Assembly (NCBI GenBank): GCA_964187785.1
Contig: OZ076409.1
Span: 76,014,001 to 76,078,000 of the forward strand
Origin: Amphiscolops sp. MND2022
Taxonomy: Eukaryota
Length of the DNA: 64,000 nt
Reading direction: 5' to 3'
Shown here: positions 1-64,000 of the stretch, one piece after another
How the letters are laid out: each line of letters begins with the position of its first letter
Numbering within the stretch: the stretch's first letter is position 1
Program-made: the position numbers and the translations under genes
The notes under the pieces: generated by a model
The model's input: the letters and a program-made list of their open reading frames with translations, nothing else
Told to the model about the DNA's origin: nothing
Database searches by the model: none

Positions 1-424
1 CGTAGCAACGGGCATGATTTTGCGTAAACGATAGAGACAGCCGAACGTACCGGTTCTTGCGTTCGATCCTTGGGAATTTCTTTCCGCCTTGCAATCAAAG
101 TTTTTTACAGTTCCAATTAGAATATAAGGATATTTTGAGTTTTCAAGTTTGTACTGTAACGAAACTACAGTCAAACTCTTCAATATTACGCTCTCATACG
201 ATTTCTTTTCATGAACAAAAAAATTAGATATTACAGCTTATTTCAAAAAACAATAGTGCTCCGTCCTTGTTTCCAGGAAAGGTCTTTTAAAGCGAAACTG
301 CAAACTGCTCCTAATTTTTTTATGTCAAGGCGATAACAAGGGCCACTCCCACTACCATGTGAACAATTTTGACTCCTGCAAATCAGGTACTTCGTGGGCA
401 CGTACCAAAAACACTTTTTTGGAA

Positions 425-1013
425 ATGAGTTTCCGAAAAGCACATGTAATACTTGTATATCTCTGCGAGAATGTCACCAAGGACACTTCTGAATTGCGTA
501 AGCTCTCACGCATGCCGAAAACTACATTTTATAGGAATTTGGAGGAAATTACTCAATATGGGACAACAGAATGAAAACTTGGAAGTGGACTACCCCAAGC
601 TCTGACTCCAGACGACAAGAGATCAGTTTGAAAAAAGATCTTCGATCGCCAACATAACTTGTGAGTTTCGGGAAGCAAGGGATGTTCAAGTTTCGATGCC
701 CACCGTCTACCGAACTTTGAAGAAAGCAGGGATTTCCAAGAAAAAAAAGCACGGAAAATTCTATTGTTGACAGATGCCCAGAAACAGAAACTTTTTCCCC
801 TGTCAAACTCGACAATTTTTTCGCAAATGTGTTTACCACCGACGAGTCATTTTTCCAACTTTATAGAAACAAATATTTGCACTGGTCCAAAGGTCAGAAG
901 CCTGTGAAACCTGCACCCAAAATTGCCCCAAAATCACGGTGTGGGGTGCTTTCGGCTATTGTGGATTTTATTTTGAAATTTGTGACCGAGGGACAATTAA
1001 CAGCCAACGATAT
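425..1013 (+). pseudogene. Tc1/mariner (IS630-Tc1-mariner) transposase remnant, frameshifted and truncated by the LTR insertion
   Basis: An HTH-like N-terminus (ELRKLSRMPKTTFYRNL) is followed by GSGLPQAL (GRPR-like), the first catalytic Asp motif VFTTDESFFQL and, after a frameshift, KITVWGAFGYCG. It has stops and frameshifts, and ends at the TG of the LTR at 1014. Confidence 0.7.
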
Positions 1014-3262
1014 TGTCTAACCCAACTCTGTGGGCCGGCTTTGAAGAACTTTGCGATGACGAAGGTAAGTTATTTTCGTCACTTTTACTAATAACTGCCA
1101 TTAATAAGTTCTTCAGTTGACTAAACTCGCTTTGTAGCTCATTTATCTTCTTCTCATAGTTCTCCCTTATTTCAGACAACTGGGACGAGATATCTGAAGC
1201 TTCGTTGTTGTCAGAGTCATTGGCGGACGACTGAGCCATGTCTGGATCTATTGGAGAGGATGTTCCTGACGAGGAATTAATAACTCTACCGCTTCTAAGT
1301 TCTGTGCCTTGATCTGGATTCATGTAATCGAGAGAAAAGAATTATGAGTGGAGACTGGATTATCTGAGATGCTGTTTCGATGTATTTTACTGATTTAAGT
1401 GGTTATTCGATCTCAAAATTCACAAATCTGAACTGAGATGTTTTTTAGAAAGAAGTCGTACAAACAAGTAAGCAGTTAGGTAAGGATAAGGAAAATTAGT
1501 AAGGTACTCAGGAGAAGTTCATCCAATTTTCATCGCAGTCGTAGATGTACCACGTAAATTACTCAGTTTAAGTTCTTTAATTTCTGAAGATGAAATAGAG
1601 ATGTGTTTTCTGACTTTCGCGTGTAAAAATATCCAACTGGTCGGTAGCTTGTCGCAATTCGGGCTGAGTAATATTTAATGGCGGGCCTAATTACAGCAGT
1701 TCACGTGTCTTTTCGGTTGGTAAGACGCTAAATCTCTTACCAACCTTCTCTCATTGGCTGTTGCCAGCTGGTGTTAAAATGGTAAGTCACGTGACCGGTG
1801 TTGTGAACTGCCGCAAAGTGGCCACGCTTCATGGTACATCTACATATGTTAATGGTGTTTAGTCATCGATTTACAATGTCGCAATTGCCTGCACGTAGCA
1901 TCATGGTTTCTATAACAACTAAAATGAACTCAAATCATTCGATAATGCACTAATTTCAAGTCAATTTAAAGTAAAACACAATTTGGGATGGGAAAACGAT
2001 GTTTTCCGCTGATTCTAGCGCCAAAATCAATGATTTAAAACTCGAAGATGGAAATGCGATGAACTTGTAAGAATATTTGCTGATTTCCAAGTTTAGTTTA
2101 GCTCTGGATGAAAATGCGATGAATGGTAGTCTTTCTCGCTCGGAAATCAACACAATTCAAACTGACGATGATAAAAGGATGAACTCCACGTATAATTTGC
2201 CAATTTCCAGCACAGATTAAACTGACGATGAATTCGGGATGAATTCAGTCGATAAATGCTAATTTTAGCACCAGTGAATTTTTGGCGATGGGTTTAGGAT
2301 GAACTTGTCAGTTAAAACAGCAACTACCAAAGCAATACAAATTGGCGATGAGTTTAGGATGAACTCACCAGTTAAAACACCGAATACTAAGGCAATTCAA
2401 TTTAGCGATGAGTTTAGGATGAACTCATCCGCTAAGATGGTCTTTTTTCAGCACAAACGAAATCAAGATGAATTAAGGATGGGTTTACTAAACAAATCAG
2501 ATAACTAGCACTTTCACTCTTTTTTAGGATGGATTAAGGATGTACTTTCTCATTTCCCTTCTATGCTAGTGAATACGAAGGATAAAGGATGAGTTAATGT
2601 TCTTTAGAAATGAGAAGCACATTCAGGAGTTTCTAAATGAGATATCGCGATGAATTAAAGATGAGTTTTACTAAAAAAAGTCCCATAAAATCCGCTGATG
2701 GATTTATGATGAAAATCAGTTTAAAGTCCCATGCTTTGTTCACTCGCAATTTTTGAGGATGGGATTGCGATGAACTTTGGTTAAAAGCACCGTTGAATCC
2801 GCTGGTGGATCCAATTGAAATTTCTGATCAGGTCAAAATCGTCATCAAATTCGACGATGAATTTGTGATGAATTTAATGGAATTTGTCACAACTACATAC
2901 TCTGAGGCGGGGAGTTAGTAGAAGTTATATTTTCCATTACTTCCAATATTTCTCGGTCCAGTCTGACCGGAAAACTTCTCTCCCTTGTCGTAACAAACCA
3001 ATATTGATGAAATATAGCACTTTCAAGGCCATATTCTGGCAAGATCATTTATGCGGACACCGGAACTAGAGCGCTCAGTATTAAGTAAATACATATAACT
3101 CACACTCAAAGGGGGAAGGTATTAAAGTACAAGTAACGTAGGGTTGCTCACAACCATGGCCCTTATTATATGACATCATATTGCCCATATCTAAGTACAT
3201 AAGACATAATATTTACATTACAGATTTTTAGTAGATTACATTTCCATCATGCTGGCATGACA
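1014..3262 (-). repeat. 3' LTR (inner boundary tentative, ~2.25 kb)
   Basis: Outer end TGTCTAAC at 1014 is fixed by identity with 17417. The inner end is inferred from ...CATGACA at 3262 (TGTC...GACA termini); only a weak purine tract (GGGAG on the minus strand) is adjacent. Confidence 0.55.
1987..2871 (+). repeat. ~60-bp-period degenerate array of GATG-N7-GATG motifs in the LTR
   Basis: Pairs start at 1987, 2047, 2107, 2167, 2227, 2287, 2347, 2407 and 2467 (exact 60-bp spacing), then at ~2528, 2649, 2697, 2758 and 2857. Confidence 0.85.
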
Positions 3263-4433
3263 CTCCCGGGTGGGATTTGGATTGAGAGTGCAGGTGCCAA
3301 ATGTGCAGAGGATGGTTGTCTCGGCGTTGGCTTCGACTGCTTCCTTCGTTTGGTTGGGGAGAAAATGGCCTTCGTTAGTTCTGAATTGTCATGTCCTTCG
3401 CTTGTTCCGTCCTATGCAAATCTTCTCTGAGAAGAGGACTTTCGGCAATCGTCATGTCTGGTTTCATTCTGGGTGATTTCGGTTAAATTTTCTCGACGCG
3501 GCAACTCTAGTTCTTGGTCCATCGAATGTCCGCTGATCTGCATTTTATTGGTTGTCATGCTTTTGATGGGAGTTTCGGCTGGTTATTTTCGGTAGAAGCT
3601 GATTTCTCGGAGAAAAGTTTCCCTCCAAAACGCCTACACTGAATAAACAATTCGACTAGCTTCATTGACAAATTGGCAGCGAGTCGGAGATGAATGAACG
3701 ATGAATTGTTTACACAGCGAGGCAGCGATGTTGATTTAGCAGACGACTGGTGCCGTTGCTCTACTATCATCTTCCGCGATAAGAAAGAGATGAGTCGTCG
3801 TCATAGTAACCGTTGAAGCTACTTCCGCTGTCTGAAATCTCAGTGATGAGAAAGAGATGGCCTGTTGCCATAGCAATCACTGCTAATTCTGATTGGCTGA
3901 AAACTGAATTTTCTGAACTGAAAGAAATCCAACCGGTTGTCAACAAATATTCTCATCCTTGAATCATCTTCCGTCAAGTCGGTTTGAAAATCGCCACGAT
4001 TTCCTTTGCGCGTTTCCGCTCAACTTCATCGGTATTGATCTGAGACTGGCAGCTGTCATCAAAATCAAAGACTTGAAGCTTTTGTAGTCAAATTCTGGGG
4101 GGTGATTCATTTTCAGAGAAAATTGTCAAGTTGGTTGAACTAGGGAAAAAAGTGTAGGCAGTCATTGAAATCGGAGAGTTTTTCATCGATTTTCCATCTT
4201 CTGAATTTCAAGTATTTGGTTTGTCCTGGCATTCAAGCTGCATCCGCGCTCTTTGAAAATTTCCGCGAATTTGTATCTCGCAATCATGGTTGATCAGGCC
4301 ATTTAATTACTGATCAAATCCTTGTCCTCAGTTTCTTCGATTTCGTTCCTTTCCTCACTCTCTTCCGTTCCTTTTCAGATTGTTTTGCAAATTACATTTA
4401 TGTCTGACATCCATTTCGTTCATTCTCTTCCAG

Positions 4434-7400
4434 AGACCGAAGCTACAGAAAGTAAGTGTACCATTTTCTTTTCTTTCACAAACGGGTCAGGGGACAATTA
4501 GGTGCTGAAAACGCGTCTTGGCTTTTTAGCGGACTCGGTTCAATCTGTCGGCGTCGTCTCTGAGCTGACTACTTTGCAGACCGTGCCGCCTCAAGAAGTT
4601 CCCGAAGCTCAAGCAGCAGCTCCTGAACCCCAGTTTCAACTTGATCACCCGTTTGATCAGGCTCCCAATGTCCCGTATCTTCCACAGTGTAAGTTCTGTC
4701 CCTCCAGATCTTCAATTCAGTCCACAATCTCTTCATTTCTCATCTCTAGTTCCTTCAGACGTTGACTCTTTCCTTTTGATGTTTAGATCACTATCCTTGG
4801 CATGCCTCCCTCGGTAGCATCACCTTCGAGTGGTATAATAGCCACATGCGGGACATGCTACGAGATAGCATCCAGCAGTATAGTGAGTTGACTCCTTTTC
4901 ACATTTCCGACTGTACTAAGGTATCGTCCGGACACTCCGATGTAATTCCGATGTAAACATCTCATCTGCATGTAGTGCCCTTCACGGTCGATTACCTATA
5001 AAATTCATGTTTTAAGATGAATTTGGGATGCGTCATGGACATTCACCGTCCTTTCGTGGCTAATCCGTTTCCGAATTCCATTTTGAGGGTGAAATTTTGG
5101 TGACTTCGTTTCCTGTTTTCTTTCTTCGCGCGGCGTACGCGCACTCTCTTCATCATCTGTCGTCGTCTGATTTCTGTTTTTCTTCTTTCAGGTCCGACTC
5201 CGGAACTTAGCGTCTCTGGAACTTTGGAGGCTGACGTTGAGCAGTCTGACGTGCCATCAACCGACAGCACTGGTACCCTTCTAGAGGCAGTCGAGAATGT
5301 CCCTACTGGTGATCCTCTGTCCGCAGAGCCTGCTCCAGAAGGTGCTGTTCCCGGTCTGGTTCCTGTGTCTGCTGAGACGTCTCCCATGGGACCCATTGCG
5401 TCTCGCTTGCCAGGTTACCTAAACATCTTTAACTCTGTGAAGTATCTGATCGGTAACTTTTATTCATTCCTTTTTTCATTTCCACTTTCACCAGTGTTTT
5501 TCACGTCTTTCTTCTTTTCCATCTATTTTCCATCGTTTTTCTGTTTTTCATATGATTTTCTGCAGTTTTTTCATTTTCCATCACTTTCTCATCGTTAAAA
5601 GTCTTGAGTATAGCGTTTTTCTTTTCTGATCGTTTTTTAGAACTTTCCATCTCTTTTACGTCCTTAAAATTTTTCTTGCTCGGTCTTTAGCCATTTTTGT
5701 CGTTTTCTTTTTAGTTTACATCTCTTTTTCATCGTTAAGTTATTTTCGCTCTAAAATATCTCAATTTTGGTTCAAAGTTGTTCTATACATCTCTTTTTCA
5801 TCGTTCGAGGCTTTCGTCTTTTAAAGTTCCAATTTTCTGTCCTGGTGGCTTGTAAACACATCTCTTTTTCATTTTTTCGTTTTTTCCTCGTTTTTCGCTT
5901 ATATTTCCAATGAAAATATTATTTTACATCATGTTTTCATCACTCCGGGTGAGGTTTTTTCTTTTTCTTTTTTGAAATGGTCGGTTGATTTTCTATTTTT
6001 CGGTATTCTAGGATGTGTGGAGGATGGGGTTAACATTTTTCGTTGTTCTTTTGATATCAGGAAGGAAAATTCTCAAGTCAGCGTGGTTTGACCACGCTTA
6101 TTGTGGATTGGCGCTCGGTTTCCCGAAGGATCACCTGACGCGCGATTCGTACGCGAGATGTCTACTCTGCAGGCAAGATGTCAAGATCGGTAGCCGCGGT
6201 ATAACAACCTTCTTTGAACACTGCCGGGGAGTCAGACACCACCGGCTGGACTGTCTGACGCGATTGCGAAGGGGCCTACCGCTGCGCAGACGAGATGGGA
6301 CACTGATGTCCCAAGCCGAGGCAGACGTATGTGGTGCCGCATTAATTGGTGAGTCAGTGCCGTTGATTGAGACGTGTCCAGATGTGACTGTTCTGGAGGC
6401 ACTGCAGATCGAGGCGAGTGATGGTTCAGTGTGGGGCACAAGGCGAGTCGCAGAGGATGACGACCACACTGACAGTTTTCGGTTGTTCGTGTGTCTAGTG
6501 ATTGATGCGGTCTATCGGGACTGTAATTTTGCAAGTGTGCGACATCTTTGGCACCTGATGGTTGCCTCCAATTCGCAGCATGCTATCATGTTTGGGGCGA
6601 CTTGTCGAGAATCCGACGTTCTGGTTATTATGAATCTTTTCCGGATGCATGAAATAATTACATGTTGCATGTATTGTTATTTGTATGGTACATGTGAAAC
6701 ACGAGTAATTGGTTCGTGGTCCGAAACAGAATACAGCAGTTTCGGTGTTACATTAGTGGCGGACAGAGTGGTGGGCACGCTGAATGTATGTACCTCGGAA
6801 GGGCCTGCGAACTATGTGGTCTTTTCATTTGTTTATGGACAAGAGTGGGAGCAGCGAGTGGTCTCGTGGGCTGTCAATATGTTGTGTTGCGCTGTGGGGC
6901 AGTTGGCACCTGTCGGCCTCAATTGTCGACTGTTGTCTGGGCTGGAAAGGGTGTTGGTCAGCCGCTCTGGACCAAGGACAGTCTCACTTGTGTCGTTAAA
7001 ACTTACCGAGCTAAACAAGCGTCTGGTGGATGCGAGCATTCGTGTGATGGGCGGGACAGATGTACATACGATATTGAACCATTTGCAATCAAGGCTAAAA
7101 GAATTCGTCCGGGACCCAATCTTTTTTGCTTGTCCAAAGCTCTTGCAGGTAACTATTTGCTATTTTTCGATTATTTTTCACTCATGTTGATGTGTCGATT
7201 TTTTGGGGGTGATGCTTTTCGCGGTTGTATCGTGTTTAATTTGGGAATTTTTTATTTTTATAAATTCTTGTTTGTTATAGTCCGTGTTAGACGGAGAGGT
7301 AACCCTCTGGGACGTACCGGACGTGTTGGCTGAGTTGTCCGAGAATTGGGCAGAGGTCTCGAATCTGTTGAGAGTGCCTAGTGGATCCGGCATCATTGAG

Positions 7401-8554
7401 TCTTTGGACTTTGTGCTGTGTGGGGATCGTGCTATCCCTTTCCGTTTGCAGGCCTTAGCTAGTGTCTTTCGTGCACGTATGTATGTTTTTTGTTTTCTTG
7501 GTCCATGTCGTTTCGTTATTCACAGTGTCTTAATTTAATAAAAGATATTTGGTTCGGGAATCAAGTAGAGAGCGTGTGACTTGACTATGGTTTTTTTTGC
7601 ATTAATTTTTGTTGTTTTCAGTCGTCGATTCGTATCGCTGGAGCTTCAGCAGTTGTCCATTGAGGAGTTTTCATTGGGCGTACGAGAGTGCGTGTTTTGT
7701 GCACGCAATCTTAGTCAAGGTGATAGACGACGATGACCTGCCTAGTGTGACTGAGGTGCGGGCTTGCTTGGAAGTGGACGTGGACAATTTGACTGTGTCA
7801 GATGCCAAGTTGCGAACCATGAGGGATGAATTTGGTCCCTACTTAGGGCAAGTTGCAGAAGCTGCCGTAATTGATGAACACTTGGCGACGGTGCAAAGCT
7901 TCATGTTTGTAGTGGTTGAAGACATTCTAGCTGCTTCCGGGATGAAAGAAGAAGTGACATATCATTTGAGTGTGGGTTGTCCTGCTCTTTTGTTGCGTGG
8001 TGAAATTGACGTGTTACGAAATGAAGCTGAACAATTTACTGGATTGCTCATGGATCTGGGGAGGATAGGACTCGCTGAGAAGAGACGAATGGATGGGAGT
8101 TTCGTCTCATTCGTGACCAACTTCAGGCAGAATGCAGTTGATATGTCCGTAGGCAGTGCAAGTTCAGCAGTGGACATTTTGCGGGCATGTGAGAGTTCAT
8201 CGTGTCAACGCTTCTTCCGTTTCTTGATGCGTCTGGGTGAGACTCCTGTATTCCCAGCAGGTATCAGTTGCGTCAGCGTGGGAGGGTTGAGCAGTGGTGT
8301 CACGACAAGTGTTTGCTCAAGTATTCTAAGTTATTTGAGAAACGCATTCCATCAGAGAGTTCGAAACTGTGAGTGGGCCGTTACTTGAGGAGGTTACGGA
8401 GTCAATTGGTCATTTCACAGCTTTAGCCGATTTGACAGAAGAGATGCTGTGGGATGATGTAGGAGTGGTCGCGGATGAAGAATACCGTCAGTCGTTGTAC
8501 GATGCGATCGGATTTACAGCTGCTGGAGAGCGCGCAGCTAGCCCTGAGGTTTAG
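4434..8554 (+). CDS. Spliced antisense gene inside the retrotransposon: ~900-aa protein with a BED/hAT-type C2H2 zinc finger
   Basis: Phase-compatible GT-AG exons: 4434-4451 (tentative), 4502-4688, 4787-4882, 5192-5413 (or 5452), 6061-7148, 7281-7476, 7622-8554. One frameshift near 8350. Motif AWF...ARCLLCRQDVKIGSRGITTFFEHCRGVRH. Start codon not located. Confidence 0.65.
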
Positions 8555-8817
8555 AATTGACTTTCTGTTCATTATTATTTTTTGAAACTGTTTGTATCTT
8601 TCATGTTATTTTATATTACTGTATGTTATAGTATTGTATCTAGCAAATGGGTGACCAATTGAACGAATTTACAGGGGGGGGGAGAACAACAGATGCTACG
8701 TCGGAAAGTTCGGTAGCGTAGATATATACATATTTAGTATTTGGCACCCGAAATTTGTTTTTCTCTTGAGACATTTTTAGGTGAGGATAGGGATAGGTTA
8801 GATTTGCGGATAGTTTT

Positions 8818-9197
8818 CATCGCTTTCTCATCGCTTTTTATTTTCGCGCGTTTTAGATAACTTTTATTACGGTGTTCATCGTTATTACATCTCGTGTAGG
8901 TGTGGCTAATTCATCAGTGTTTCATTTTGATGTCTCATCTCATTTTCATCTTGTTTTCCTCAGTCGACCGAGCGACGTCGCGAAAACTGTTTTCTCATCT
9001 TTTTTACATCTTTCGTTGTGTGGAAATCATTGCATTTTGTTTCATGTGTTTTTCTGCAAAGTTCATCGTTTTTTCATCTTGCGTTTTCATTTTATCATTT
9101 TGGCGAGTTATTTGCTGTAGTTCATCGTTTTTGCATCGCAAGTTTTGACTTGTCGAATTTTTGCTCATTTTGCTGCATAGTTCATCTTCTTTTCATC
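8818..9197 (+). repeat. Cluster of CATC-N7-CATC motifs at ~60-bp spacing
   Basis: Pairs at 8818, 8877, 8936, 8996, 9064, 9123 and 9183. Confidence 0.85.
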
Positions 9198-10588
9198 GTA
9201 ATTTTGGAAAATATTTATCTTGCGTGTTTTTCGTGTTTATTTTACTATAACGTAATCGAGAGTTGCATTTTTCATGGTAGATGAGGGTATTTTATCAATT
9301 TTGCGGTAATTTGGGAGTGTTTTCTTCATGTATTTTAGTGTCATATGGTGTTGATCGTTTGTTAGGTTGTCGAAAATGCATGAAATTTAGTGTACATGTG
9401 TTATACTCATTTTCGTTGCGTTTCGGATTTGTCATAGTTTGAACATTATTGCATGAATCATTTTTCGGACTCTTGTGACTGCCGCTTGCGTGGTAGTCGA
9501 AGAGATGTTCACTCAGCAATGGTATTGGAACCCCGTAGGCGTGCAAGGTACTTGAGGTACCAATCCAAAGCTGGGTGAGTGGAGCTGCTCCGCTCCTCTC
9601 AGATGAATGAAATCTCTCAGTTTTGAGCTATATATAGTCTTCATGTTATTTTTTTACGGTCGGTTGTTTGTCATCAGACGTCGAAATGGGTTTGTCCATT
9701 TGAAATTTAATCTGATCAATCAAGGTGATTGACATCTACGGCTTTGCATGTTTCGAATTATTAAGTTTTGTGATATTGTGTGGTTTCATGTTTGCGTGTT
9801 TTCATAATGTATTCCTTTAAATGGGTTGCCCCATTATCGACATGTTGTTATATGTTCGGTGTTTCAAGTATTTTAATTTGGTGTTTTTATTTTCGTTCAT
9901 TTGGACAGGGCTTTGTCGTCACAAAGCCCCTACAAAACTAACTGAGAATCCACTAGCCGCTGGATAACCAACGCAGCAAGCTTCATCCGAATATGGTTGT
10001 GAGCTCCCCGCCTCAACTAACCAGCACTTTTTTCAGAGAAATGCCAGCCAGCACGAAGGAATGTTTTTGGCTTTTCGATAGGGGTATCTTGCTTGTTATG
10101 AACTGATGTTTACTGGGGGTGCTCACTCCTTTATTCGTTTTGTGGGTGTTTCGTCAGTTCTTATATTTTGCATGTAAGTTATTAGGCTTCAGGTATTTTC
10201 GATTGTTTGTTTCATTTTTATTCGTCTAGGTTTGGATGGTTTTGGTGTGAATTGCATATATTATCTCGTTCATTTTTAAACGGTACATGTATTTTTCCGT
10301 GTGTTGCTCATTTGTATTGCATGTAGTTTGGAATTGTCAATTTCTTTCGTGACGTCATTGATTTGGCAGGTCTTTGAACCTTACATGTATTGTTCATTTT
10401 CGTTTTTGTGAGGCATAATTCTATTTGCGTGATTCGAAATAAGGTCGGCGGTTTTTTATCGTTTCGTGGAGTTACATGTTGTTTGAGAATTAGCTGATTT
10501 ATTGTGATTTTATGTGGATGGTGTTTCTCATCACAAGGAGGTTATCGTAAGTCATTTAATATTTTCGTATTTCCATTTAGACTAAATT

Positions 10589-11312
10589 CATCGTTTTGAC
10601 ATCCTCCAGCGAAGCTAGAGTATTGTGTCAGGCTAACGATAAATTCGGTCACGATTTGATGGTAGTGTCCATCACAAATTCATCTCGTTAATTGATTTCA
10701 TGTAAATTCTGAATAATTGAATCGAGTTCATCGCTATTTCATCCTCTAGCCGAGCTAGAGTATTATGATAGCATGAACGTGAGTGCGCTCGCATTCTGAT
10801 GGCATTTTCCATCTCAAATGCATCGCTAGTAAATATAGCATGTTGATTGGTCGAAATTTTGACTAAGTTCATCACTTTTTCATCTCTCGTGTGTCTGAGA
10901 TAAATTTTCATGTGATTTCATCCTTTTTTCATCTCAAATTTTTATGTGTTGTTTTTTCTGGTTTTTTGGTCGTTTTTCATCCGTTTTACATCGTGTTTTG
11001 TTTTTATGCGTTTTTCATGTGATTTTTAGTAACTTTTCATCCATTTTACATCTTTTTTTCTTTTTAAATTGAAATTGCATGTAATTGACTCGTTTTTGCG
11101 AATTGTTCATCTTTAACACATCGTGTGTTTTGAAATGTTGTTTTACTTGGCTAACTCGTTACGTTTACTTTGTTGGTCTTTCTCAGAGAGTTTCTGGCTG
11201 ATGTAATCTCATGAATAAGGAAGTCAGGATATTTTTTCGGTGTAGGGTTCTCGCGTAACCTGTACCTACTCTGGTTGTTTCTAGACGGTCTAGAACTCAT
11301 CCTTTCCTCATC
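10589..11312 (+). repeat. Cluster of CATC-N7-CATC motifs at and downstream of the pol 3' end
   Basis: Pairs at approximately 10589, 10729, 10810, 10870, 10919, 10978, 11038, 11108 and 11298. Confidence 0.8.
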
Positions 11313-14300
11313 TTCAGTTTGCGTGTTTGTCTGATGTGACTGATTTTCGTGTTGTTCGTCTCTCAGAGGTACTCTTATCCTACTCTCATCGCGGGGGGGC
11401 GGTAGAATAATTTCCTCTTGCGTTCCAAATCTGTAGGTGGTCTAAAGTTGTTGTGGTCAGTTTCTACTTGCTGATACTCTATTCTCGTGGTTATTTCTGG
11501 TGGAATTACTTGTGGACTGTGTCGTTCTTGTACCTGCGGAATTATTTCTTCTGAAGGCTCTTCTTCGACTAAGTCTTGATCTAGATTGTCATTCCCATTC
11601 TGATCTACTTCGTCGGTCGTCGGAATATTCGAGTCGAAAATGTCCGTGTCTTCAACCCTTTCAGTGTCTGGGTAGAGATGTTTGGACACGTTGAAATTCC
11701 GGTTTGAACAACCTCAGTCGCATTCTGTGTACGCACTGGGTCTGGTGTGTGCCTACTTTGCGAATGATGTAGTTGCTATCGGATAGCACTTTCATCACCT
11801 TGTACGGTCCTTTCCAATGGAAGTTTTAAACTCTTCTTTGCTTCTCTGAGAGTCGTACTTAGGATCTAGTAGGAACACAAATTCATTCACCTTCAGTGGC
11901 TGTGCTCGTGCTTTTCTATCATAGTACATTTTGTACTTGTGATAGGCGGAAATGATGTTATCTAGATTGTCTCTGAATATGAAGTTCATTTTGTCTAGAA
12001 TTTCGTTCACGTCCTTGCACTTTGTTTCAGCCGGCTTGTTTGCGTTTCGGAATTGCAGATCTAGTGGGTTGTATGGTGTTCTTCCGTGGAAAATTTCAGT
12101 TGGTGAACATTTCAGTGAATCATGATACGTTGTGTTATGGGCCATAATTGCTATGTCGACATAGCGGTCCCATTGTGGTCTGTCTGCGTTTACACTAATT
12201 TTAAGGATCTTTTTCAGTTTCGCGTGCGTTCTCTCCACCATGCCTATTGTCTGTGCGTGCTTTATCGTGGCATGGGAGATGTGAATATCAGCCGCTTTCG
12301 CGATTTCAGACAGAAGTTCAGCCGTAAACGCCGTGCCCTTGTCCGTCAGAATGTGCTTGGGCACATACGCGTGTTTCGTGAAGATCGACAGTAATCCTCT
12401 GACTACGGAATGTGTGTCAGGTCTCTTCAGCGGAACGGCGAACAGGTAGCGCGAAAAAACGTCAACAGCCGTCAGAATGTGTGTAAAACCGTTCGACGCC
12501 GGGAGTGGACCAACGATGTCTATTTCCAACAGGTCTTCTGGTCCGTCGCACGGGTCGTAGATTTTTTGTAACGGTGGACGTAGCTGCGTTTCTTTTACAC
12601 TTTTAGATTTCATGCAGTTTTCACATCCGTCAAGGACTTTTTTGAACTTTACATGCTAAGTTAGGAGAGTAATATCTTTTACGAAGTTCGTACAACATTT
12701 TCTTTAAACCAGGGTGTCCTTGTACCGGGCTGTTATGTAGAGTCCTAATTATTTTCAAAATACAGTCTTCAGGAACAACTAACTGCTTGTGAGACTCCAG
12801 TCCCGTGTGATCAAAAAACTGTCTGTACAAGACACCGTTTACAACTTGTAGGCGTTTTCGATTTTTGTGCAACTTTTGAAAAAACTGATCTTGCATATTA
12901 ACTGGGTGTTGCAAAATTTCAGTACCTTCTAAAAATTTAATCATGTTTTGAATAACCCAGTTATTTTTCTGGACCTGAATTAGATCGATCCCCTCAGCGG
13001 GGCTAACCTGACTCATCACCGGGTGTGATAATGATACTTTACGGATGAATTGCGAGAGTTGAATCGGCTCGTCCACGTCTGTGAGGCGGTACGTCAGCTG
13101 GTTGTCAGTCGCGAAGTCATCTGAGGCCGCTGTTCTCTCACAGTTGGTGAACTTCATCCCTTTCCCATCGTCATGAGCCACGTCAGTGCCAGTTGCCAAT
13201 TTCATCTCTTTGACATCCTTCTGGCGTTTGCATCTGAGTGGTTCGCTCGTGGGAAAGTAATCAGGCTCGTCTTCCTCCTGTTTTGGTGTACGGGAGGCGA
13301 TGTCGATCTCGATTCTGTGAATTGGAATGGTATCAGTCAATTTTAAATGTACACGGTCTTCAGGTCTAATCTCAAGCCGAGATAAGTAATCCGCTGCGGG
13401 ATTTTCAACTCCTGGAACATGTGCTAATAGAAAATTGAACTGAAGGGTTTGATCGCAAAAATTCCAAAGTGAAGGCGGGATATGCTTCGCCTGAAAAAAT
13501 CTAGTCAAGGCCTTATTGTCAGTCATAACGATGATGGGTTTTTTCGCACCCCACAAAATGTGGCCAAATTCATCGAAGGCAAAGTGCATAGCTAAAAACT
13601 CTTTGGCATACATTGTTAGAGACATCTGGCCGCCCTGAAATTTCTTAGAGCCAAATGCAACAGGGGCGTATGTTTGTTTGACTGACGGGTCAGCATAATC
13701 CTCAATTAACAAAACATAGCCGGCAGCGTGTTCGCTGGCGTCACACATGATTACCAAATGTTTTTCAGGTAATGGCAATTTCAGAGACACTTTTGTTGCT
13801 TTTAACAAACTTTCATTGATTTCAAAAATAGCATCTTTATGTTGTTGGCTCAGCTTGAAAGGGACGTCCTTCTTTATCAAATTCCTGTAAACAACAAGTT
13901 TTATCAGCTAGGCGGGGAATATAAGACCTGTAAAAGTTTACAAAACCAAGATAACGTTGCAACGCTTTCACTGAATTGGGGGGTTTCAACTTGGTTAAGT
14001 AATCTGTTACGCGTTTTTCAATGGGAGCAATACCGGTGCTAGAAATGGTTTTTCCCAAGTACTCAATTTGTTTTTGTCCAAATTCACATTTACTCATGCT
14101 AAGTTTAAGACCAGCTTTGTTCAACTGCTGAAAAACAAGTTCAAGGTTATTGATCAGTTCGTCAGGGGTGTGTGCTGCAATTCCAATGTCATCAACATAT
14201 TGAGCACACCGGTCCGCTTTGACCAAGGGGTCCAAATACTCAGGGACTACACTTGTGAATGCTGACAAAGAACGATTAAGACCCTGTGCTAGACGTAAAA

Positions 14301-16197
14301 AGGCAAAAGTTCTAGAACCAAAGTTAAATGATAACAGTTGGACAGACTGCTCATCGGCCATTGGGATGCAATGGTAGGCCTGGGAACAATCAAGTTTACA
14401 GAAGTACTTTTTCCCGGCCATGTGTTGGGCAGCGTCAGCAATTGTTGTTACGGGATGGTTGTGTGCACCGTAATCGTTTTTGATCAAGTGGTTTATTCTT
14501 CTCAAGTCAACTAAAATCCTCAATTTACCATTAGGTTTACGTTGAGCAAATATCGGGGATGAGTATTTGCTATGAGGCAAAGTAGTTATGATCCCGTACT
14601 CTTGCATTAAGGCTAACTCCACGAGCAAATCGTCCTTCAAATTTGTCGGAGTAGGGAGACTTTGTGAATAAACAGGTTCTTCATGTTGGGGTGTTAGCTT
14701 AACTTTAAAATCAGTGTTCATGCCAATATCAAAACGATGTCTAGCAAAAATGGAGTTGTACTTTACCAGCAACTCCTCTACCTGTAACCGTTGAGATGGA
14801 GTAAGAAGCGAGTCGTCCCAGTTGAAGTTCTTCAGGAAGTTCATCCGTTGTTCATCGGATTGGGACGGGTCAAGCTTCTCGAGCTCTCGCAGTGCCAGAA
14901 TCTCATCATAGATTCGTCGCTCGATTGCGTTGAGTTTGTCTGGCTCACTGCACGTCTCGGGAGTTGGGTACCACTTAGTTGACTTCATTTCAGGGTTCAC
15001 GAACAGTTGGTTGATCACTGCTTCCGCCTCATCTGGGTACTTGGTGATCAGGTTCAAGTGTTCGACTGGCATGGGTGTGATGTTTGCCGCCTGATGTGGT
15101 GTCGGTATGCGAAAGTGTGCCAGAGTGCTGTTGGCATCAAGTGTGAACGTGTGGTTGTTGGGGTTGGTGACCTGGATTGTCGTCTTGCCCTCGTCTAGGT
15201 CAACCAAAGCTGGGGAAACAAGCAATTACGTCTTTCGCATGAATCCAGGTGAGCCCTCAACTGTACAGTTGTAAGTGAGATGTCCGCGTCACTGTGGACC
15301 TGTATCATCACTTGATGGAGAGGAGGGATCACTGTTCTATTACTGGAACACAAATCAATTAAACCAGTTTTGAATCTGTTGTTCTTTTGCTGTCTAAATT
15401 GCATGGACATCATGTGATTAGGGAAGTGGACAAGGTGGTTTTTTATGTCTAAGTTGACTGAGTACTTTTCGAAGAATGACATTCCAATTAAAATTGTGCC
15501 CATTGTTGGAAAGATTAGGAACGTTTCTTCAAAAACTTTTCCAGCAACGTAAAATCTAAGTAAGACTTGCTTACGCACTGGGACTAAGTTCCCGTTTGCT
15601 ATTTGAATTTTGAAATTCGGAGGGGGGAGTTCTTGAAGGATGGCTTCTGGATGAGCCGTTGTTATTTTTCGCAATTCTGCTTAAGACATTGCGCTTTGAA
15701 TTGCGCCTGTGTCTAACAGTGCATGGTTTTCGTATTTATCAAACTGAAGAGGGACGTACAGCATTTTATCTTTCTTGTTTAAATGTAAAGTGGGACTAAG
15801 AACGTGAATTTCTGTTTTAGTTGCATGTTTGTTATCTTTTGAAATGTTAATACTACTATGTTTTGCATGTTTTTTAATACTAAGCCGTTTGTCGATTGTT
15901 GAGTATGAAGTCGAGTCGTCGTCTAGATGGTTGGTGTCCATCTCTTTGGCATCGTCCACCTGCCTCATGGTGTTTTGTTGCCAGTTCATCGTTTGTTCAT
16001 CGTTGATTTCAGCGAGTGGAGAAAAGCGGCTGCCGTTGCGTTGACGTGCATTTCCCATCGCTTTTTCATCGTTGGAAAGTCTTCGCTGATAGACGTCGTC
16101 AGCTTTTGGTCGTTTGTCCAGTGAAGGCTGCCATTTCTTTTTGGACGGTTGTGTGTAGTCGGTTGAGTCGAAAGTCGTTTGTCGCGCGTTGTATTTC
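11143..16197 (-). pseudogene. pol: Pol polyprotein (protease, RT, RNase H, integrase), disrupted by a stop and several frameshifts
   Basis: Protease LLDTGA (15681-16058, premature TAA). RT with LDCSQAY, LAQGL and YVDD (13837-15225). RNase H MCDAS...TDNK...AADYLSR (12630-13880). Integrase HH-CC, then D-D-E (IDIVGP, TDKG, VER; 11795-12613). GPYKV motif near 11780. The tail ends at a TAA near 11143. Confidence 0.92.
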
Positions 16198-16220
16198 TAG
16201 CGGGCAAAATCGTGGCTGAA

Positions 16221-17648
16221 TCAAAAACCCTGGTTAATGTCTTCATCAGAGTAGCTTAGTTGTTCGTCGTCCTCAGTAATTGCTTGCATTGGATTCATCG
16301 GCTTTTGCTGTCGTTTTAAATCTTGTCGTCTAGCCTTGTTGTCGTCCTGTGAATTCGTTGTGTATGGAATCTTTCCATATGCAGAGCTGCTTTCCTTGGG
16401 AATGCGTCGTCTGCAGTCTCTTGCAGAGTGGCCGGTGTATCCACAAATCTGGCAAACCAGCTTGGGATTGTATTTCGGTTTGTCTGGGTCGGTTGCTTTC
16501 TTCATCGGAATTGCATCTTCTTTCTTAATACCGTTTGCTTCGTCACGTTGTCGGGCGCGACATTCTGTTTTGCGGTGACCTGTCTTTCCGCAGTAGAAGC
16601 ATTGTCCCTCAAATCGTTTTCGTTCTGTCGGTTGCGTTGTCGTTGTTGTTGCTGGTTTAATCGTTGTGTTGGTCGTTGGGATCGAGGAGGTGACTGCGTT
16701 AAATGGTTGAATTGCCCTAGGTGGCGCAACGTACTGTTGGTACTGGTACTTTCTCATCAAGTATGTCTTGATTTCTTCTGGTGAGCTCTCCTCCTTATTG
16801 GCCATCGTGAGTTCTTGTTGTATTTCGACTGGGAGTTTACCGAACAAGAACATTTTGATGATTTTATCCGCTTCTTCCCCAAATGCTTGTTTCGCAGTCT
16901 TTTTCAAGTTTTTGAGGAAGTCGCTGAATGTTTTTGTGGTGGGATCGTAACGGGCTTGATCCCATTTGTATCGAGCTACTTCTTTAAGGTCCTCTTTCGC
17001 GAATTCTTTCCTGAAGAGGTCGAGCACATCTTTCAGCGTTGTTAATGGCGTTATCTGGATGGATTGCCAGTACTCTTTTGCATCATCTCTCAAAAGGCTT
17101 TGAAAGAAGTGGAGTTTGTTCTCTTCGGTGATTTTGTTGGCGAGCGGGCTAAGGTGGTTGAGGAGAAGGTGCTCGAATTCCACGAATTTGTCTTTTTGGC
17201 CTCTGAAATTTGGGACGTGTGTCTGTAGTAGTTTCGTGTTGGTGGTGGTGCTTTTGATTCGTTGGGGGATCGTCTCGATTGCATTGAGTAGTCGTTCCTC
17301 ATTGCTTCTAGGAGTTGATTCACCTTCTTCGTCCGAGTCGTCTTCTTGGTATCTCCTGAAGTTTGTGAAGCTGGGTGTCGGGCGGGTGGAGCGGGTTTCT
17401 GTAACTCCTGTCACCATGTCTAACCCAACTCTGTGGGCCGGCTTTGAAGAACTTTGCGATGACGAAGGTAAGTTATTTTCGTCACTTTTACTAATAACTG
17501 CCATTAATAAGTTCTTCAGTTGACTAAACTCGCTTTGTAACTCATTTATCTTCTTTTCATAGTTCTCCCTTATTTCAGACAACTGGGACGAGATATCTGA
17601 AGCTTCGTTGTTGTCAGAGTCATTGGCGGACGACTGAGCCATGTCTGG
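16221..17648 (-). CDS. gag: Gag (start lies within the LTR/gap)
   Basis: Open frame with a coiled coil, a capsid-like region and two CX2CX4HX4C knuckles (CFYCGKTGHRKTEC, CQICGYTGHSARDC). The N-terminus MNPDQGTELRSG is readable in the 3' LTR copy at 1323. Confidence 0.9.
   Translation of the reverse strand, partial: PDMAQSSANDSDNNEASDISSQLSEIRENYEKKINELQSEFSQLKNLLMAVISKSDENNLPSSSQSSSKPAHRVGLDMVTGVTETRSTRPTPSFTNFRRYQEDDSDEEGESTPRSNEERLLNAIETIPQRIKSTTTNTKLLQTHVPNFRGQKDKFVEFEHLLLNHLSPLANKITEENKLHFFQSLLRDDAKEYWQSIQITPLTTLKDVLDLFRKEFAKEDLKEVARYKWDQARYDPTTKTFSDFLKNLKKTAKQAFGEEADKIIKMFLFGKLPVEIQQELTMANKEESSPEEIKTYLMRKYQYQQYVAPPRAIQPFNAVTSSIPTTNTTIKPATTTTTQPTERKRFEGQCFYCGKTGHRKTECRARQRDEANGIKKEDAIPMKKATDPDKPKYNPKLVCQICGYTGHSARDCRRRIPKESSSAYGKIPYTTNSQDDNKARRQDLKRQQKPMNPMQAITEDDEQLSYSDEDINQGF
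17404..17416 (-). promoter_or_regulatory. Primer binding site TGGTGACAGGAGT (probably tRNA-Leu)
   Basis: Starts with TGG immediately after the LTR CA. It is one mismatch from TGGTGTCAGGAGT, the complement of a tRNA-Leu(CAG)-type 3' end; the tRNA identity is an inference. Confidence 0.65.
17417..17648 (-). repeat. 5' LTR, partial (3' part only; the rest is lost in the N gap)
   Basis: Near-identical to 1014-1245. On the minus strand it ends ...GGGTTAGACA and is followed directly by TGG. Confidence 0.85.
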
Positions 17649-17848
17649 NNNNNNNNNNNNNNNNNNNNNNNNNNNNNNNNNNNNNNNNNNNNNNNNNNNN
17701 NNNNNNNNNNNNNNNNNNNNNNNNNNNNNNNNNNNNNNNNNNNNNNNNNNNNNNNNNNNNNNNNNNNNNNNNNNNNNNNNNNNNNNNNNNNNNNNNNNNN
17801 NNNNNNNNNNNNNNNNNNNNNNNNNNNNNNNNNNNNNNNNNNNNNNNN
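17649..17848. other. Assembly gap (200 N)
   Basis: Run of N. Sequence after the gap does not continue the LTR, so the two sides may not be truly adjacent. Confidence 0.98.
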
Positions 17849-18411
17849 GTTTTGCCAGTACCCCATATTCTCTAGCACAGTTTTTTCTCAACAATGCCTT
17901 GGTACCTAGATTGGTTTGAATGGCACACGCATTAGGAAAAGTGAATATGTCTCCAAAACTGAGAAAAATGAGTTTTTTGCACAAAATATGGTTATTTTTT
18001 TCTAAATTTCCGTTTTTGGCGAAATCCAGTTTTCTCAAAAAATCTTGACCCGTAGCAAAAATCAACCCCATACACTTGCACAACAAGTTCTTACGCAACA
18101 AACCCCTATAATATTCTGTTGTTACTACAAGCCCCTGCGCAACTTTGGTCGCTTTTTGATCGCTTTTTACGCTATAAGAGATTTTTACGCTATATATAAG
18201 CGGCGGTACCGGAAAAAGAGTCTAAAATTCTGAAGGAAGGGGCGCGCGGCGACAGGGTCTCAGCTGACCAAAATGAAAGCCCAATATCAGAGCTTTCAAA
18301 CGCGCTACAGTTCGTTTCTCTGGTACGCGTAGTTGTGGAGATATTGATGATTTGAATTTTTAATCAAATTTTTCAAAAATTTGCAAAATCGCTTGGGTCA
18401 ATTAGGGTTAA
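17849..18411. mobile_element. Possible end of a non-autonomous TTAA-type (piggyBac-like) DNA transposon
   Basis: Ends in AGGG+TTAA at 18404-18411 and is non-coding. The other end would lie in the gap, so no TIR pair is verifiable. Confidence 0.25.
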
Positions 18412-20512
18412 CGTCTATTGGAATAGTTTTTTGTTTGAACAAAACATTTTTCACATATTTGACTATAATTATGTTCGTATTAAGTGTTTATTGTGACTCA
18501 AAACAAGAAGCTGTTGATTTCTCTACCCTGAATCCATGACTTCATCAGGAAAATAGTGTGAACAAAGTTAGTATCTCAATTCTAAACTGTCAAACTTTAA
18601 AATTGAAGGTTTCTGGTTTGTTTTCAAGTCTTTTTGTTATAATATTTCCACTAATTTTTCAAAAAAAATGGTAGTTTTGGTTGGCAGAAAGGAGCTTAAG
18701 TTAAAAATGTCTCAGTTCTTCGGCCTTCGACAGATGCAAAGAATGGCAATTACGTCATCAAGAAATGAGAATTACGTCATGATGATCGTCATTTGACAGG
18801 CACGTGATTTGATAACGAGAACAAACACGAGCGAGTAATGGACCCGCCCGCTGCTGCACACAACCAACCGAAGCACGACAAGATGGCTGCACAATCGCTG
18901 CATATAAGGGCGATCTGCATAGATGTACTTGGATGTGCATGGATGTTGCTTCATGGATCTGCAGTCAAAAGAGACACAAAACAACAAAGTATATCATCGA
19001 TCGATATCAGTCGCCTTGAAACGATAGATACTTTGATACAAATTGGCGGCGGCGGCGGCAGTTTCCTGATGGTGGTTTTATTCAACCGAGGATCAGATTT
19101 CATTGGCCTGTTTGAAAGATGAGATACGTTCAAAATTCGTTGTTCAAAGAGACAAGAGAGTTGTCATGATGAATGATGAGATGTTTTGGTCAATGTTGTG
19201 AAACGGTGGACCACATACATTGCCAATAGTTTCTGCTTCTTTTACTCAACAACACAAATTCAAAGCCAAATATTGTTGACTAAACAACAAAGCCAAGAAC
19301 TATAGAAACCAAATAAAGGGACACATCGCCAAACCAAACGACACACCATCGACCCAAGAGACATCTTTCAAACTCAACCAGTGTTGGACAATTGCCGAGT
19401 CAGCTTTTGTACAATTTCAAACTTTTTTTCCAATTTTTCGAAAGGAAACATCTTCAATTTTTGACCGCGTGTTTTAAAAATACCAAAACAAGATTCGAAA
19501 CGACTACTTGAAAACATTTCTCTGATTCAATGATAGTGTTTCGAGCATTTCCCAGAAAAAAACTGCGCAGAACATTAGAAATGGTTAGTCCAGAAAACAA
19601 GATCGGAATTCAAAAATTGTTTTTGAAAAATCACGGAAAAAGGCAAATATATCAAAATGGGAAATTTTTGGGCCGTTTTCGCTCCAATGAGATTTCAAGA
19701 TCACGAAGTATTGGAAAACAAGTGACCCTTTTGAGAAATTCTCACAATGCCGAAAAATCAAAGGGGTAAAATCAATCAATTAAAGGTAACCAAAGGGGGA
19801 CCATTTGACCATTTGGATGCTTTCTTGATATTTTGACAGAGAATTGTAAAAAAGAACTTCCATTGGGAGTTCAGCCATCCGACAAAAAAAAGAGAAATAG
19901 TCAACGAACTTTTTTAGAAAATCAAGTTGAAAAACAAAAAAAAACGATTGTTCAACACTGCGCTGCCCATCCAAACAGCTTTGTTGATGTTTAACCAAGA
20001 AACGAAGAAGTTAAGGTTTTTATGAAAATGCAGAGACCACTGTCGACATTCGTGAAAAAAACGTGGCAAGATACTTCTAGACTGTGGGAGATTCTGAGGA
20101 TAGAAAATATCAGTATCCTGCCAGACTTGAGTCTCAACAGGGGCCGAAACAGTTTCGTGTCTCTCACCCTATCCGACATCCAGTACAACACGGGTCTAGC
20201 TCAATTAGACGACCGCTCAACTAACTGATTGATCAATTGGAAGACTATCAGCTGCTTCTAAGATATGGGGACTGTTCAATTCGTCGAACATTCAATTCGT
20301 CGAACACGTATTAATTTAGCGAGTATGGTATGACGTAATGGAATGAATTGATTTCAGCCAATCAAGTTCAAGCATTCAAAATTACGATAACGTAGTCAGC
20401 TATGTCCACATACTCCTAGTGCCCTAAATGCAATAGCGAAGCGAAGCGGAGCGACGTGCCATATGGCCATGCCTCATTATTGCTACTTGCCGAAGGAAGG
20501 GAGCGGAGCGAC

Positions 20513-22526
20513 CCAGGACTGCGGGCGTCGGGTTAAAGGTATTTGGCATACGTCGTCGAAGGGCATGCCTCGGCATGCCCACAGACGATGGGCGTTGATG
20601 TATGCTATGGGGCGTCGGTTGAAGTTTGAGCAACGGTAAGGTGCGGTTTCAGCTTCAAATATTTAAACGAAGCAAGGTTGTCTACGATTTTTAGTATTGT
20701 TACTAAGGTTCATCCAAGAAAATTGGTTCGATAAAGTGTTTTCAGAGTATTTAGACCACATTAAAAGAGATTAAAAAAAGCATTTCCGACAAATATTCAG
20801 GAAACTCATATCCTAATAACGAAAACTAGACATAGTTTTAGTGCTTGGTATACTCTTGTTGATACTCTAATTGACACTAAAGCATTACAAATGTACCCAA
20901 AAACTTCTTTGTTGCATGAGTCTTGAAGGATAGCCTTTCCAAGTTGACACAAGGCCAACTTGAAAGGCTATCATATTATAACGGTTATGTTTTTTGAGGT
21001 TTTGGTGTTCCACAAACTACTATGAAAAAATTTAAACTCTTCAAAAATGGTCCTTATTAGCCTACAATAGAGATTTATTACACAAAAGTACGTTCTGACA
21101 CATTTTAAAACCCGAAAAACATACTCAGACCCAACGTGTTGGACTTCCGGGGCAATATACCGTTACCCCCCACCATGTAATTGGACTATATTCACCTCTG
21201 GAAGAAATTGAAACACCTAACATGTACTTTATTCGGTTAAATAACAAACATTTTTAATCAAAAAACACAAAATGTTACATTTTTTTGGTCATTTCCGTGG
21301 CCAGGGGGACTTCCGGGTCATCATAACGGTTAATCCGGAATGCTCGTCACACTTCACGTCTTCCATCATATGGTGTCCAAAGTCATATTACCCCTCCTTC
21401 CTGCCCGAAATGGCCTTCAAAAACTATAAAAATCCCATTTTTCACTACATAACGGTCATTTCCGACCTAACGGGCCAACAGGGTGTGACTGAAACTAAAT
21501 CCCCCAACTCGTCTCAATGAGTACTACAATATGTTACCTAACGTTGCCACGCTGGGACCGACACTTTGGGCTCAAAAAGTGACATTTCCGGTCACATAGC
21601 GGTTAGGCTGGGGGCCAAGTCCGTAACGGTGATAGATAGCGGAAATCTGTTCGCCCCCCTGAAGGCACCATATCATGGGTATGAAACCTTGTAGTAGTGA
21701 AGGACACGATAGCTCCACGCGTTCACGAGTTAATTTCACTTCAATGCCCGTTTTACGGTTTTACCCCCAAAAAAAGGAGGCAGTCACCCCATTAGCGGCT
21801 AACGGGTCCGTTCAAAGGGTCCCAAACCACATGTTTCCAATAGGTCCTTGTCTAAACGTACTTTTGATATAAGGCACCCGACGCGCTACTACCACTCCTT
21901 CACACCGGAAATAACGGGGAAAATTGGCGGGGGCCACATTTAAAACCCACATAACGGTCATTTCCCGTCCGAGGGGTTAACCGGGGTCATTAAATTACAT
22001 GTCCCCCACTACGTCCCCAGATGCTCTACAAAACATTACCAGACGACCCCGCACTCAGACAACTCCTTCCCGGTCAAAAAGTGCAATTTCCGGTAAAATA
22101 GCGGTTTGAAACCCCCAAACTACCGTTAATATCTCCCCAAGTTTCAGTCCGATATGGACCAAAATTTGTGTACGTACGCTTCTTGACGTGCCCAACAATA
22201 AATCAGCAAGGCGTTACTGCGCTGGACCAACCAGTCCCGAGTAATTGGCTGTGAAATGCAAAATTTTCAAAAAAACGCTATTTTTTACCCCAAAAACCGT
22301 TATATTGACCCACTTTTCGATTTTTGCCGGGAAAACGTCAGTAGTAAATGTTTCTTAGAATTGTTATAGGAAGCCGTGTGCCAAATTTCAGCCGAATCGT
22401 ACGGCTAGTTTTCGAGATCGCATTTTTTTGACCCGGTCGCGGATAGGCTATTTTTGGTATCTAAGGCTCGCGACAGGACCCGTCTCCCGCGCTCGCAAAT
22501 AAAGGTGGGGAGAAAACCCCGACCAC
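20513..22526. repeat. Array unit 1, divergent family-A variant (2014 bp)
   Basis: Shares the GGGCATGCC core, the GATAGCC stem-loop and internal TAACGG/TTCCGG subrepeats with the ~1.97-kb units, but has a different right end. Confidence 0.8.
20561..20580. promoter_or_regulatory. GGGCATGCCTCGGCATGCCC palindrome matching a p53-family response element (first of 21 copies)
   Basis: Two adjacent RRRCWWGYYY decamers with zero spacer (19/20 match). Present near the start of 21 of the 24 units; function is inferred only. Confidence 0.45.
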
Positions 22527-23796
22527 CTAGCGGAAATTGGGGGCGCCCTGTGGCGCTATTTGGCATACGTCGTCGAAGGGCATGCCTCGGCATGCCCACG
22601 GACGGTGGGCGTTGATGCGAGTATGTGGCTTTGACGTTAGTGATGTTTGAGTAGTAGTAAGCTAAAGAAGTGGTTTTGCTTCTGGAGACATGGTGCAAAG
22701 GAAAACTTTTACCAAACACAGCTATCCGTGTGCAATATTGAGAAAGGTCAAATAAAAACCAATATGGGCCATAGTATCAGGTCTTTGGCGAGTACATTCT
22801 CATCTCCCCCACAAGGGGGGAGATGGAATGTACTCAACTGTTTCGTGATATCGGACGAATAAGACGGTAAGGAAAATTTTCAAAATGGGTCCAAAGACAT
22901 TAAAAGGCTTTGTTCTACTATGCAACGGTGATTGAACAGCTATGGGGATGATTGAACGTATTCCGATGAGTTTTTGATTAGACATGACTTACAAAATCTC
23001 ATTTTTGACATTAAAATCCTATAAGATGCTCACACTCAAAATGTCATAAGTCAACGTCAGATTAAGCTACAGAGTCGTTCTATAGCTCATTTTTCTCGTC
23101 TATTCAAGTACTTTCCACATGCATTCACTTGCAATACTAGTTGTGTGGAAGTTTCCTGACTTTGGGACGCCAGAAGGTAATTTTTACAATTTTTGCGTTT
23201 TTTTGAAATTTTTCTAAGTCCCACAACTTTTTGCCAGGAAGTGCTAGAACGCTGAAACCTCGTATTTAGGGCCAAATGGGTTTGCTCGGCAGAAATTTGG
23301 GCAGGGGTTGCCTCCTGTAAAGGCTCTGGGAAAAATTTTGGGCGAAAATGGCAGAGATAAACTGGTATTTGCAACAAATGCACCAAAATTTTCGTTTATT
23401 TCTCAGTCAATTTTCATCTGATTCACCTCAAAATTCGTCCACGCACTCCTCCGACAATGCGGAGCAATATTGTTGTTATTGTGCGAATCGCTCCGGGCAC
23501 TCTGGAAAAAGTTATGAGCCCTCAAAGTCAAAAAGTTGCGTTTTTTATGTCCATTGGCAACTTTTGTTGCATTTTTGACCAACTTTTTGAAAAAATTCGG
23601 AAAAACGCCAGTAGGAAATAGTTCTTAGGATTTGATTCTAGGCCTGTATGCAAAGTTTCAGGAAAATCTAAGGGGTGGTTTTCGAGATCGTCATTTTTTG
23701 AGCGTGTTTAGGGTAGGTAGTAAAACCGGATAACAGCCACTTGGGGCCCCTCCCCCAATTGGACAGAAAAATGCAGGAAAAAAAGTTCCCGGCCAC
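22527..23796. repeat. Array unit, family B (1270 bp)
   Basis: Diverged homologue at 46848-48126 (shared CATCTCCCCC stem-loop and AAATGTCATAAGTCAACGTCA block). Confidence 0.8.
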
Positions 23797-25186
23797 CTAG
23801 CAAATGTGGGCGCCCTGTAGCGCTATTTGGCATACGTCGTCGAAGGGCATGCCTCGGCATGCCCACAGACGGTGGGAGTTGGTAGGAGTGTGTGATGTCT
23901 AATACTACCCTGATTTGTGTACTTCAGCTTGAAATGGTATTCGTCCGGGTGACACCTCTGGACAGGATTCAGATCACTCAGTTGAACAAATGTCTTTCTT
24001 TTGACAAATTGACTTGAAGGAAAAATATCAAGAGAAAGGAGGAAACAAAATTCCACTATTTTTCGTTTTCAGAACAGATAGCCTTCAAGATTGACCAAAG
24101 GTCAACTTGAAAGGCTATCGGGGGTGATAATGGTGATCACTTTTCCGATCTTCAGCAAAACATGCAACGATGTTAGCTTTTTGCGTGGAAAAAAGCATTC
24201 AAATCAAAAAATAATAATAACTTGACCTTAAAAAGCATTGAAAACTGCATTTACGCTACTTTTTGGACCATTTCCGGTCAAAATTGACCTCTTCCGGTCA
24301 CAGGGGGTTACTTCCGGTATCTGGCAGTGTCAGTTACGACTACGCAGTGAATATATATTTTATGCTCTCACTGGTTCAACTGACTTACGCAACTTGAATG
24401 TGGACCAAACACAAGGAAAATTGATAAAAATACTACCAAAAGGGGGTTTTAAGCCCATTTCCGGTCATAGCGAAACCCATGACTGGACAACACGTGGTCA
24501 TTAAGTTGACCCCAGGTTATACTTCACTTTTGATTTCCTGCTAGTTGCTCGTACAATGCCTCCTTACCAGTGAAAATGGAGACTTCCGGTCTGAAAGTGC
24601 ACAAAAACGCTCATTTCCGGTCAAGGGGGTAATGGGGGTGAACTCAACGCATGTCATCGGATCTATCTCAAAATGCCTAACAAATCGTCAGCAGGGTGTG
24701 CACGCGCTAAATCTACGGCTTTATTACGGAAATTAGCAATCTCCCAAATTTAGGGGTCAAAAATACACGGATGCACCCCTCTATCTCTGTGGGGGGGTAA
24801 TCCGAGGGCAACCAAATTTTCTCAGCATACGTAATGGAAGATGCTGCAACTTTTCGTGCTCCACACTTGATACGCTAGGAACAAAGTATCTATGAGTTTT
24901 TTGCTTGAAAAGTTGAAAATGACAAAAAAAACGCAACAATGCGACAAAAATTGCGCAAAAAGTGCAACAAAGACAAGTTTTTCAGCAACCGTCACTCCTA
25001 CACTTTTTCATTACTCATTGATTAGGGGCCACATGCAAAATTTCAGAGAATTCTAACGGTTAGTTTTTGAGATCTCGATTAAATCGGACACTTCTGGTAT
25101 GTGGTAAATTTCGGTACAGGCTCGGCACGGGGCCCTCCCCAAAGCCTCGCAAACGTCATATACGAGCAAAAAAAATACCCGACCAC
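23797..25186. repeat. Array unit, family C (1390 bp)
   Basis: Near-identical copy of the same length at 49161-50550. Confidence 0.9.
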
Positions 25187-26244
25187 CCAGTGGAGGCAGG
25201 TACCAACTACCAGTAAGGCCTATTCAGACAATACTTGATTGAAACTGAAGTTGGTGCAACTTAAAATTGTAAACTTTAATCGTTTTCTTTTCACAACAAA
25301 CCACCTCAAAAAAAGTTATTTTTTCATCTTGATAATTCTACCAAGCACCTCATTGGAAGCACATAAGTTGCACAGACTTTTATCGTTTGTCGCCAATCTT
25401 CCTCCGAAACGCTTCGCGTTCTCCCGGAACATCGGCGATCTTTCTACATGTCATTTAACAAAAAACATAGAATTCCAACAACTGAGAAAAGATTGCAGTA
25501 ATTTGGGATTAAAACTTTAAAAGTGTAATCATTAACCAAAAATAAAAATTAAATGTGTCAAATTCCCCTAAAAAGTCAGCGTAAGTGCTCGGGTACCTCA
25601 TTTTTGACCTCAAAATGTGACAAAACATCAAAAAAGACGAAAAATCCTTTTTTTCGGAAAAATTCTAAATTTTTCGAATTTTTGTAGAACTTTTGTAGAA
25701 CTTTTTTTTGGCCAAATAAACCAAAATTTTTTCCTCTTTGGATTAAACATAAAACCATTCATTTTTATCCATAGGCACTACCTATTCCATTGGGCACTTC
25801 GGAAGTCATGATAAAAAGTGTCAAAAAATCACCTTTTTTGGTGTATATTTTCTATCATATCTCCCGTTGTATTAGGACCTGGCCAAAAATTTTTGGCCAT
25901 CTTGTAGCCTACTTCATTTGTACCTCACACAAAAAGTTTCGGCCTATTGGCTCCAATGGCTGAGGAGCAGCGACTGAAAAGATGCGAAAAATGGGTGATT
26001 TCGACATACATTTGCTCATAACTTCCGTCACAGGGTATGGAGCGAAAAGTGCCAGCAGGAAAAAGTTCTTACATTTTGATTCTATGTCCGCATGCAAAGT
26101 TTGAATAAATTCTAACGGTTCATTTTCGAGATCGTCTCCGTAGACCCCCCCCAACATGTATATTTTTAGCAGGCTATTCTTCAAGCTCGTCACGGGACCC
26201 TACCCGGCCTCGCACTACTCTATGATGGTAAAACACCCGACCAC
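25187..26244. repeat. Array unit, family D (1058 bp)
   Basis: Starts CCAGTGGAGGCA and lacks the GGGCATGCC core. Diverged homologue at 48127-49160. Confidence 0.75.
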
Positions 26245-29034
26245 CTAGCCGCTACCGCTTTAGTGACCTCGCAGGGGCGTGATTTGGCATACGTCGTCGA
26301 AAGGCATGCCTCGGCATGCCTACGGACGGTGGGCGTTGATGTTGGCATGTGGGCGTCGGCTTGAATTACATTATGCGACGGTAAGGAGCGGTTTCACCTT
26401 TGATAAAAAGCATTACAGTTGGTGAAATTTTCAAGCCACTATGAACAGGCATCAGCCAACAATATTTGTTGGAAAATTCGTTTTCCTAAAATGTAGAGCA
26501 CCAACGAAAGAATATAAAAAAATATGTTGTCAAACTTTGTTATCCTATTAAAAGAATCATGTTGAATTTCATCCAACAACGTTAGGAGACATGGTTTTCC
26601 TGATATTCAGTCCACAAATTAAAGGTTGAAAGTTTTTTGTCAAACATTTGTTTCTTACTTATCCTTTTAAAAGAATCATATGAAATTTTTTAACTATGGT
26701 TAAACTTTTGTTGAAGTTCAAATTGGCTATGGATAATAACAAAAACACTCAATCACACTGTCGCTGCGCAGTTGTGAAAGGATAGCCCTTTCAAGTTGAC
26801 ACAAGGTCAACTTGAGGGCTATCATATTGTAACGGTTATTGAGTTAATGGAGTCGAAACTTCAAGCTGATAAAGTGAAAATGTTCAAAGTCTTCAAAAAG
26901 AAACAACAGAGACAATATCGTAGCTATGATCCGCAATTACACGTCGATTGGCACTTCCAAACCAATTTATTATCTTTACTTCCCAACGGGTTGGATTTCC
27001 GTGGCATTTTCCTATTTCTCACCTCATGTTTCCTGTCAAATTCTTTTCTTGAAGCTTTCTGACACCCTGAATGCACTTTGGTTTGATGAAATTACATGTT
27101 TATTCCAACAAAACACAGAAAAGACAAACTTTCTGAAATTTCTCGTGCCACAGCAACTTCAGGGGCATTATAAAGGTCAAGTTCGTACGGTCATCTCACA
27201 ACACCACAATCATCATAAAGTGACCAAAGACCTAATACAGCTACTTCTTGGCTTGAAGGACCTATCGAAAGCAAAAAAAATGTGAAAAAAATTTTTCACT
27301 ACATAACGGTCATTTTCGCTGTTAGTGTGACTTCCGAATCATAATAACGGTTATTTCAGATTGCTTGTTTCACACCAAAACTTTCATTGTATACTGTCCA
27401 AAGACATATTACCGATACTTCCTGCCCTAAATGGCCTTCAAAAAGTATAAAAATTACATTTTTCACTACATAACGGTCGTTTCCGGTCTAACGGGTCAAC
27501 GGGGGGTGACTGAAACTATATCCCCCAACTCGTCTCATTGAGTTCTACATAAAGTTACCTGACGTTCCCACGCTGGGACCAACCCTTTTGGCTCAAAAAA
27601 TGACATTTCCGGTCACATAGCGGTTAGGCTGGGGGGCCAAGTCCGTAACGGTGATATATAGCGGTAATCTGTTTTCCCCCCTGAAGGCACCGTATCATGG
27701 GTATGAAACCTTGTAGTAGTGATGGACACGATTGCTCCACGCGTTCACGAGATATTTACCCCTCAATGCCCGTTTTCCGGTTTTAGCAGTAAAAAAAGGA
27801 GGCGATCACCCTTATAACGGCTAACGGGTTGGGCCAGAGGGTCCCAAACAACATGTTCCCGGTTGGTCCTTGTCTTAACCTACTTTTGATATATGACACC
27901 CGACGCGCTACCCTCACTCCTTCACATCGGAAATAACGGAGAAAGTTGAAGGGGGTCAATTTTAAAACTCACATAACGGTAATTTCCCGTCCGAGGGGTA
28001 AACCGGGGTCGGCAAACTACATGTCCCCCAACACGTCTCTAGATGCTCTACAAAACATTACTTAACGACTCCACTCTCAGACGACTCCTTCCTGGTCAAA
28101 AAGGGCAATTTCCGGTAATATAGCGGTTAGGCTGGGGGGCAAAGTCCGTAACGGTGATAGATAGCGCTGATCTGTTTGCCCCCCTGAAGGCACCATGTCA
28201 TGGGTATGAAACCTTGTAGGAGTGATGGACACGATTGCTCCACGCGTTCACGAGATAATTACACTTTAATGCCCGTTTTACGGTTTTACCACCAAAAAAA
28301 GGAGGCGGTCACCCTATTTCCGGCTAACGGGTCCGTTCAAAGGGTCCCAAACCACATGTTTCTGATAGGTCCTTGTTTAAAGCTACTTTTGATATATAGC
28401 ACTCGACACGCTATTCCGACTCCTTCACACCGGAAATTGCGGGGAAAATTGGAGGGGGCATTTTTGAAACTCACATAACGGTCATTTCCCGTCCGAGGGG
28501 TAAACTGGGGTCGGCAAACTACATGTCCCCCACCACGTCTCCAGATGCTCTACAAAACATTACCAAATGACTCCGCGCTCAGACGACTCCTTCCCGGTCA
28601 AAAAGTGCAATTTCCGGTAAAATAGCGGTTTGGGCGGGGGGCCAAGTCCGTAACGGTGCAAGATAGAAAATTTTTGTTTGGCCCCCCGTACCCACTGCAT
28701 GATGCCCAACAAACCTTTACTAGTGACCGGACCTGCTAAAACGACGGGGGGAAAAGTTATTCACACTTTTATAAATTTTACCCCCTGATTGACCCCTAAC
28801 GGTCGCTCGTGTACCCGTCACAACGAAACCACGGGTATGGAACCTGGTGGGGGGCGACCAGTGCCCAAAATCTGGGTGGGGGCCAAAAAATCATAAACTT
28901 CTGACGGGTGGAATCCGAAATCGGTCTCAAAACATCGAAAAATTTTCATACTACAAGAGTCTTTCAGTACTGAATGTTCGGTAGGGAACCCTACCCTACC
29001 TCACTATATTCTATTGGGGACAGCCCCCCGCCAC
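26245..29034. repeat. Array unit, long family-A variant (2790 bp) with an extra ~500-bp internal subrepeat
   Basis: ATTTCCGGT...AGCGGTT...AAGTCCGTAACGGTG recurs at ~27605, ~28109 and ~28610. Confidence 0.8.
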
Positions 29035-32000
29035 CTAGCCCGGGATGTACGGGCGTCGTTTGATAAGGATTTGTCATACGTCGTCGAAGGGCATGCCTCG
29101 GCATGCCCACAGACGGTGTGCGTTGATGTAAAGTGTGTGGCGTTGACGTTAATTAAACTAAAATATGACGTTTCAGCTTCCATAATGAAATGTAATATTC
29201 AATTTGAACTTTTATAAATCTGTTACAAACATTCCAAAGAATACCATTTGTTAGGTAAATAGGTTTCCTGGCATTTAGGACACATTTTGTATGGAAAAAA
29301 CCATTTTTTTCAACAATTTGCTCACTATGATTCTAATAACGGAATCATGACGGCATAGTTTTTGTCGTTGATACACTGTTGATGAAGCTCTAATTGGTAC
29401 TAATGCAATATATACCTACCCAAAAACACTCTTGATTAACGATTTCAGAAGGATAGCGCTTCCAAGTTGACACCAGGCCAACTTGAAAGGCTATCATAAG
29501 GTAACGGTTATGTTGGTTGAGGTTTCGGAGTCTCTGAAACTATATGGAAAAACTTTAATTTTTAAAAATAGTCCACAAGAGTCGAAAAAATTACGCCGAA
29601 AGACATTTTAAAACCAAAAAACCTATCCTGTCTCCAACGGTTTGACTTCCGGTGCTATATACCGTTACCCCCCACAAGGTTTCATGACTATGTTCACTAC
29701 TGTAGACCGTCGAAACACCTAACAGATACTTTTATCTACAAAATACAAAACATTTGTACCCAATAGACACAAAATTTGACCATTTCCGGTCGTTTACGGT
29801 ACCAGGGGGTCTTTAGGGTCAACATAACGGTTATTTCCGAATGCTCGCCTCACGTCCTCCCTTACCTCATATAGTGTCCAAGCACCTATTACCACTCCTT
29901 CCGCACCTAAATACACTTGAAAAAGTATAAAAATTGCAATTTTACCCACATAACGGTCATTTCCGGTCCCAAGGGGTAACGGGGGTGACTGAAACTATAT
30001 CCCTCAACTCGTCTCATTGAGTACTACAATAAGTTACCTAACGTTCCCCGGCTGGGACCGACCCTTTGGGCTCAAAAAGTGACATTTCCGGTCACATAGC
30101 GGTTAGGCTGGGGGGCCAAGTCGGTAACGGTGATAGATAGCGGAAATCTGTTTGCCCCCCTGAAGGCACCATATCATGGGTATGAAACCTTGTAGTAGTG
30201 ATGGACACGATTGCTCCACGCGTTCACGAGATATTTACCCCCCAATGCCCATTTTACGGTTTTAGCACTAAAAAAAGGAGGCGGAAGCCCCATTTCCCGC
30301 TAACGGGTTGGTCCATGGGGTCCCAAACTACATGTTTCCGATAGGTCCTTGTCTAAACCTACTTTTGTTATATAACACCCGACGCGCTACTCCCACTCCT
30401 TCACACCGGAAATAGCGGTAAAACGTGGAGGGGGGCATTTTTCACGCTCATATAACGGTCATTTCCCGTCCGGGGGGTAAATTGAGGTTGGCAAACTACT
30501 TGTCCCCCACTTCGTCTCAAGGCCGTCCCCAATACATCACCTAACGACCCCGCGCTCAGACGACTCCTTCCGGGTCAAAAACCTGCGTTTCCGGAAAAAT
30601 AACGGTTTGAGCGGGGGGGTACTTGGAGATAGCTTCAAGATAGAAAAATTTGGTTTGGACCTTCGGGGCCCCTGCAACACGGTCAAGAAACTTTTAGCAG
30701 GGTTCCAAAGTTTTAAATCAACAGAAAAAAAGTTATGTGGCCCAATATGAATTTTACCCCTAAAATGACCCCCTAACGGTCGCCCGTGTGGCCAGAAAAA
30801 AATTTTCCGGGGTATGGAACCCGGTGGGGGGCGCTAATTTTCGGAAAATCTGGTGGGGGCCGCTCCAACTTTAAAATCCTATGGTTAGATCACGAGATCC
30901 CGAAATTTTTGCAAGATTTCCTATCGATAGCTATTAGAGTTAAAATCGGATTCAGGACCCTACCCGAATCCTCCAATATATTTGTTGGGGTTACCCCCCC
31001 GCACCTAGCCCGGGATGTACGGGCGTCGTTAGGTATGTATTTGGTATACGTCGTCGAAGGGCATGCCTCGGCATGCCCACAGACGGTGGGCGTTGATGTA
31101 AAGTGTGTGGCGTTGACGTTAATTAAACTAAAATATGACGTTTCAGCTTCCATAATGAAATGTAATATTCCATTTGAACTTTTATAAATCTGTTACATAC
31201 ATTCCAATTAATACCATTTGTTAGGTAAATAGGTTTCCTGGCATTTAGGACACATTTTGTATGGAAAAAACCATTTTTTTCAACAATTTGCTCACTATGA
31301 TTCTAATAACGGAATCATGACGGCATAGTTTTTGTCGTTGATACACTGTTGATGAAGCTCTAATTGGTACTAATGCAATATATACCTACCCAAAAACACT
31401 CTTGATTAACGATTTCAGAAGGATAGCGCTTCCAAGTTGACACCAGGCCAACTTGAAAGGCTATCAAAATGTAACGGTTATGTTGGTTGAGGTTTCGGAG
31501 TCTCTGAAACTATATGGAAAAACTTTAATTTTTAATAATAGTCCATAATAGTCGACAAAGGTACGCCGAAAGACATTTTCAAACCAAAAACCTATCCTGT
31601 GTCCAACGGTTTGGACTTCCGGTGCTATATACCCCGTTACCCCCCACAAGGTTTCATGACTATGTTCACTACTGCAGACCGTCGAAACACCTAATAGATA
31701 CTTTTATCTACAAAATACCCAACATTTGTACACAATAGACACAAAATTTGACCATTTCCGGTCGTTTACGGTACCAGGGGGACTTTAGGGTCAACATAAC
31801 GGTTATTTCCGAATGCTCGCCTCACGTCCTTCCTTACATCATACAGTGTCCAAGCACCTATTACCACTCCTTCCGCATCTAAATGCCCTTGAAATAGGAC
31901 AAAAATGGCAATTTTTTTCACATAACCGTCATTTCCGGTCGTAAGGGGTAACGGGGGGTGACTGAAACTATGTCCCCCAACTCGTCTCAATGAGTACTAC

Positions 32001-35000
32001 AATAAGTTACCTAACGTTCCCTGGCTGGGACCGACCCTTTGGGCTCAAAATATGACATTTCCGGTCACTTAATGGTTAGCCTGGGGGGCCAAGTCCGTAA
32101 CGGTGATAGATAGCGGAAATCTGTTTGCCCCCCTGAAGGCACCATATCATGGGTATGAAACCTTGTAGTAGTGATGGACACGATTGCTCCACGCGTTCAC
32201 GAGATATTTACCCCCCAATGCCCATTTTACGGTTTTAGCACTAAAAAAAGGAGGCGGAAGCCCCATTTCCCGCTAACGGGTTGGTCCATGGGGTCCCAAA
32301 CTACATGTTTCCGATAGGTCCTTGTCTAAACCTACTTTTGTTATATAACACCCGACGCGCTACTCCCACTCCTTCACACCGGAAATAGCGGTAAAACGTG
32401 GAGGGGGGCATTTTTCACGCTCATATAACGGTCATTTCCCGTCCGGGGGGTAAATTGAGGTTGGCAAACTACTTGTCCCCCACTTCGTCTCAAGGCCGTC
32501 CCCAATACATCACCTAACGACCCCGCGCTCAGACGACTCCTTCCGGGTCAAAAACCTGCGTTTCCGGAAAAATAACGGTTTGAGCGGGGGGGTACTTGGA
32601 GATAGCTTCAAGCTAGAAAAATTTGGTTTGGACCTCCGGAGCCCTTGCAACACGGTCAAGAAACTTTTAGCAGGGTCCCAACGTTTTAAATCAACAGAAA
32701 AAAAGTTATGTGGCCCAATATGAATTTTACCCCTAAAATGACCCCCTAACGGTCGCCCGTGTGGCCAGAAAAAAATTTTCCGGGGTATGGAACCCGGTGG
32801 GGGGCGCTAATTTTCGGAAAATCTGGTGGGGGCCGCTCCAACTTTAAAATCCTATGGTTAGATCACGAGATCCCGAAATTTTTGCAAGATTTCCTATCGA
32901 TAGCTATTAGAGTTAAAATCGGATTCAGGACCCTACCCGAATCCTCCAATATATTTGTTGGGGTTACCCCCCCGCACCTAGCTGCTAACGCGCTCGGGGG
33001 TGTTGTGTGGGTGGAATTTGGTATACGTCGTCGAAAGGCATGCCTCGGCATGCCTACGGACGGTGGGCGTTGATGTAAAGTATGTGGCGTTGACGTTAAT
33101 TAAACTATAATTTGACGTTTCAGCTTCCATAACGAGACCTATTAAAATGTTGATCTTCTTTTTCATTGTTATTTAGTTTTAGTCAATACCATTTATTATT
33201 TTATTCAATTTGGTGGAATCAGGACACATTTTACATTGAAAAAATCAACTTTGTAAACAATTTGTTAACTAATATTCTTATAACGGAATTATCACGACAT
33301 CGTTTTTGCCGTTGGCAAACTGTTGATGAAGCTCTAATTGGTACTAATGCAACATATACCTACCCGAAAACACTCTTGATTAACGATTTTAGAAGGATAG
33401 CCCTTCCAAGTTGACACCAGGCCAACTTGAAAGGCTATCAAAATGTAACGGTTATGTTGACTGAAGCATTGGAGGTCCCTGAAACTAATGTGAAAAAATT
33501 TTATTTCCGAAAAAAGTCCGTATTAGTTGATATTATGACGATTCAACCCACAAAACTACGCCTAAAGACATTTTGAAACCAAAAAACCTATTCTGTAACC
33601 AACGGTTTGGACTTCCAGTGCTATATACCGTTACCCCCCACAAGGTTTCATGACTATGTTCACTTCTGAAGGCCTTTAAAACACCTTCCAGGTACTTTTA
33701 TCCATAAAATACCAAACATTTGTACCCTATAAACACAAAATTTGGCCATTTCCGTTCGTTAACGGTACCAGGAGGACTTTGGGGTCAACGTAACGGTTAC
33801 TTCCGAATGCTCTCCTCTCGACCTCCATTACATCATATGGTGTCCAAGCACCTATTACCACTCCTTCCGCACCTAAATACACTTGAAAAAGTATAAAAAT
33901 TGCAATTTTACCCACATAACGGTCATTTCCGGTCCCAAGGGGTAACGGGGGGTGACTGAAACTATATCCCCCAACTCGTCTCAATTAGCACTACAATAAG
34001 TTACCTAACGTTCCCCGGCTGGGACCGACCCTTTGGGCTCAAAAAGTGACATTTCCGGTCACATAGCGGTTAGGCTGGGGGGCCAAGTCGGTAACGGTGA
34101 TAGATAGCGGAAATCTGTTTGCCCCCCTGAAGGCACCATATCATGGGTATGAAACCTTGTAGTTGTGATGGACACGATTGCTCCACGCGTTCACGAGATA
34201 TTTACCCCTCAATGCCCATTTTACGGTTTTAGCAGTAAAAAAAGGAGGCGGAAGCCCCATTTCCCGCTAACGGGTTGGTCCAGGGGGTCCCAAACTACAT
34301 GTTTCCGATAGGTCCTTGTCTAAACCTACTTTTGTTATATAACACCCGACGCGCTACTCCCACTCCTTCACACCGGAAATAGCGGTAAAACGTGGAGGGG
34401 GGCATTTTTCCCGCTCATATAACGGTCATTTCCCGTCCGGGGGGTAAACTGGGGTCGGCAAACTATATATCCCCCGCTTCGTCTCAAGGCCGTCCCCAAT
34501 ACATCACCTAACGACCCCGCGCTCAGACGACTCCTTCCGGGTCAAAAACCTGCGTTTCCGGAAAAATAACGGTTTGGGCGGGGGGGTACTTGGAGATAGC
34601 TTCAAGATAGAAAAATTTGGTTTGGACCTCCGGAGCCACTGCAACAAGGTCAAGAAACTTTTAGCAGGGTCCCAAAGTTTTAAACCAACAGGAAAAAAGT
34701 TATGCGACCGTATATAAATTTTACCCCCAAAATGACCCCTAACGGTCGCCCGTGTACCCCGACAAAATATTTCAATCACGCTGGAACCCGGTGGGGGGCG
34801 AATAACTTTGGAAAATCTGGTGGGGGCCGCTCCAACTTTAAAATCCTACGGTTAGATCACGGGATCGGCAAAATTTTCTAAAATCCCTAACGATAGCTGG
34901 CAGCACTGAACTCGGATTCAGGACCCTACCCGAATCCTCCAATATCTTTGTTGGGGTTACCCCCCCGCACCTAGCTGCTACCGCGGGTGGGTGTAGATAT

Positions 35001-38000
35001 GGAGGGTGTTTGGTATACGTCGTCGAAGGGCATGCCTCGGCATGCCCACAGACGGTGGGCGTTGATGTTAAGTATGTGGCGTTGACGTTAATTAAACTAT
35101 AATATCACGTTTCAGCTTACAAAATGAAACGTAATATTCAATTTGAACTTTTATTACCTGTTATATACAATTCAATCAATATCATTAGTTTGGTAAAAAG
35201 GTTTTCTGGCATAAAGGACACATTTGAAATGTACAAAATCAACTTTATCAACATTTTGTTAACTATTGCTCTAATAACGGAATCATCACGACATAGTTTT
35301 TGTCGTTGGCAAATTTTTCTTGAAGCTCTAATTGATTCTAAAATGATTCAAACATACCCAAAAACACACTTGATCAACGATTTTTGAAGGATAGCCCTTC
35401 CAAGTTGACACCAGGCCAACTTGAAAGGCTATCATAAGGTAACGGTTATGTTGTTTGAGGTTTGGGAGTCTCTGAAACTATATGGAAAAACTTTAATTTT
35501 AAAAAATATTCCATATTAGTTGACAAAAGTACGCCGAAAGACATTTTAAAACGAAAAAACCTATCCCGTCTCTAACGGTTTGGACTTCCGGTGCTATATA
35601 CCGTTACCCCCCGACAAGGTTTCATGACTATGTTCACTACTGCAGACCGTCGAAACACCTAATTGATACTTTTATTTACAAAATACCAAACATTTGTACC
35701 CAATAGACACAAAATTTGACCATTTCCGGTCGTTTACGGTACCAGGGGCACTTTAGGGTCAACATAACGGTTATGTCCGAATGTTCGCCTCACGTCCTCC
35801 CTTCCATCATATAGTGTCCAAGCAACTATTACCACTCCTTCCGCACCTAATTGCCCTTCAAAAAGTACAAAAATCCCAATTTTACCCACATAACGGTCAT
35901 TTCCGGTCCCAAGGGGTAACGGGGGTGACTGAAACTATGTCCCCCAACTCGTCTCAATGAGTACTACAATAAGTTATCTAACGTTCCCTGGCTGGGACCG
36001 ACCCTTTGGGCTCAAAAAATGACATTTCCGGTCACATAGCGGTTAGGCTGGGGGGCCAAGTCCGTAACGGTGATAGATAGCGGAAATCTGTTTGCCCCCC
36101 TGAAGGCACCATATCATGGGTATGAAACCTTGTAGTAGTGAAGGACACCGTAGCTCCACGCGTTCACGAGATATTTATCCCTCAATGCCCATTTTCCGTT
36201 TTTAACCGTAAAAAAAGGAGGCGGAAGCCCCATTTCCCGCTAACGGGTTGGGTCAGGGGGTCCCAAACCACATGTTTCCGATAGGTCCTTGTCTGAACCT
36301 ACTTTTGATATATGGCACCCGACGAGCTACTCCCACTCCTTCACACCGGAAATAGCGGTAAAACGTGGAGGGGGGCATTTTTCCCGCTGATATAACGGTC
36401 ATTTCCCGTCCGGGGGGTAAACTGAGGTTGGTAAACTACATGTCCCCCACTTTGTCTCAAGGCCGTCCCCAAAACATCACCTAACGACCCCGCGCTCAGA
36501 CGACTCCTTCCGGGTCAAAAACCTGCGTTTCCGGAAAAATAACGGTTTGAGCGGGGGGGTACTTGGAGATAGCTTCAAGATAGAAAAATTTGGTTTGCAC
36601 CTCCGGAGCCCTTGCAACATGGTCGAAAAACCTTTAGCAGGGTTCCCAAACTTTTAAACCAACAGGAAAAAAGTTTTATGGACAAATATGAATTTTACCC
36701 CTAAAATGACCCCCTAACAGTCGCCCGTGTGGCCAAAAAAAAATTTTCCGGGGTATGGAGCCCGGTGGGGGGCGATTTATTCGGGAAAATCTGGTGGGGG
36801 CCGCTCCAACTTTCAAATCCTACGGTTAGTTCCCGAGATCCCGGTTTTTGAGGGAAATTTTCTACTGATAGCTGACGGTACTAAGATCGGATTCAGGACC
36901 CTACCCGAATCCTCCAATATCTTTGTTGGGGTTACCCCCCCGCACCTAGCCGCTACCGCAATTGGGTGTAGATATATTGGATTTTGGTATACGTCGTCGA
37001 AGGGCATGCCTCGGCATGCCCACAGACGGTGGGCGTTGATGTAAAGTATGTGGCGTTGACGTTAATTAAGTTAAAACGTGAGGTTTCAGCTTCTATAATG
37101 AAACGAAATAATAATGTTTAACTTTTTTTAACTGTTATTTTGGTCAATCAGTACCATTTATAACGTAAATCGTTTTCCTGGCATTTAGGAAACATTTTAA
37201 ATGCAAAAAATCAACTTTGTCAACAAGTTGTTAACTATTCTTCTACTAACGGAATCATCACGACATGGTTTTTGTCGTTGGCAAACTAATGATTAAGCTC
37301 TAATTGATACTAAAGTGATAAAAACCTACTCAAAAACACACTTGATATACGATTTGTGAAGGATAGCCCTTCCAAGTTGACACCAGGCCAACTTGAAAGG
37401 CTATCATAATGTAAAGGTTATGTTGATTGAAGCTTTGGAGGTCCCTGAAACTATTGGAAAAACCTTTAATGTCAAAAAATATCGAAAATAGTCAATATTA
37501 GAACAATTCAACCCACAAATGTACGTTCATAAGCATTTTAAAACCCAAAAACCTATACTGTGTCCAACGGCTTGGACTTCCGGTGTTATATACCGTTACC
37601 CCCCTCAAGGTTTCATGACTATGTTCATTTCTGGATGCCTTTGAAACACCTTCCATGTACTTTATTCCATAAAATACCAAACATTTGTACCCTAAAAATA
37701 CAAAATTTGACCATTTCCGGTCGTTTACGGTACCAGGGGGACTTTAGGGTCAACATAACGGTTATGTCCGAATGCTCGCCTCACGTCCTCCCTTACCTCA
37801 TATAGTGTCCAAGCACCTGTTACCACTCCTTCCGCGTCTAAATGCCCTTCAAATAGGACAAAAATGGCAAATTTACTCACATAACGGTCATTTCCGGTCC
37901 CAAGGGGTAACGGGGGGTGACTGAAACTATGTCCCCCAACTCGTCTCATTGAGTACTACAATAAGTTACTTAACGTTCCCCGGGTGGGACCGACCCTTTG

Positions 38001-41000
38001 GGCTCAAAAAGTGACATTTCCGGTCACATAGCGGTTAGGCTGGGGGGCCAAGTCGGTAACGGTGATAGATAGCGGAAATCTGTTTGCCCCCCTGAAGGCA
38101 CCATATCATGGGTATGAAACCTTGTAGTAGTGATGGACACCGTAGCTCCACGCGTTCACGAGATATTTACCCCTCAATGCCCATTTTCCGTTTTTAACCG
38201 TAAAAAAACGGGCCGGAAGCCCCATTTCCTGCTAACGGGTTGGTCCAGGGGGTCCCAAACCACATGTTTCCGATAGATCCTTGTCTAAACCTACTTTTGA
38301 TATATGGCACCCGACGCGCTACTCCCACTCCTTCACACCGGAAATAGCGGTAAAACGTGGAGGGGGGCATTTTTCCCGCTCAAATAACGGTCATTTCCCG
38401 TCCGGGGGGTAAACTGGGGTCGGCAAACTACATGTCCCCCGCTTCGTCTCAAGGCCGTCCCCAATACATCACCTAACGACCCCGCGCTCCGACGACTCCT
38501 TCCGGGTCAAAAACCTGCGTTTCCGGAAAAATAACGTTTTGGGCGGGGGGGTACTTGGAGATAGCTTCAAGATAGAAAAATTTGGTTTGGACCTCCGGGG
38601 CCCCTGCAACACGGTCAAGAAACTTTTAGCAGGGTCCCAAAGTTTTAAATCAACAGGAAAAAAGTTATGCGACATTATATAAATTTTACCCCTAAAATGA
38701 CCCCTAACGGTCGCCCGTGTACCCCGTCAGAATATTTCAATCACGCTGGAACCCGATGGGGGGCGCTAATTTTCGGAAAATCTGGTGGGGGCCGCTCCAA
38801 CTTTAAAATCCTATGGTTAGATCACGAGATCCCGAATCCTATCCAAATTTTCTTAACGAAAGCTGGCAGCACTGAACTCGGATTCAGGACCCTACCCGAA
38901 TCCTCCAAAATTTTTGTTGGGGTTACCCCCCCGCACCTAGCTGCTACCGCGGGTGGGTGTAGATATGAAATGTATTTGGTATACGTCGTCGAAGGGCATG
39001 CCTCGGCATGCCCACAGACGGTGGGCGTTGGTGTAAAGTATGTGGCGTTGACGTTAATTAAACTATAATATGACGTTTCAGCTTACATAATAAAACGTAA
39101 TAATCAATTTGAACTTTTATTACCTGGTTTATACAATCCAATCAATACCATTTGTTTGGTAAAGAGGTTTTCTGGCTTTTAGGACACTTTTGAAATGTAA
39201 AAAATCAACTTAATCAATATTTTGTTAACTATTACTCTAATAACGGAATCATCACGACATAGTTTTTGTCGTTGGCAAACATTTCTTGAAGCTCTAATTG
39301 ATTCTAAAATGATTCAAACATACCCAAAAACACACTTGATCAACGATTTTTGAAGGATAGCCCTTCCAAGTTGACACCAGGCCAACTTGAAAGGCTATCA
39401 TAAGGTAACGGTTATGTTGTTTGAGGTTTGGGAGTCTCTGAAACTATATGGAAAAACTTTAATTTTAAAAAATATTCCATATTAGTTGACAAAAGTACGC
39501 CGAAAGACATTTTAAAACGGAAAAACCTATCCCGTCTCTAACGTTTTGGACTTCCGGTGCTATATACCGTTACCCCCCACAAGGTTTCATGACTATGTTC
39601 ACTACTGCAGACCGTCGAAACACCTAATAGATACTTTTATTTACAAAATACCAAACATTTGTACCCAATAGACACAAAATTTGACCATTTCCGGTCGTTT
39701 ACGGTACCAGGGGGACTTTAGGGTCAACATAACGGTTATGTCTGAATGTTCGCCTCACGTCCTCCATTCCATCATATAGTGTCCAAGCACCTATTACCAC
39801 TCCTTCCGCACCTAATTGCCCTTCAAAAAGTACAAAAATCCCAATTTTACCCACATAACGGTCATTTCCGGTCACAAGGGGTAACGGGGGGTGACTGAAA
39901 CTATGTCCCCCAACTCGTCTCAATGAGTACTACAAAAAGTTATCTAACGTTCCCTGGCTGGGACCGACCCTTTGGGCTCAAAAAGTGACATTTCCGGTCA
40001 CATAGCGGTTAGGCTGGGGGGCCAAGTCCGTAACGGTGATAGATAGCGGAAATCTGTTTGCCCCCCTGAAGGCACCATATCATGGGTATGAAACCTTGTA
40101 GTAGTGAAGGACACCGTAGCTCCACGCGTTCACGAGATATTTACCCCTCAATGCCCATTTTCCGTTTTTAACCGAAAAAAAAGGAGGCGGAAGCCCCATT
40201 TCCCGCTAACGGGTTGGGTCAGGGGGTCCCAAACCACATGTTTTTGATAGATCCTTGTCTAAACCTACTTTTGATATTTGGCACCCGACGCGCTACTCCC
40301 ACACCTTCACACCGGAAATAGCGGTAAAACGTGGAGGGGGGCATTTTTCACGCTCATATAACGGTCATTTCCCGTCCGGGGGGTAAATTGAGGTTGGCAA
40401 ACTACTTGTCCCCCACTTTGTCTCAAGGCCGTCCCCAAAACATCACCTAACTACCCCGCGCTCAGACGACTCCTTCCGGGTCAAAAACCTGCGTTTCCGG
40501 AAAAATAACGGTTCGAGCGGGGGGGTACTTGGAGATAGCTTCAAGATAGAAAAATTTGGTTTGCACCTCCGGAGCCCTTGCAACATGGTCGAAAAACCTT
40601 TAGCAGGGTTCCCAAACTTTTAAACCAACAGGAAAAAAGTTATATGGACCAATATGAATTTTACCCCTAAAATGACCCCCTAACTGTCGCCCGTGTGGCC
40701 AAAAAAAAATTTTCCGGGGTATGGAGCCCGGTGGGGGGCGATCTATTCGGGAAAATCTGGCGGGGGCCGCTCCAACTTTCAAATCCTACGGTTAGTTCCC
40801 GAGATCCCGGTTTTTGAGGGAAATTTTCTACTGATAGCTGGCGGTACTAAGATCGGATTCAGGACCCTACCCGAATCCTCCAATATCTTTGTTGGGGTTA
40901 CCCCCCCGCACCTAGCCCGGCATGTACGGGCGTCGTTTGGGTATGTATTTGGTATACGTCGTCGAAGGGCATGCCTCGGCATGCCCACAGACGGTGGGCG

Positions 41001-44000
41001 TTGATGTAAAGTATGTGGCGTGGACGTTAATTAAACTGAAATATGACGTTTCAGCTTCCATAATGAAACGTAATATTCAATTTGAATTTTTATAAATCTG
41101 TTACATACATTCCAATCAATACCATTTGTTAGGTAAATAGGTTTCCTGGCATTTAGGACACATTTTGTATGGAAAAAATTATTTTTGTCAACAATTAGCT
41201 CACTATTATTCTAATAACGGAATCATGACGGCTTAGTTTTTGTCGTTGATACACTGTTGATGAAGCTCTAATTGGTACTAATGCAAAATATACCTACCCA
41301 AAAACACTCTTGAATAACGATTTTAGAAGGATAGCGCTTCCAAGTTGACACCAGGCCAACTTGAAAGGCTATCGAAAGGTAACGGTTATGTTGATTGAGG
41401 TTTCGGAGTCTCTGAAACTATATGGAAAAACTGTAATTTTTAAACATAGTCCATAATAGTCGACAAAAGTACACCGAAAGACCTTTTCAAACCAAAAACA
41501 TATCCTGTGTCCAACGGTTTGGACTTCCGGTGCTATATACCGTTACCCCCCACAAGGTTTCATGACTACGTTCACTACTGCAGACCGTCGAAACACCTAA
41601 TAGATACTTTTATCTACAAAATACCAAACATTTGTACCCAATAGACGCAAAATTTGACCATTTCCGGTCGTTTACGGTACCAGGGGTACTTTAGGGTCAA
41701 CATAACGGTTATTTCCGAATGTTCGCCTCACGTCCTCCCTTACCTCATATAGTGTCCAAGCACCTATTACCACTCCTCCCGCACAAAAATGCACTTCAAA
41801 GAGTATAAAAAATGCAAATTTACCCTCATAACGGTCATTTCCGGTCCCAAGGGGTAACGGGGGGTGACTGAAACTATGTCCCCCATCTCGTCTCATTGAG
41901 TACTACAATAAGTTACCTACCGTTCCCCGGCTGGGACCGACCCTTTGGGCCCAAAAAGTGACATTTCCGGTCACATAGCGGTTAGGCTGGGGGGCCAAGT
42001 CGGTAACGGTGATAGATAGCGGAAATCTGTTTGCCCCCCTGAAGGCACCATATCATGGGTATGAAACCTTGTAGTAGTGATGGACACGATTGCTCCACGC
42101 GTTCACGAGATATTTACCCCTCAATGCCCATTTTACGGTTTTAGCAGTAAAAAAAGGAGGCGGAAGCCCCATTTCCCGCTAACGGGTTGGTCCAGGGGGT
42201 CCCAAACTACATGTTTCCGATAGGTCCTTGTCTAAACTTATTTTTGATATATGGCTCCCGAAGCGCTACTCCCACTCCTTCACACCGGAAATAGCGGTAA
42301 AACGTGGAGGGGGGCATTTTTCCCGCTCATATAACGGTCATTTCCCGTCCGGGGGGTGAACTGGGGTCGGCAAACTATATATCCCCCGCTTCGTCTCAAG
42401 GCCGTCCCCAATACATCACCTAACGACCCCGCGCTCAGACGACTCCTTCCGGGTCAAAAACCTGCGTTTCCGGAAAAATAACGGTTTGGGCGGGGGGGTA
42501 CTTGGAGATAGCTTCAAGATAGAAAAATTTGGTTTGGACCTCCGGAGCCCCCGCAACACGGTCAAGAAACTTTTAGCAGGGTCCCAAAGTTTTAATCCAA
42601 CAGGAAAAAAGTTATGCGACCGGATATAAATTTTACCCCCAAAATGACCCCTAACGGTCGCCCGTGTACCCCGTCAAAATATTTCAATCACGCTGGAACC
42701 CGGTGGGGGGCGAATAACTTTGGAAAATCTGGTGGGGGCCGCTCCAACTTTAAAATCCTATGGTTAGATCACGAGATCCCGAAATTTTTGCACGATTTCC
42801 TATCGATAGCTATTAGAGTTAAAATCGGATTCAGGACCCTACCCGAATCCTCCAATATATTTGTTGGGGTTACCCCCCCGCACCTAGCTGCTACCGCGGG
42901 TGGGTGTAGATATATATGTAATTGGTATACGTCGTCGAAGGGCATGCCTCGGCATGCCCACAGACGGTGGGCGTTGATGTAAAGTATGTGGCGTTGACGT
43001 TAATTAAGTTAAAACGTGAGGTTTCAGCTTCCATAATGAGACCTATTAAAAATGTTGAGCTTCTTTTTCAATGTTATTTAGTTTTAGTCAATACCATTTA
43101 TTATTTTATTCAATTTGGTGGCATTGGGACACATTTCGAATGGAAAAAATCAACTTTGGAAACAATTTGTTAATTAATATTCTTATAACGGAATTATCAC
43201 GACATCGTTTTTGCCGTTGGCAAACTGTTGATGAAGCTCTAATTGGTACTAATGCAACATATACCTACCCAAAAACACTCTTGATTAACGATTTTAGAAG
43301 GATAGCCCTTCCAAGTTGACACCAGGCCAACTTGAAAGGCTATCAAAATGTAACGGTTATGTTGACTGAAACATTGGAGGTCCCTGAAACTAATGTGAAA
43401 AAATTTTATTTCCGAAAAAAGTCCGTATTAGTTGATATTATGACGATTCAACCCACAAAACTACGCCTAAAGACATTTTGAAACCAAAAAACCTATTCTG
43501 TAACTAACGGTTTGGACTTCCGGTGCTATATACCGTTACCCCCCACAAAGTTTCATGACTTTGTTCACTTCTGGAGGCCTTTAAAACACCTTCCAGGTAC
43601 TTTTATCCATAAAATACCAAACATTTGTACCCTATAAACACAAAATTTGGCCATTTCCGGTTGTTAACGGTACCAGGGGGACTTTGGGGTCAACGTAACG
43701 GTTACTTCCGAATGCTCTCCTCACGACCTCCATTACATCATATAGTGTCCAAGCACCTATTACCATTCCTTCCGCACCTAAATGCCCTTCAAAAGGTATA
43801 AAAATTGCAATTCTACTCACATAACGGTCATTTCCGGTCTCAAGGGGTAACGGGGGGTGACTGAAACTAGATCCCCCAACTCGTCTCAATGAGTACTACA
43901 ATTTGTTACCTAACGTTGCCCGGCTAGGATCGACCCTTTGGGTTCAAAATATGACATTTCCGGTCACTTAACGGTTAGGCTGGGGGGCCAAGTCCGTAAC

Positions 44001-46847
44001 GGTGATAGATAGCGGAAATCTGTTTGCCCCCCTGAAGGCACCATATCATGGGTATGAAACCTTGTAGTAGTGAAGGACACCGTAGCTCCACGCGTTCACG
44101 AGATATTTACCCCTCAATGCCCATTTTCCGTTTTTAACCGTAAAAAAAGGAGGCGGAAGTCCCATTTCCCGCTAACGGGTTGGTCCAGGGGGTCCCAAAC
44201 CACATGTTTCCGATAGTTCCTTGTTTAAACCTACTTTTGATATATGGCACCCGACGCGCTACTCCCACTGCTTCACACCGGAAATAGCGGTAAAACGTGG
44301 AGGGGGGCATTTTTCCCGCTCATATAACGGTCATTTCCCGTCCGGGGGGTAAACTGGGGTTGGCAAACTGCATGTCCCCCACTTCGTCTCAAGGCCGTCC
44401 CCAATACATCACCTAACGACCCCGCGCTCCGACGACTCCTTCCGGGTCAAAAACCTGCGTTTCCGGAAAAATAACGTTTTGGGCGGGGGGGTACTTGGAG
44501 ATAGCTTCAAGATAGAAAAATTTGGTTTGGACCTCCGGGGCCCCTGCAACACGGTCAAGAAACTTTTAGCAGGGTCCCAAAATTTTAAATCAACAGAAAA
44601 AAAGTTATGTGGCCCAATATGAATTTTACCCCTAAAATGACCCCCTAACGGTCGCCCGTGTGGCCAGAAAAAAATTTTCCGGGGTATGGAACCCGGTGGG
44701 GGGCGCTAATTTTCGGAAAATCTGGTGGGGGCCGCTCCAACTTTAAAATCCTATGGTTAGATCACGAGATCCCGAATCCTATCCAAATTTTCTTAACGAA
44801 AGCTGGCAGCACTGAACTCGGATTCAGGACCCTACCCGAATCCTCCAAAAATTTTGTTGGGGTTTCCCCCCCGCACCTAGCCCGGGATGTACGGGCGTCG
44901 TTAGAAGGGATTTGCCATACGTCGTCGAAGGGCATGCCTCGGCATGCCCACAGACGGTGGGCGTTGATGTAAAGTGTGTGGCGTTGACGTTAATTAAACT
45001 AAAATATTACGTTTCAGCTTTCATATTGAAAGGTAATATTCAATTTGAACTTTTATAAATCTGTTACATACATTCCAATCAATACCATTTGTTAGTTAAA
45101 TAGGTTTCCTGGCATTTAGGACACATTTTATATGGAAGAAATCAATTTTCTCAACAATTTGCTAACTATTATTCTAATAACGGAATCATCACGACATAGT
45201 TTTTGTCGTTGGCAAACTTTTCTTGAAGCTCTATTTGATTCTAAAATGATACAAACATACCCAAAAACATACTTGATTGACGATTTTTGAAGGATAGCCC
45301 TTCCAAGTTGACACCAGGCCAACTTGAAAGGCTATCATGAGGTAACGGTTATGTTGGTTGAGGTTTCGGAGTCTCTAAAACTATATGAAAAAACTTTAAT
45401 TTTTTAAAAGTAGTCCTTAATAGTCGACAAAAGTACGCCGAAAGACATTTTAAAACCAAAAAACCCATCCTGTCTCCAACGGTTTGGACTTCCGGTGCTA
45501 TATACCGTTACCCCCCACAAGGTTTCATGACTATGTTCACTACTGTAGACCGTCGAAACACCTAATAGATACTTTTATCTACAAAATACAAAACATTTGT
45601 ACCCAATAGACATAAAATTTGACCATTTCCGGTCGTTTACGGTACCAGGGGGACTTTAGGGTCAACATAACGGTTATTTCCGAATGCTCGCCTCACGTCC
45701 TCCCTTACCTCATATAGTGTCCAAGCACCTATTACCACTCCTTCCGCACCTAAATACACTTGAAAAAGTATAAAAATTGCAATTTTACCCACATAACGGT
45801 CATTTCCGGTCCCAAGGGGTAACGGGGGGTGACTGAAACTATATCCCTCAACTCGTCTCAATGAGTACTACAATAAGTTACCTAACGTTCCCCGGCTGGG
45901 ACCGACCCTTTGGGCTCAAAAAGTGACATTTCCGGTCACATAGCGGTTAGGCTGGGGGGCCAAGTCGGTAACGGTGATAGATAGCGGAAATCTGTTTGCC
46001 CCCCTGAAGGCACCATATCATGGGTATGAAACCTTGTAGTAGTGATGGACACGATTGCTCCACGCGTTCACGAGATATTTACCCCTCAATGCCCATTTTA
46101 CGGTTTTAGCACTAAAAAAAGGAGGCGGAAGCCCCATTTCCCGCTAACGGGTTGGTCCAGGGGGTCCCAAACTACATGTTTCCGATAGGTCCTTGTCTAA
46201 ACCTACTTTTGTTATATATCACCCGACGCGCTACTCCCACTCCTTCACACCGGAAATAGCGGTAAAACGTGGAGGGGGGCATTTTTCACGCTCATATAAC
46301 GGTCATTTCCCGTCCGGGGGGTAAATTGAGGTTGGCAAACTACTTGTCCCCCACTTCGTCTCAAGGCCGTCCCCAATACATCACCTAACGACCCCGCGCT
46401 CAGACGACTCCTTCCGGGTCAAAAACCTGCGTTTCCGGAAAAATAACGGTTTGAGCGGGGGGGTACTTGGAGATAGCTTCAAGATAGAAAACTTTGGTTT
46501 GGACCTTCGGGGCCCCTGCAACACGGTCAAGAAACTTTTAGCAGGGTTCCAAAGTTTTAAATCAACAGAAAAAAAGTTATGTGGCCCAATATGAATTTTA
46601 CCCCTAAAATGACCCCCTAACGGTCGCCCGTGTGGCCGGAAAAAAATTTTCCGGGGTATGGAACCCGGTGGGGGCGCTAATTTTCGGAAAATCTGGTGGG
46701 GGCCGCTCCAACTTTAAAATCCTATGGTTAGATCACGAGATCCCGAAATTTTTGCAAGATTTCCTATCGATAGCTATTAGAGTTAAAATCGGATTCAGGA
46801 CCCTACCCGAATCCTCCAATATCTTTGTAGGGGTTTCCCCCCCGCAC
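29035..46847. repeat. Nine tandem family-A units (1970-1993 bp each)
   Basis: Highly similar units; junction spacings 1970, 1973, 1993, 1975, 1991, 1975, 1972, 1993, 1971. Confidence 0.95.
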
Positions 46848-49800
46848 CTAGCGCTGCAGGCTTCGTTGTGCGACGATGCGCCAGTATTTAGTGGCAACAG
46901 TGGATATATGGACATGTGTTATTTGGTATTATTATTTGAAAAAACATTTGGATTGAAACAATCTTTTTCATGTTCAGTAACATAGTTTCTGTTGTAGCAA
47001 AGTCTAAACAGACAATAAGGCTACGGCAAACGACCTGGAGCTCCCGCTACTGCATTGCCGAGGCCACTCCAAGTATAAAAAGAACAGTAGTACTTGGCTT
47101 TTTGCGTGTACATTACCATCTCCCCCATAGAAGGGGGGAGATGGAATGTACACAACTCTTTCGAACTTTCGAATGGATAAGACGGTGTCAAAACCTGTAA
47201 AAAATGGATCAAATGACCTTAAAGGGCGTTGCTGCACTAAACAGCGGCATTTAAACAGCGCTGGGGTCCACTTAACGTATTCCGATGAGACTTAGCTTCC
47301 ACTTTCATTTTTTGAAATTTTTTGTCACGTAGCAAGCTCACACTAAAAATGTCATAAGTCAACGTCAAGTTAAGCTACAGAGGTTTATAATAGCTCATTT
47401 TTCTCGTCTATTCGAGCACTTTCCACATGCATCCACTTGCAATACTAGTTGTTTGGACGTTTCTTGACTTTGGGAGGCCTAAAGTTGAAAAAAAAAATTT
47501 TGAAAATTTTTCGAAAAAATTCTAAGTCATTTTACTTTTACCCGGGGAATCCTGGATCGCTGAAACTGCGGCAAAAGGGCCAAATGGTTTTTCTGGGAGG
47601 TAAACCGGCCAGGGGAGGCCTTTAGGAGAGGTCCTGGAAAAAAATCTGGGCGAAAAACGGCAGAGATAGACTAGGGTGTGAAAAAATTTCGAGAAAAATC
47701 GTCAGAATTTCGACAATTACTCAGTCAATTTTAATCTGATCTGGACGAAAATTTGTCTACGGACTCCTTACGAAGTTCCTAGCAATAACAACCTCCACGT
47801 GCGACCCGCTCCGGGCACCTGGGAGCGAGATATGTGCTCTCAAAAAAATTTTTTTGAAAAAACGTCGTTTTTTGACCCTAAAATTAAGATTTTGACCAAC
47901 ATTTTGAATTTTCCGGGCAAAATGCCAGTAGGGAAAAGTTCTTAGAATTGCTAGAGGAAGCCGTATGCAAATTTTGAGCCGGATCGTATGGTTCATTTCA
48001 GAGATCGTGGGTAAAAGTGCCGATGTTGCCTAGTATATATGCTCCGCCGTTTTTTTCCTATAAAGCTCGCTACAGGACCCTCCCCGTTGCTCGCGACAAT
48101 GTTTTGTTGGTAGTGTACCGGACCACCCAGTGGAGGCAAAGAAACTAATTACCAGAGTGGGCGGGCGGCTTCTGTCGAATTATATTTTAAAATACGCTAC
48201 CAGTACTGTTCACTTTGAGTGACATCCATGGAAACGTTTTTCGTCTTTTCAACTGATGAAAAACTCTGTTTTTCATCAGTTTAACGACTGATTACATATC
48301 TCTCATTCCAACCACCCGGGTACTTCGTTATTTCTATCCGTTGTTCCTGCGAACTGCTTCGCATTTCTCAGGAACAACGGAGAAGTTGTTTCTTGAACCT
48401 TTTTCCGCAAACAATGGCGGGACTTCTAACAAAAGAACAATTAGTTCTGTACAGTGGCCACACATTGAGGAAGAGGTATGTGAAAATCCTTCAAATAGTG
48501 ATCGTAAGTGCAGGGCTACGTCATTTTCGTGCTCAAAATGTGAAAAAGCATCGAAAAATGAGAAAATCTTTTTTTTTGAAAAATTCTTAAATTTTAGAAT
48601 TTTTGGTAGAACTTTTGAAGAACTTTTTTATTTTTTATTTTTTATCCTCACTACGTGATGATGAAACCACCTCCAAAGTACTGCTACCGCTGAAGGAAAC
48701 ATCATCAATACAAAAGTTCGGAAGTTATGACGCAATGACCGGAGAATTCACAATTTTCCACTTCTTTTTCCACTTCTATCTCTCAGCCTAGTGTCACCAG
48801 CCTAATGATTTTTGACATGCAAACACTTTACTTCATTTATGCCTCGCATGCAACGTTTCAGCCAATTGTATCCACAGGCTGGTTGTACGGAGGCGTAAAT
48901 ATGCCGAAAATAGGTGAAAAAACCGATCATTTGTTCATAACTTCCAACACAGTGTTGCAACCATGTTTTGCCAGGGGGAAAAAGTTCTTATAATTTTAAG
49001 ATCTACCCACACACAAAATTTCATTCAAATCGTATGGCTCAATTCCAAAATCGCTGTTTTTATGGCCCTTTCAGTCTAGATAGAAATCTGACAGCATGGC
49101 TCGGACTCGGGGCCCCTCCCCCACCTCGCAAATATTGTGGTAGGGTATACCCGTGACCACCTAGCAAATGTGGGCGCCCTGTAGCGCTATTTGGCATACG
49201 TCGTCGAAGGGCATGCCACGGCATGCCCACAGACGGTGGGAGTTGGTAGGAGTGTGTGATGTCTAATACTACCCTGATTTGTGTACTTCAGCTTGAAATG
49301 GTATTCGTCCGGGTGACACCTCTGGACAGGATTCAGATAACTCAGTTGAACAAATGTCTTTCTTTTGACAAATTGACTTGAAGGAAAAATATCAAGAGAA
49401 AGGAGGAAACAAAATTCCACTATTTTTCGTTTTCAGAACAGATAGCCTTCAAGATTGACCAAAGGTCAACTTGAAAGGCTATCGGGGGTGATAATGGTGA
49501 TCACTTTTCCGATCTTCAGCAAAACATGCAACGATGTTAGCTTTTTGCGTGGAAAAAAGCATTCAAATCGAAAAATACTAATAACTTGACCTTAAAAAGC
49601 ATTGAAAACTGCATTTACGCTACTTTTTGGACCATTTCCGGTCAAAATTGACCTCTTCCGGTCACAGGGGGTTACTTCCGGTATCTGGCAGTGTCAGTTA
49701 CGACTACGCAGTGAATATATATTTTATGCTCTCACTGGTTCAACTGACTTACGCAACTTGAATGTGGACCAAACACAAGGAAAATTGATAAAAATACTAC

Positions 49801-50550
49801 CAAAAGGGGGTTTTAAGCCCATTTCCGGTCATAGCGAAACCCATGTCTGGACAAAACGTGGTCATTAAGTTGACCCCAGGTTATACTTCACTTTTGATTT
49901 CCTGCTAGTTGCTCGTACAATGCCTCCTTACCGGTGAAAATGGAGACTTCTGGTCTGAAAGTGCACAAAAACGCTCATTTCCGGTCAAGGGGGTGATGGG
50001 GGTGAACTCAACGCATGTCATCGGATCTATCTCAAAATGCCTAACAAATCGTCAGCAGGGTGTGCACGCGCTAAATCTACGGCTTTATTACGGAAATTAG
50101 CAATTTCCCAAATTTAGGCGTCAAAAATACACGGATGCACCCCTCTATCTCTGTGGGGGGTAATCCGAGGGCAACCAAATTTTCTCAGCATACGTAATGG
50201 AAGATGCTGCAACTTTTCGTGCTCCACACTTGATACGCTAGGAACAAAGTATCTATGAGTTTTTTGCTTGAAAAGTTGAAAATGACATAAAAAACGCAAC
50301 AATGCGACGAAAATTGCGCAAAAAGTGCAACAAAGACAAGTTTTTCAGCAACCGTCACTCCTACACTTTTTCATTACTCATTGATTAGGGGCCACATGCA
50401 AAATTTCAGAGAATTCTAACGGTTAGTTTTTGAGATCTCGATTAAATCGGACACTTCTGGTATGTGGTAAATTTCGGTACAGGCTCGGCACGGGGCCCTC
50501 CCCAAAGCCTCGCAAACGTCATATACGAGTAAAAAAAAATACCCGACCAC
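46848..50550. repeat. Intercalated units B' (46848-48126), D' (48127-49160) and C (49161-50550)
   Basis: Each is bounded by the same CAC|CYAG junction and is homologous to the units at 22527, 25187 and 23797 respectively. Confidence 0.85.
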
Positions 50551-53500
50551 CTAGCCCGGCATGTACGGGCGTCGTTTGATATGGATTTGTCATACGTCGT
50601 CGAAGGGCATGCCTCGGCATGCCCACAGACGGTGTGCGTTGATGTAAAGTGTGTGGCGTTGACGTTAATTAAACTAAAATATGACGTTTCAGCTTCCATA
50701 ATGAAATGTAATTATCAATTTGAACTTTTATAAATCTGTTACAAACATTCCAATTAATACCATTTGTTAGGTAAATAGGTTGCCTGGCATTTAGGACACA
50801 TTTTGTATGGAAAAAACCATTTTTTCAACAATTTGCTCACTATGATTCTAATAACGGAATCATGACGGCATAGTTTTTGTCGTTGATACACTGTTGATGA
50901 AGCTCTAATTGGTACTAATGCAATATATACCTACCCAAAAACACTCTTGATTAACGATTTCAGAAGGATAGCGCTTCCAAGTTGACACCAGGCCAACTTG
51001 AAAGGCTATCATAAGGTAACGGTTATGTTGGTTGAGGTTTCGGAGTCTCTGAAACTATATGGAAAAACTTTAATTTTTAAAAATAGTCCACAAGAGTCGG
51101 AAAAATTACGCCGAAAGACATTTTAAAACCAAAAAACCTATCCTGTCTCCAACGTTTTGACTTCCGGTGCTATATACCGTTACCCCCCACAAGGTTTCAT
51201 GACTATGTTCACTACTGTAGACCGTCGAAACACCTAATAGATACTTTTATCTACAAAATACAAAACATTTGTACCCAATAGACACAAAATTTGACCATTT
51301 CCGGTCGTTTACGGTACCAGGGGGACTTTAGGGTCAACATAACGGTTATTTCCGAATGCACGCCTCACGTCCTCCCTTACCTCATATAGTGTCCAAGCAC
51401 CTATTACCACTCCTTCCGCACCTAAATACACTTGAAAAAGTATAAAAATTGCAATTTTACCCACATAACGGTCATTTCCGGTCCCAAGGGGTAACGGGGG
51501 GTGACTAAAACTATATCCCCCAACTCGTCTCATTGAGTACTACAATAAGTTACCTAACGTTCCCCGGCTGGGACCGACCCTTTGGGCTCAAAAAGTGACA
51601 TTTCCGGTCACATAGCGGTTAGGCTGGGGGGCCAAGTCGGTAACGGTGATAGATAGCGGAAATCTGTTTGCCCCCCTGAAGGCACCATATCATGGGTATG
51701 AAACCTTGTAGTAGTGATGGACACGATTGCTCCACGCGTTCACGAGATATTTACCCCTCAATGCCCATTTTACGGTTTTAGCACTAAAAAAAGGAGGCGG
51801 AAGCCCCATTTCCCGCTAACGGGTTGGTCCAGGGGGTCCCAAACTACATGTTTCCGATAGGTCCTTGTCTAAACCTACTTTTGTTATATAACACCCGACG
51901 CGCTACTCCCACTCCTTCACACCGGAAATAGCGGTAAAACGTGGAGGGGGGCATTTTTCACGCTCATATAACGGTCATTTCCCGTCCGGGGGGTAAATTG
52001 AGGTTGGCAAACTACTTGTCCCCCACTTCGTCTCAAGGCCGTCCCCAATACATCACCTAACGACCCCGCGCTCAGACGACTCCTTCCGGGTCAAAAACCT
52101 GCGTTTCCGGAAAAATAACGGTTTGAGCGGGGGGGTACTTGGAGATAGCTTCAAGATAGAAAAATTTGGTTTGGACCTCCGGAGCCCTTGCATTACGGTC
52201 AAGAAACTTTTAGCAGGGTTCCAAAGTTTTAAATCAACAGAAAAAAAGTTATGTGGACCAATATGAATTTTACCCCTAAAATGACCCCCTAACGGTCGCC
52301 CGTGTGGCCAGAAAAAAATTTTCCGGGGTATGGAACCCGGTGGGGGGCGATCAATTTTGGAAAATCTGGTGGGGGCCGCTCCAACTTTAAAATCCTATGG
52401 TTAGATCACGAGATCCCGAAATTTTTGCAAGATTTCCTATCGATAGCTATTAGAGTTGAAATCGGATTCAGGACCCTACCCGAATCCTCCAAAAATTTTG
52501 TTGGGGTTACCCCCCCGCACCTAGCCCGGCATGTACGGGCGTCGTTTGATATGGATTTGTCATACGTCGTCGAAGGGCATGCCTCGGCATGCCCACAGAC
52601 GATGGGCGTTGATGTAAAGTGTGTGGCGTTGACGTTAATTAAACTAAAATATGACGTTTCAGCTTCCATAATGAAATGTAATATTCAATTTGAACTTTTA
52701 TAAATCTGTTACAAACATTCCAATTAACACCATTTGTTAGGTAAATAGGTTTCCTGGCATTTAGGACACATTTTGTATGGAAAAAACCATTTTTTTCAAC
52801 AATTTGCTCACTATGATTCTAATAACGGAATCATGACGGCATAGTTTTTGTCGTTGATACACTGTTGATGAAGCTCTAATTGGTACTAATGCAATATATA
52901 CCTACCCAAAAACACTCTTGATTACCGATTTCAGAAGGATAGCGCTTCCAAGTTGACACCAGGCCAACTTGAAAGGCTATCATAAGGTAACGGTTATGTT
53001 GGTTGAGGTTTCGGAGTCTCTGAAACTATATGGAAAAACTTTAATTTTTAAAAATAGTCCACAAGAGTCGAAAAAATTACGCCGAAAGACATTTTAAAAC
53101 CAAAAAACCTATCCTGTCTCCAACGGTTTGACTTCCGGTGCTATATACCGTTACCCCCCACAAGGTTTCATGACTATGTTCACTACTGTAGTCCGTCGAA
53201 ACACCTAATAGATACTTTTATCTACAAAATACAAAACATTTGTACCCAATAGACACAAAATTTGACCATTTCCGGTCGTTTACGGTACCAGGGGGACTTT
53301 AGGGTCAACATAACGGTTATTTCCGAATGCTCGCCTCACGTCCTCTCTTACCTCATATAGTGTCCAAGCACCTATTACCACTCCTTCCGCACCTAAATAC
53401 ACTTGAAAAAGTATAAAAATTGCAATTTTACCCACATAACGGTCATTTCCGGTCCCAAGGGGTAACGGGGGGTGACTGAAACTATATCCCCCAACTCGTC

Positions 53501-56500
53501 TCACTGAGTACTACAATAAGTTACCTAACGTTCCCCGGCTGGGACCGACCCTTTGGGCTCAAAAAGTGACATTTCCGGTCACATAGCGGTTAGGCTGGGG
53601 GGCCAAGTCCGTAACGGTGATAGATAGCGGAAATCTGTTTGCCCCCCTGAAGGCACCATATCATGGGTATGAAACCTTGTAGTAGTGATGGACACGATTG
53701 CTCCACGCGTTCACGAGATATTTACCCCTCAATGCCCATTTTCCGTTTTTAACCGTAAAAAAAGGAGGCGGAAGCCCCATTTCCCGCTAACGGGTTGGTC
53801 CAGGGGGTCCCAAACCACATGTTTCCGATAGGTCCTTGTCTAAACCTACTTTTGATATATGGCACCCGACGCGCTACTCCCACTCCTTCACACCGGAAAT
53901 AGCGGTAAAACGTGGAGGGGGGCATTTTTCACGCTCATATAACGGTCATTTCCCGTCCGGGGGGTAAATTGAGGTTGGCAAACTACTTGTCCCCCACTTC
54001 GTCTCAAGGCCGTCCCCAATACATCACCTAACGACCCCGCGCTCAGACGACTCCTTCCGGGTCAAAAACCTGCGTTTCCGGAAAAATAACGGTTTGAGCG
54101 GGGGGGTACTTGGAGATAGCTTCAAGATAGAAAAATTTGGTTTGGACCTTCGGGGCCCCTGCAACACGGTCAAGAAACTTTTAGCAGGGTTCCAAAGTTT
54201 TAAATCAACAGAAAAAAAGTTATGTGGCCCAATATGATTTTTACCCCTAAAATGACCCCCTAACGGTCGCCCGTGTGGCCAGAAAAAAATTTTCCGGGGT
54301 ATGGAACCCGGTGGGGGGCGCTAATTTTCGGAAAATCTGGTGGGGGCCGCTCCAACTTTAAAATCCTATGGTTAGATCACGAGATCCCGAAATTTTTGCA
54401 AGATTTCCTATCGATAGCTATTAGAGTTAAAATCGGATTCAGGACCCTACCCGAATCCTCCAATATATTTGTTGGGGTTTCCCCCCCGCACCTAGCTGCT
54501 ACCGCGCTCGGGGGTGTTGTGTTGGAGGAATTTGGTATACGTCGTCGAAGGGCATGCCTCGGCATGCCCACAGACGGTGGGCGTTGATGTAAAGTATGTG
54601 GCGTTGACGTTAATTAATTTATAATTTGACGTTTCAGCTTCCATAATGAAACGTAATATTCAATTTGAACTTTTATTAGCTGTTATATACAATCCAATCA
54701 ATACCATTTGTTTGGTAAAGAGTTTTTCTGGCATTTAGGACACATTTGAAATGTAAAAAATCAACTTTCTCAATATTTTGTTAACTAATATTCTAATAAC
54801 GGAATCATCACGACATAGTTTTTATCGTTGGCAAACTTTTCTTGAAGCTCTAATTGATTCTAAAGTAAAACAAACATACTCAAAAACACACTTGATTAAT
54901 GATTTTTGAAGGATAGCCCTTCCAAGTTGACACCAGGCCAACTTGAAAGGCTATCATAAGGAAACGGTTATGTTGGTTGAGGTTTCGGAGTCTCTGAAAC
55001 TATATGGAAAAACTTTATTTTTCAAAAATAGTCCATAATAGTCAACAAAAGTAGGCCGAAAGACATTTTAAAACCAAAAAACTTATCCTGTCTCCAACGG
55101 TTTGCACTTCCGGTGCTATATACCGTTACCCCCCACAAGGTTTCATGACTATGTTCACGACTGCAGACCGTCGAAACACCTAATAGGCACTGTTATCCAT
55201 AAAACACCAAACATTTGTACCCTAAAAACACGACATTTGACCATTACGGGTCACTTCCGGTACCAGGGGGACTTTAGGGTCAACATAACGGTTATTTCCG
55301 AATGCTCGCCTCACGTCCTCCCTATCATCATATAGTGTCCAAGCACCTATTACCACTCCTTCCGCACCTAAATACCCTTCAAAAAGTACAAAAAATGCCA
55401 ATTTACCCACATAACGGTCATTTCCGGTCCCAAGGGGTAACGGGGGGTGACTGAAACTATGTCCCCCAACTCGTCTCATTGAGTACTACAATAAGTTACC
55501 TAACGTTGCCCGGCTAGGATCGACCCTTTGGGCTCAAAAAGTGCAATTTCCGGTCACATAGCGGTTAGGCTGGGGGGCCAAGTTGGTAACGGTGATAGAT
55601 AGCGGTAATCTGTTTGCCCCCCTGAAGGCACCATATCATGGGTATGAAACCTTGTAGTAGTGATGGACACGATTGCTCCACGCGTTCACGAGATATTTAC
55701 CCCTCAATGCCCGTTTTCCGGTTTTAACCGTAAAAAAACGGGCCGGAAGCCCCATTTCTCGCTAACGGGTTGGTCCAGGGGGTCCCAAACTACATGTTTC
55801 CGATAGGTCCTTGTCTGAACCTACTTTTGATATATGGCACCCGACGCGCTACTCCCACTCCTTCACACCGGAAAAAGCGGTAAAACGTGGAGGGGGGCAT
55901 TTTTCCCGCTCATATAACGGTCATTTCCCGTCCGGGGGGTAAACTGGGGTCGGCAAACTGCATGTCCCCCACTTCGTCTCAAGGCCGTCCCCAAAACATC
56001 ACCTAACGACCCCGCGCTCAGACGACTCCTTCCGGGTCAAAAACCTGCGTTTCCGGAAAAATAACGTTTTGGGCGGGGGGGTACTTGGAGATAGCTTCGA
56101 GATAGAAAAATTTGGTTTGGACCTCCGGAGCCACTGCAACACGGTCAAGAAACTTTTAGCAGGGTCCCAAAGTTTTAAATCAACAGAAAAAAAGTTATGT
56201 GGCCCAATATGAATTTTACCCCTAAAATGACCCCCTAACGGTCGCCCGTGTGGCCAGAAAAAAATTTTCCGGGGTATGGAACCCGGTGGGGGGCGCTAAT
56301 TTTCGGAAAATCTGGTGGGGGCCGCTCCAACTTTAAAATCCTATGGTTAGATCACGAGATCCCGAATCCTATCCAAATTTTCTTAACGAAAGCTGGCAGC
56401 ACTGAACTCGGATTCAGGACCCTACCCGAATCCTCCAAAAATTTTGTTGGGGTTTCCCCCCCGCACCTAGCCCGGCATGTACGGGCGTCGTTTGATAAGG

Positions 56501-59500
56501 ATTTGTCATACGTCGTCGAAGGGCATGCCTCGGCATGCCCACAGACGGTGTGCGTTGATGTAAAGTGTGTGGCGTTGACGTTAATTAAACTAAAATATGA
56601 CATTTCAGCTTCCATAATGAAATGTAATATTCAATTTGAACTTTTATAAATCTGTTACAAACATTCCAATTAATACCATTTGTTAGGTAAATAGGTTTCC
56701 TGGCATTTAGGACACATTTTGTATGGAAAAAACCATTTTTTTCAACAATTTGCTCACTATGATTCTAATAACGGAATCATGACGGCATAGTTTTTGTCGT
56801 TGATACACTGTTGATGAAGCTCTAATTGGTACTAATGCAATATATACCTACCCAAACACACTCTTGATTAACGATTTCAGAAGGATAGCGCTTCCAAGTT
56901 GACACCAGGCCAACTTGAAAGGCTATCATAAGGTAACGGTTATGTTGGTTGAGGTTTCGGAGTCTCTGAAACTATATGGAAAAACTTTAATTTTTAAAAA
57001 TAGTCCACAAGAGTCGAAAAAATTACGCCGAAAGACATTTTAAAACCAAAAAACCTATCCTGTCTCCAACGGTTTGACTTCCGGTGCTATATACCGTTAC
57101 CCCCCACAAGGTTTCATGACTATGTTCACTACTGTAGACCGTCGAAACACCTAATAGATACTTTTATCTACAAAATACAAAACATTTGTACCCAATAGAC
57201 ACAAAATTTGACCATTTCCGGTCGTTTACGGTACCAGGGGGACTTTAGGGTCAACATAACGGTTATTTCCGAATGCTCGCCTCACGTCCTCCCTTACCTC
57301 ATATAGTGTCCAAGCACCTATTACCACTCCTTCCGCACCTAAATACACTTGAAAAAGTATAAAAATTGCAATTTTACCCACATAACGGTCATTTCCGGTC
57401 CCAAGGGGTAACGGGGGGTGACTGAAACTATATCCCCCAACTCGTCTCATTGAGTACTACAATAAGTTACCTAACGTTCCCCGGCTGGGACCGACCCTTT
57501 GGGCTCAAAAAGTGACATTTCCGGTCACATAGCGGTTAGGCTGGGGGGCCAAGTCGGTAACGGTGATAGATAGCGGAAATCTGTTTGCCCCCCTGAAGGC
57601 ACCATATCATGGGTATGAAACCTTGTAGTAGTGATGGACACGATTGCTCCACGCGTTCACGAGATATTTACCCCTCAATGCCCATTTTACGGTTTTAGCA
57701 CTAAAAAAAGGAGGCGGAAGCCCCATTTCCCGCTAACGGGTTGGTCCAGGGGGTCCCAAACTACATGTTTCCGATAGGTCCTTGTCTAAACCTACTTTTG
57801 TTATATAACACCCGACGCGCTACTCCCACTCCTTCACACCGGAAATAGCGGTAAAACGTGGAGGGGGGCATTTTTCACGCTCATATAACGGTCATTTCCC
57901 GTCCGGGGGGTAAATTGAGGTTGGCAAACTACTTGTCCCCCACTTCGTCTCAAGGCCGTCCCCAATACATCACCTAACGACCCCGCGCTCAGACGACTCC
58001 TTCCGGGTCAAAAACCTGCGTTTCCGGAAAAATAACGGTTTGAGCGGGGGGGTACTTGGAGATAGCTTCAAGATAGAAAAATTTGGTTTGGACCTTCGGG
58101 GCCCCTGCAACACGGTCAAGAAACTTTTAGCAGGGTTCCAAAGTTTTAAATCAACAGAAAAAAAGTTATGTGGCCCAATATGAATTTTACCCCTAAAATG
58201 ACCCCCTAACGGTCGCCCGTGTGGCCAGAAAAAAATTTTCCGGGGTATGGAACCCGGTGGGGGGCGAATAACTTTGGAAAATCTGGTGGGGGCCGCTCCA
58301 ACTTTAAAATCCTATGGTTAGATCACGAGATCCCGAAATTTTTGCAAGATTTCCTATCGATAGCTATTAGAGTTAAAATCGGATTCAGGACCCTACCCGA
58401 ATCCTCCAATATCTTTGTAGGGGTTACCCCCCCGCACCTAGCCCGGCATGTACGGGCGTCGTTTGGGTATGTATTTGGTATACGTCGTCGAAGGGCATGC
58501 CTCGGCATGCCCACAGACGGTGGGCGTTGATGTAAAGTGTGTGGCGTTGACGTTAATTAAACTAAAATATTACGTTTCAGCTTCCATTTTGAATCGTAAT
58601 AATTAATTTGAAATTTTATAAATCTGTTACATACATTCCAATCAATACCATTTGTTAGTTAAATAGGTTTCCTGGCATTTAGGACACATTTTATATGGAA
58701 AAAATCAATTTTCTCAACAATTTGCTAACTATTATTCTAATAACGGAATCATCACGACATAGTTTTTGTCGTTGGCAAACTTTTCTTGAAGCTCTAATTG
58801 ATTCTAAAGTGATACAAACATACCCAAAAACACACCTGATTGACGATTTTTGAAGGATAGCCCTTCCAAGTTGACACCAGGCCAACTTGAAAGGCTATCA
58901 TGAGGTAACGGTTATGTTGGTTGAGGTTTCGGAGTCTCTGAAACTATATGGAAAAACTTTAATTTTTAAAAATAGTCCTTAATAGTCAACAAAAGTACGT
59001 CGAAAGACATTTTAAAATCAAAAAACCTATCCTGTCTCCAACGGTTTGGATTTCCGGTGCTATATACCGTTACCCCCCACAAGGTTTCATGACTATGTTC
59101 ACTACTGCAAACCGTCGAAACACCTAATAGATACTTTTATTTACAAAATACCAAACATTTGTACCCAATAGACACAAAATTTGACCATTTCCGGTTGTTT
59201 ACGGTACCAGGGGGACTTTAGGGTCAACATAACGGTTATGTCCGAATGCTCGCCTCACGTCCTCCCTTACCTCATATAGTGTCCAAGCCCCTATTACCAC
59301 TCCTTCCGCATCTAAATGCCCTTCAAATAGGACAAAAATGGCAAATTTACTCACATAACGGTCATTTCCGGTCCCAAGGGGTAACGGGGGGTGACTGAAA
59401 CTATGTCCCCCAACTCGTCTCAATGAGTACTACAATAAGTTACCTAACGTTCCCTGGCTGGGACCGACCCTTTGGGCTCAAAATATGACATTTCCGGTCA

Positions 59501-62500
59501 CTTAACGGTTAGGCTGGGGGGCCAAGTCCGTAACGGTGATAGATAGCGGAAATCTGTTTGCCCCTCTGAAGGCACCATATCATGGGTATGAAACCTTGTA
59601 GGAGTGAAGGACACCGTAGCTCCACGCGTTCACGAGATATTTACCCCTCAATGCCCATTTTCCGTTTTTAACCGTAAAAAAACGGGCCGGAAGCCCCATT
59701 TCCTGCTAACGGGTTGGTCCAGGGGGTCCCAAACCACATGTTTCCGATAGATCCTTGTCTAAACCTACTTTTGATATATGGCACCCGACGCGCTACTCCC
59801 ACTCCTTCACACCGGAAATAGCGGTAAAACGTGGAGGGGGGCATTTTTCCCGCTCAAATAACGGTCATTTCCGGTCCGGGGGGTAAACTGGGGTTGGCAA
59901 ACTGCATGTCCCCCACTTCGTCTCAAGGCCGTCCCCAATACATCACCTAACGACCCCGCGCTCCGACGACTCCTTCCGGGTCAAAAACCTGCGTTTCCGG
60001 AAAAATAACGTTTTGGGCGGGGGGGTACTTGGAGATAGCTTCAAGATAGAAAAATTTGGTTTGGACCTCCGGGGCCCCTGCAACACGGTCAAGAAACTTT
60101 TAGCAGGGTCCCAAAGTTTTAAATCAACAGAAAAAAAGTTATGTGGCCCAATATGAATTTTACCCCTAAAATGACCCCCTAACGGTCGCCCGTGTGGCCA
60201 GAAAAAAATTTTCCGGGGTATGGAACCCGGTGGGGGGCGCTAATTTTCGGAAAATCTGGTGGGGGCCGCTCCAACTTTAAAATCCTATGGTTAGATCACG
60301 AGATCCCGAATCCTATCCAAATTTTCTTAACGAAAGCTGGCAGCACTGAACTCGGATTCAGGACCCTACCCGAATCCTCCAAAAATTTTGTTGGGGTTTC
60401 CCCCCCGCACCTAGCCCGGCATGTACGGGCGTCGTTAGAAGGGATTTGCCATACGTCGTCGAAGGGCATGCCTCGGCATGCCCACAGACGGTGGGCGTTG
60501 ATGTAAAGTGTGTGGCGTTGACGTTAATTAAACTAAAATATTACGTTTGAGCTTCCATAATGAAACGTAATAATCAATTTGAACTTTTATAACTCTGTTA
60601 CATACATTCCAATCAATACCATTTGTTAGTTAAATAGGTTTCCTGGCAATTAGGACACATTTTATATGGAAAAAATCAATTTTCTCAACAATTTGCTAAC
60701 TTTTATTCTAATAACGGAATCATCACGACATAGTTTTTGTCGTTGGCAAACTTTTCTTGAAGCTCTATTTGATTCTAAAATGATACAAACATACCCAAAA
60801 ACACACTTGATTGACGATTTTTGAAGGATAGCCCTTCCAAGTTGACACCAGGCCAACTTGAAAGGCTATCATGAGGTAACGGTTATGTTGGTTGAGGTTT
60901 CGGAGTCTCTAAAACTATATGGAAAAACTTTAATTTTTAAAAGTAGTCCTTAATAGTCGACAAAAGTACGCCGAAAGACATTTTAAAACCAAAAAACCTA
61001 TCCTGTCTCCAACGGTTTGGACTTCCGGTGCTATATACCGTTACCCCCCACAAGGTTTCATGACTATGTTCACTACTGCAGACCGTCGAAACACCTAATA
61101 GATACTTTTATCTACAAAATACCAAACATTTGTACCCTATAAAGAGAAAATTTTGACCATTTCCGGTCGTTTACGGTACCAGGGGGACTTTGGGGTCAAC
61201 ATAACGGTTATTTCCGAATGCTCGCCTCATATCCTCCCTTACCTCATATAGTGTCCAAGCACCTATTACCACTCCTTCCGCATCTAAATGCCCTTCAAAT
61301 AGGACAAAAACGGCAAATTTACTCACATAACGGTCATTTCCGGTCTTAAGGGGTAACGGGGGGTGACTGAAACTATGTCCCCCAACTCATCTCAATGAGT
61401 ACTACAATAAGTTACCTAACGTTCCCTGGCTGGGACCGACCCTTTGGGCTCAAAAAGTGACATTTCCGGTCACTTAGCGGTTAGGCTGGGGGGCCAAGTC
61501 CGTAACGGTGATAGATAGCGGAAATCTGTTTGCCCCCCTGAAGGCACCATATCATGGGTATGAAACCTTGTAGTAGTGAGGGACACCGTAGCTCCACGCG
61601 TTCACGAGATATTTACCCCTCAATGCCCATTTTCCGTTTTTAACCGTAAAAAAACGGGCCGGAAGCCCCATTTCCTGCTAACGGGTTGGTCCAGGGGGTC
61701 CCAAACCACATGTTTCCGATAGATCCTTGTCTAAACCTACTTTTGATATATGGCACCCGACGCGCTACTCCCACTCCTTCACACCGGAAATAGCGGTAAA
61801 ACGTGGAGGGGGACATTTTTGCCGCTCATATAACGGTAATTTCCCGTCCGGGGGGTAAACTGAGGTTGGCAAACTACATGTCCCCCACTTCGTCTCAACG
61901 CCGTCCCCGAAACATCACCTAACGACCCCGCGCTCAGACGACTCCTTCCGGGTCAAAAACCTGCGTTTCCGGAAAAATAACGGTTTGAGCAGGGGGGTAC
62001 TTGGAGATAGCTTCAAGATAGAAAAATTTGGTTTGGACCTCCGGAGCCACTGCAACACGGTCAAGAAACTTTTAGCAGGGTACCAAAGTTTTAAATCAAC
62101 AGAAAAAAAGTTATGTGGTCCAATATGAATTTTACCCCTAAAATGACCCCCTAACGGTCGCCCGTGTGGCCAGAAAAAAATTTTCCGGGGTATGGAACCC
62201 GGTGGGGGGCGATCAATTTTGGAAAATCTGGTGGGGGCCGCTCCAACTTTAAAATCCTATGGTTAGATCACGAGATCCCGAAATTTTTGCAAGATTTCCT
62301 ATCGATAGCTATTAGAGTTGAAATCGGATTCAGGACCCTACCCGAATCCTCCAAAATTTTTGTTGGGGTTACCCCCCCGCACCTAGCTGCTACCGCGGGT
62401 GGGTGTAGATATTAAAGGTGTTTGTTATACGTCGTCGAAGGGCATGCCTCGGCATGCCCACAGACGGTGGGCGTTGATGTAAAGTATGTGGCGTTGACGT

Positions 62501-64000
62501 TAATTAAACTAAAACGTGAGGTTTCAGCTTCCATAATGAGACCTATTGAAAATATTGATCTTCTTTTTCAATGTTAGTTAGTTTTAGTCAATACCATTTA
62601 TTATTTTATTCAATTTGGTGGCATTTGGACACATTTTGAATGGGAAAAATCAACTTTGTAAACAATTTGTTAACTGTTATTCTTATAACGGAATTATCAC
62701 GACATTGTTTTGCCGTTGGCAAAATGTTGATGAAGCTCTTATTGGTACTAATGCAACATATACCTACCCAAAAACACTCTTGCTTAACGATTTTAGAAGG
62801 ATAGCCCTTCCAAGTTGACACCAGGTCAACTTGAAAGGCTATCAAAATGTAACGGTTATGTTGACTGAAGCATTGGAGGTCCCTGAAACTAATGTGAAAA
62901 AATTTTATTTCCCAAAAAAGTCCGTAATAGTTGATATTTTGACGATTCAACCCACAAAACTACGCCTAAAGACATTTTGAAACCAAAAAACCTATTCTGT
63001 GACCAACGGTTTGGACTTCCGGTGCTATATACCGTTACCCCCCACAAGGTTTCATGACTATGTTCACTTCTGGAGACCTTTAAAACACCTTCCAGGTACT
63101 TTTATCTATAAAATACCAAACATTTGTACCCTATGAACACAAAATGTGGCCATTTCCGGTCGTTAACGGTACCAGGGGGACTTTGGGGTCAACATAACGG
63201 TTATTTCCGAATGCTCGCCTCACGTCCTCCCTTACCTCATATAGTGTCCAAGCACCTATTACCACTCCTTCCGCACCTAAATACACTTCAAATAATATAA
63301 AAATTGCAAATTTACCCACATAACGGTCATTTCCGGTCTCAAGGGGTAACGGGGGTGACTGAAACTAGATCCCCCAACTCGTCTCAATGAGTACTACAAT
63401 ATGTTACCTATCGTTGCCCGGCTAGGATCGACCCTTTGGGCTCAAAAAGTGCAATTTCCGGTCACATAGCGGTTAGGCTGGGGGGCCAAGTCGGTAACGG
63501 TGATAGATAGCGGTAATCTGTTTGCCCCCCTGAAGGCACCATATCATGGGTATGAAACCTTGTAGTAGTGATGGACACGATTGCTCCACGCGTTCACGAG
63601 ATATTTACCCCTCAATGCCCGTTTTCCGGTTTTAACAGCAAAAAAAGGAGGCGATCACCCTAATAGCGGCTAACGGGTTGGGTCAGGGGGTCCGAAACCA
63701 CATGTTTCCGGTTGGTCCTTGTCTAAACCTACTTTTGATATATGGCACCCGACACCCTACTCCCACTCCTTCACACCGGAAATTGCGGGGAAAATTGAAG
63801 GGGGGCATTTTTAAAACTCACATAACGGTCATTTCCCGTCCGAGGGGTAAACTGGGGTCGGCAAACTACATGTCCCCCAACACGTCTCCAGATGCACTAC
63901 AAAACATTACCAAACGACTCCGTGCTCAGACGACTCCTTCCCTGTCAAAAAAGGCAATTTCCGGCAAAATAACGGTTGGGCCGGGGGGGCAAGTCCGTAA
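50551..64000. repeat. Seven tandem family-A units (last one truncated by the window end)
   Basis: Junction spacings 1970, 1971, 1975, 1971, 1973, 1972, then a partial unit. Confidence 0.95.

What the first reader, a model, noticed from the sequence alone, without database searches (positions are those of the whole stretch)
1519..16517. Retrotransposon saturated with a CATC-N7-CATC motif: possible self-targeting protein/site system
Seen: over 40 copies of two CATC (or GATG) tetramers exactly 11 bp apart (one helical turn), in both orientations. They occur in the LTR (1519, 1589, 1987-2857), upstream of and in introns of the antisense gene (3689, 3845, 3954, 4185, 4940, 5017, 5520-5927), at 8818-9183 and 10589-11298, and inside gag/pol linkers (13155, 13203, 15939, 15987, 16056, 16503). 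Roughly one copy is expected by chance in 17 kb, and I did not notice it in the 20-64 kb array. Spacer sequences vary while spacing (11 bp, ~60 bp) is kept. Inference: binding sites for a dimeric protein, plausibly the element's own zinc-finger product, analogous to the VANC anti-silencing proteins of Arabidopsis VANDAL transposons but here in an LTR retrotransposon.
Basis: partly seen in the sequence, partly recalled or inferred. Interest (0 to 1): 0.85.

Follow-up and report, generated by a model that had tools for sequence, protein, structure and literature searches.

The report
Retrotransposon lineages with private DNA barcodes
This jumping gene carries one short two-part DNA word 55 times along its whole length, sister lineages in the same genome carry different words, and nearly all carry a backwards zinc-finger gene whose protein likely binds its own lineage's word and would thereby shield the element from silencing.

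Summary
Confirmed and extended. A defective Gypsy LTR retrotransposon (1014-17648, minus strand) holds 55 CATC-N7-CATC sites (0.6 expected; none in 17.5-64 kb). Across the genome, 37 of 40 sampled 10-kb stretches are at chance level, and the 3 clusters are this clade's elements or solo LTRs. Sister lineages keep a spliced antisense BED-like zinc-finger gene in the same place but with a diverged finger, lack this motif, and carry their own: CGTC-N7-CGTC, GATG-N15-CATC, ATG-N14-ACGT or GAC-N5-GTC. Each motif is also written into gag-pol through synonymous codons, and half-sites are conserved more than spacers. Best reading: the protein likely binds its lineage's dyads and protects or activates its own family in trans, working like VANC or TnpA but in a retrotransposon. 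Binding, expression and effect are untested. Protein and motif change on few branches, so linkage alone also predicts the co-variation. Some copies show no clear motif, hAT ancestry is unproven, and there is no sign of CpG methylation to remove. Earlier scan notes report a similar pattern in fungal Gypsy elements with a different protein; none covers this DNA.

The parts
1014..3262 (-). 3' LTR, 2.25 kb, TG...CA; also holds the first ~110 codons of gag
   Evidence: sister copies have 2.2-kb LTR pairs and 5-bp target-site duplications
1368..1603 (.). 3 motif sites in the LTR (1368-, 1520+, 1589-)
1987..2870 (-). LTR array of 14 same-strand sites, mostly 60 bp apart, with diverged units
3689..4198 (.). 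4 motif sites upstream of the antisense gene (its promoter region, inferred)
4400..5413 (+). Antisense gene, predicted exons 1-4 (4400-4451, 4530-4688, 4787-4882, 5192-5413): low-complexity N-terminus. This copy lacks about 450 bp of exon 4 relative to a sister copy
   Evidence: conserved ATG and GT/AG sites across 5 copies; exons inferred, no RNA data
4939..6026 (.). 8 motif sites in introns 3 and 4 (4939, 5016; 5520-6012)
6061..6623 (+). Antisense gene exon 5: BED-like C2H2 finger plus helical region; holds one motif site (6294)
   Evidence: (GT donor in 27 of 27 copies that the pattern picked up)
6701..7148 (+). Antisense gene exon 6 (alpha/beta domain). Its splice acceptor and start lie in a 184-bp deletion in this copy
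   Evidence: (GT donor in 14 of 15)
7281..8554 (+). Antisense gene exons 7 (7281-7476) and 8 (7622-8554), helical C-terminal domain; frameshifted near 8340 in this copy
8818..9197 (+). Array of 7 motif sites downstream of the antisense gene
10589..11122 (+). Array of 9 motif sites downstream of integrase
11151..16196 (-). pol (protease, RT, RNase H, integrase), broken into several frames; holds motif sites at 11298, 13155, 13203, 14842, 15639, 15939, 15987 and 16056, mostly in linkers
16221..17416 (-). gag with two CCHC knuckles; motif site at 16503
17405..17416 (-). Primer-binding site, shared by all lineages of the clade examined
17417..17648 (-). Remnant of the 5' LTR (99% identical to 1014-1245), cut by an assembly gap (N 17649-17848)

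Best explanation
The element carries dense lineage-specific two-part DNA sites and an antisense BED-like zinc-finger gene, and the protein likely binds these sites as a dimer or oligomer along the whole element and would keep its own family's chromatin open or active in trans. Shown: the sites; their confinement to the clade; their selection at DNA level, also inside gag-pol; the conserved spliced gene under purifying selection; and a different site in each finger lineage. Inferred: expression from the promoter beside the 3' LTR; one finger per 4-bp half-site; spacing and orientation set by how the subunits join; cooperative loading on arrays; and an anti-silencing or activating outcome, probably through histone-level rather than DNA-methylation silencing. 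Broken or gene-less copies and solo LTRs keep the sites and would be served by intact copies.
For: Motif: 55 vs 0.6 expected. It is the top direct dyad in 31 of 31 lineage A/B copies examined. Background: 8 sites vs 9.5 expected in 37 of 40 genome stretches, and the other 3 are clade elements or LTRs. Lineage-by-motif table: A 49-57 and B 38-43 CATC-N7-CATC; D 5-9 CGTC-N7-CGTC; E1 15-21 GATG-N15-CATY; E2 13-15 ATG-N14-ACGT; G/H 16-22 GAC-N5-GTC. Off-diagonal cells are mostly near chance, although D shows 5-12 GAC-N5-GTC and E2 shows 4 GATG-N15-CATY. Inside gag-pol, the lineage's own motif beats all 200 amino-acid-preserving codon shuffles in 9 of 12 elements. Half-sites are 97% conserved vs 87% for spacers and 80% for flanks in non-coding DNA, while lone CATC is 81% vs 82%. 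Sites occur in both orientations and as direct repeats, which points to double-stranded DNA. The gene has conserved splice sites and dN far below dS, and the finger is its most conserved part. BED fingers bind short repeated motifs cooperatively (PMC10368747, abstract and section 7; PMC5021357, passages). The positions matching Hermes N67/R70 (4 and 1 before the first His) are T/S plus E/D in CATC lineages and E plus R in GTC lineages. A gene-less lineage-H copy looks like a ~3.6-kb deletion derivative rather than a natural gene-free relative.
Against: There are no binding, expression or chromatin data. Finger and motif change on only about 4-5 branches, and finger and RT trees agree, so linkage alone predicts co-variation; the residue match rests on one branch. 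Within lineage A the finger exon varies from 57 to 99% identity with no motif change, though its predicted reading residues stay constant. Misses: a young G-type copy (L079/L216, LTRs 99.9% alike) has the gene but no motif clearly above the shuffle level in the blind scan, only post hoc GGC-N5-GCC 10 vs 1.7. Two old or truncated copies (L073/L118, L214/L134) and one E copy (L184/L185) show none. D's coding-region enrichment is weak (1 and 21 of 200 shuffles reach it). CpG o/e is 0.93 and CpG transitions between LTR pairs are 11.1 vs 8.6 per 1000, so there is no evidence of methylation to remove. BED identity is below Pfam's cut-off.
Confidence: 0.55

Rival explanations
1. The protein binds the sites, but for another purpose: coating the reverse-transcribed DNA for nuclear entry or integration, or repressing its own family to limit copy number.
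For: Sites cover the whole element, including pol, as a coating function would need. hAT BED domains assemble transpososomes on subterminal repeats (PMC10368747, abstract). Nuclear-import or regulatory roles were proposed for plant antisense ORFs (PMC7264820, parts 1-2 of 3).
Against: The densest arrays sit in the LTR and around the antisense promoter and introns, like VANC and TnpA targets (PMC5735166 and 10.64898/2026.08.24.746577, passages). All lineages are abundant, with thousands of first-look candidates, which fits a promoting role.
Confidence: 0.2
2. The sites are bound by host transcription or insulator factors, each lineage having tuned itself to a different host protein; the antisense gene does something else.
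For: LTRs commonly collect host-factor sites (established knowledge). Lineage D arrays include CRE-like TGACGTCA palindromes, 49 vs 3.3 expected in 9 copies. An earlier fungal note (e1-7572074, unchecked) found motif loads in gene-less relatives.
Against: CATC-N7-CATC is at chance level outside the clade. Five different dyads sharing an RTC core, each matched to one finger lineage, would need several host proteins. Every clade copy with a complete 3' region carried the gene, except the deletion derivative.
Confidence: 0.13
3. The arrays are neutral by-products of tandem duplication and template switching, carried along by linkage.
For: The LTR array is a degenerate 60-bp tandem repeat. The element is strongly mosaic by recombination.
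Against: Half-sites are conserved while the units around them diverge. Isolated sites are built from synonymous codons in gag-pol. Most of the A and B LTR arrays do not align yet hold the same dyad.
Confidence: 0.05
4. The motifs act in RNA (packaging, export or hairpins) or as a protein-level D-x-x-x-M repeat.
For: The E and G/H motifs are inverted repeats and could pair. Eight of 9 gag-pol sites in the window read D-x-x-x-M.
Against: The A motif is a direct repeat present on both strands, and 44 of 55 sites lie outside the finger exon, the gag-pol frames and the LTR-borne gag start. Other lineages use other motifs in the same genes, beyond what the amino acids require.
Confidence: 0.07

Closest known systems
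VANC proteins of Arabidopsis VANDAL (MULE) transposons (PMC5735166; passages read)
   Same: TE-encoded accessory protein; short motif multiplied in tandem arrays in introns and non-coding regions; different motif in related families; expected trans action on defective copies.
   Different: Host element is an LTR retrotransposon; the protein has a BED-like finger and no Pfam match; sites are spaced dyads whose geometry also changes; sites are written into gag-pol codons; no sign of CpG methylation; binding not shown.
TnpA of Spm/CACTA and transposases as sequence-specific activators (bioRxiv 10.64898/2026.08.24.746577; abstract and passages)
   Same: Family-specific motifs that mirror element phylogeny and work as dense clusters; regulator possibly derived from a transposase that lost catalysis.
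   Different: Described for DNA transposons only (the word 'retrotransposon' has 0 hits in that text); transposase ancestry here is only a lead.
Antisense extra ORFs of Gypsy elements: Grande, RIRE2, Retand TRP28, Boty brtn (PMC7264820, parts 1-2 of 3; PMC11963269, passages)
   Same: Conserved antisense gene between pol and 3' LTR, nearby family-specific repeat arrays, predicted DNA binding, function unknown.
   Different: Unrelated protein (8 predicted exons, BED-like finger); here a defined motif tracks the finger lineage and is under selection, which those papers do not report in what I read.
BED-finger proteins: Hermes hAT transposase (PMC10368747, abstract and section 7) and Drosophila BEAF-32 (PMC5021357, abstract and passages)
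   Same: Single BED finger reading a 4-5 bp word, with multimers binding clusters; BEAF-32B's CGATA resembles lineage B's CGATG half-site.
   Different: Those are a DNA transposase and a host insulator; no catalytic triad or hAT C-terminal domain was detected here.

Membership tests
Ty3/Gypsy LTR retrotransposon | gag, then RT, RNase H, integrase in Gypsy order | tested here: met
   Pfam zf-CCHC, RVT_1, RT_RNaseH, Integrase_H2C2, rve in that order on the minus strand
Ty3/Gypsy LTR retrotransposon | TG...CA LTRs, PBS, target-site duplication | tested here: met
   the TSD is seen in sister copies, since the window's 5' LTR is cut by a gap
Antisense additional ORF (aORF-3R) elements | [quoted passage not shown] | tested here: met
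Antisense additional ORF (aORF-3R) elements | Antisense transcript | not testable with these tools
   no RNA run was listed
VANC anti-silencing system | Encoded by a VANDAL/MULE DNA transposon | tested here: not met
   the carrier is a Gypsy retrotransposon
VANC anti-silencing system | Family-specific motif arrays in non-coding regions that differ between related families | tested here: met
VANC anti-silencing system | Homology to VANC or plant mobile domain | tested here: inconclusive
   no Pfam match; low-confidence models gave no fold match
VANC anti-silencing system | [quoted passage not shown] | not testable with these tools
   needs EMSA, DAP-seq or ChIP
VANC anti-silencing system | Induces loss of DNA methylation | tested here: inconclusive
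   indirect only: CpG o/e 0.93 and no CpG hypermutation in LTR pairs suggest little methylation to remove
BED zinc finger | C-x2-C ... H-x3-6-H ligands with upstream aromatic residues | tested here: met
   C34, C37, H60, W9 and F10 invariant and H54 nearly invariant in 17 rows; pattern kept in lineages D, E, G, H
BED zinc finger | Significant match to the BED profile | tested here: inconclusive
   Pfam zf-BED in 4 of 17 rows, best E 0.067; our profile's best hit among 365 ORFs of hAT loci is a BED-type finger, E 0.0012
hAT transposase derivative (ZBED/FAM200 type) | RNase H-like core and C-terminal hAT dimerisation domain | tested here: inconclusive
   Atlas feature scores 0.75-0.76 to FAM200/EPM2AIP1/ZBED5 clusters are leads only; no match by Pfam, HMM or hhalign to Ac-type hATs; Buster-type hATs not compared

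The most novel reading that the evidence does not exclude
A whole Gypsy clade captured a BED-finger, probably transposase-derived, gene and evolved a lock-and-key code: each lineage's protein reads its own DNA dyad, written across LTR, introns and even gag-pol codons, and counters host chromatin silencing without DNA demethylation. This would be the first self-targeting anti-silencing system in an LTR retrotransposon, and a natural library of finger-to-site pairs.
Probability: 0.5. Interest if true: 0.9.

Novelty: new variant of a known kind. Interest (0 to 1): 0.8.

Why it matters
In the papers I saw, sequence-specific anti-silencing is shown only for plant DNA transposons, and antisense extra genes of Gypsy elements have had no known function for decades. 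This clade offers matched sets of finger variants and predicted target dyads (at least five) in one genome, so the long-open question of what these genes do becomes a simple binding test with built-in swap controls. It also shows a regulatory word imposed on synonymous codons of gag-pol, and an accessory gene with ancient alleles shuffled over a nearly uniform pol, a pattern expected in a host-element arms race.

Tried and rejected
Expression: no RNA holder was listed; no reads were laid. Structure: two AlphaFold2 models were poor (mean pLDDT 54.5 and 44.8), and Foldseek and VIA-align gave no clear match. The second alignment had its exon-6 rows partly misplaced. Homodimer prediction of the finger exon: no answer. 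PDB sequence searches were blank. A longer-protein search with the C-terminal alignment found nothing, and an Atlas search with a G-type C-terminal exon gave only unnamed clusters. hAT ancestry of exons 6-8 is not shown. My first reading that RT-40-60% relatives lack the gene was wrong: richer profiles found it in most. Finger types P0067, P0069 and P0120 had no match in this genome at the strict cut-offs used, so their motifs could not be examined. No genome-wide pattern count was run; confinement rests on 40 evenly spaced 10-kb stretches of the 13 large scaffolds. Rfam found nothing in the window. Literature searches listed no report of a cognate protein/motif pair in an LTR retrotransposon; one search returned 0 papers. 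Subscription journals are mostly not covered and no supplements were read. The host taxon was not established.
Full report
Observation. The window holds 55 CATC-N7-CATC sites between 1368 and 16517, 32 on + and 23 on -. All other direct spacings from N0 to N24 give 0-3, and 17.5-64 kb gives 0. Dinucleotide shuffles give 0.6. Spacers are T/A-rich rather than random. Same-strand neighbours fall mainly at 48-49, 59-61, 68-70 and 77-81 bp, in steps of about one helical turn. Slippage of the 11-bp unit could also give such steps.

The element. It is a Ty3/Gypsy retrotransposon on the minus strand: 3' LTR 1014-3262, pol about 11151-16196, gag to 17416, PBS 17405-17416, and a 5' LTR cut by an assembly gap. 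Sister copies show 2.2-kb LTR pairs that are mostly 98-99.9% alike and 5-bp target duplications. Between LTR and integrase lies a plus-strand (antisense) gene with 8 predicted exons (4400-8554), inferred from conserved GT/AG sites. The window copy is 97.6% like a sister copy but defective: deletions in exon 4 and at the exon 6 acceptor, a frameshift near 8340, and several frame breaks in pol.

Confinement. Forty evenly spaced 10-kb stretches of the 13 large scaffolds were read. Thirty-seven have 0-1 sites, 8 in all against 9.5 expected. The three clusters are a lineage A element (29 sites), a lineage B LTR (8) and an older C-type LTR (5). All 30 further copies picked by the finger exon, plus the window, have this motif as top direct dyad, 37-76 per 20 kb. 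Lineage B (4 of the 30; RT about 85%, finger 45-47% identical) keeps the core, prefers G after each half-site and often pairs sites head to head. Its LTR aligns with A's only over about 300 bp.

Sister lineages. Following the C-type LTR led to lineage D (RT 51-53%; one partial match 61%), which has the same PBS and the same antisense layout with a finger 31-38% identical. All 10 D copies fetched have 0-1 CATC-N7-CATC and 4-9 CGTC-N7-CGTC. Pooled over 9 (one internally deleted copy dropped), CGTC-N7-CGTC is 51 vs 6.4 and CGTC-N5-GACG 36 vs 3.1, in 50-60 bp arrays in the LTR, before the gene and in gag-pol. A profile search gave 106 relatives with further finger types. Lineage E (RT 65-71%): 10 of 10 copies have 0-2 CATC-N7-CATC. 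Seven were tabulated: E1 has the inverted GATG-N15-CATY 15-21 times vs about 1, E2 has ATG-N14-ACGT 13-15 times vs 2, and one copy is intermediate. Three were left out for lack of pol or an LTR pair, and one of these showed no motif. A separately found E1 copy repeats the result (29 vs 4.2). Lineages G/H (RT 43-57%) carry GAC-N5-GTC, 16-33 vs 1-4 in five elements. Two old copies carry CGT-N8-CGT, 17 and 21 vs 3.5-3.7. Three distant Gypsy stretches (RT 23-28%) have neither gene nor these motifs, apart from 7 vs 4.2 GAC-N5-GTC in one. Misses: one young G-type copy has only a weak, post hoc shifted motif, and two old or truncated copies have none. One H copy has 22 sites but no finger; it is about 3.6 kb shorter exactly where the exons lie. 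Motifs were found on the same data that display them, and copies within a lineage are not independent. The best chance dyad in 3 shuffles scored log p -9 to -13, against -15 to -144 for the lineage motifs.

Selection on the word. Against one reference copy and 10 diverged A copies, non-coding half-sites are 97.0% conserved, spacers 87.3% and flanks 79.5%. Lone CATC (5 copies) is 80.8% vs 82.3% in flanks. Inside gag-pol, with amino acids fixed and synonymous codons shuffled 200 times, the lineage's own motif exceeds every shuffle in 9 of 12 elements (A/B 7-8 vs 0.7-0.8; E 4-6 vs 0.7-0.9; G 8 and 11 vs 2.0-2.4). The two D copies and the young G-type copy are weaker (1, 21 and 3 of 200). Foreign motifs are at chance, with one cell at 4 of 200. 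Neutral tandem amplification cannot explain this.

The protein. Exon 5 holds C-x2-C-x16-H-x5-H with conserved upstream aromatics. Pfam zf-BED matches only weakly (4 of 17, E 0.067), and the best hit among 365 ORFs from hAT loci is a BED-type finger (E 0.0012). An Atlas lead (0.75-0.76) points to FAM200/EPM2AIP1/ZBED5, which are hAT-derived (recalled), but Pfam, hhalign and fold searches did not confirm hAT ancestry for exons 6-8. Within A the gene has dS near or past saturation and dN 0.07-0.63, while RT and integrase have dS 0.03-0.31, so old gene alleles are shuffled over a nearly uniform pol. The finger is the most conserved part. In Hermes the base-reading pair lies 4 and 1 residues before the first zinc His (PMC10368747, section 7). 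Here those positions are T/S and E/D in A, B, C and E (CATC-type half-sites), and E and R in D, G and H (GTC-type), with G and R in the copy with the shifted motif. Finger and RT trees agree (quick trees), so this is one change, not many.

Mechanism. Most likely the protein, made from a promoter beside the 3' LTR, binds cognate dyads as a multimer, loads cooperatively on arrays and keeps its family open or active, including defective copies (inferred). CpG o/e is 0.93 genome-wide and about 1.0 in the elements, and LTR pairs show 11.1 vs 8.6 transitions per 1000 at CpG vs other C/G sites. The target is therefore probably histone- or small-RNA-based silencing, not DNA methylation (inferred). Rivals: binding for cDNA handling or self-repression (0.2), host-factor sites (0.13), RNA or peptide signals (0.07), neutral repeats (0.05).

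Comparison. It works like VANC (PMC5735166, passages) and TnpA (10.64898/2026.08.24.746577, abstract and passages), but it is not a member of either: the carrier is a retrotransposon, and binding is untested. It sits like the antisense extra ORFs of plant and fungal Gypsy elements, whose function is unknown (PMC7264820, parts 1-2 of 3; PMC11963269, passages; PMC13547354, passages, adds nothing on this). My searches listed no cognate protein/motif pair in an LTR retrotransposon. Earlier scan notes describe fungal Gypsy elements with antisense zinc-cluster genes and motif arrays (unchecked), and none matches this sequence or genome. Verdict: real, selected and lineage-specific; a new variant of a known kind; interest 0.8.

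Noticed in passing
window 257-1013: Short ORF pieces left of the LTR look like a Tc1/mariner transposase (resemblance recalled, not tested); the retrotransposon seems to be inserted into it.
   Followed up: no
window ~21,000-64,000: Tandem array of a ~1.97-kb unit, copies 81-98% alike, interrupted near 47-50.5 kb; no ORF over 140 aa in the two units read and no Rfam match.
   Followed up: partly
window 4400-8554 and L011-L070: The antisense coding block has saturated synonymous divergence between copies whose pol differs by dS 0.03-0.3: ancient alleles kept and swapped by recombination, possibly balancing selection.
   Followed up: partly
window 1014-1341 and 17405-17648: The gag frame starts inside the LTR and runs through the primer-binding site; the same PBS occurs in all lineages examined; its tRNA was not identified.
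   Followed up: no
L146-L165 (lineage D arrays): CRE-like TGACGTCA palindromes, 49 vs 3.3 expected in 9 copies: either overlapping half-sites or host bZIP sites.
   Followed up: no
L041/L042: One copy has its LTR motif array repeated in three blocks 800-900 bp apart, showing array amplification.
   Followed up: no
L101/L113/L114: An 8-kb, 99.8% identical tandem duplication that contains a lineage B LTR with no gag or pol found nearby.
   Followed up: partly
L128/L129: A lineage D element whose 2.5-kb terminal repeats include about 0.8 kb of C-type LTR with CATC sites, a possible inter-lineage chimera.
   Followed up: no

Follow-up and report, generated by a model that had tools for sequence, protein, structure and literature searches.

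Oriented mixed arrays of Helitron-like units behind CTNG, probably stacked at resident copies, in the genome of Amphiscolops sp. MND2022

On contig OZ076409.1 of the Amphiscolops sp. MND2022 assembly (GCA_964187785.1), the window analysed here (positions 76,014,001-76,078,000, a stretch of 64,000 nucleotides with its own numbering below) holds a long run of units from four families, A to D, which follow one another in changing order. How do units with largely different interiors come to be joined, again and again, at one precise junction? The original prediction, made from the sequence alone, regarded them as individually mobile pieces inserted at existing junctions by an enzyme acting in trans. 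We conclude with good confidence that the units are non-autonomous Helitron-like elements sitting behind CTNG, likely moved in trans by a protein that combines an HUH Rep, a Pif1 helicase and a GIY-YIG domain (RepHel-GIY-YIG), and likely stacked at resident origins.

Table 1. Features of the array and of its host site, in window numbering.
Feature	Position	Strand	Remarks
Host repeat's 9-bp target duplication, left copy	20258..20266	.	right copy 8/9 identical, past the array's other end
Dispersed MITE-like repeat of ~380 bp (host repeat), left part	20267..20512	.	split by the array; remainder after 81,023
A' unit, outermost 3' unit, 2,014 bp	20513..22526	-	3' end CTGG, abutting GT of the flank
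Conserved 3' subterminal block (one example), hairpin with 8-bp stem	20545..20580	-	common to A, B, C and several autonomous families
B unit, non-autonomous, 1,270 bp	22527..23796	-	
C unit, first copy, 1,390 bp	23797..25186	-	
D unit, 1,058 bp	25187..26244	-	ends CTGG-3', without hairpin block
A'' unit, 2,790 bp, internal duplications	26245..29034	-	
Nine A units, 1,970-1,993 bp each	29035..46847	-	neighbouring copies 3-13% apart
Example of the 5' motif GGRDAGGGYCC	46798..46808	-	~40 nt inside the 5' end, within a stem-loop
B' unit, 1,279 bp	46848..48126	-	identity to autonomous families 83-88% in the 5' part
D' unit, 1,034 bp	48127..49160	-	
C unit, second copy	49161..50550	-	99% identical to first C; neighbours differ on both sides
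Seven A units, last truncated by window end	50551..64000	-	array continues 17 kb further

The whole array comprises 32 units in 60,511 bp, and its right end lies beyond the window, at position 81,023 (Table 1). The units read on the minus strand, a refinement of the original reading, and each then runs 5'-GTG…CTRG-3'. A pattern search for ACC[CT]AG returned 26 plus-strand matches in the window, two of them outside the array; the remaining 24, from 20513 to 62383, are unit boundaries. At 23 of these the predicted form CAC|CYAG is found, the left array edge (GAC|CCAG) being the sole exception, and the order A'-B-C-D-A''-A x9-B'-D'-C-A x7 had been read correctly. As had also been noted, the two C copies are near-identical in global alignment, and B and B' (69%) and D and D' (66%) are strongly diverged; A' and A share 75%. 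Family interiors had been called largely unrelated. Global identity between different families is 33-61%, but the families are not wholly unrelated: a ~100-bp block near one unit end is common to them (70-80% identity), and close to the opposite end A, B and C have in common a hairpin block of 55-95 bp (about 90-97%) that D, B' and D' lack. Over its 5' ~800 bp, the B unit has local blocks 69-82% identical to autonomous families.

The junction is just as sharp elsewhere in the genome. CYAG follows 812 of 817 A-family ends, against 0 in reversed-pattern controls, and in a breakpoint check that made no use of the motif, four of five other C copies lose their match exactly past the common CYAG (the fifth at +10). 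C-type 5' ends occur 13 times and are preceded by 11 different neighbour ends. The array is not a simple satellite, as originally stated, and a short-period satellite was rejected, TRF having given only five short arrays. An array of small-RNA genes was likewise discarded: Rfam on 18,000-34,000 returned three matches, all far below gathering scores, and the conserved block, located within the breakpoints, is absent from D, B' and D'.

The array occupies a single bond inside its host repeat. Uninterrupted paralogues of this repeat are without duplication or loss at that bond (19/19) and are continuous across GCGAC^CGAG (19/19, one with CCAG), and the same kind of 9-bp duplication is present in the paralogues L095, L096, L101 and L103. 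The base preceding the insertion is G. CTNG precedes 1,165 of the 1,181 5' ends tested genome-wide, and 32 outer 3' flanks start with GT (13), AT (8), TT (6), GA (4) or CT (1); the target is CTNG^(DT/GA). CTRG was counted 3,764 times against 46 for CTYG, and among 59 3' ends listed, from a library built from CTRG ends, 51 are CTAG and 8 CTGG; a few units end in CTTG or CTCG. Because CTNG precedes nearly all tested 5' ends, the target copies the element's own end, so that each insertion regenerates the site. In an empty-site test of 21 insertions the gap was 0 in seven and the offset 10 in one, the other 13 being without a paralogue for comparison; a gap of 0 in seven of eight comparable cases indicates that there is no target-site duplication. 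Solo copies, too, occur at any CTNG without such a duplication. A 4-bp duplication, considered for one solo with CTTG at both ends, was rejected: a CTTG end like it occurs in an array (L184), and the end tetranucleotide is family-specific. The flanks are varied, and none among those inspected is telomeric.

Non-autonomous and autonomous copies have their termini in common. The 5' motif GGRDAGGGYCC lies at position 38-48 in 134 of 156 units, with one match in 258 kb of unit interiors, and is a likely candidate for the transposase binding site; all 213 motif-anchored 5' ends start with GTGC or GTGG. At the other end a hairpin about 50-70 nt from the terminus is strong in A, B and C types and weak or absent in D and B' types and in the family with the 2,377-aa protein described below. 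A 23-nt part of the conserved 3' subterminal block has 2,916 exact matches genome-wide.

Long units with the same ends that encode an HUH/helicase protein, for which the original prediction had proposed a search, are present in the same mixed arrays, and the predicted action in trans is supported. They measure 12-17 kb and encode a ~2,400-aa HUH Rep–Pif1 helicase–GIY-YIG protein together with an RPA-like protein; GTG...CTRG ends were found in seven autonomous families. In one of them, a 13,675-bp unit in a mixed array, a 2,377-aa ORF contains Helitron_like_N, PIF1 and GIY-YIG domains, with an HUH Y2 Rep (motifs FVTFTCN, HYH and YxxxY) fused upstream of the Pif1 helicase. Stop-free frames of at least 2,100 aa hold 53 of the 111 matches listed to its Rep part, and the RepHel-GIY-YIG proteins are 2,100-2,600 aa long. 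The unit at C1:23,994,513-24,008,187 is one example with an intact RepHel frame. The window's own long ORFs, at 11,795-18,221, were rejected as a source of the enzyme, since they encode gag, RT and integrase of an unrelated retrotransposon.

How the stack grew can be read from the similarities among its units. Adjacent A copies differ by 10.8% and all pairs by 10.5% (p=0.63); since neighbours are no more alike than random pairs, the units arrived singly, in line with the predicted individual mobility. For one A copy, a counterpart at a distance of 38 Mb differs by 0.2%, and single-unit shuffling between arrays is seen. The original claim of insertion at existing junctions finds equal support: the array uses 31 junctions, and of the other sites with this pattern in its interior, none of the 77 on the same strand and none of the 116 on the opposite strand has been used. 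Insertions within other units are few. An origin of the arrays in rolling-circle concatemers of CTNG-targeting Helitron-like elements and in unequal crossing-over, with later scrambling by homologous recombination in the terminal blocks and no targeting of resident ends, appears unlikely. Plant tandem Helitron arrays have been ascribed to concatemers in such reports as PMC11934779 and PMC5876387, and it would suit this origin that families clump into zones inside arrays and that A copies are mosaics, block by block; together with 3' tails common to several families, these features indicate that recombination or local duplication also acts. Yet only 4 of 77 adjacent same-family pairs are near-identical (<1% apart), none of 11 family-by-array tests finds adjacent copies closer than expected by chance (lowest p 0.061), families with only 4-10 bp in common around the joint are still joined exactly there, and the 12-17-kb autonomous units are placed singly amid short ones, with differing neighbours.

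The unused sites within the array also largely refute insertion at any CTNG, with arrays reflecting regional targeting or survival in safe heterochromatin, which we hold to be very unlikely. Many contigs do carry solo or small-array insertions at ordinary CTNG sites, and a few large blocks hold most copies, but in sampling across C1:70.8–76.3 Mb (5.5 Mb) 18 of 18 samples were such arrays, in one orientation or with no 5' end. No more credible is a tyrosine recombinase of Crypton or integron type that would move the units at a CCACCYAG core by double-strand recombination, with the RepHel elements as passengers. The lack of base gain or loss and the regenerated site would fit conservative recombination as well, but RepHel and the RPA-like ORF are on all long units examined, the strand that codes for RepHel is the one with the CTRG 3' end, as it is in Helraiser, and the rise in copy number speaks for copy-and-paste. 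Of the two enzymes first put forward, the HUH Rep-helicase was found, and no tyrosine recombinase was detected in the three ORFs of the single long unit that was scanned. That the unit order is an assembly artefact has a negligible probability: two 200-N gaps lie near the array, but its interior is gap-free, without N, it is flanked by both host-repeat halves and the 9-bp duplication, and its copies differ by up to 20%. Moreover, a contig of run X1 (one contig, possibly from the same source) has an A end and the start of another family joined precisely at the junction, and the metagenome contig L171 has a CTAG|GTGG joint, then the same motif hairpin, beside a distant RepHel (≤34% identical to the own-genome families compared).

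Stacking of single units at resident ends is the reading that we favour, and near-exclusive junction use suggests that resident origins are targeted. By analogy with Helraiser and IS91 chemistry, RepHel would bind the 5' motif, nick after CTRG, peel off one strand and stop at the next CTNG, and the product released would be a circle closed at CTRG|GTG. In this scheme the strand set free would be coated by the RPA-like protein, and a branched intermediate might be the substrate of the GIY-YIG domain for cleavage. The anatomy of the arrays suggests that each is seeded by a rare insertion at an ordinary CTNG, after which every resident 5' end would be both a perfect target and a site of RepHel binding and nicking; for this reason all families would stack at resident 5' ends in one orientation. 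A rolling-circle enzyme inserting new copies before resident ones would also explain why about 6 Mb of one chromosome seems to consist of similar stacks. On balance it seems probable that the elements represent an undescribed, widespread RepHel-GIY-YIG clade whose own replication origin is the preferred integration site, dozens of families (transposases down to ~30% identical) sharing one self-regenerating site and building, unit by unit, mixed arrays that keep a strict orientation and can reach about 6 Mb.

If so, the system would amount to a sequence-defined single-strand integrase of eukaryotes and, for a transposon group, to a third route to satellite-scale DNA and megabase repeat blocks beside unequal crossing-over and concatemer rolling-circle replication. 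The blocks would hold a readable record of insertion order, and self-stacking may let a transposon multiply without harm to genes. Little is understood of how Helitrons choose their targets; with the target, a probable binding motif and many intact enzymes all defined, target selection becomes directly testable in this system. A RepHel that seamlessly places 1-17-kb units at a regenerating junction could serve serial gene stacking.

Tandem accretion at a regenerated site is known from CTX/RS1/TLC at dif, SXT-type ICEs and the Drosophila elements HeT-A/TART/TAHRE. Like the arrays described here, these form mixed, co-oriented head-to-tail arrays one unit at a time, but their integration relies on recombinases or reverse transcriptase at a fixed site of the host, whereas here any CTNG can seed an array. 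The term integron-like stands as an analogy only, the units being copy-and-paste transposons and not gene cassettes. Replitron has a Y1 Rep without helicase, unlike the Y2 Rep with helicase found here.

Among Helitrons, the elements resemble HLE1 (Helraiser), as portrayed in the available text of three reports (PMC4778049, PMC5876387, PMC11417382), in having Rep and Pif1 helicase in one ORF, a CTRR-type 3' end, no target-site duplication, an RPA-like gene downstream of RepHel and head-to-tail joints; they differ in their 5' end (GTG, not TC) and target (CTNG^DT, not A^T). They also differ in the C-terminal GIY-YIG, the protein length and arrays of dozens of intermixed families in place of concatemers. 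With HLE2 (Helentron, Helitron2) they share a large RepHel, a 5' stem-loop and, in some homologues, OTU; the portions available of PMC11417382 and PMC5148889 report GIY-YIG once, in a moss HLE2, and occasional HLE2 self-insertion in Fusarium. DUF6570, however, is absent from the element and from all 33 scanned homologues (present in 5 of 6 comparator ORFs of the same genome), and the target is not T^T. In a tree with one HLE1-type and four DUF6570-bearing HLE2-type sequences, all from this genome, for which the program gave a long-branch warning, the RepHel-GIY-YIG proteins form a clade apart from both; the Helitron_like_N score is 41 bits for the 2,377-aa ORF against 199 for the HLE1-type sequence. 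Judged by these comparisons, the group is a variant Helitron-like element outside HLE1 and HLE2 of this genome. Paramecium Helitrons, in the accessible part of PMC13085455, likewise form a clade outside HLE1 and HLE2 with strict orientation, and their 3' end CCAA matches the repeat of proposed insertion; their target is the telomeric repeat at chromosome ends, in contrast to CTNG and the elements' own junctions, and GIY-YIG is unmentioned there. IS91, according to the text available of PMC13181058, also has an HUH transposase, no target-site duplication and circle junctions, and its target CTTG (also CTCG), beside the origin end, resembles its terminal cleavage tetranucleotide CTCG, as CTNG resembles CTRG here. 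That source describes a bacterial element without helicase and no megabase mixed arrays, and IS91 and Helitrons are given independent origins in the accessible portion of PMC10288648.

Growth before resident copies finds an echo in the age of the outermost units. The median distance to the nearest copy is 0.012 for 5' outermost units (n=20) and 0.023 for 3' outermost units (n=16; p=0.043), a modest polarity signal that depends on the copies fetched, most 5' edges coming from a CTYG-biased search. The outermost 5' units are younger than internal units (p=0.012), and the outermost 3' units do not differ from these (p=0.41). At the 3' edge of the array studied, the A' unit is young (0.2% from a copy in another array), which fits a founder retained at the 3' edge only if the array as a whole is of recent origin. 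Solos are the oldest copies, at a distance of 0.12 to the nearest copy. One search with an old solo family found only five copies.

The array in the window, which is C1:76,014,001-76,078,000 of a 1.07-Gb eukaryotic assembly, was rechecked, and all 24 unit starts, the unit order and the identities given in the original prediction were reproduced. Its overall reading, in which units of four families (A to D) are individually mobile and insert site-specifically at an existing junction, is essentially right, and the feature is real. The array extends to position 81,023 in window numbering and comprises 32 units in 60,511 bp, gap-free inside. Where C copies have different neighbours, the homology ends at the joint, and genome-wide CYAG directly follows the A-family end in 812 of 817 cases. 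No long ORFs were found in the array units, and an Rfam search of 16 kb gave no credible match to them. Neighbouring features are listed in the table; the next array starts at CTTG inside one of the Polinton-like ORFs.

Features neighbouring the array (window numbering unless contig C1 is named)
Feature	Position	Strand	Remarks
Direct repeat, 232 bp	1,014-1,245 and 17,417-17,648		99% identical; stops at the assembly gap
Two ORFs, 392 and 260 aa	6,012-7,190 and 7,606-8,388	+	First with Cys/His cluster; no Pfam match for either
LTR retrotransposon, in pieces	11,795-18,221	-	Gag (zf-CCHC), RT and integrase ORFs
Assembly gap, 200 N	17,649-17,848		Inside the LTR retrotransposon stretch
MITE-like host repeat, ~380 bp	20,267-20,512		9-bp target duplications; best 40 of 1,586 candidates scored
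Polinton-like ORFs	C1 ~76,120,000-76,132,600 (L065, L066)		Polymerase-, integrase-, ATPase- and capsid-like, judged by eye

Read on the minus strand as 5'-GTG...CTRG-3', all families share the motif GGRDAGGGYCC, located ~40 nt inside the 5' end within a stem-loop. Every motif-anchored 5' end in the regions fetched at that stage (213/213) follows CTNG, as do 1,165 of 1,181 GTGGYC-type 5' ends genome-wide, with 16 exceptions. The 32 distinct outer 3' flanks begin with GT, AT, TT, GA or CT, which makes the target CTNG^DT or CTNG^GA (^, insertion point), the element's own joint CTRG^GT included. The window's array interrupts the host repeat at CTCG^GTCG; all 19 of its 19 paralogues lacking the array are uninterrupted, with no bases gained or lost, and the repeat's own 9-bp duplication lies on both sides of the whole array. 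Among further insertions tested for an empty site, six had one with gap 0, one gave an offset, and no paralogue was available for 13. For IS91, insertion adjoining CTTG or CTCG and termination at CTCG are reported (PMC13181058); this is the same target logic, with a transposase of independent origin. The array elements match neither canonical Helitrons (HLE1) nor Helentron/Helitron2 elements (HLE2) in ends or target. Judged from sequence, they are Helitron-like, and IS91-like in target logic.

One unit of an array at C1:24.0 Mb, 13,675 bp long and sharing these ends, carries on its GTG...CTAG strand a 2,377-aa ORF in which Pfam recognizes Helitron_like_N, PIF1 and a C-terminal GIY-YIG domain; solved-structure matches of this Rep-helicase protein (RepHel) are Pif1 helicases and Helraiser. 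The GIY-YIG tail, which retains the Tyr, Gly, Arg, His, Glu pattern, presumably resembles SLX1. A genome search with the Rep part returned at least 111 matches, with 105 of 489 candidates scored, and by our own count at least 53 of the 111 listed lie in frames that run for 2,100 aa or more with no stop (identity 31-100%). Seven autonomous families of 12-17 kb have GTG...CTRG ends, and terminal blocks are common to window units and autonomous families. One family is present in three copies (C1, C6 and C8) with nearly identical protein and different neighbours. The autonomous families examined carry a second, downstream ORF of ~330 aa, whose model (pLDDT 85) matches RPA and other OB-fold single-stranded DNA binders with E-values down to 1e-5 but a whole-chain TM below 0.3. 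Two families have a third ORF of ~220 aa (L047:4362-5027, minus strand, and the L075/L076 region; mutual identity 47%), with no Pfam match.

Exact genomic matches to a 23-nt segment taken from the shared hairpin block number 2,916. Clustering grouped 155 units of four arrays into 28 clusters and 350 units of all fetched regions into 51, and unit families reappear across arrays in differing order. Twenty 5-kb pieces spaced ~300 kb apart were sampled from C1:70.2-76.6 Mb. Element coverage was 93-100% in the 18 inner samples, 17 of which had 5' ends on the plus strand only and one no 5' end, and zero in the two outer samples; these samples, rather than a full reading, point to a co-oriented element block of ~6 Mb. 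The window's array, located inside this block, has the opposite orientation and is embedded in a ~127-kb region of other elements. More clusters of autonomous copies were seen at C2:102-104 Mb, C3:2.5-3.6 Mb, C7:65.2 Mb and C9:3.4 Mb, some close to contig ends. Arrays at C1:3.48-3.64 Mb and 37.9-38.17 Mb are divided into zones, D-type families occupying one and A- or B-type families another, possibly reflecting waves of activity.

Regarding array growth, neighbouring A copies differ from each other as much as random pairs do, and their nearest relatives are frequently in distant arrays. Adjacency had no significant effect in any of 11 family-by-array tests; of 77 neighbouring same-family pairs, 4 are less than 1% apart. 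In the window's array, 77 same-strand and 116 opposite-strand target-like sites are unused, compared with 31 junctions. At junctions, all families have in common only CTNG|GTG and the 5' motif; the 3' hairpin is not universal. Over the arrays sampled, outermost 5' units are younger than internal units and than outermost 3' units, a modest and sampling-dependent signal. From these observations we infer that RepHel recognizes the resident origin; the element likely targets its own origin. Against such targeting stand the young 3'-edge unit of the window's array, the clumping of families and the mosaic A copies; given the clumping and mosaics, recombination and some local duplication contribute to the arrays too. 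Three 5' fragments stop at an internal CTTG, behind which a new unit starts; no continuation of them lies in the stretch covered, a pattern that fits premature termination.

The Rep region was matched by 482 representative proteins. A scan of 33 long homologues found GIY-YIG in 23; DUF6570, an HLE2 marker (PMC11417382), was in none. Six comparator ORFs from the same genome comprise five with DUF6570 and one HLE1-like; besides the array elements, Helitron families of the HLE1 type (one) and of the DUF6570-bearing HLE2 type (several) occur in this genome (L146-L151). In trees of Rep plus helicase (75-row FastTree, 26-row IQ-TREE), a long, fully supported branch separates the five comparators used from all array elements and homologues. 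The array elements thus likely fall outside HLE1 and HLE2, with thin comparator sampling; proteins below 1,600 aa and nine rows without full helicase were excluded, the trees were midpoint-rooted and the program gave long-branch warnings. A full-text literature search, in which subscription journals were mostly uncovered, returned no description of mixed-family Helitron arrays, of a CTNG target or of a RepHel-GIY-YIG clade. HELIANO mentions 19 genomes with unclassified HLEs and a single GIY-YIG, found in a moss HLE2; members of this clade may be present in its supplements or in Repbase.

A metagenome scan gave 11 loci. One contig (L171) ends in CTAG|GTGG plus a motif hairpin that belongs to the following unit; another (L168) starts within the motif hairpin; no terminus was seen at the remaining nine. 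RepHel identity to the own-genome families compared is at most 34% for L171 and 43% for L168. Over 236 bp, the 5' non-coding part of L168 shares 72% identity with one autonomous family of the window's genome (L084/L157), although their proteins are far apart.

Follow-up and report, generated by a model that had tools for sequence, protein, structure and literature searches.

The window (the whole stretch of DNA that was analyzed, 64,000 nt) is occupied from position 20513 to its end by an array of 24 head-to-tail, same-strand, non-coding units of 1.0–2.8 kb, which belong to several families. To the left of the array, a Ty3/Gypsy retrotransposon at 11795-18101 on the minus strand carries gag (with a zinc knuckle), reverse transcriptase, RNase H and integrase in separate frames. 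A run of N at 17649-17848 lies within this element, a 232-nt stretch of its gag region is repeated at 1014-1245, and it has many relatives at 50–97% identity. The element marks the window as eukaryotic; together with its closest atlas clusters, it leads us to take the host for an animal. On the plus strand, 6012-8388 contains two long frames (392 and 260 aa) without a Pfam match. Their counterparts in the atlas, hAT-derived FAM200/ZBED proteins at a score of 0.76, are no more than a lead. A 60-nt tandem repeat (2.4 copies) is found at 2282-2427. The flank adjoining the array, 20414-20512, contains two segments that end in GCGGAGCGAC and small hairpin-like motifs with GAA loops, all single in the window, and is perhaps the end of another small element.

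At one end, 21 of the 24 units carry the conserved segment that is the subject of this study (the core), while D, D2 and E have different ends. All units are assigned to the minus strand and are listed here from left to right. Unit A (20513..22526, 2014 nt) resembles family C at about 76% over a stretch of 1.6 kb. It is followed by unit F (22527..23796, 1270 nt), whose core-bearing end is 88–90% like that of B over 100 nt and whose body is 70% like that of the core-less E, and by the first copy of unit B (23797..25186, 1390 nt), with D as the next unit on the plus strand. Unit D (25187..26244, 1058 nt) has no core and ends in CTGG on the minus strand; unit A2 (26245..29034, 2790 nt) carries a variant core haplotype and extra internal subrepeats of ~500 nt. 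Nine family C units of 1970–1993 nt (29035..46847) are recombination mosaics, one of which, starting at 32978, has the variant core. Then come unit E (46848..48126, 1279 nt), which has no core, a small end hairpin of its own and a body related to F; unit D2 (48127..49160, 1034 nt), again without a core and ending in CTGG; the second copy of B (49161..50550), 98.8% like the first, with a T>A change in the core loop and C as the next unit on the plus strand; and seven more C units (50551..64000), the last of which is cut by the window end. Relatedness over 1.6 kb unites A, A2 and the 16 C units; F and E have one body in common, D and D2 another, and B is present twice. Ends and bodies are mixed: F and B have a common end and different bodies, F and E a common body and different ends.

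Several features of the unit bodies were recorded on the side. An internal subrepeat of ~500 nt (68–72% identity) lies at 21436-22109, at 27457-28726 and at the same places in the C units, and A2 carries an additional copy that is 84% identical. The hexamer TTCCGG, which we take to be an ETS-like core, occurs 18 times on the plus strand of seven representative units (2.8 expected); it sits in the array bodies of A, B and C (e.g. 31617-32783 and 24272-24620), and none is present in the F and D units. AACGG, presumably MYB-like, has 24 occurrences in the same seven units (14 expected). Neither motif is enriched in the flank. The observed/expected ratio of CpG is 0.94 in the units and 0.99 in the flank, giving no sign of methylation-driven decay.

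The units meet at a common junction. On the window's plus strand, the motif [C/G]ACC[C/T]AG is found 24 times; each unit start has one copy, and the unit interiors have none. On the minus strand, 21 units end in CTAG and three in CTGG, so that all 24 ends fit CTRR, with the cut possibly falling up to 2 nt further. At all 23 inner junctions the 5' start on this strand is GTG, and the order of parts within a unit is GTG, a shared stretch of 190 nt, the body, a long hairpin, the core hairpin (38–48 nt before the minus-strand end), a variable linker and CTAG or CTGG. The shared end of ~190 nt, first exemplified at 22337..22526 on the minus strand, is a putative, LTS-like 5' end. A profile hidden Markov model (HMM) built from eight units detected it in all 23 complete units and in a metagenome contig (L001); it is homologous in all families and more diverged than the core-side end. 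A suspected resemblance of this end to the DINE-1/HINE core was not confirmed: four short window motifs had no match in 10 supplementary text files of PMC4067079. Since the unit-end HMM has no match in the DNA left of 20513, we regard this position as the true edge of the array. At this edge (20510..20516, plus strand), host GAC adjoins CCAG of the first unit (CTGG on the minus strand); the sole outer flank thus reads GTC on the minus strand and resembles the units' own GTG start.

The two copies of B, 98.8% identical over 1399 nt, show how the units behave. Their match stops at the junction motif; B is followed by D at one locus and by C at the other, and the C/T letter of the motif travels with the following unit. 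Therefore, whole units are mobile modules, cut between CAC and CYAG, give or take shared letters. The one motif shared at each junction could be read as in Replitrons; apart from it, no significant direct repeat between unit ends was found. Comparison of the first and last 130 nt of 10 units gave a best score of 9 (p 0.055 versus shuffles), and no subterminal inverted repeats were called. A small hairpin near the unit end is predicted for some end types, with −4.8 to −6.7 kcal/mol in F, B, E and one class of C and −0.5 to −0.8 kcal/mol in A, D2 and another class of C. Its 5-bp stem lies 13–16 nt from the end in F and B and directly before the end in one C class, and is weak or absent in the others.

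The core copy at 20541-20600 reads GACGATGGG. Its 20-nt palindrome (20561-20580) recurs at 20 further places up to 62459, giving 21 copies in the 64-kb window in a single orientation, where 100 shuffles gave an expectation of 0; an HMM search for decayed further copies found none in the window. In the alignment of the 21 window copies and L001, 45 of 60 columns are invariant and the mean identity is 96%; the sixth column differs from G in seven of the 21 copies. The near-invariant core and its palindrome, as originally predicted, are thus real. The accompanying claim, that the flanks diverge where the core does not, holds between families (B and C are 90% identical in the core window and 38–68% elsewhere) but fails within family C and between A and C. 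In the 15 complete C units, the invariance of the core is equalled by 15% of 44-column windows, and interior 50-nt windows of A and C are 94–98% identical, compared with 92% for the core window. The core is therefore exceptional only between families, not within C. As it lies 32–42 nt after CYAG in 21 of the 24 units, whereas D, D2 and E lack it and end otherwise, the core is the conserved part of one end type, common to families with unrelated bodies.

Variability at this end peaks in the linker next to the core, with a pairwise difference of 27% versus 3% for the core. We considered the linker as a guide or acquired spacer and rejected this, since other unconstrained parts of C differ equally (0.22–0.47 versus 0.38) and the linker type goes with its unit. 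The core was also proposed to be flanked by iteron-like GGGYGTNG repeats. GGYGTNG is indeed enriched near the junction (51 occurrences in the first 130 nt of the 24 units versus one in the remainder), but with 0–3 repeats per unit and uneven spacing (~67 and 20 nt) the term iteron applies only loosely.

The fold suggested by the original prediction, a bulged hairpin at 20551-20590 in the first copy with an inner stem of 9 bp and a loop of 2 nt, was borne out: it is 100% paired in every core copy (240 of 240 cells, all 16 distinct rows). An alternative outer register with a 3×3 internal loop and G-T pairs on the plus strand is likewise 100% paired. Two-base loops of the type C(TC)G or C(AC)G can close mini-hairpins of DNA. 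For four 60-nt core copies, folding z values were −2.4 to −3.1 whichever strand was folded; as neither strand is favored, polarity is not fixed by the core. The outer stem is formed by 13 invariant nt before the 20-mer and by the 7 nt after it, of which 6 are invariant. None of the substitutions in the 22 copies (21 and L001) breaks a pair. Two single changes fall within columns 11–47, one in the loop and one in the bulge, and the chance that both would hit the 7 unpaired columns of 37 is ~0.03 (calculated by hand). The CGAA bulge never varies across the core copies, indicating that sequence matters and not shape alone. A double change at 26302 and 33036 (units starting at 26245 and 32978), also present in L001, keeps both the pairing and the p53 consensus, as had been noted. 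However, it is always accompanied by a third change, ACA>ACG, so that the copies represent one haplotype and count as one event; one doubly changed pair was reached in 256 of 500 shuffles. The double change fits the hairpin and the p53 readings alike and, being one haplotype with at least one event, separates neither. In unit 32978 the variant haplotype is surrounded by C-type flanks, and therefore it probably entered this unit as a short conversion tract.

Further support for folding comes from a second hairpin of ~20 bp, which lies 200–520 nt inward in every family, those without a core included, and is weak in D. It occurs as three sequence types at a similar distance from the core-side end, with its shape conserved across families. 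Type I, long and bulged, is present in A (20929..20972), A2, B and all C units; type II in F (22790-22835), E (47106-47153) and L001; the long bulged hairpin of D2 lies at 48337-48381. At one position of type II, the pair is A-T, T-A and G-C in F, E and L001. With DNA parameters, the type I hairpin of A and C is more stable by 1.1–3.0 kcal/mol on the minus strand, and that of A2 and B is equally stable on both. This second hairpin is better support for folding than the double change in the core.

The original prediction read the folded core as an attC-like or rolling-circle origin-like site. The first of these would correspond to a cassette array of the Crypton or integron type, run by a tyrosine recombinase: circles would insert at a core site of 6–7 bp, and the hairpin would serve as attC. 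Precise head-to-tail joints at a short shared motif, made without duplication, are what such an array would give, and Cryptons have terminal direct repeats of 4–6 bp and non-autonomous derivatives (PMC3212892). In an exchange of this type, the crossover would lie within a dyad site, made of two inverted arms of 11–13 bp about 6–8 bp, or within a folded attC; here the exchange point, at CAC and CYAG, lies 38–48 nt outside the hairpin. Moreover, no constant dyad or arms were seen around the junction by eye, no recognizable gene is present in the units (two array frames scanned), and no recombinase was seen. We consider this mechanism very improbable. The rolling-circle part of the claim fits the anatomy, with the hairpin as a subterminal signal.

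The same 20 nt had also been described as a p53-type site. The p53 consensus, as quoted in PMC3485254, consists of two RRRCWWGYYY decamers with a spacer of 0–13. The inner stem (20561-20580) is made up of two adjacent decamers with 0 and 1 mismatch; at spacer 0, 20 of the 21 copies have one mismatch and one copy has two, with all central C and G kept. The predicted match is therefore real, although the second decamer departs from the consensus at its first base in all 21 copies. No other site of this quality was found in the 64-kb window. We simulated random hairpins with a 9-bp stem and a 2-nt loop (200,000 per base composition): such hairpins equal the match in 1.7–3.5 of 10,000 cases, and a self-palindromic arm arises in 0.8–2.3%. 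The p53 match is thus not an automatic by-product of palindromy, in a test that was post hoc and concerned one motif among many.

We consider it unlikely that the core is kept mainly as a duplex tetramer site for the p53/p63/p73 family, through which the array or its elements would answer to DNA damage or germline signals. This could take two forms, with the element using a host factor or the host silencing the element through it. The quality and uniqueness of the site in the window, its rarity among random hairpins and the double change, which preserves the consensus, speak for such a role. There is also a precedent: EnSpm-N6_DR of zebrafish, described in PMC3485254, is, like the units here, a non-autonomous DNA element with two-decamer p53 sites, which are functional there. 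According to the same source it is a cut-and-paste element with terminal inverted repeats (TIRs), dispersed near genes and with demonstrated binding, whereas the predicted site here forms the stem of the subterminal hairpin of arrayed units. The p53-type site spans 20 of ~40 conserved bases, and the ~20 others, which form the outer stem, are not explained by it. Both departures from the consensus, the invariant mismatch and the T>A change of unit 49161, which adds a mismatch and keeps the stem, sit in the loop, where a hairpin tolerates them. The site is missing from three of the 24 units, and a host gene close to the array was not found within the window.

It is also improbable that the core itself lacks any current function, either as an ancestral end kept uniform by gene conversion or as part of a small RNA gene. 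The C units are heavy mosaics: the 15 complete ones differ by 0.9–13.5%, nearest neighbors change along the unit, and at least 57 recombination events were counted over 255 informative sites, with incompatibility rising with distance. The three-change haplotype in a C unit with C-type flanks is what a short conversion tract leaves. However, conversion alone does not leave a pattern in which the adjoining linker is the most variable part, and the same core is found in L001, whose body is 71% like that of F. As for a small RNA, Rfam gave nothing above 20.3 bits on 18000-35000 (cut-offs 58–66; three weak miRNA matches, E 3–3.6) and ARAGORN found no tRNA. The divergence and the shifting nearest neighbors also excluded an origin of the C run as a single-round concatemer.

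L001, the sole exact match among metagenome contigs, has the same layout as the window array. Its unit end was detected at an HMM E of 1.9e-20 although it was absent from the training set; its core is identical to that of unit 32978 (51 of 51), and the likeness of its body to F extends over 334 nt. Its junction reads CAC followed by CTCG, giving CGAG on the minus strand and not CTRR. Viral contigs had no matches to four patterns. The single match in prokaryote genomes, 21 nt in a bacterial contig with nothing else alike, was rejected as chance and excluded from all counts. A survey of sequencing runs gave one, with a share of 0.22, and none of RNA. The 21 X1 contigs over 20300-26400, of low depth, yielded no usable core variants. 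One of them departs from the window sequence at 20496, with flank-like sequence and then GAG instead of the array; it could be an empty site or another junction and, as a single contig, was not counted as support. No certain empty site was found, and one array edge lies within the window. No transposase was found among the 12 window reading frames scanned against Pfam, two of which lie in the array. In the literature available to us in part, we found no description of this junction or of Helitron ends with a p53 site; the family may already be named in Repbase or Dfam.

With moderate confidence, we favor the explanation that the core is a subterminal cis-signal at the 3' end of non-autonomous, Helitron-like rolling-circle elements, dependent on an HUH transposase, that insert at their own ends and were later shuffled by recombination. 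Its starting points are demonstrated (modularity, the junction, shared ends and possible folds); the transposase, the strand, the role of the hairpin and the target rule are what we infer. A transposase supplied in trans would nick the junction and peel off the minus strand, and the hairpin would pause it, leading to a cut at CTRG. The copy would then integrate before a GT(G/C) site, which each unit's own start re-creates. The likeness of the GTC of the host flank to the GTG start suggests, from this one edge, that units stack one by one, each copy re-creating the target. Unequal exchange and gene conversion would afterwards shuffle units and move core haplotypes between families. The self-symmetric arms of the core give it a second, double-strand face, a p53-type tetramer site that is possibly bound and need not be the reason for which the core is retained.

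Consistent with this model, one junction motif marks all 24 unit starts on one strand and is absent within units, B was exchanged as a module, CTRR is found at 24 of 24 ends, the other end is more diverged, ends and bodies are mixed, no core substitution breaks a pair, every family has the second long hairpin, and L001 shares the layout. Against it, no transposase or autonomous partner was seen among the scanned frames, the start is GTG and not TC, and the outer flank is GTC and not T. The hairpin is 38–48 nt and not ~11 nt from the end, and the near-end hairpin is confined to some end types. L001 has CGAG in place of CTRR, the core folds equally on both strands, three of the 24 units lack it, and the window offers one array edge and no certain empty site.

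The same HUH chemistry might run with the opposite polarity, which we regard as rather unlikely. The plus strand would then be nicked at CACC^YAG, the core and GGYGTNG would form the binding locus of an initiator, as in IS91, Replitrons or plasmid origins, and the target would be the last four bases of the element. The host flank ends in GAC-C like each unit end, the GGYGTNG repeats cluster beside the junction, and the alternative plus-strand outer stem with G-T pairs is fully paired; the nic/bind layout of pMV158 and the direct terminal repeats of Replitrons (PMC10288648) provide parallels. However, the distance from junction to core ranges from 32 to 42 nt, three units have no core, and the favored direction is indicated both by CTRR at all 24 minus-strand ends and by the better minus-strand folding of the type I hairpin. 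Replitrons are, in addition, reported from plants, algae and protists, and the word 'metazoa' does not occur in the accessible text of PMC10288648.

If the favored, minus-strand reading is true, these units represent a Helitron-like terminus type missed by annotators based on TC/CTRR and on TIRs (such as those in PMC11417382), and a route from mobile element to 2-kb satellite through self-targeted stacking; the origin of satellites from transposons is treated in PMC9659126. Should p53 indeed bind, the same 20 bp would serve as a hairpin when single-stranded and as a tetramer site when in duplex form, and p53 recognition of mobile DNA in invertebrates would be testable with a single oligonucleotide. 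Combining both, one may imagine rolling-circle elements of animals that form a class not yet described, with GTG...CTRG ends, self-junction targeting and mixed-family cassette arrays, in which a predicted p53-family tetramer site in the termination hairpin wires mobilization or silencing to the DNA-damage response; we consider this quite unlikely. If neither reading holds, the locus is an ordinary transposon-derived tandem array.

Among known systems, canonical Helitrons run from TC to CTRR, have a palindrome or hairpin of 16–20 nt ~11 nt from the 3' end and insert between A and T without duplication, whereas Helentrons and HINEs have subterminal inverted repeats (12–15 bp) and insert between T and T (PMC4067079; PMC11417382). 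The left ends of Helitrons are reported to be more diverse (PMC11417382), the 3' hairpin of Helraiser is a termination signal, and circles with precise head-to-tail junctions and tandem Helitron arrays are known (PMC4778049, PMC5876387, PMC7492417). Like HLE1 elements (Helraiser/Helibat and those in tandem arrays), the units have no TIRs, a CTRR 3' end (CTAG in 21 and CTGG in three of 24) with an upstream hairpin, head-to-tail arrays, interchangeable 3' ends and a more diverse left end. Unlike them, they start with GTG (23 of 23) and not TC, the target is not A-T (the sole outer flank reads GTC on the minus strand), the main hairpin is ~40 nt long and lies 38–48 nt from the end, the arrays mix unrelated families, and no RepHel partner was seen among the 12 scanned frames. 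With HINE/DINE-1, the non-autonomous Helentrons (HLE2), they share the absence of genes, stem-loops near an end (here the 3' end), internal subrepeats and a link to satellite formation; they lack the 12–15-bp subterminal inverted repeats and TT at both flanks, and here whole elements are in tandem. Since CTRR is present while TC, the A-T and T-T targets and the inverted repeats are absent, we did not file the units as members of HLE1 or HLE2; most likely they function in the same way as those elements.

The existence of other termini, alternative right ends and fixed targets is known from Paramecium Helitrons (PMC13085455). As described in that source, these Helitrons resemble the units in their non-canonical termini, several right ends per body, sequence-specific target, uniform orientation and many non-autonomous copies; theirs end in CCAA, insert into telomeric repeats and have known transposases, whereas the units here end in CTRG and apparently target their own ends. 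Replitrons and IS91-type elements likewise have a short motif shared by terminus and target and a subterminal hairpin, but the accessible text of PMC10288648 holds no reports from animals, and the polarity and partner of our units are putative. The termini thus differ from those of the described Helitron groups.

Follow-up and report, generated by a model that had tools for sequence, protein, structure and literature searches.

The array and its surroundings

The window, by which we mean the whole stretch of 64,000 nucleotides that was analysed, is occupied from position 20513 to its end (~43 kb) by one polar head-to-tail array of 24 units of 1.0-2.8 kb each, which was found by self-comparison and motif search (Table 1). 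The units fall into the families A (16 units), the A-like U1, F, B with its relative U15, C (two units) and D (two units, 66% identical), and the 15 complete A units share 87-99% mutual identity. Ends and bodies are reassorted between the families: U2 has its left end in common with U3 and its body in common with U15 (70% over 875 bp). All 23 complete units are full length, with no truncated unit and no tail among them. A palindromic block of 45-63 bp (GATAGC...CAAGTTGAC...GTCAACTTG...GCTATC) is common to the otherwise different families A, F and C, and an internal hairpin of family B (22784-22838) is kept in a metagenome contig described below (L001, 555-605; 81% over 54 bp).

Table 1. Positions of the array, its units and the sequence features discussed in the text; a slash marks the junction between two units.
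Feature	Position	Strand	Remarks
Left flank	20478-20512	+	Repeat end: TT, degenerate GCC-GAA-GG hairpin, ending GCGAC; fold not significant
Array	20513-64000		24 non-coding units in a single orientation; 23 complete, last cut by window end
U1, diverged A-like	20513-22526	-	74-76% identity to A; CCAG start on +
U2, family B	22527-23796	-	1270 bp; left end common with C, 90% over 93 bp
U3, family C	23797-25186	-	1390 bp; 99% identity to U17
U4, family D	25187-26244	-	1058 bp; without conserved left block
U5, family F	26245-29034	-	2790 bp; A-related body with extra internal repeat of ~500 bp
U6-U14, nine A units	29035-46847	-	1970-1993 bp; mosaic subtypes
U15	46848-48126	-	1279 bp; B-related body, unrelated left end
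U16, D-related	48127-49160	-	1034 bp; CCAG start on +
U17, family C	49161-50550	-
U18-U24, seven A units	50551-64000	-	U24 cut by window end
Reported junction CAC/CCAG, C unit to D unit	25184-25190	+	Exchange point inside CACC, 25184-25187
Partner junction CAC/CTAG, C unit to A unit	50548-50554	+
Conserved left block (example)	23824-23884	+	8-bp hairpin at 23845-23864
Right-end region (example)	25004-25186	+	~190 nt, loosely conserved; in 23/23 complete units and L001
Palindromic block (examples)	26778-26839, 20926-20988, 24077-24119		Also in every A unit

No unit encodes a recognisable protein. None of the window ORFs tested (sets of 31, 37 and 6) matches a Rep, helicase or recombinase family, and no RepHel was found among the window ORFs scanned; a Pfam search with 31 ORFs from the array and its vicinity yielded two sub-threshold matches, which were taken as chance. 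Rfam gave no match at the gathering threshold and three at chance level, and no tRNA was detected. The motif CUGANGA is characteristic of hammerhead ribozymes, and a hammerhead reading was dropped because no CUGANGA was seen by eye.

Outside the array, the window holds a Ty3/Gypsy LTR retrotransposon (11795-17648, minus strand, with 1014-1245) with gag and zinc knuckle, RT, RNase H and integrase in several ORFs, an element that marks the host as a eukaryote. Its 232-bp piece at 17417-17648, beside a gap of 200 N, is 99% identical to 1014-1245 and may stem from a second copy or from an assembly artefact. Interrupted ORFs at 6012-8388 (plus strand) have no Pfam match, and their N-terminal part resembles zinc fingers of the FAM200/ZBED5/SPIN-DOC type (language-model scores 0.91-0.94); judging from these predictions they are probably a decayed hAT-like transposase, and no link between them and the array was seen. 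The ORFs at 6-8 kb are flanked (1950-2900 and 8700-11150) by many degenerate GATGA/TCATC-rich repeats in opposite orientations, with a 60-bp tandem at 2282-2427 inside them, and these are possibly the subterminal repeats of one large element. The stretch 665-1020 (plus strand), which to the eye resembles a Tc1/mariner transposase relic, has no Pfam match at E 0.01.

Junctions and breakpoint

All 23 internal junctions read CACCYAG on the plus strand (CTAG in 21, CCAG in two), and this motif occurs 30 times on the two strands of the window vs 10.5 +/- 3.3 times in shuffled sequences, with none of 100 shuffles reaching 30. The initial annotation had described the junction between a C and a D unit together with its partner between a C and an A unit, and when the sequence was re-read its coordinates and letters, the C ends and the D starts were all found to be correct: both C units terminate in ATACCCGACCAC, followed by CCAG at 25187 and by CTAG at 50551, and the D units, of which the overall identity is so low, begin with the same 12 nt, CCAGTGGAGGCA. 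It had also assigned the Y to the downstream unit and placed the exchange within CACC, and both points are borne out. The base preceding CAC is G after 15/15 A units and C after 8/8 non-A units, irrespective of the next unit, a rule that closes the left side; only U1, U4 and U16 have C as their Y, irrespective of the preceding unit, and Y tracks the downstream unit in 5/5 informative junctions. With the letter in front of CAC set by the unit upstream and Y by the unit downstream, the exchange can be placed inside CACC (GGTG on the minus strand). At its left edge the array has GCGAC/CCAG, with GACC and not CACC, and, if this is a true insertion flank, it may narrow the shared part to ACC.

The almost identical C units have different neighbours on both sides, with letters in common for no more than 4 nt upstream and 1 nt downstream, and several pairings of families that have unrelated bodies share one base-precise junction. 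The junction of a mixed cassette array is real and precisely mapped. Read on the minus strand, the window units end in CTAG or CTGG in 24/24 cases, as was claimed at first; this CTRG varies only at the R position, and given such an end the units start with GTG in 23/23 cases, in agreement with the original caveat that the ends are non-canonical. A CTRR-compatible core is expected by chance in ~6% of random cores (post hoc simulation with equal base frequencies).

CACC stands on both sides of 22 of the 23 complete units, the exception being the left side of U1, and in an array such a repeat is indistinguishable from a single junction. One reading of this pattern is that the units are Crypton-like elements moved by a tyrosine recombinase, with CACC or CACCYAG as terminal direct repeat and crossover, and that circles excise and re-integrate at att-like resident junctions. 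This reading is unlikely, and it is the main rival of the one preferred below. Recombinase-driven integration typically yields polar mixed arrays at one site, a pattern that the present array would fit, and every unit can be written as CACC...CACC. Cryptons are without TIRs and have 4-6-bp terminal direct repeats that are thought to be recombination substrates, as stated in excerpts of PMC3212892. However, there are no inverted arms round the CACC core (best means 4.2/12 over 13 junctions vs ~3.3 expected), the left edge has GACC in place of CACC, a recombinase ORF was not found in the window, and the behaviour of Y, which goes with the downstream unit in all five informative cases, speaks weakly for one cut point rather than a heteroduplex core. 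An 8-bp core placed wholly in the downstream unit has an arm score of 5.3/12, which was set aside because such a core excludes the breakpoint and the score reflects G/C-rich ends.

GAC/C at the left flank is a candidate for the founder target site. At 20434-20512, GGAGCGAC occurs twice (20448 and 20505) beside the degenerate hairpin, and the array may sit ~35 bp deep in another repeat; an inverted partner matching the left-flank repeat was not found within the window. One contig of the sequencing run X1 runs along this repeat and has GACC-GAG in place of the GACC-CAG of the window, with 12/13 letters matching the flank before divergence, after a 4-nt offset. Going by its letters, the contig may represent an empty site with a likeness to the junction, a hint that consists of one 30-letter loose end in one contig of another sample, placed at 80% likeness; it might equally be explained by flank homology running through AG.

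Outside the window, a scan of metagenome contigs gave one match, L001, in which a right-end region, CAC/CTCG and the conserved left block follow each other in this order, with a body that is 71% like family B over 334 bp. L001 carries the same layout, so the architecture exists elsewhere, and its related junction suggests that the group extends beyond this assembly. The minus-strand end of L001 is CGAG and not CTRR, which means that CTRR is not universal. Two array motifs that were searched in viral contigs gave no matches. A search of sequencing runs found one run (share 0.10), with no RNA run among those found; the run contigs cover the stretch patchily, and one 84-bp contig spans the junction at 26245 with 12 other letters and 4 gaps.

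End regions and relations between units

The conserved left block (~60 nt) is present in 21/24 units and in L001, is 94% conserved in 15 rows and begins 29-39 nt into the unit. Its 8-bp hairpin lies 45-55 nt from CYAG behind a hypervariable spacer (~30 nt), in which A varies more than anywhere else (pi 0.30, first 50 columns). The hairpin, which is absent from 3/24 units, is paired together with a 5-bp outer stem in 195/195 cells of the 15 rows, and a G:C pair is changed to A:T in 3 rows, probably by one event. Complete pairing with one compensatory pair is what would be expected for single-strand recognition, and a T-G pair in 14/15 rows favours folding on the plus strand, not the minus strand. 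At the other end of the units, a profile of the last 190 nt, built from 11 of the 23 complete units, matches all 23, ending at the junction, and has no strong match in 1-20500; it also found L001, which had not been used to build it (E 1e-20). The initial annotation had pointed to short GC hairpins near the unit ends, and both types do exist, but they are not general: one or the other occurs in 12/24 units, as weak folds. The A-type hairpin abuts CTAG with zero spacer, and of 21 distinct 45-nt ends just three reach z <= -2 when folded as minus strand.

A further option is insertion at a preferred site, either by a DDE transposon with a 3-4-bp duplication (ACC or CACC), by an IS607-type serine recombinase on CC/GG, or by a target-specific retroelement. 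The shared ACC or CACC could be the duplicated target, one possible cut yields a 5' TG on the minus strand, and a plus-strand fold with G-T pairs would suit RNA. Yet the terminal inverted repeats of DDE transposons were not found in the array units (five cut points in each of nine units, at most 7/15 matches), a 7-mer is common to both ends in at most one of nine units, the 23 complete units are without truncation or tail, and there is no Rfam family or tRNA match. We regard this as the least likely of the readings considered here.

How the units came to stand side by side can be approached through their similarity. Adjacent A units are not closer to each other than random pairs (0.100 for 13 pairs vs 0.091 for 105 pairs, p 0.92), and since neighbours resemble each other no more than non-neighbours do, plain rolling-circle amplification was rejected. 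Among 16 close A pairs only one dimer looks co-duplicated, U6-U7 with U18-U19 (distances 0.016 and 0.038). Of 28 cut points at which linkage of similarity patterns was computed on alignment columns, the junction has the lowest value (rho 0.13, p 0.20), although internal cut points also drop to rho 0.21-0.31, and the two ends of the same unit are linked (first vs last 300 columns, rho 0.55, p 0.001). When 14 units were matched over five window sizes, own-end rho was 0.35-0.50 and neighbour rho 0.02-0.13, with separate jackknife ranges; a bootstrap of 1000 resamples, 14-20% of which gave a difference <= 0, does not reach significance, so that the contrast between own and neighbour linkage is suggestive only. 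It is thereby suggested that units are exchanged whole at the junction. The A units are internally mosaic and sit in two runs (p 3e-4), and therefore family-biased targeting or local recombination must also act; uniform self-targeting leaves the two A runs unexplained.

Mosaic A units clustered in runs would also suit a complex satellite, in which an old cluster of ordinary mobile elements with relic junctions has been enlarged and shuffled through unequal exchange and gene conversion and site-specific insertion no longer takes place, and the possible dimer duplication and the non-significant bootstrap contrast point the same way. We consider such a satellite quite improbable: it leaves the base-precise mixing of unrelated families unexplained, it sits badly with the different neighbours of the C pair, and random crossovers predict that windows across a junction are more linked than ends 1.4 kb apart, the opposite of what was seen.

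Mechanism and comparison with known systems

The explanation that we prefer is that the units are non-autonomous DNA transposons without TIRs that target their own end-to-end junction, a self-targeting cassette architecture to which we give a probability of about 0.7. That the units are moved by a Helitron-related HUH enzyme, which integrates circles at its own end-to-end junction, is a narrower proposal that we hold at slightly short of even odds, and in it we infer the enzyme, the strand and the circle. Counted for it were the uniform junctions (23/23), the polarity of the units, the breakpoint confined to CACC, the CTRG ends, the paired hairpin, the swapping of ends, the distances between adjacent A units, the linkage pattern and the possible empty site; counted against it were the lack of a transposase match among the tested ORFs, the CGAG of L001, the absence of the TC start and of the target site of Helitrons, the variable 30 nt beside CTAG, the units without the conserved hairpin, the plus-strand fold, the bootstrap result and the A runs. 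A HUH transposase encoded elsewhere would peel off the minus strand, from 5' GTG or nearby to CTRG 3', and the peeled strand would be closed to a circle of which the joint recreates CTRG/GTG. If the target rule is roughly GGT in a CTNGGT context, it would be satisfied by a circle-type joint, and so the circle could integrate at an existing junction, a step that is modelled by analogy on the relaxase TrwC integrating DNA into its own oriT. As every insertion would leave two junctions, the array would grow as a mixed cassette chain, in which A copies would turn mosaic afterwards by gene conversion or unequal exchange. That the array works like a rolling-circle element is the best single guess, and that it is a Helitron is not supported; the units probably work like a rolling-circle or recombinase element targeting itself, and they are outside any defined Helitron group.

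The defining features of Helitrons, HLE1 and HLE2 are taken here from excerpts of PMC4067079, PMC3627910, PMC11417382 and PMC5148889. HLE1 Helitrons, as far as the passages of PMC4778049 (Helraiser) and PMC11417382 describe them, resemble the array in having no TIRs, a CTRR-like end on one strand, polar joints like a circle junction, end swapping and many non-autonomous families. The Helitron-like reading of the initial annotation stands for the CTRR-compatible ends, which 24/24 window units have on the minus strand and from which L001 departs, but not for the other HLE1 features. None of five possible cuts in GGTG gives a 5' TC; in place of insertion between A and T, a G follows CTRG in 24/24 cases, including the left edge; and in place of a 16-20-nt palindrome ~11 nt from the 3' end, a 14-nt hairpin lies at 9-12 nt in B and C only (3/24), the conserved 20-nt hairpin of the array units standing 45-55 nt off. 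The present array also differs in being mixed-family and base-precise. Helraiser circles carry precise CTAG-TC joints (passages of PMC4778049), a precedent for the proposed circle step, and maize Helitrons, according to the sections of PMC3288121 used, go into or close to other Helitrons, with no fixed junction given.

HLE2 elements (Helitron2, Helentron and HINE-DINE-1; parts of PMC3627910, PMC4067079 and PMC5148889) share with several units hairpins at both ends, and the left-flank hairpin is like their 5' hairpins, as judged by eye against excerpts of PMC5148889. The same partial sources describe a tolerance of non-canonical termini (FoHeli3-5 start with TGCCT) and report tandem and self-insertions. 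A search for the asymmetric or subterminal inverted repeat of HLE2 found none at the expected places: it gave complementarity between a unit's own ends at p < 0.05 in 2/17 tests (U2 and U20), and an 11/12 inverted match was found in U1 only (1/24 tests), 152 nt from the end. HLE2 targets are TT or T-rich, whereas the junctions and the left edge are G/C-rich.

Cryptons (excerpts of PMC3212892) are alike in lacking TIRs and in a 4-bp core readable as a terminal direct repeat, and the array differs from them in that it has no recombinase found in the window, no inverted arms and no full core at its left edge. Replitrons, in the portions of PMC10288648 used, are HUH elements whose insertion is oriented and whose ends carry short direct repeats, and the CACC repeat of the array is as ambiguous for them as it is for Cryptons; they were described in plants, algae and protists, and Replitron-1 has fuzzy ends and variable duplications where the joints here are exact. 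TrwC offers the example of a HUH enzyme for which a copy of its own nick site serves as the place of integration; TrwC is a bacterial conjugation protein and not a transposase, the passages of PMC6049929 speak of no arrays, and they report that integration failed in human cells. Helitron-associated arrays in Paramecium, Meloidogyne, Xenopus and maize are, in excerpts of PMC13085455, PMC13404089, PMC12001565 and PMC3288121, telomere-targeted, satellite-embedded, minisatellite-based or loosely nested. A mixed and base-precise array was not found in the parts of the literature searched, and Repbase or supplementary family tables may hold these ends.

The usual account of tandem Helitron arrays is loose nesting or the amplification of one copy by rolling circle, and a mixed, base-precise chain to which whole units seem to have been added singly is a different route to kilobase satellites. 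We tentatively suggest, and rather doubt more than believe, that the array stands for an undescribed group of eukaryotic DNA transposons of HUH or tyrosine-recombinase lineage, which home to their own junction by an exact target rule of about CTNGGT and form integron-like chains of mixed families. The choice of the family that inserts beside a given unit could then be biased by the hypervariable terminal 30 nt. If this is true, the order of insertions could be read from the chain, which would also point to a sequence-specific, scarless eukaryotic integrase.
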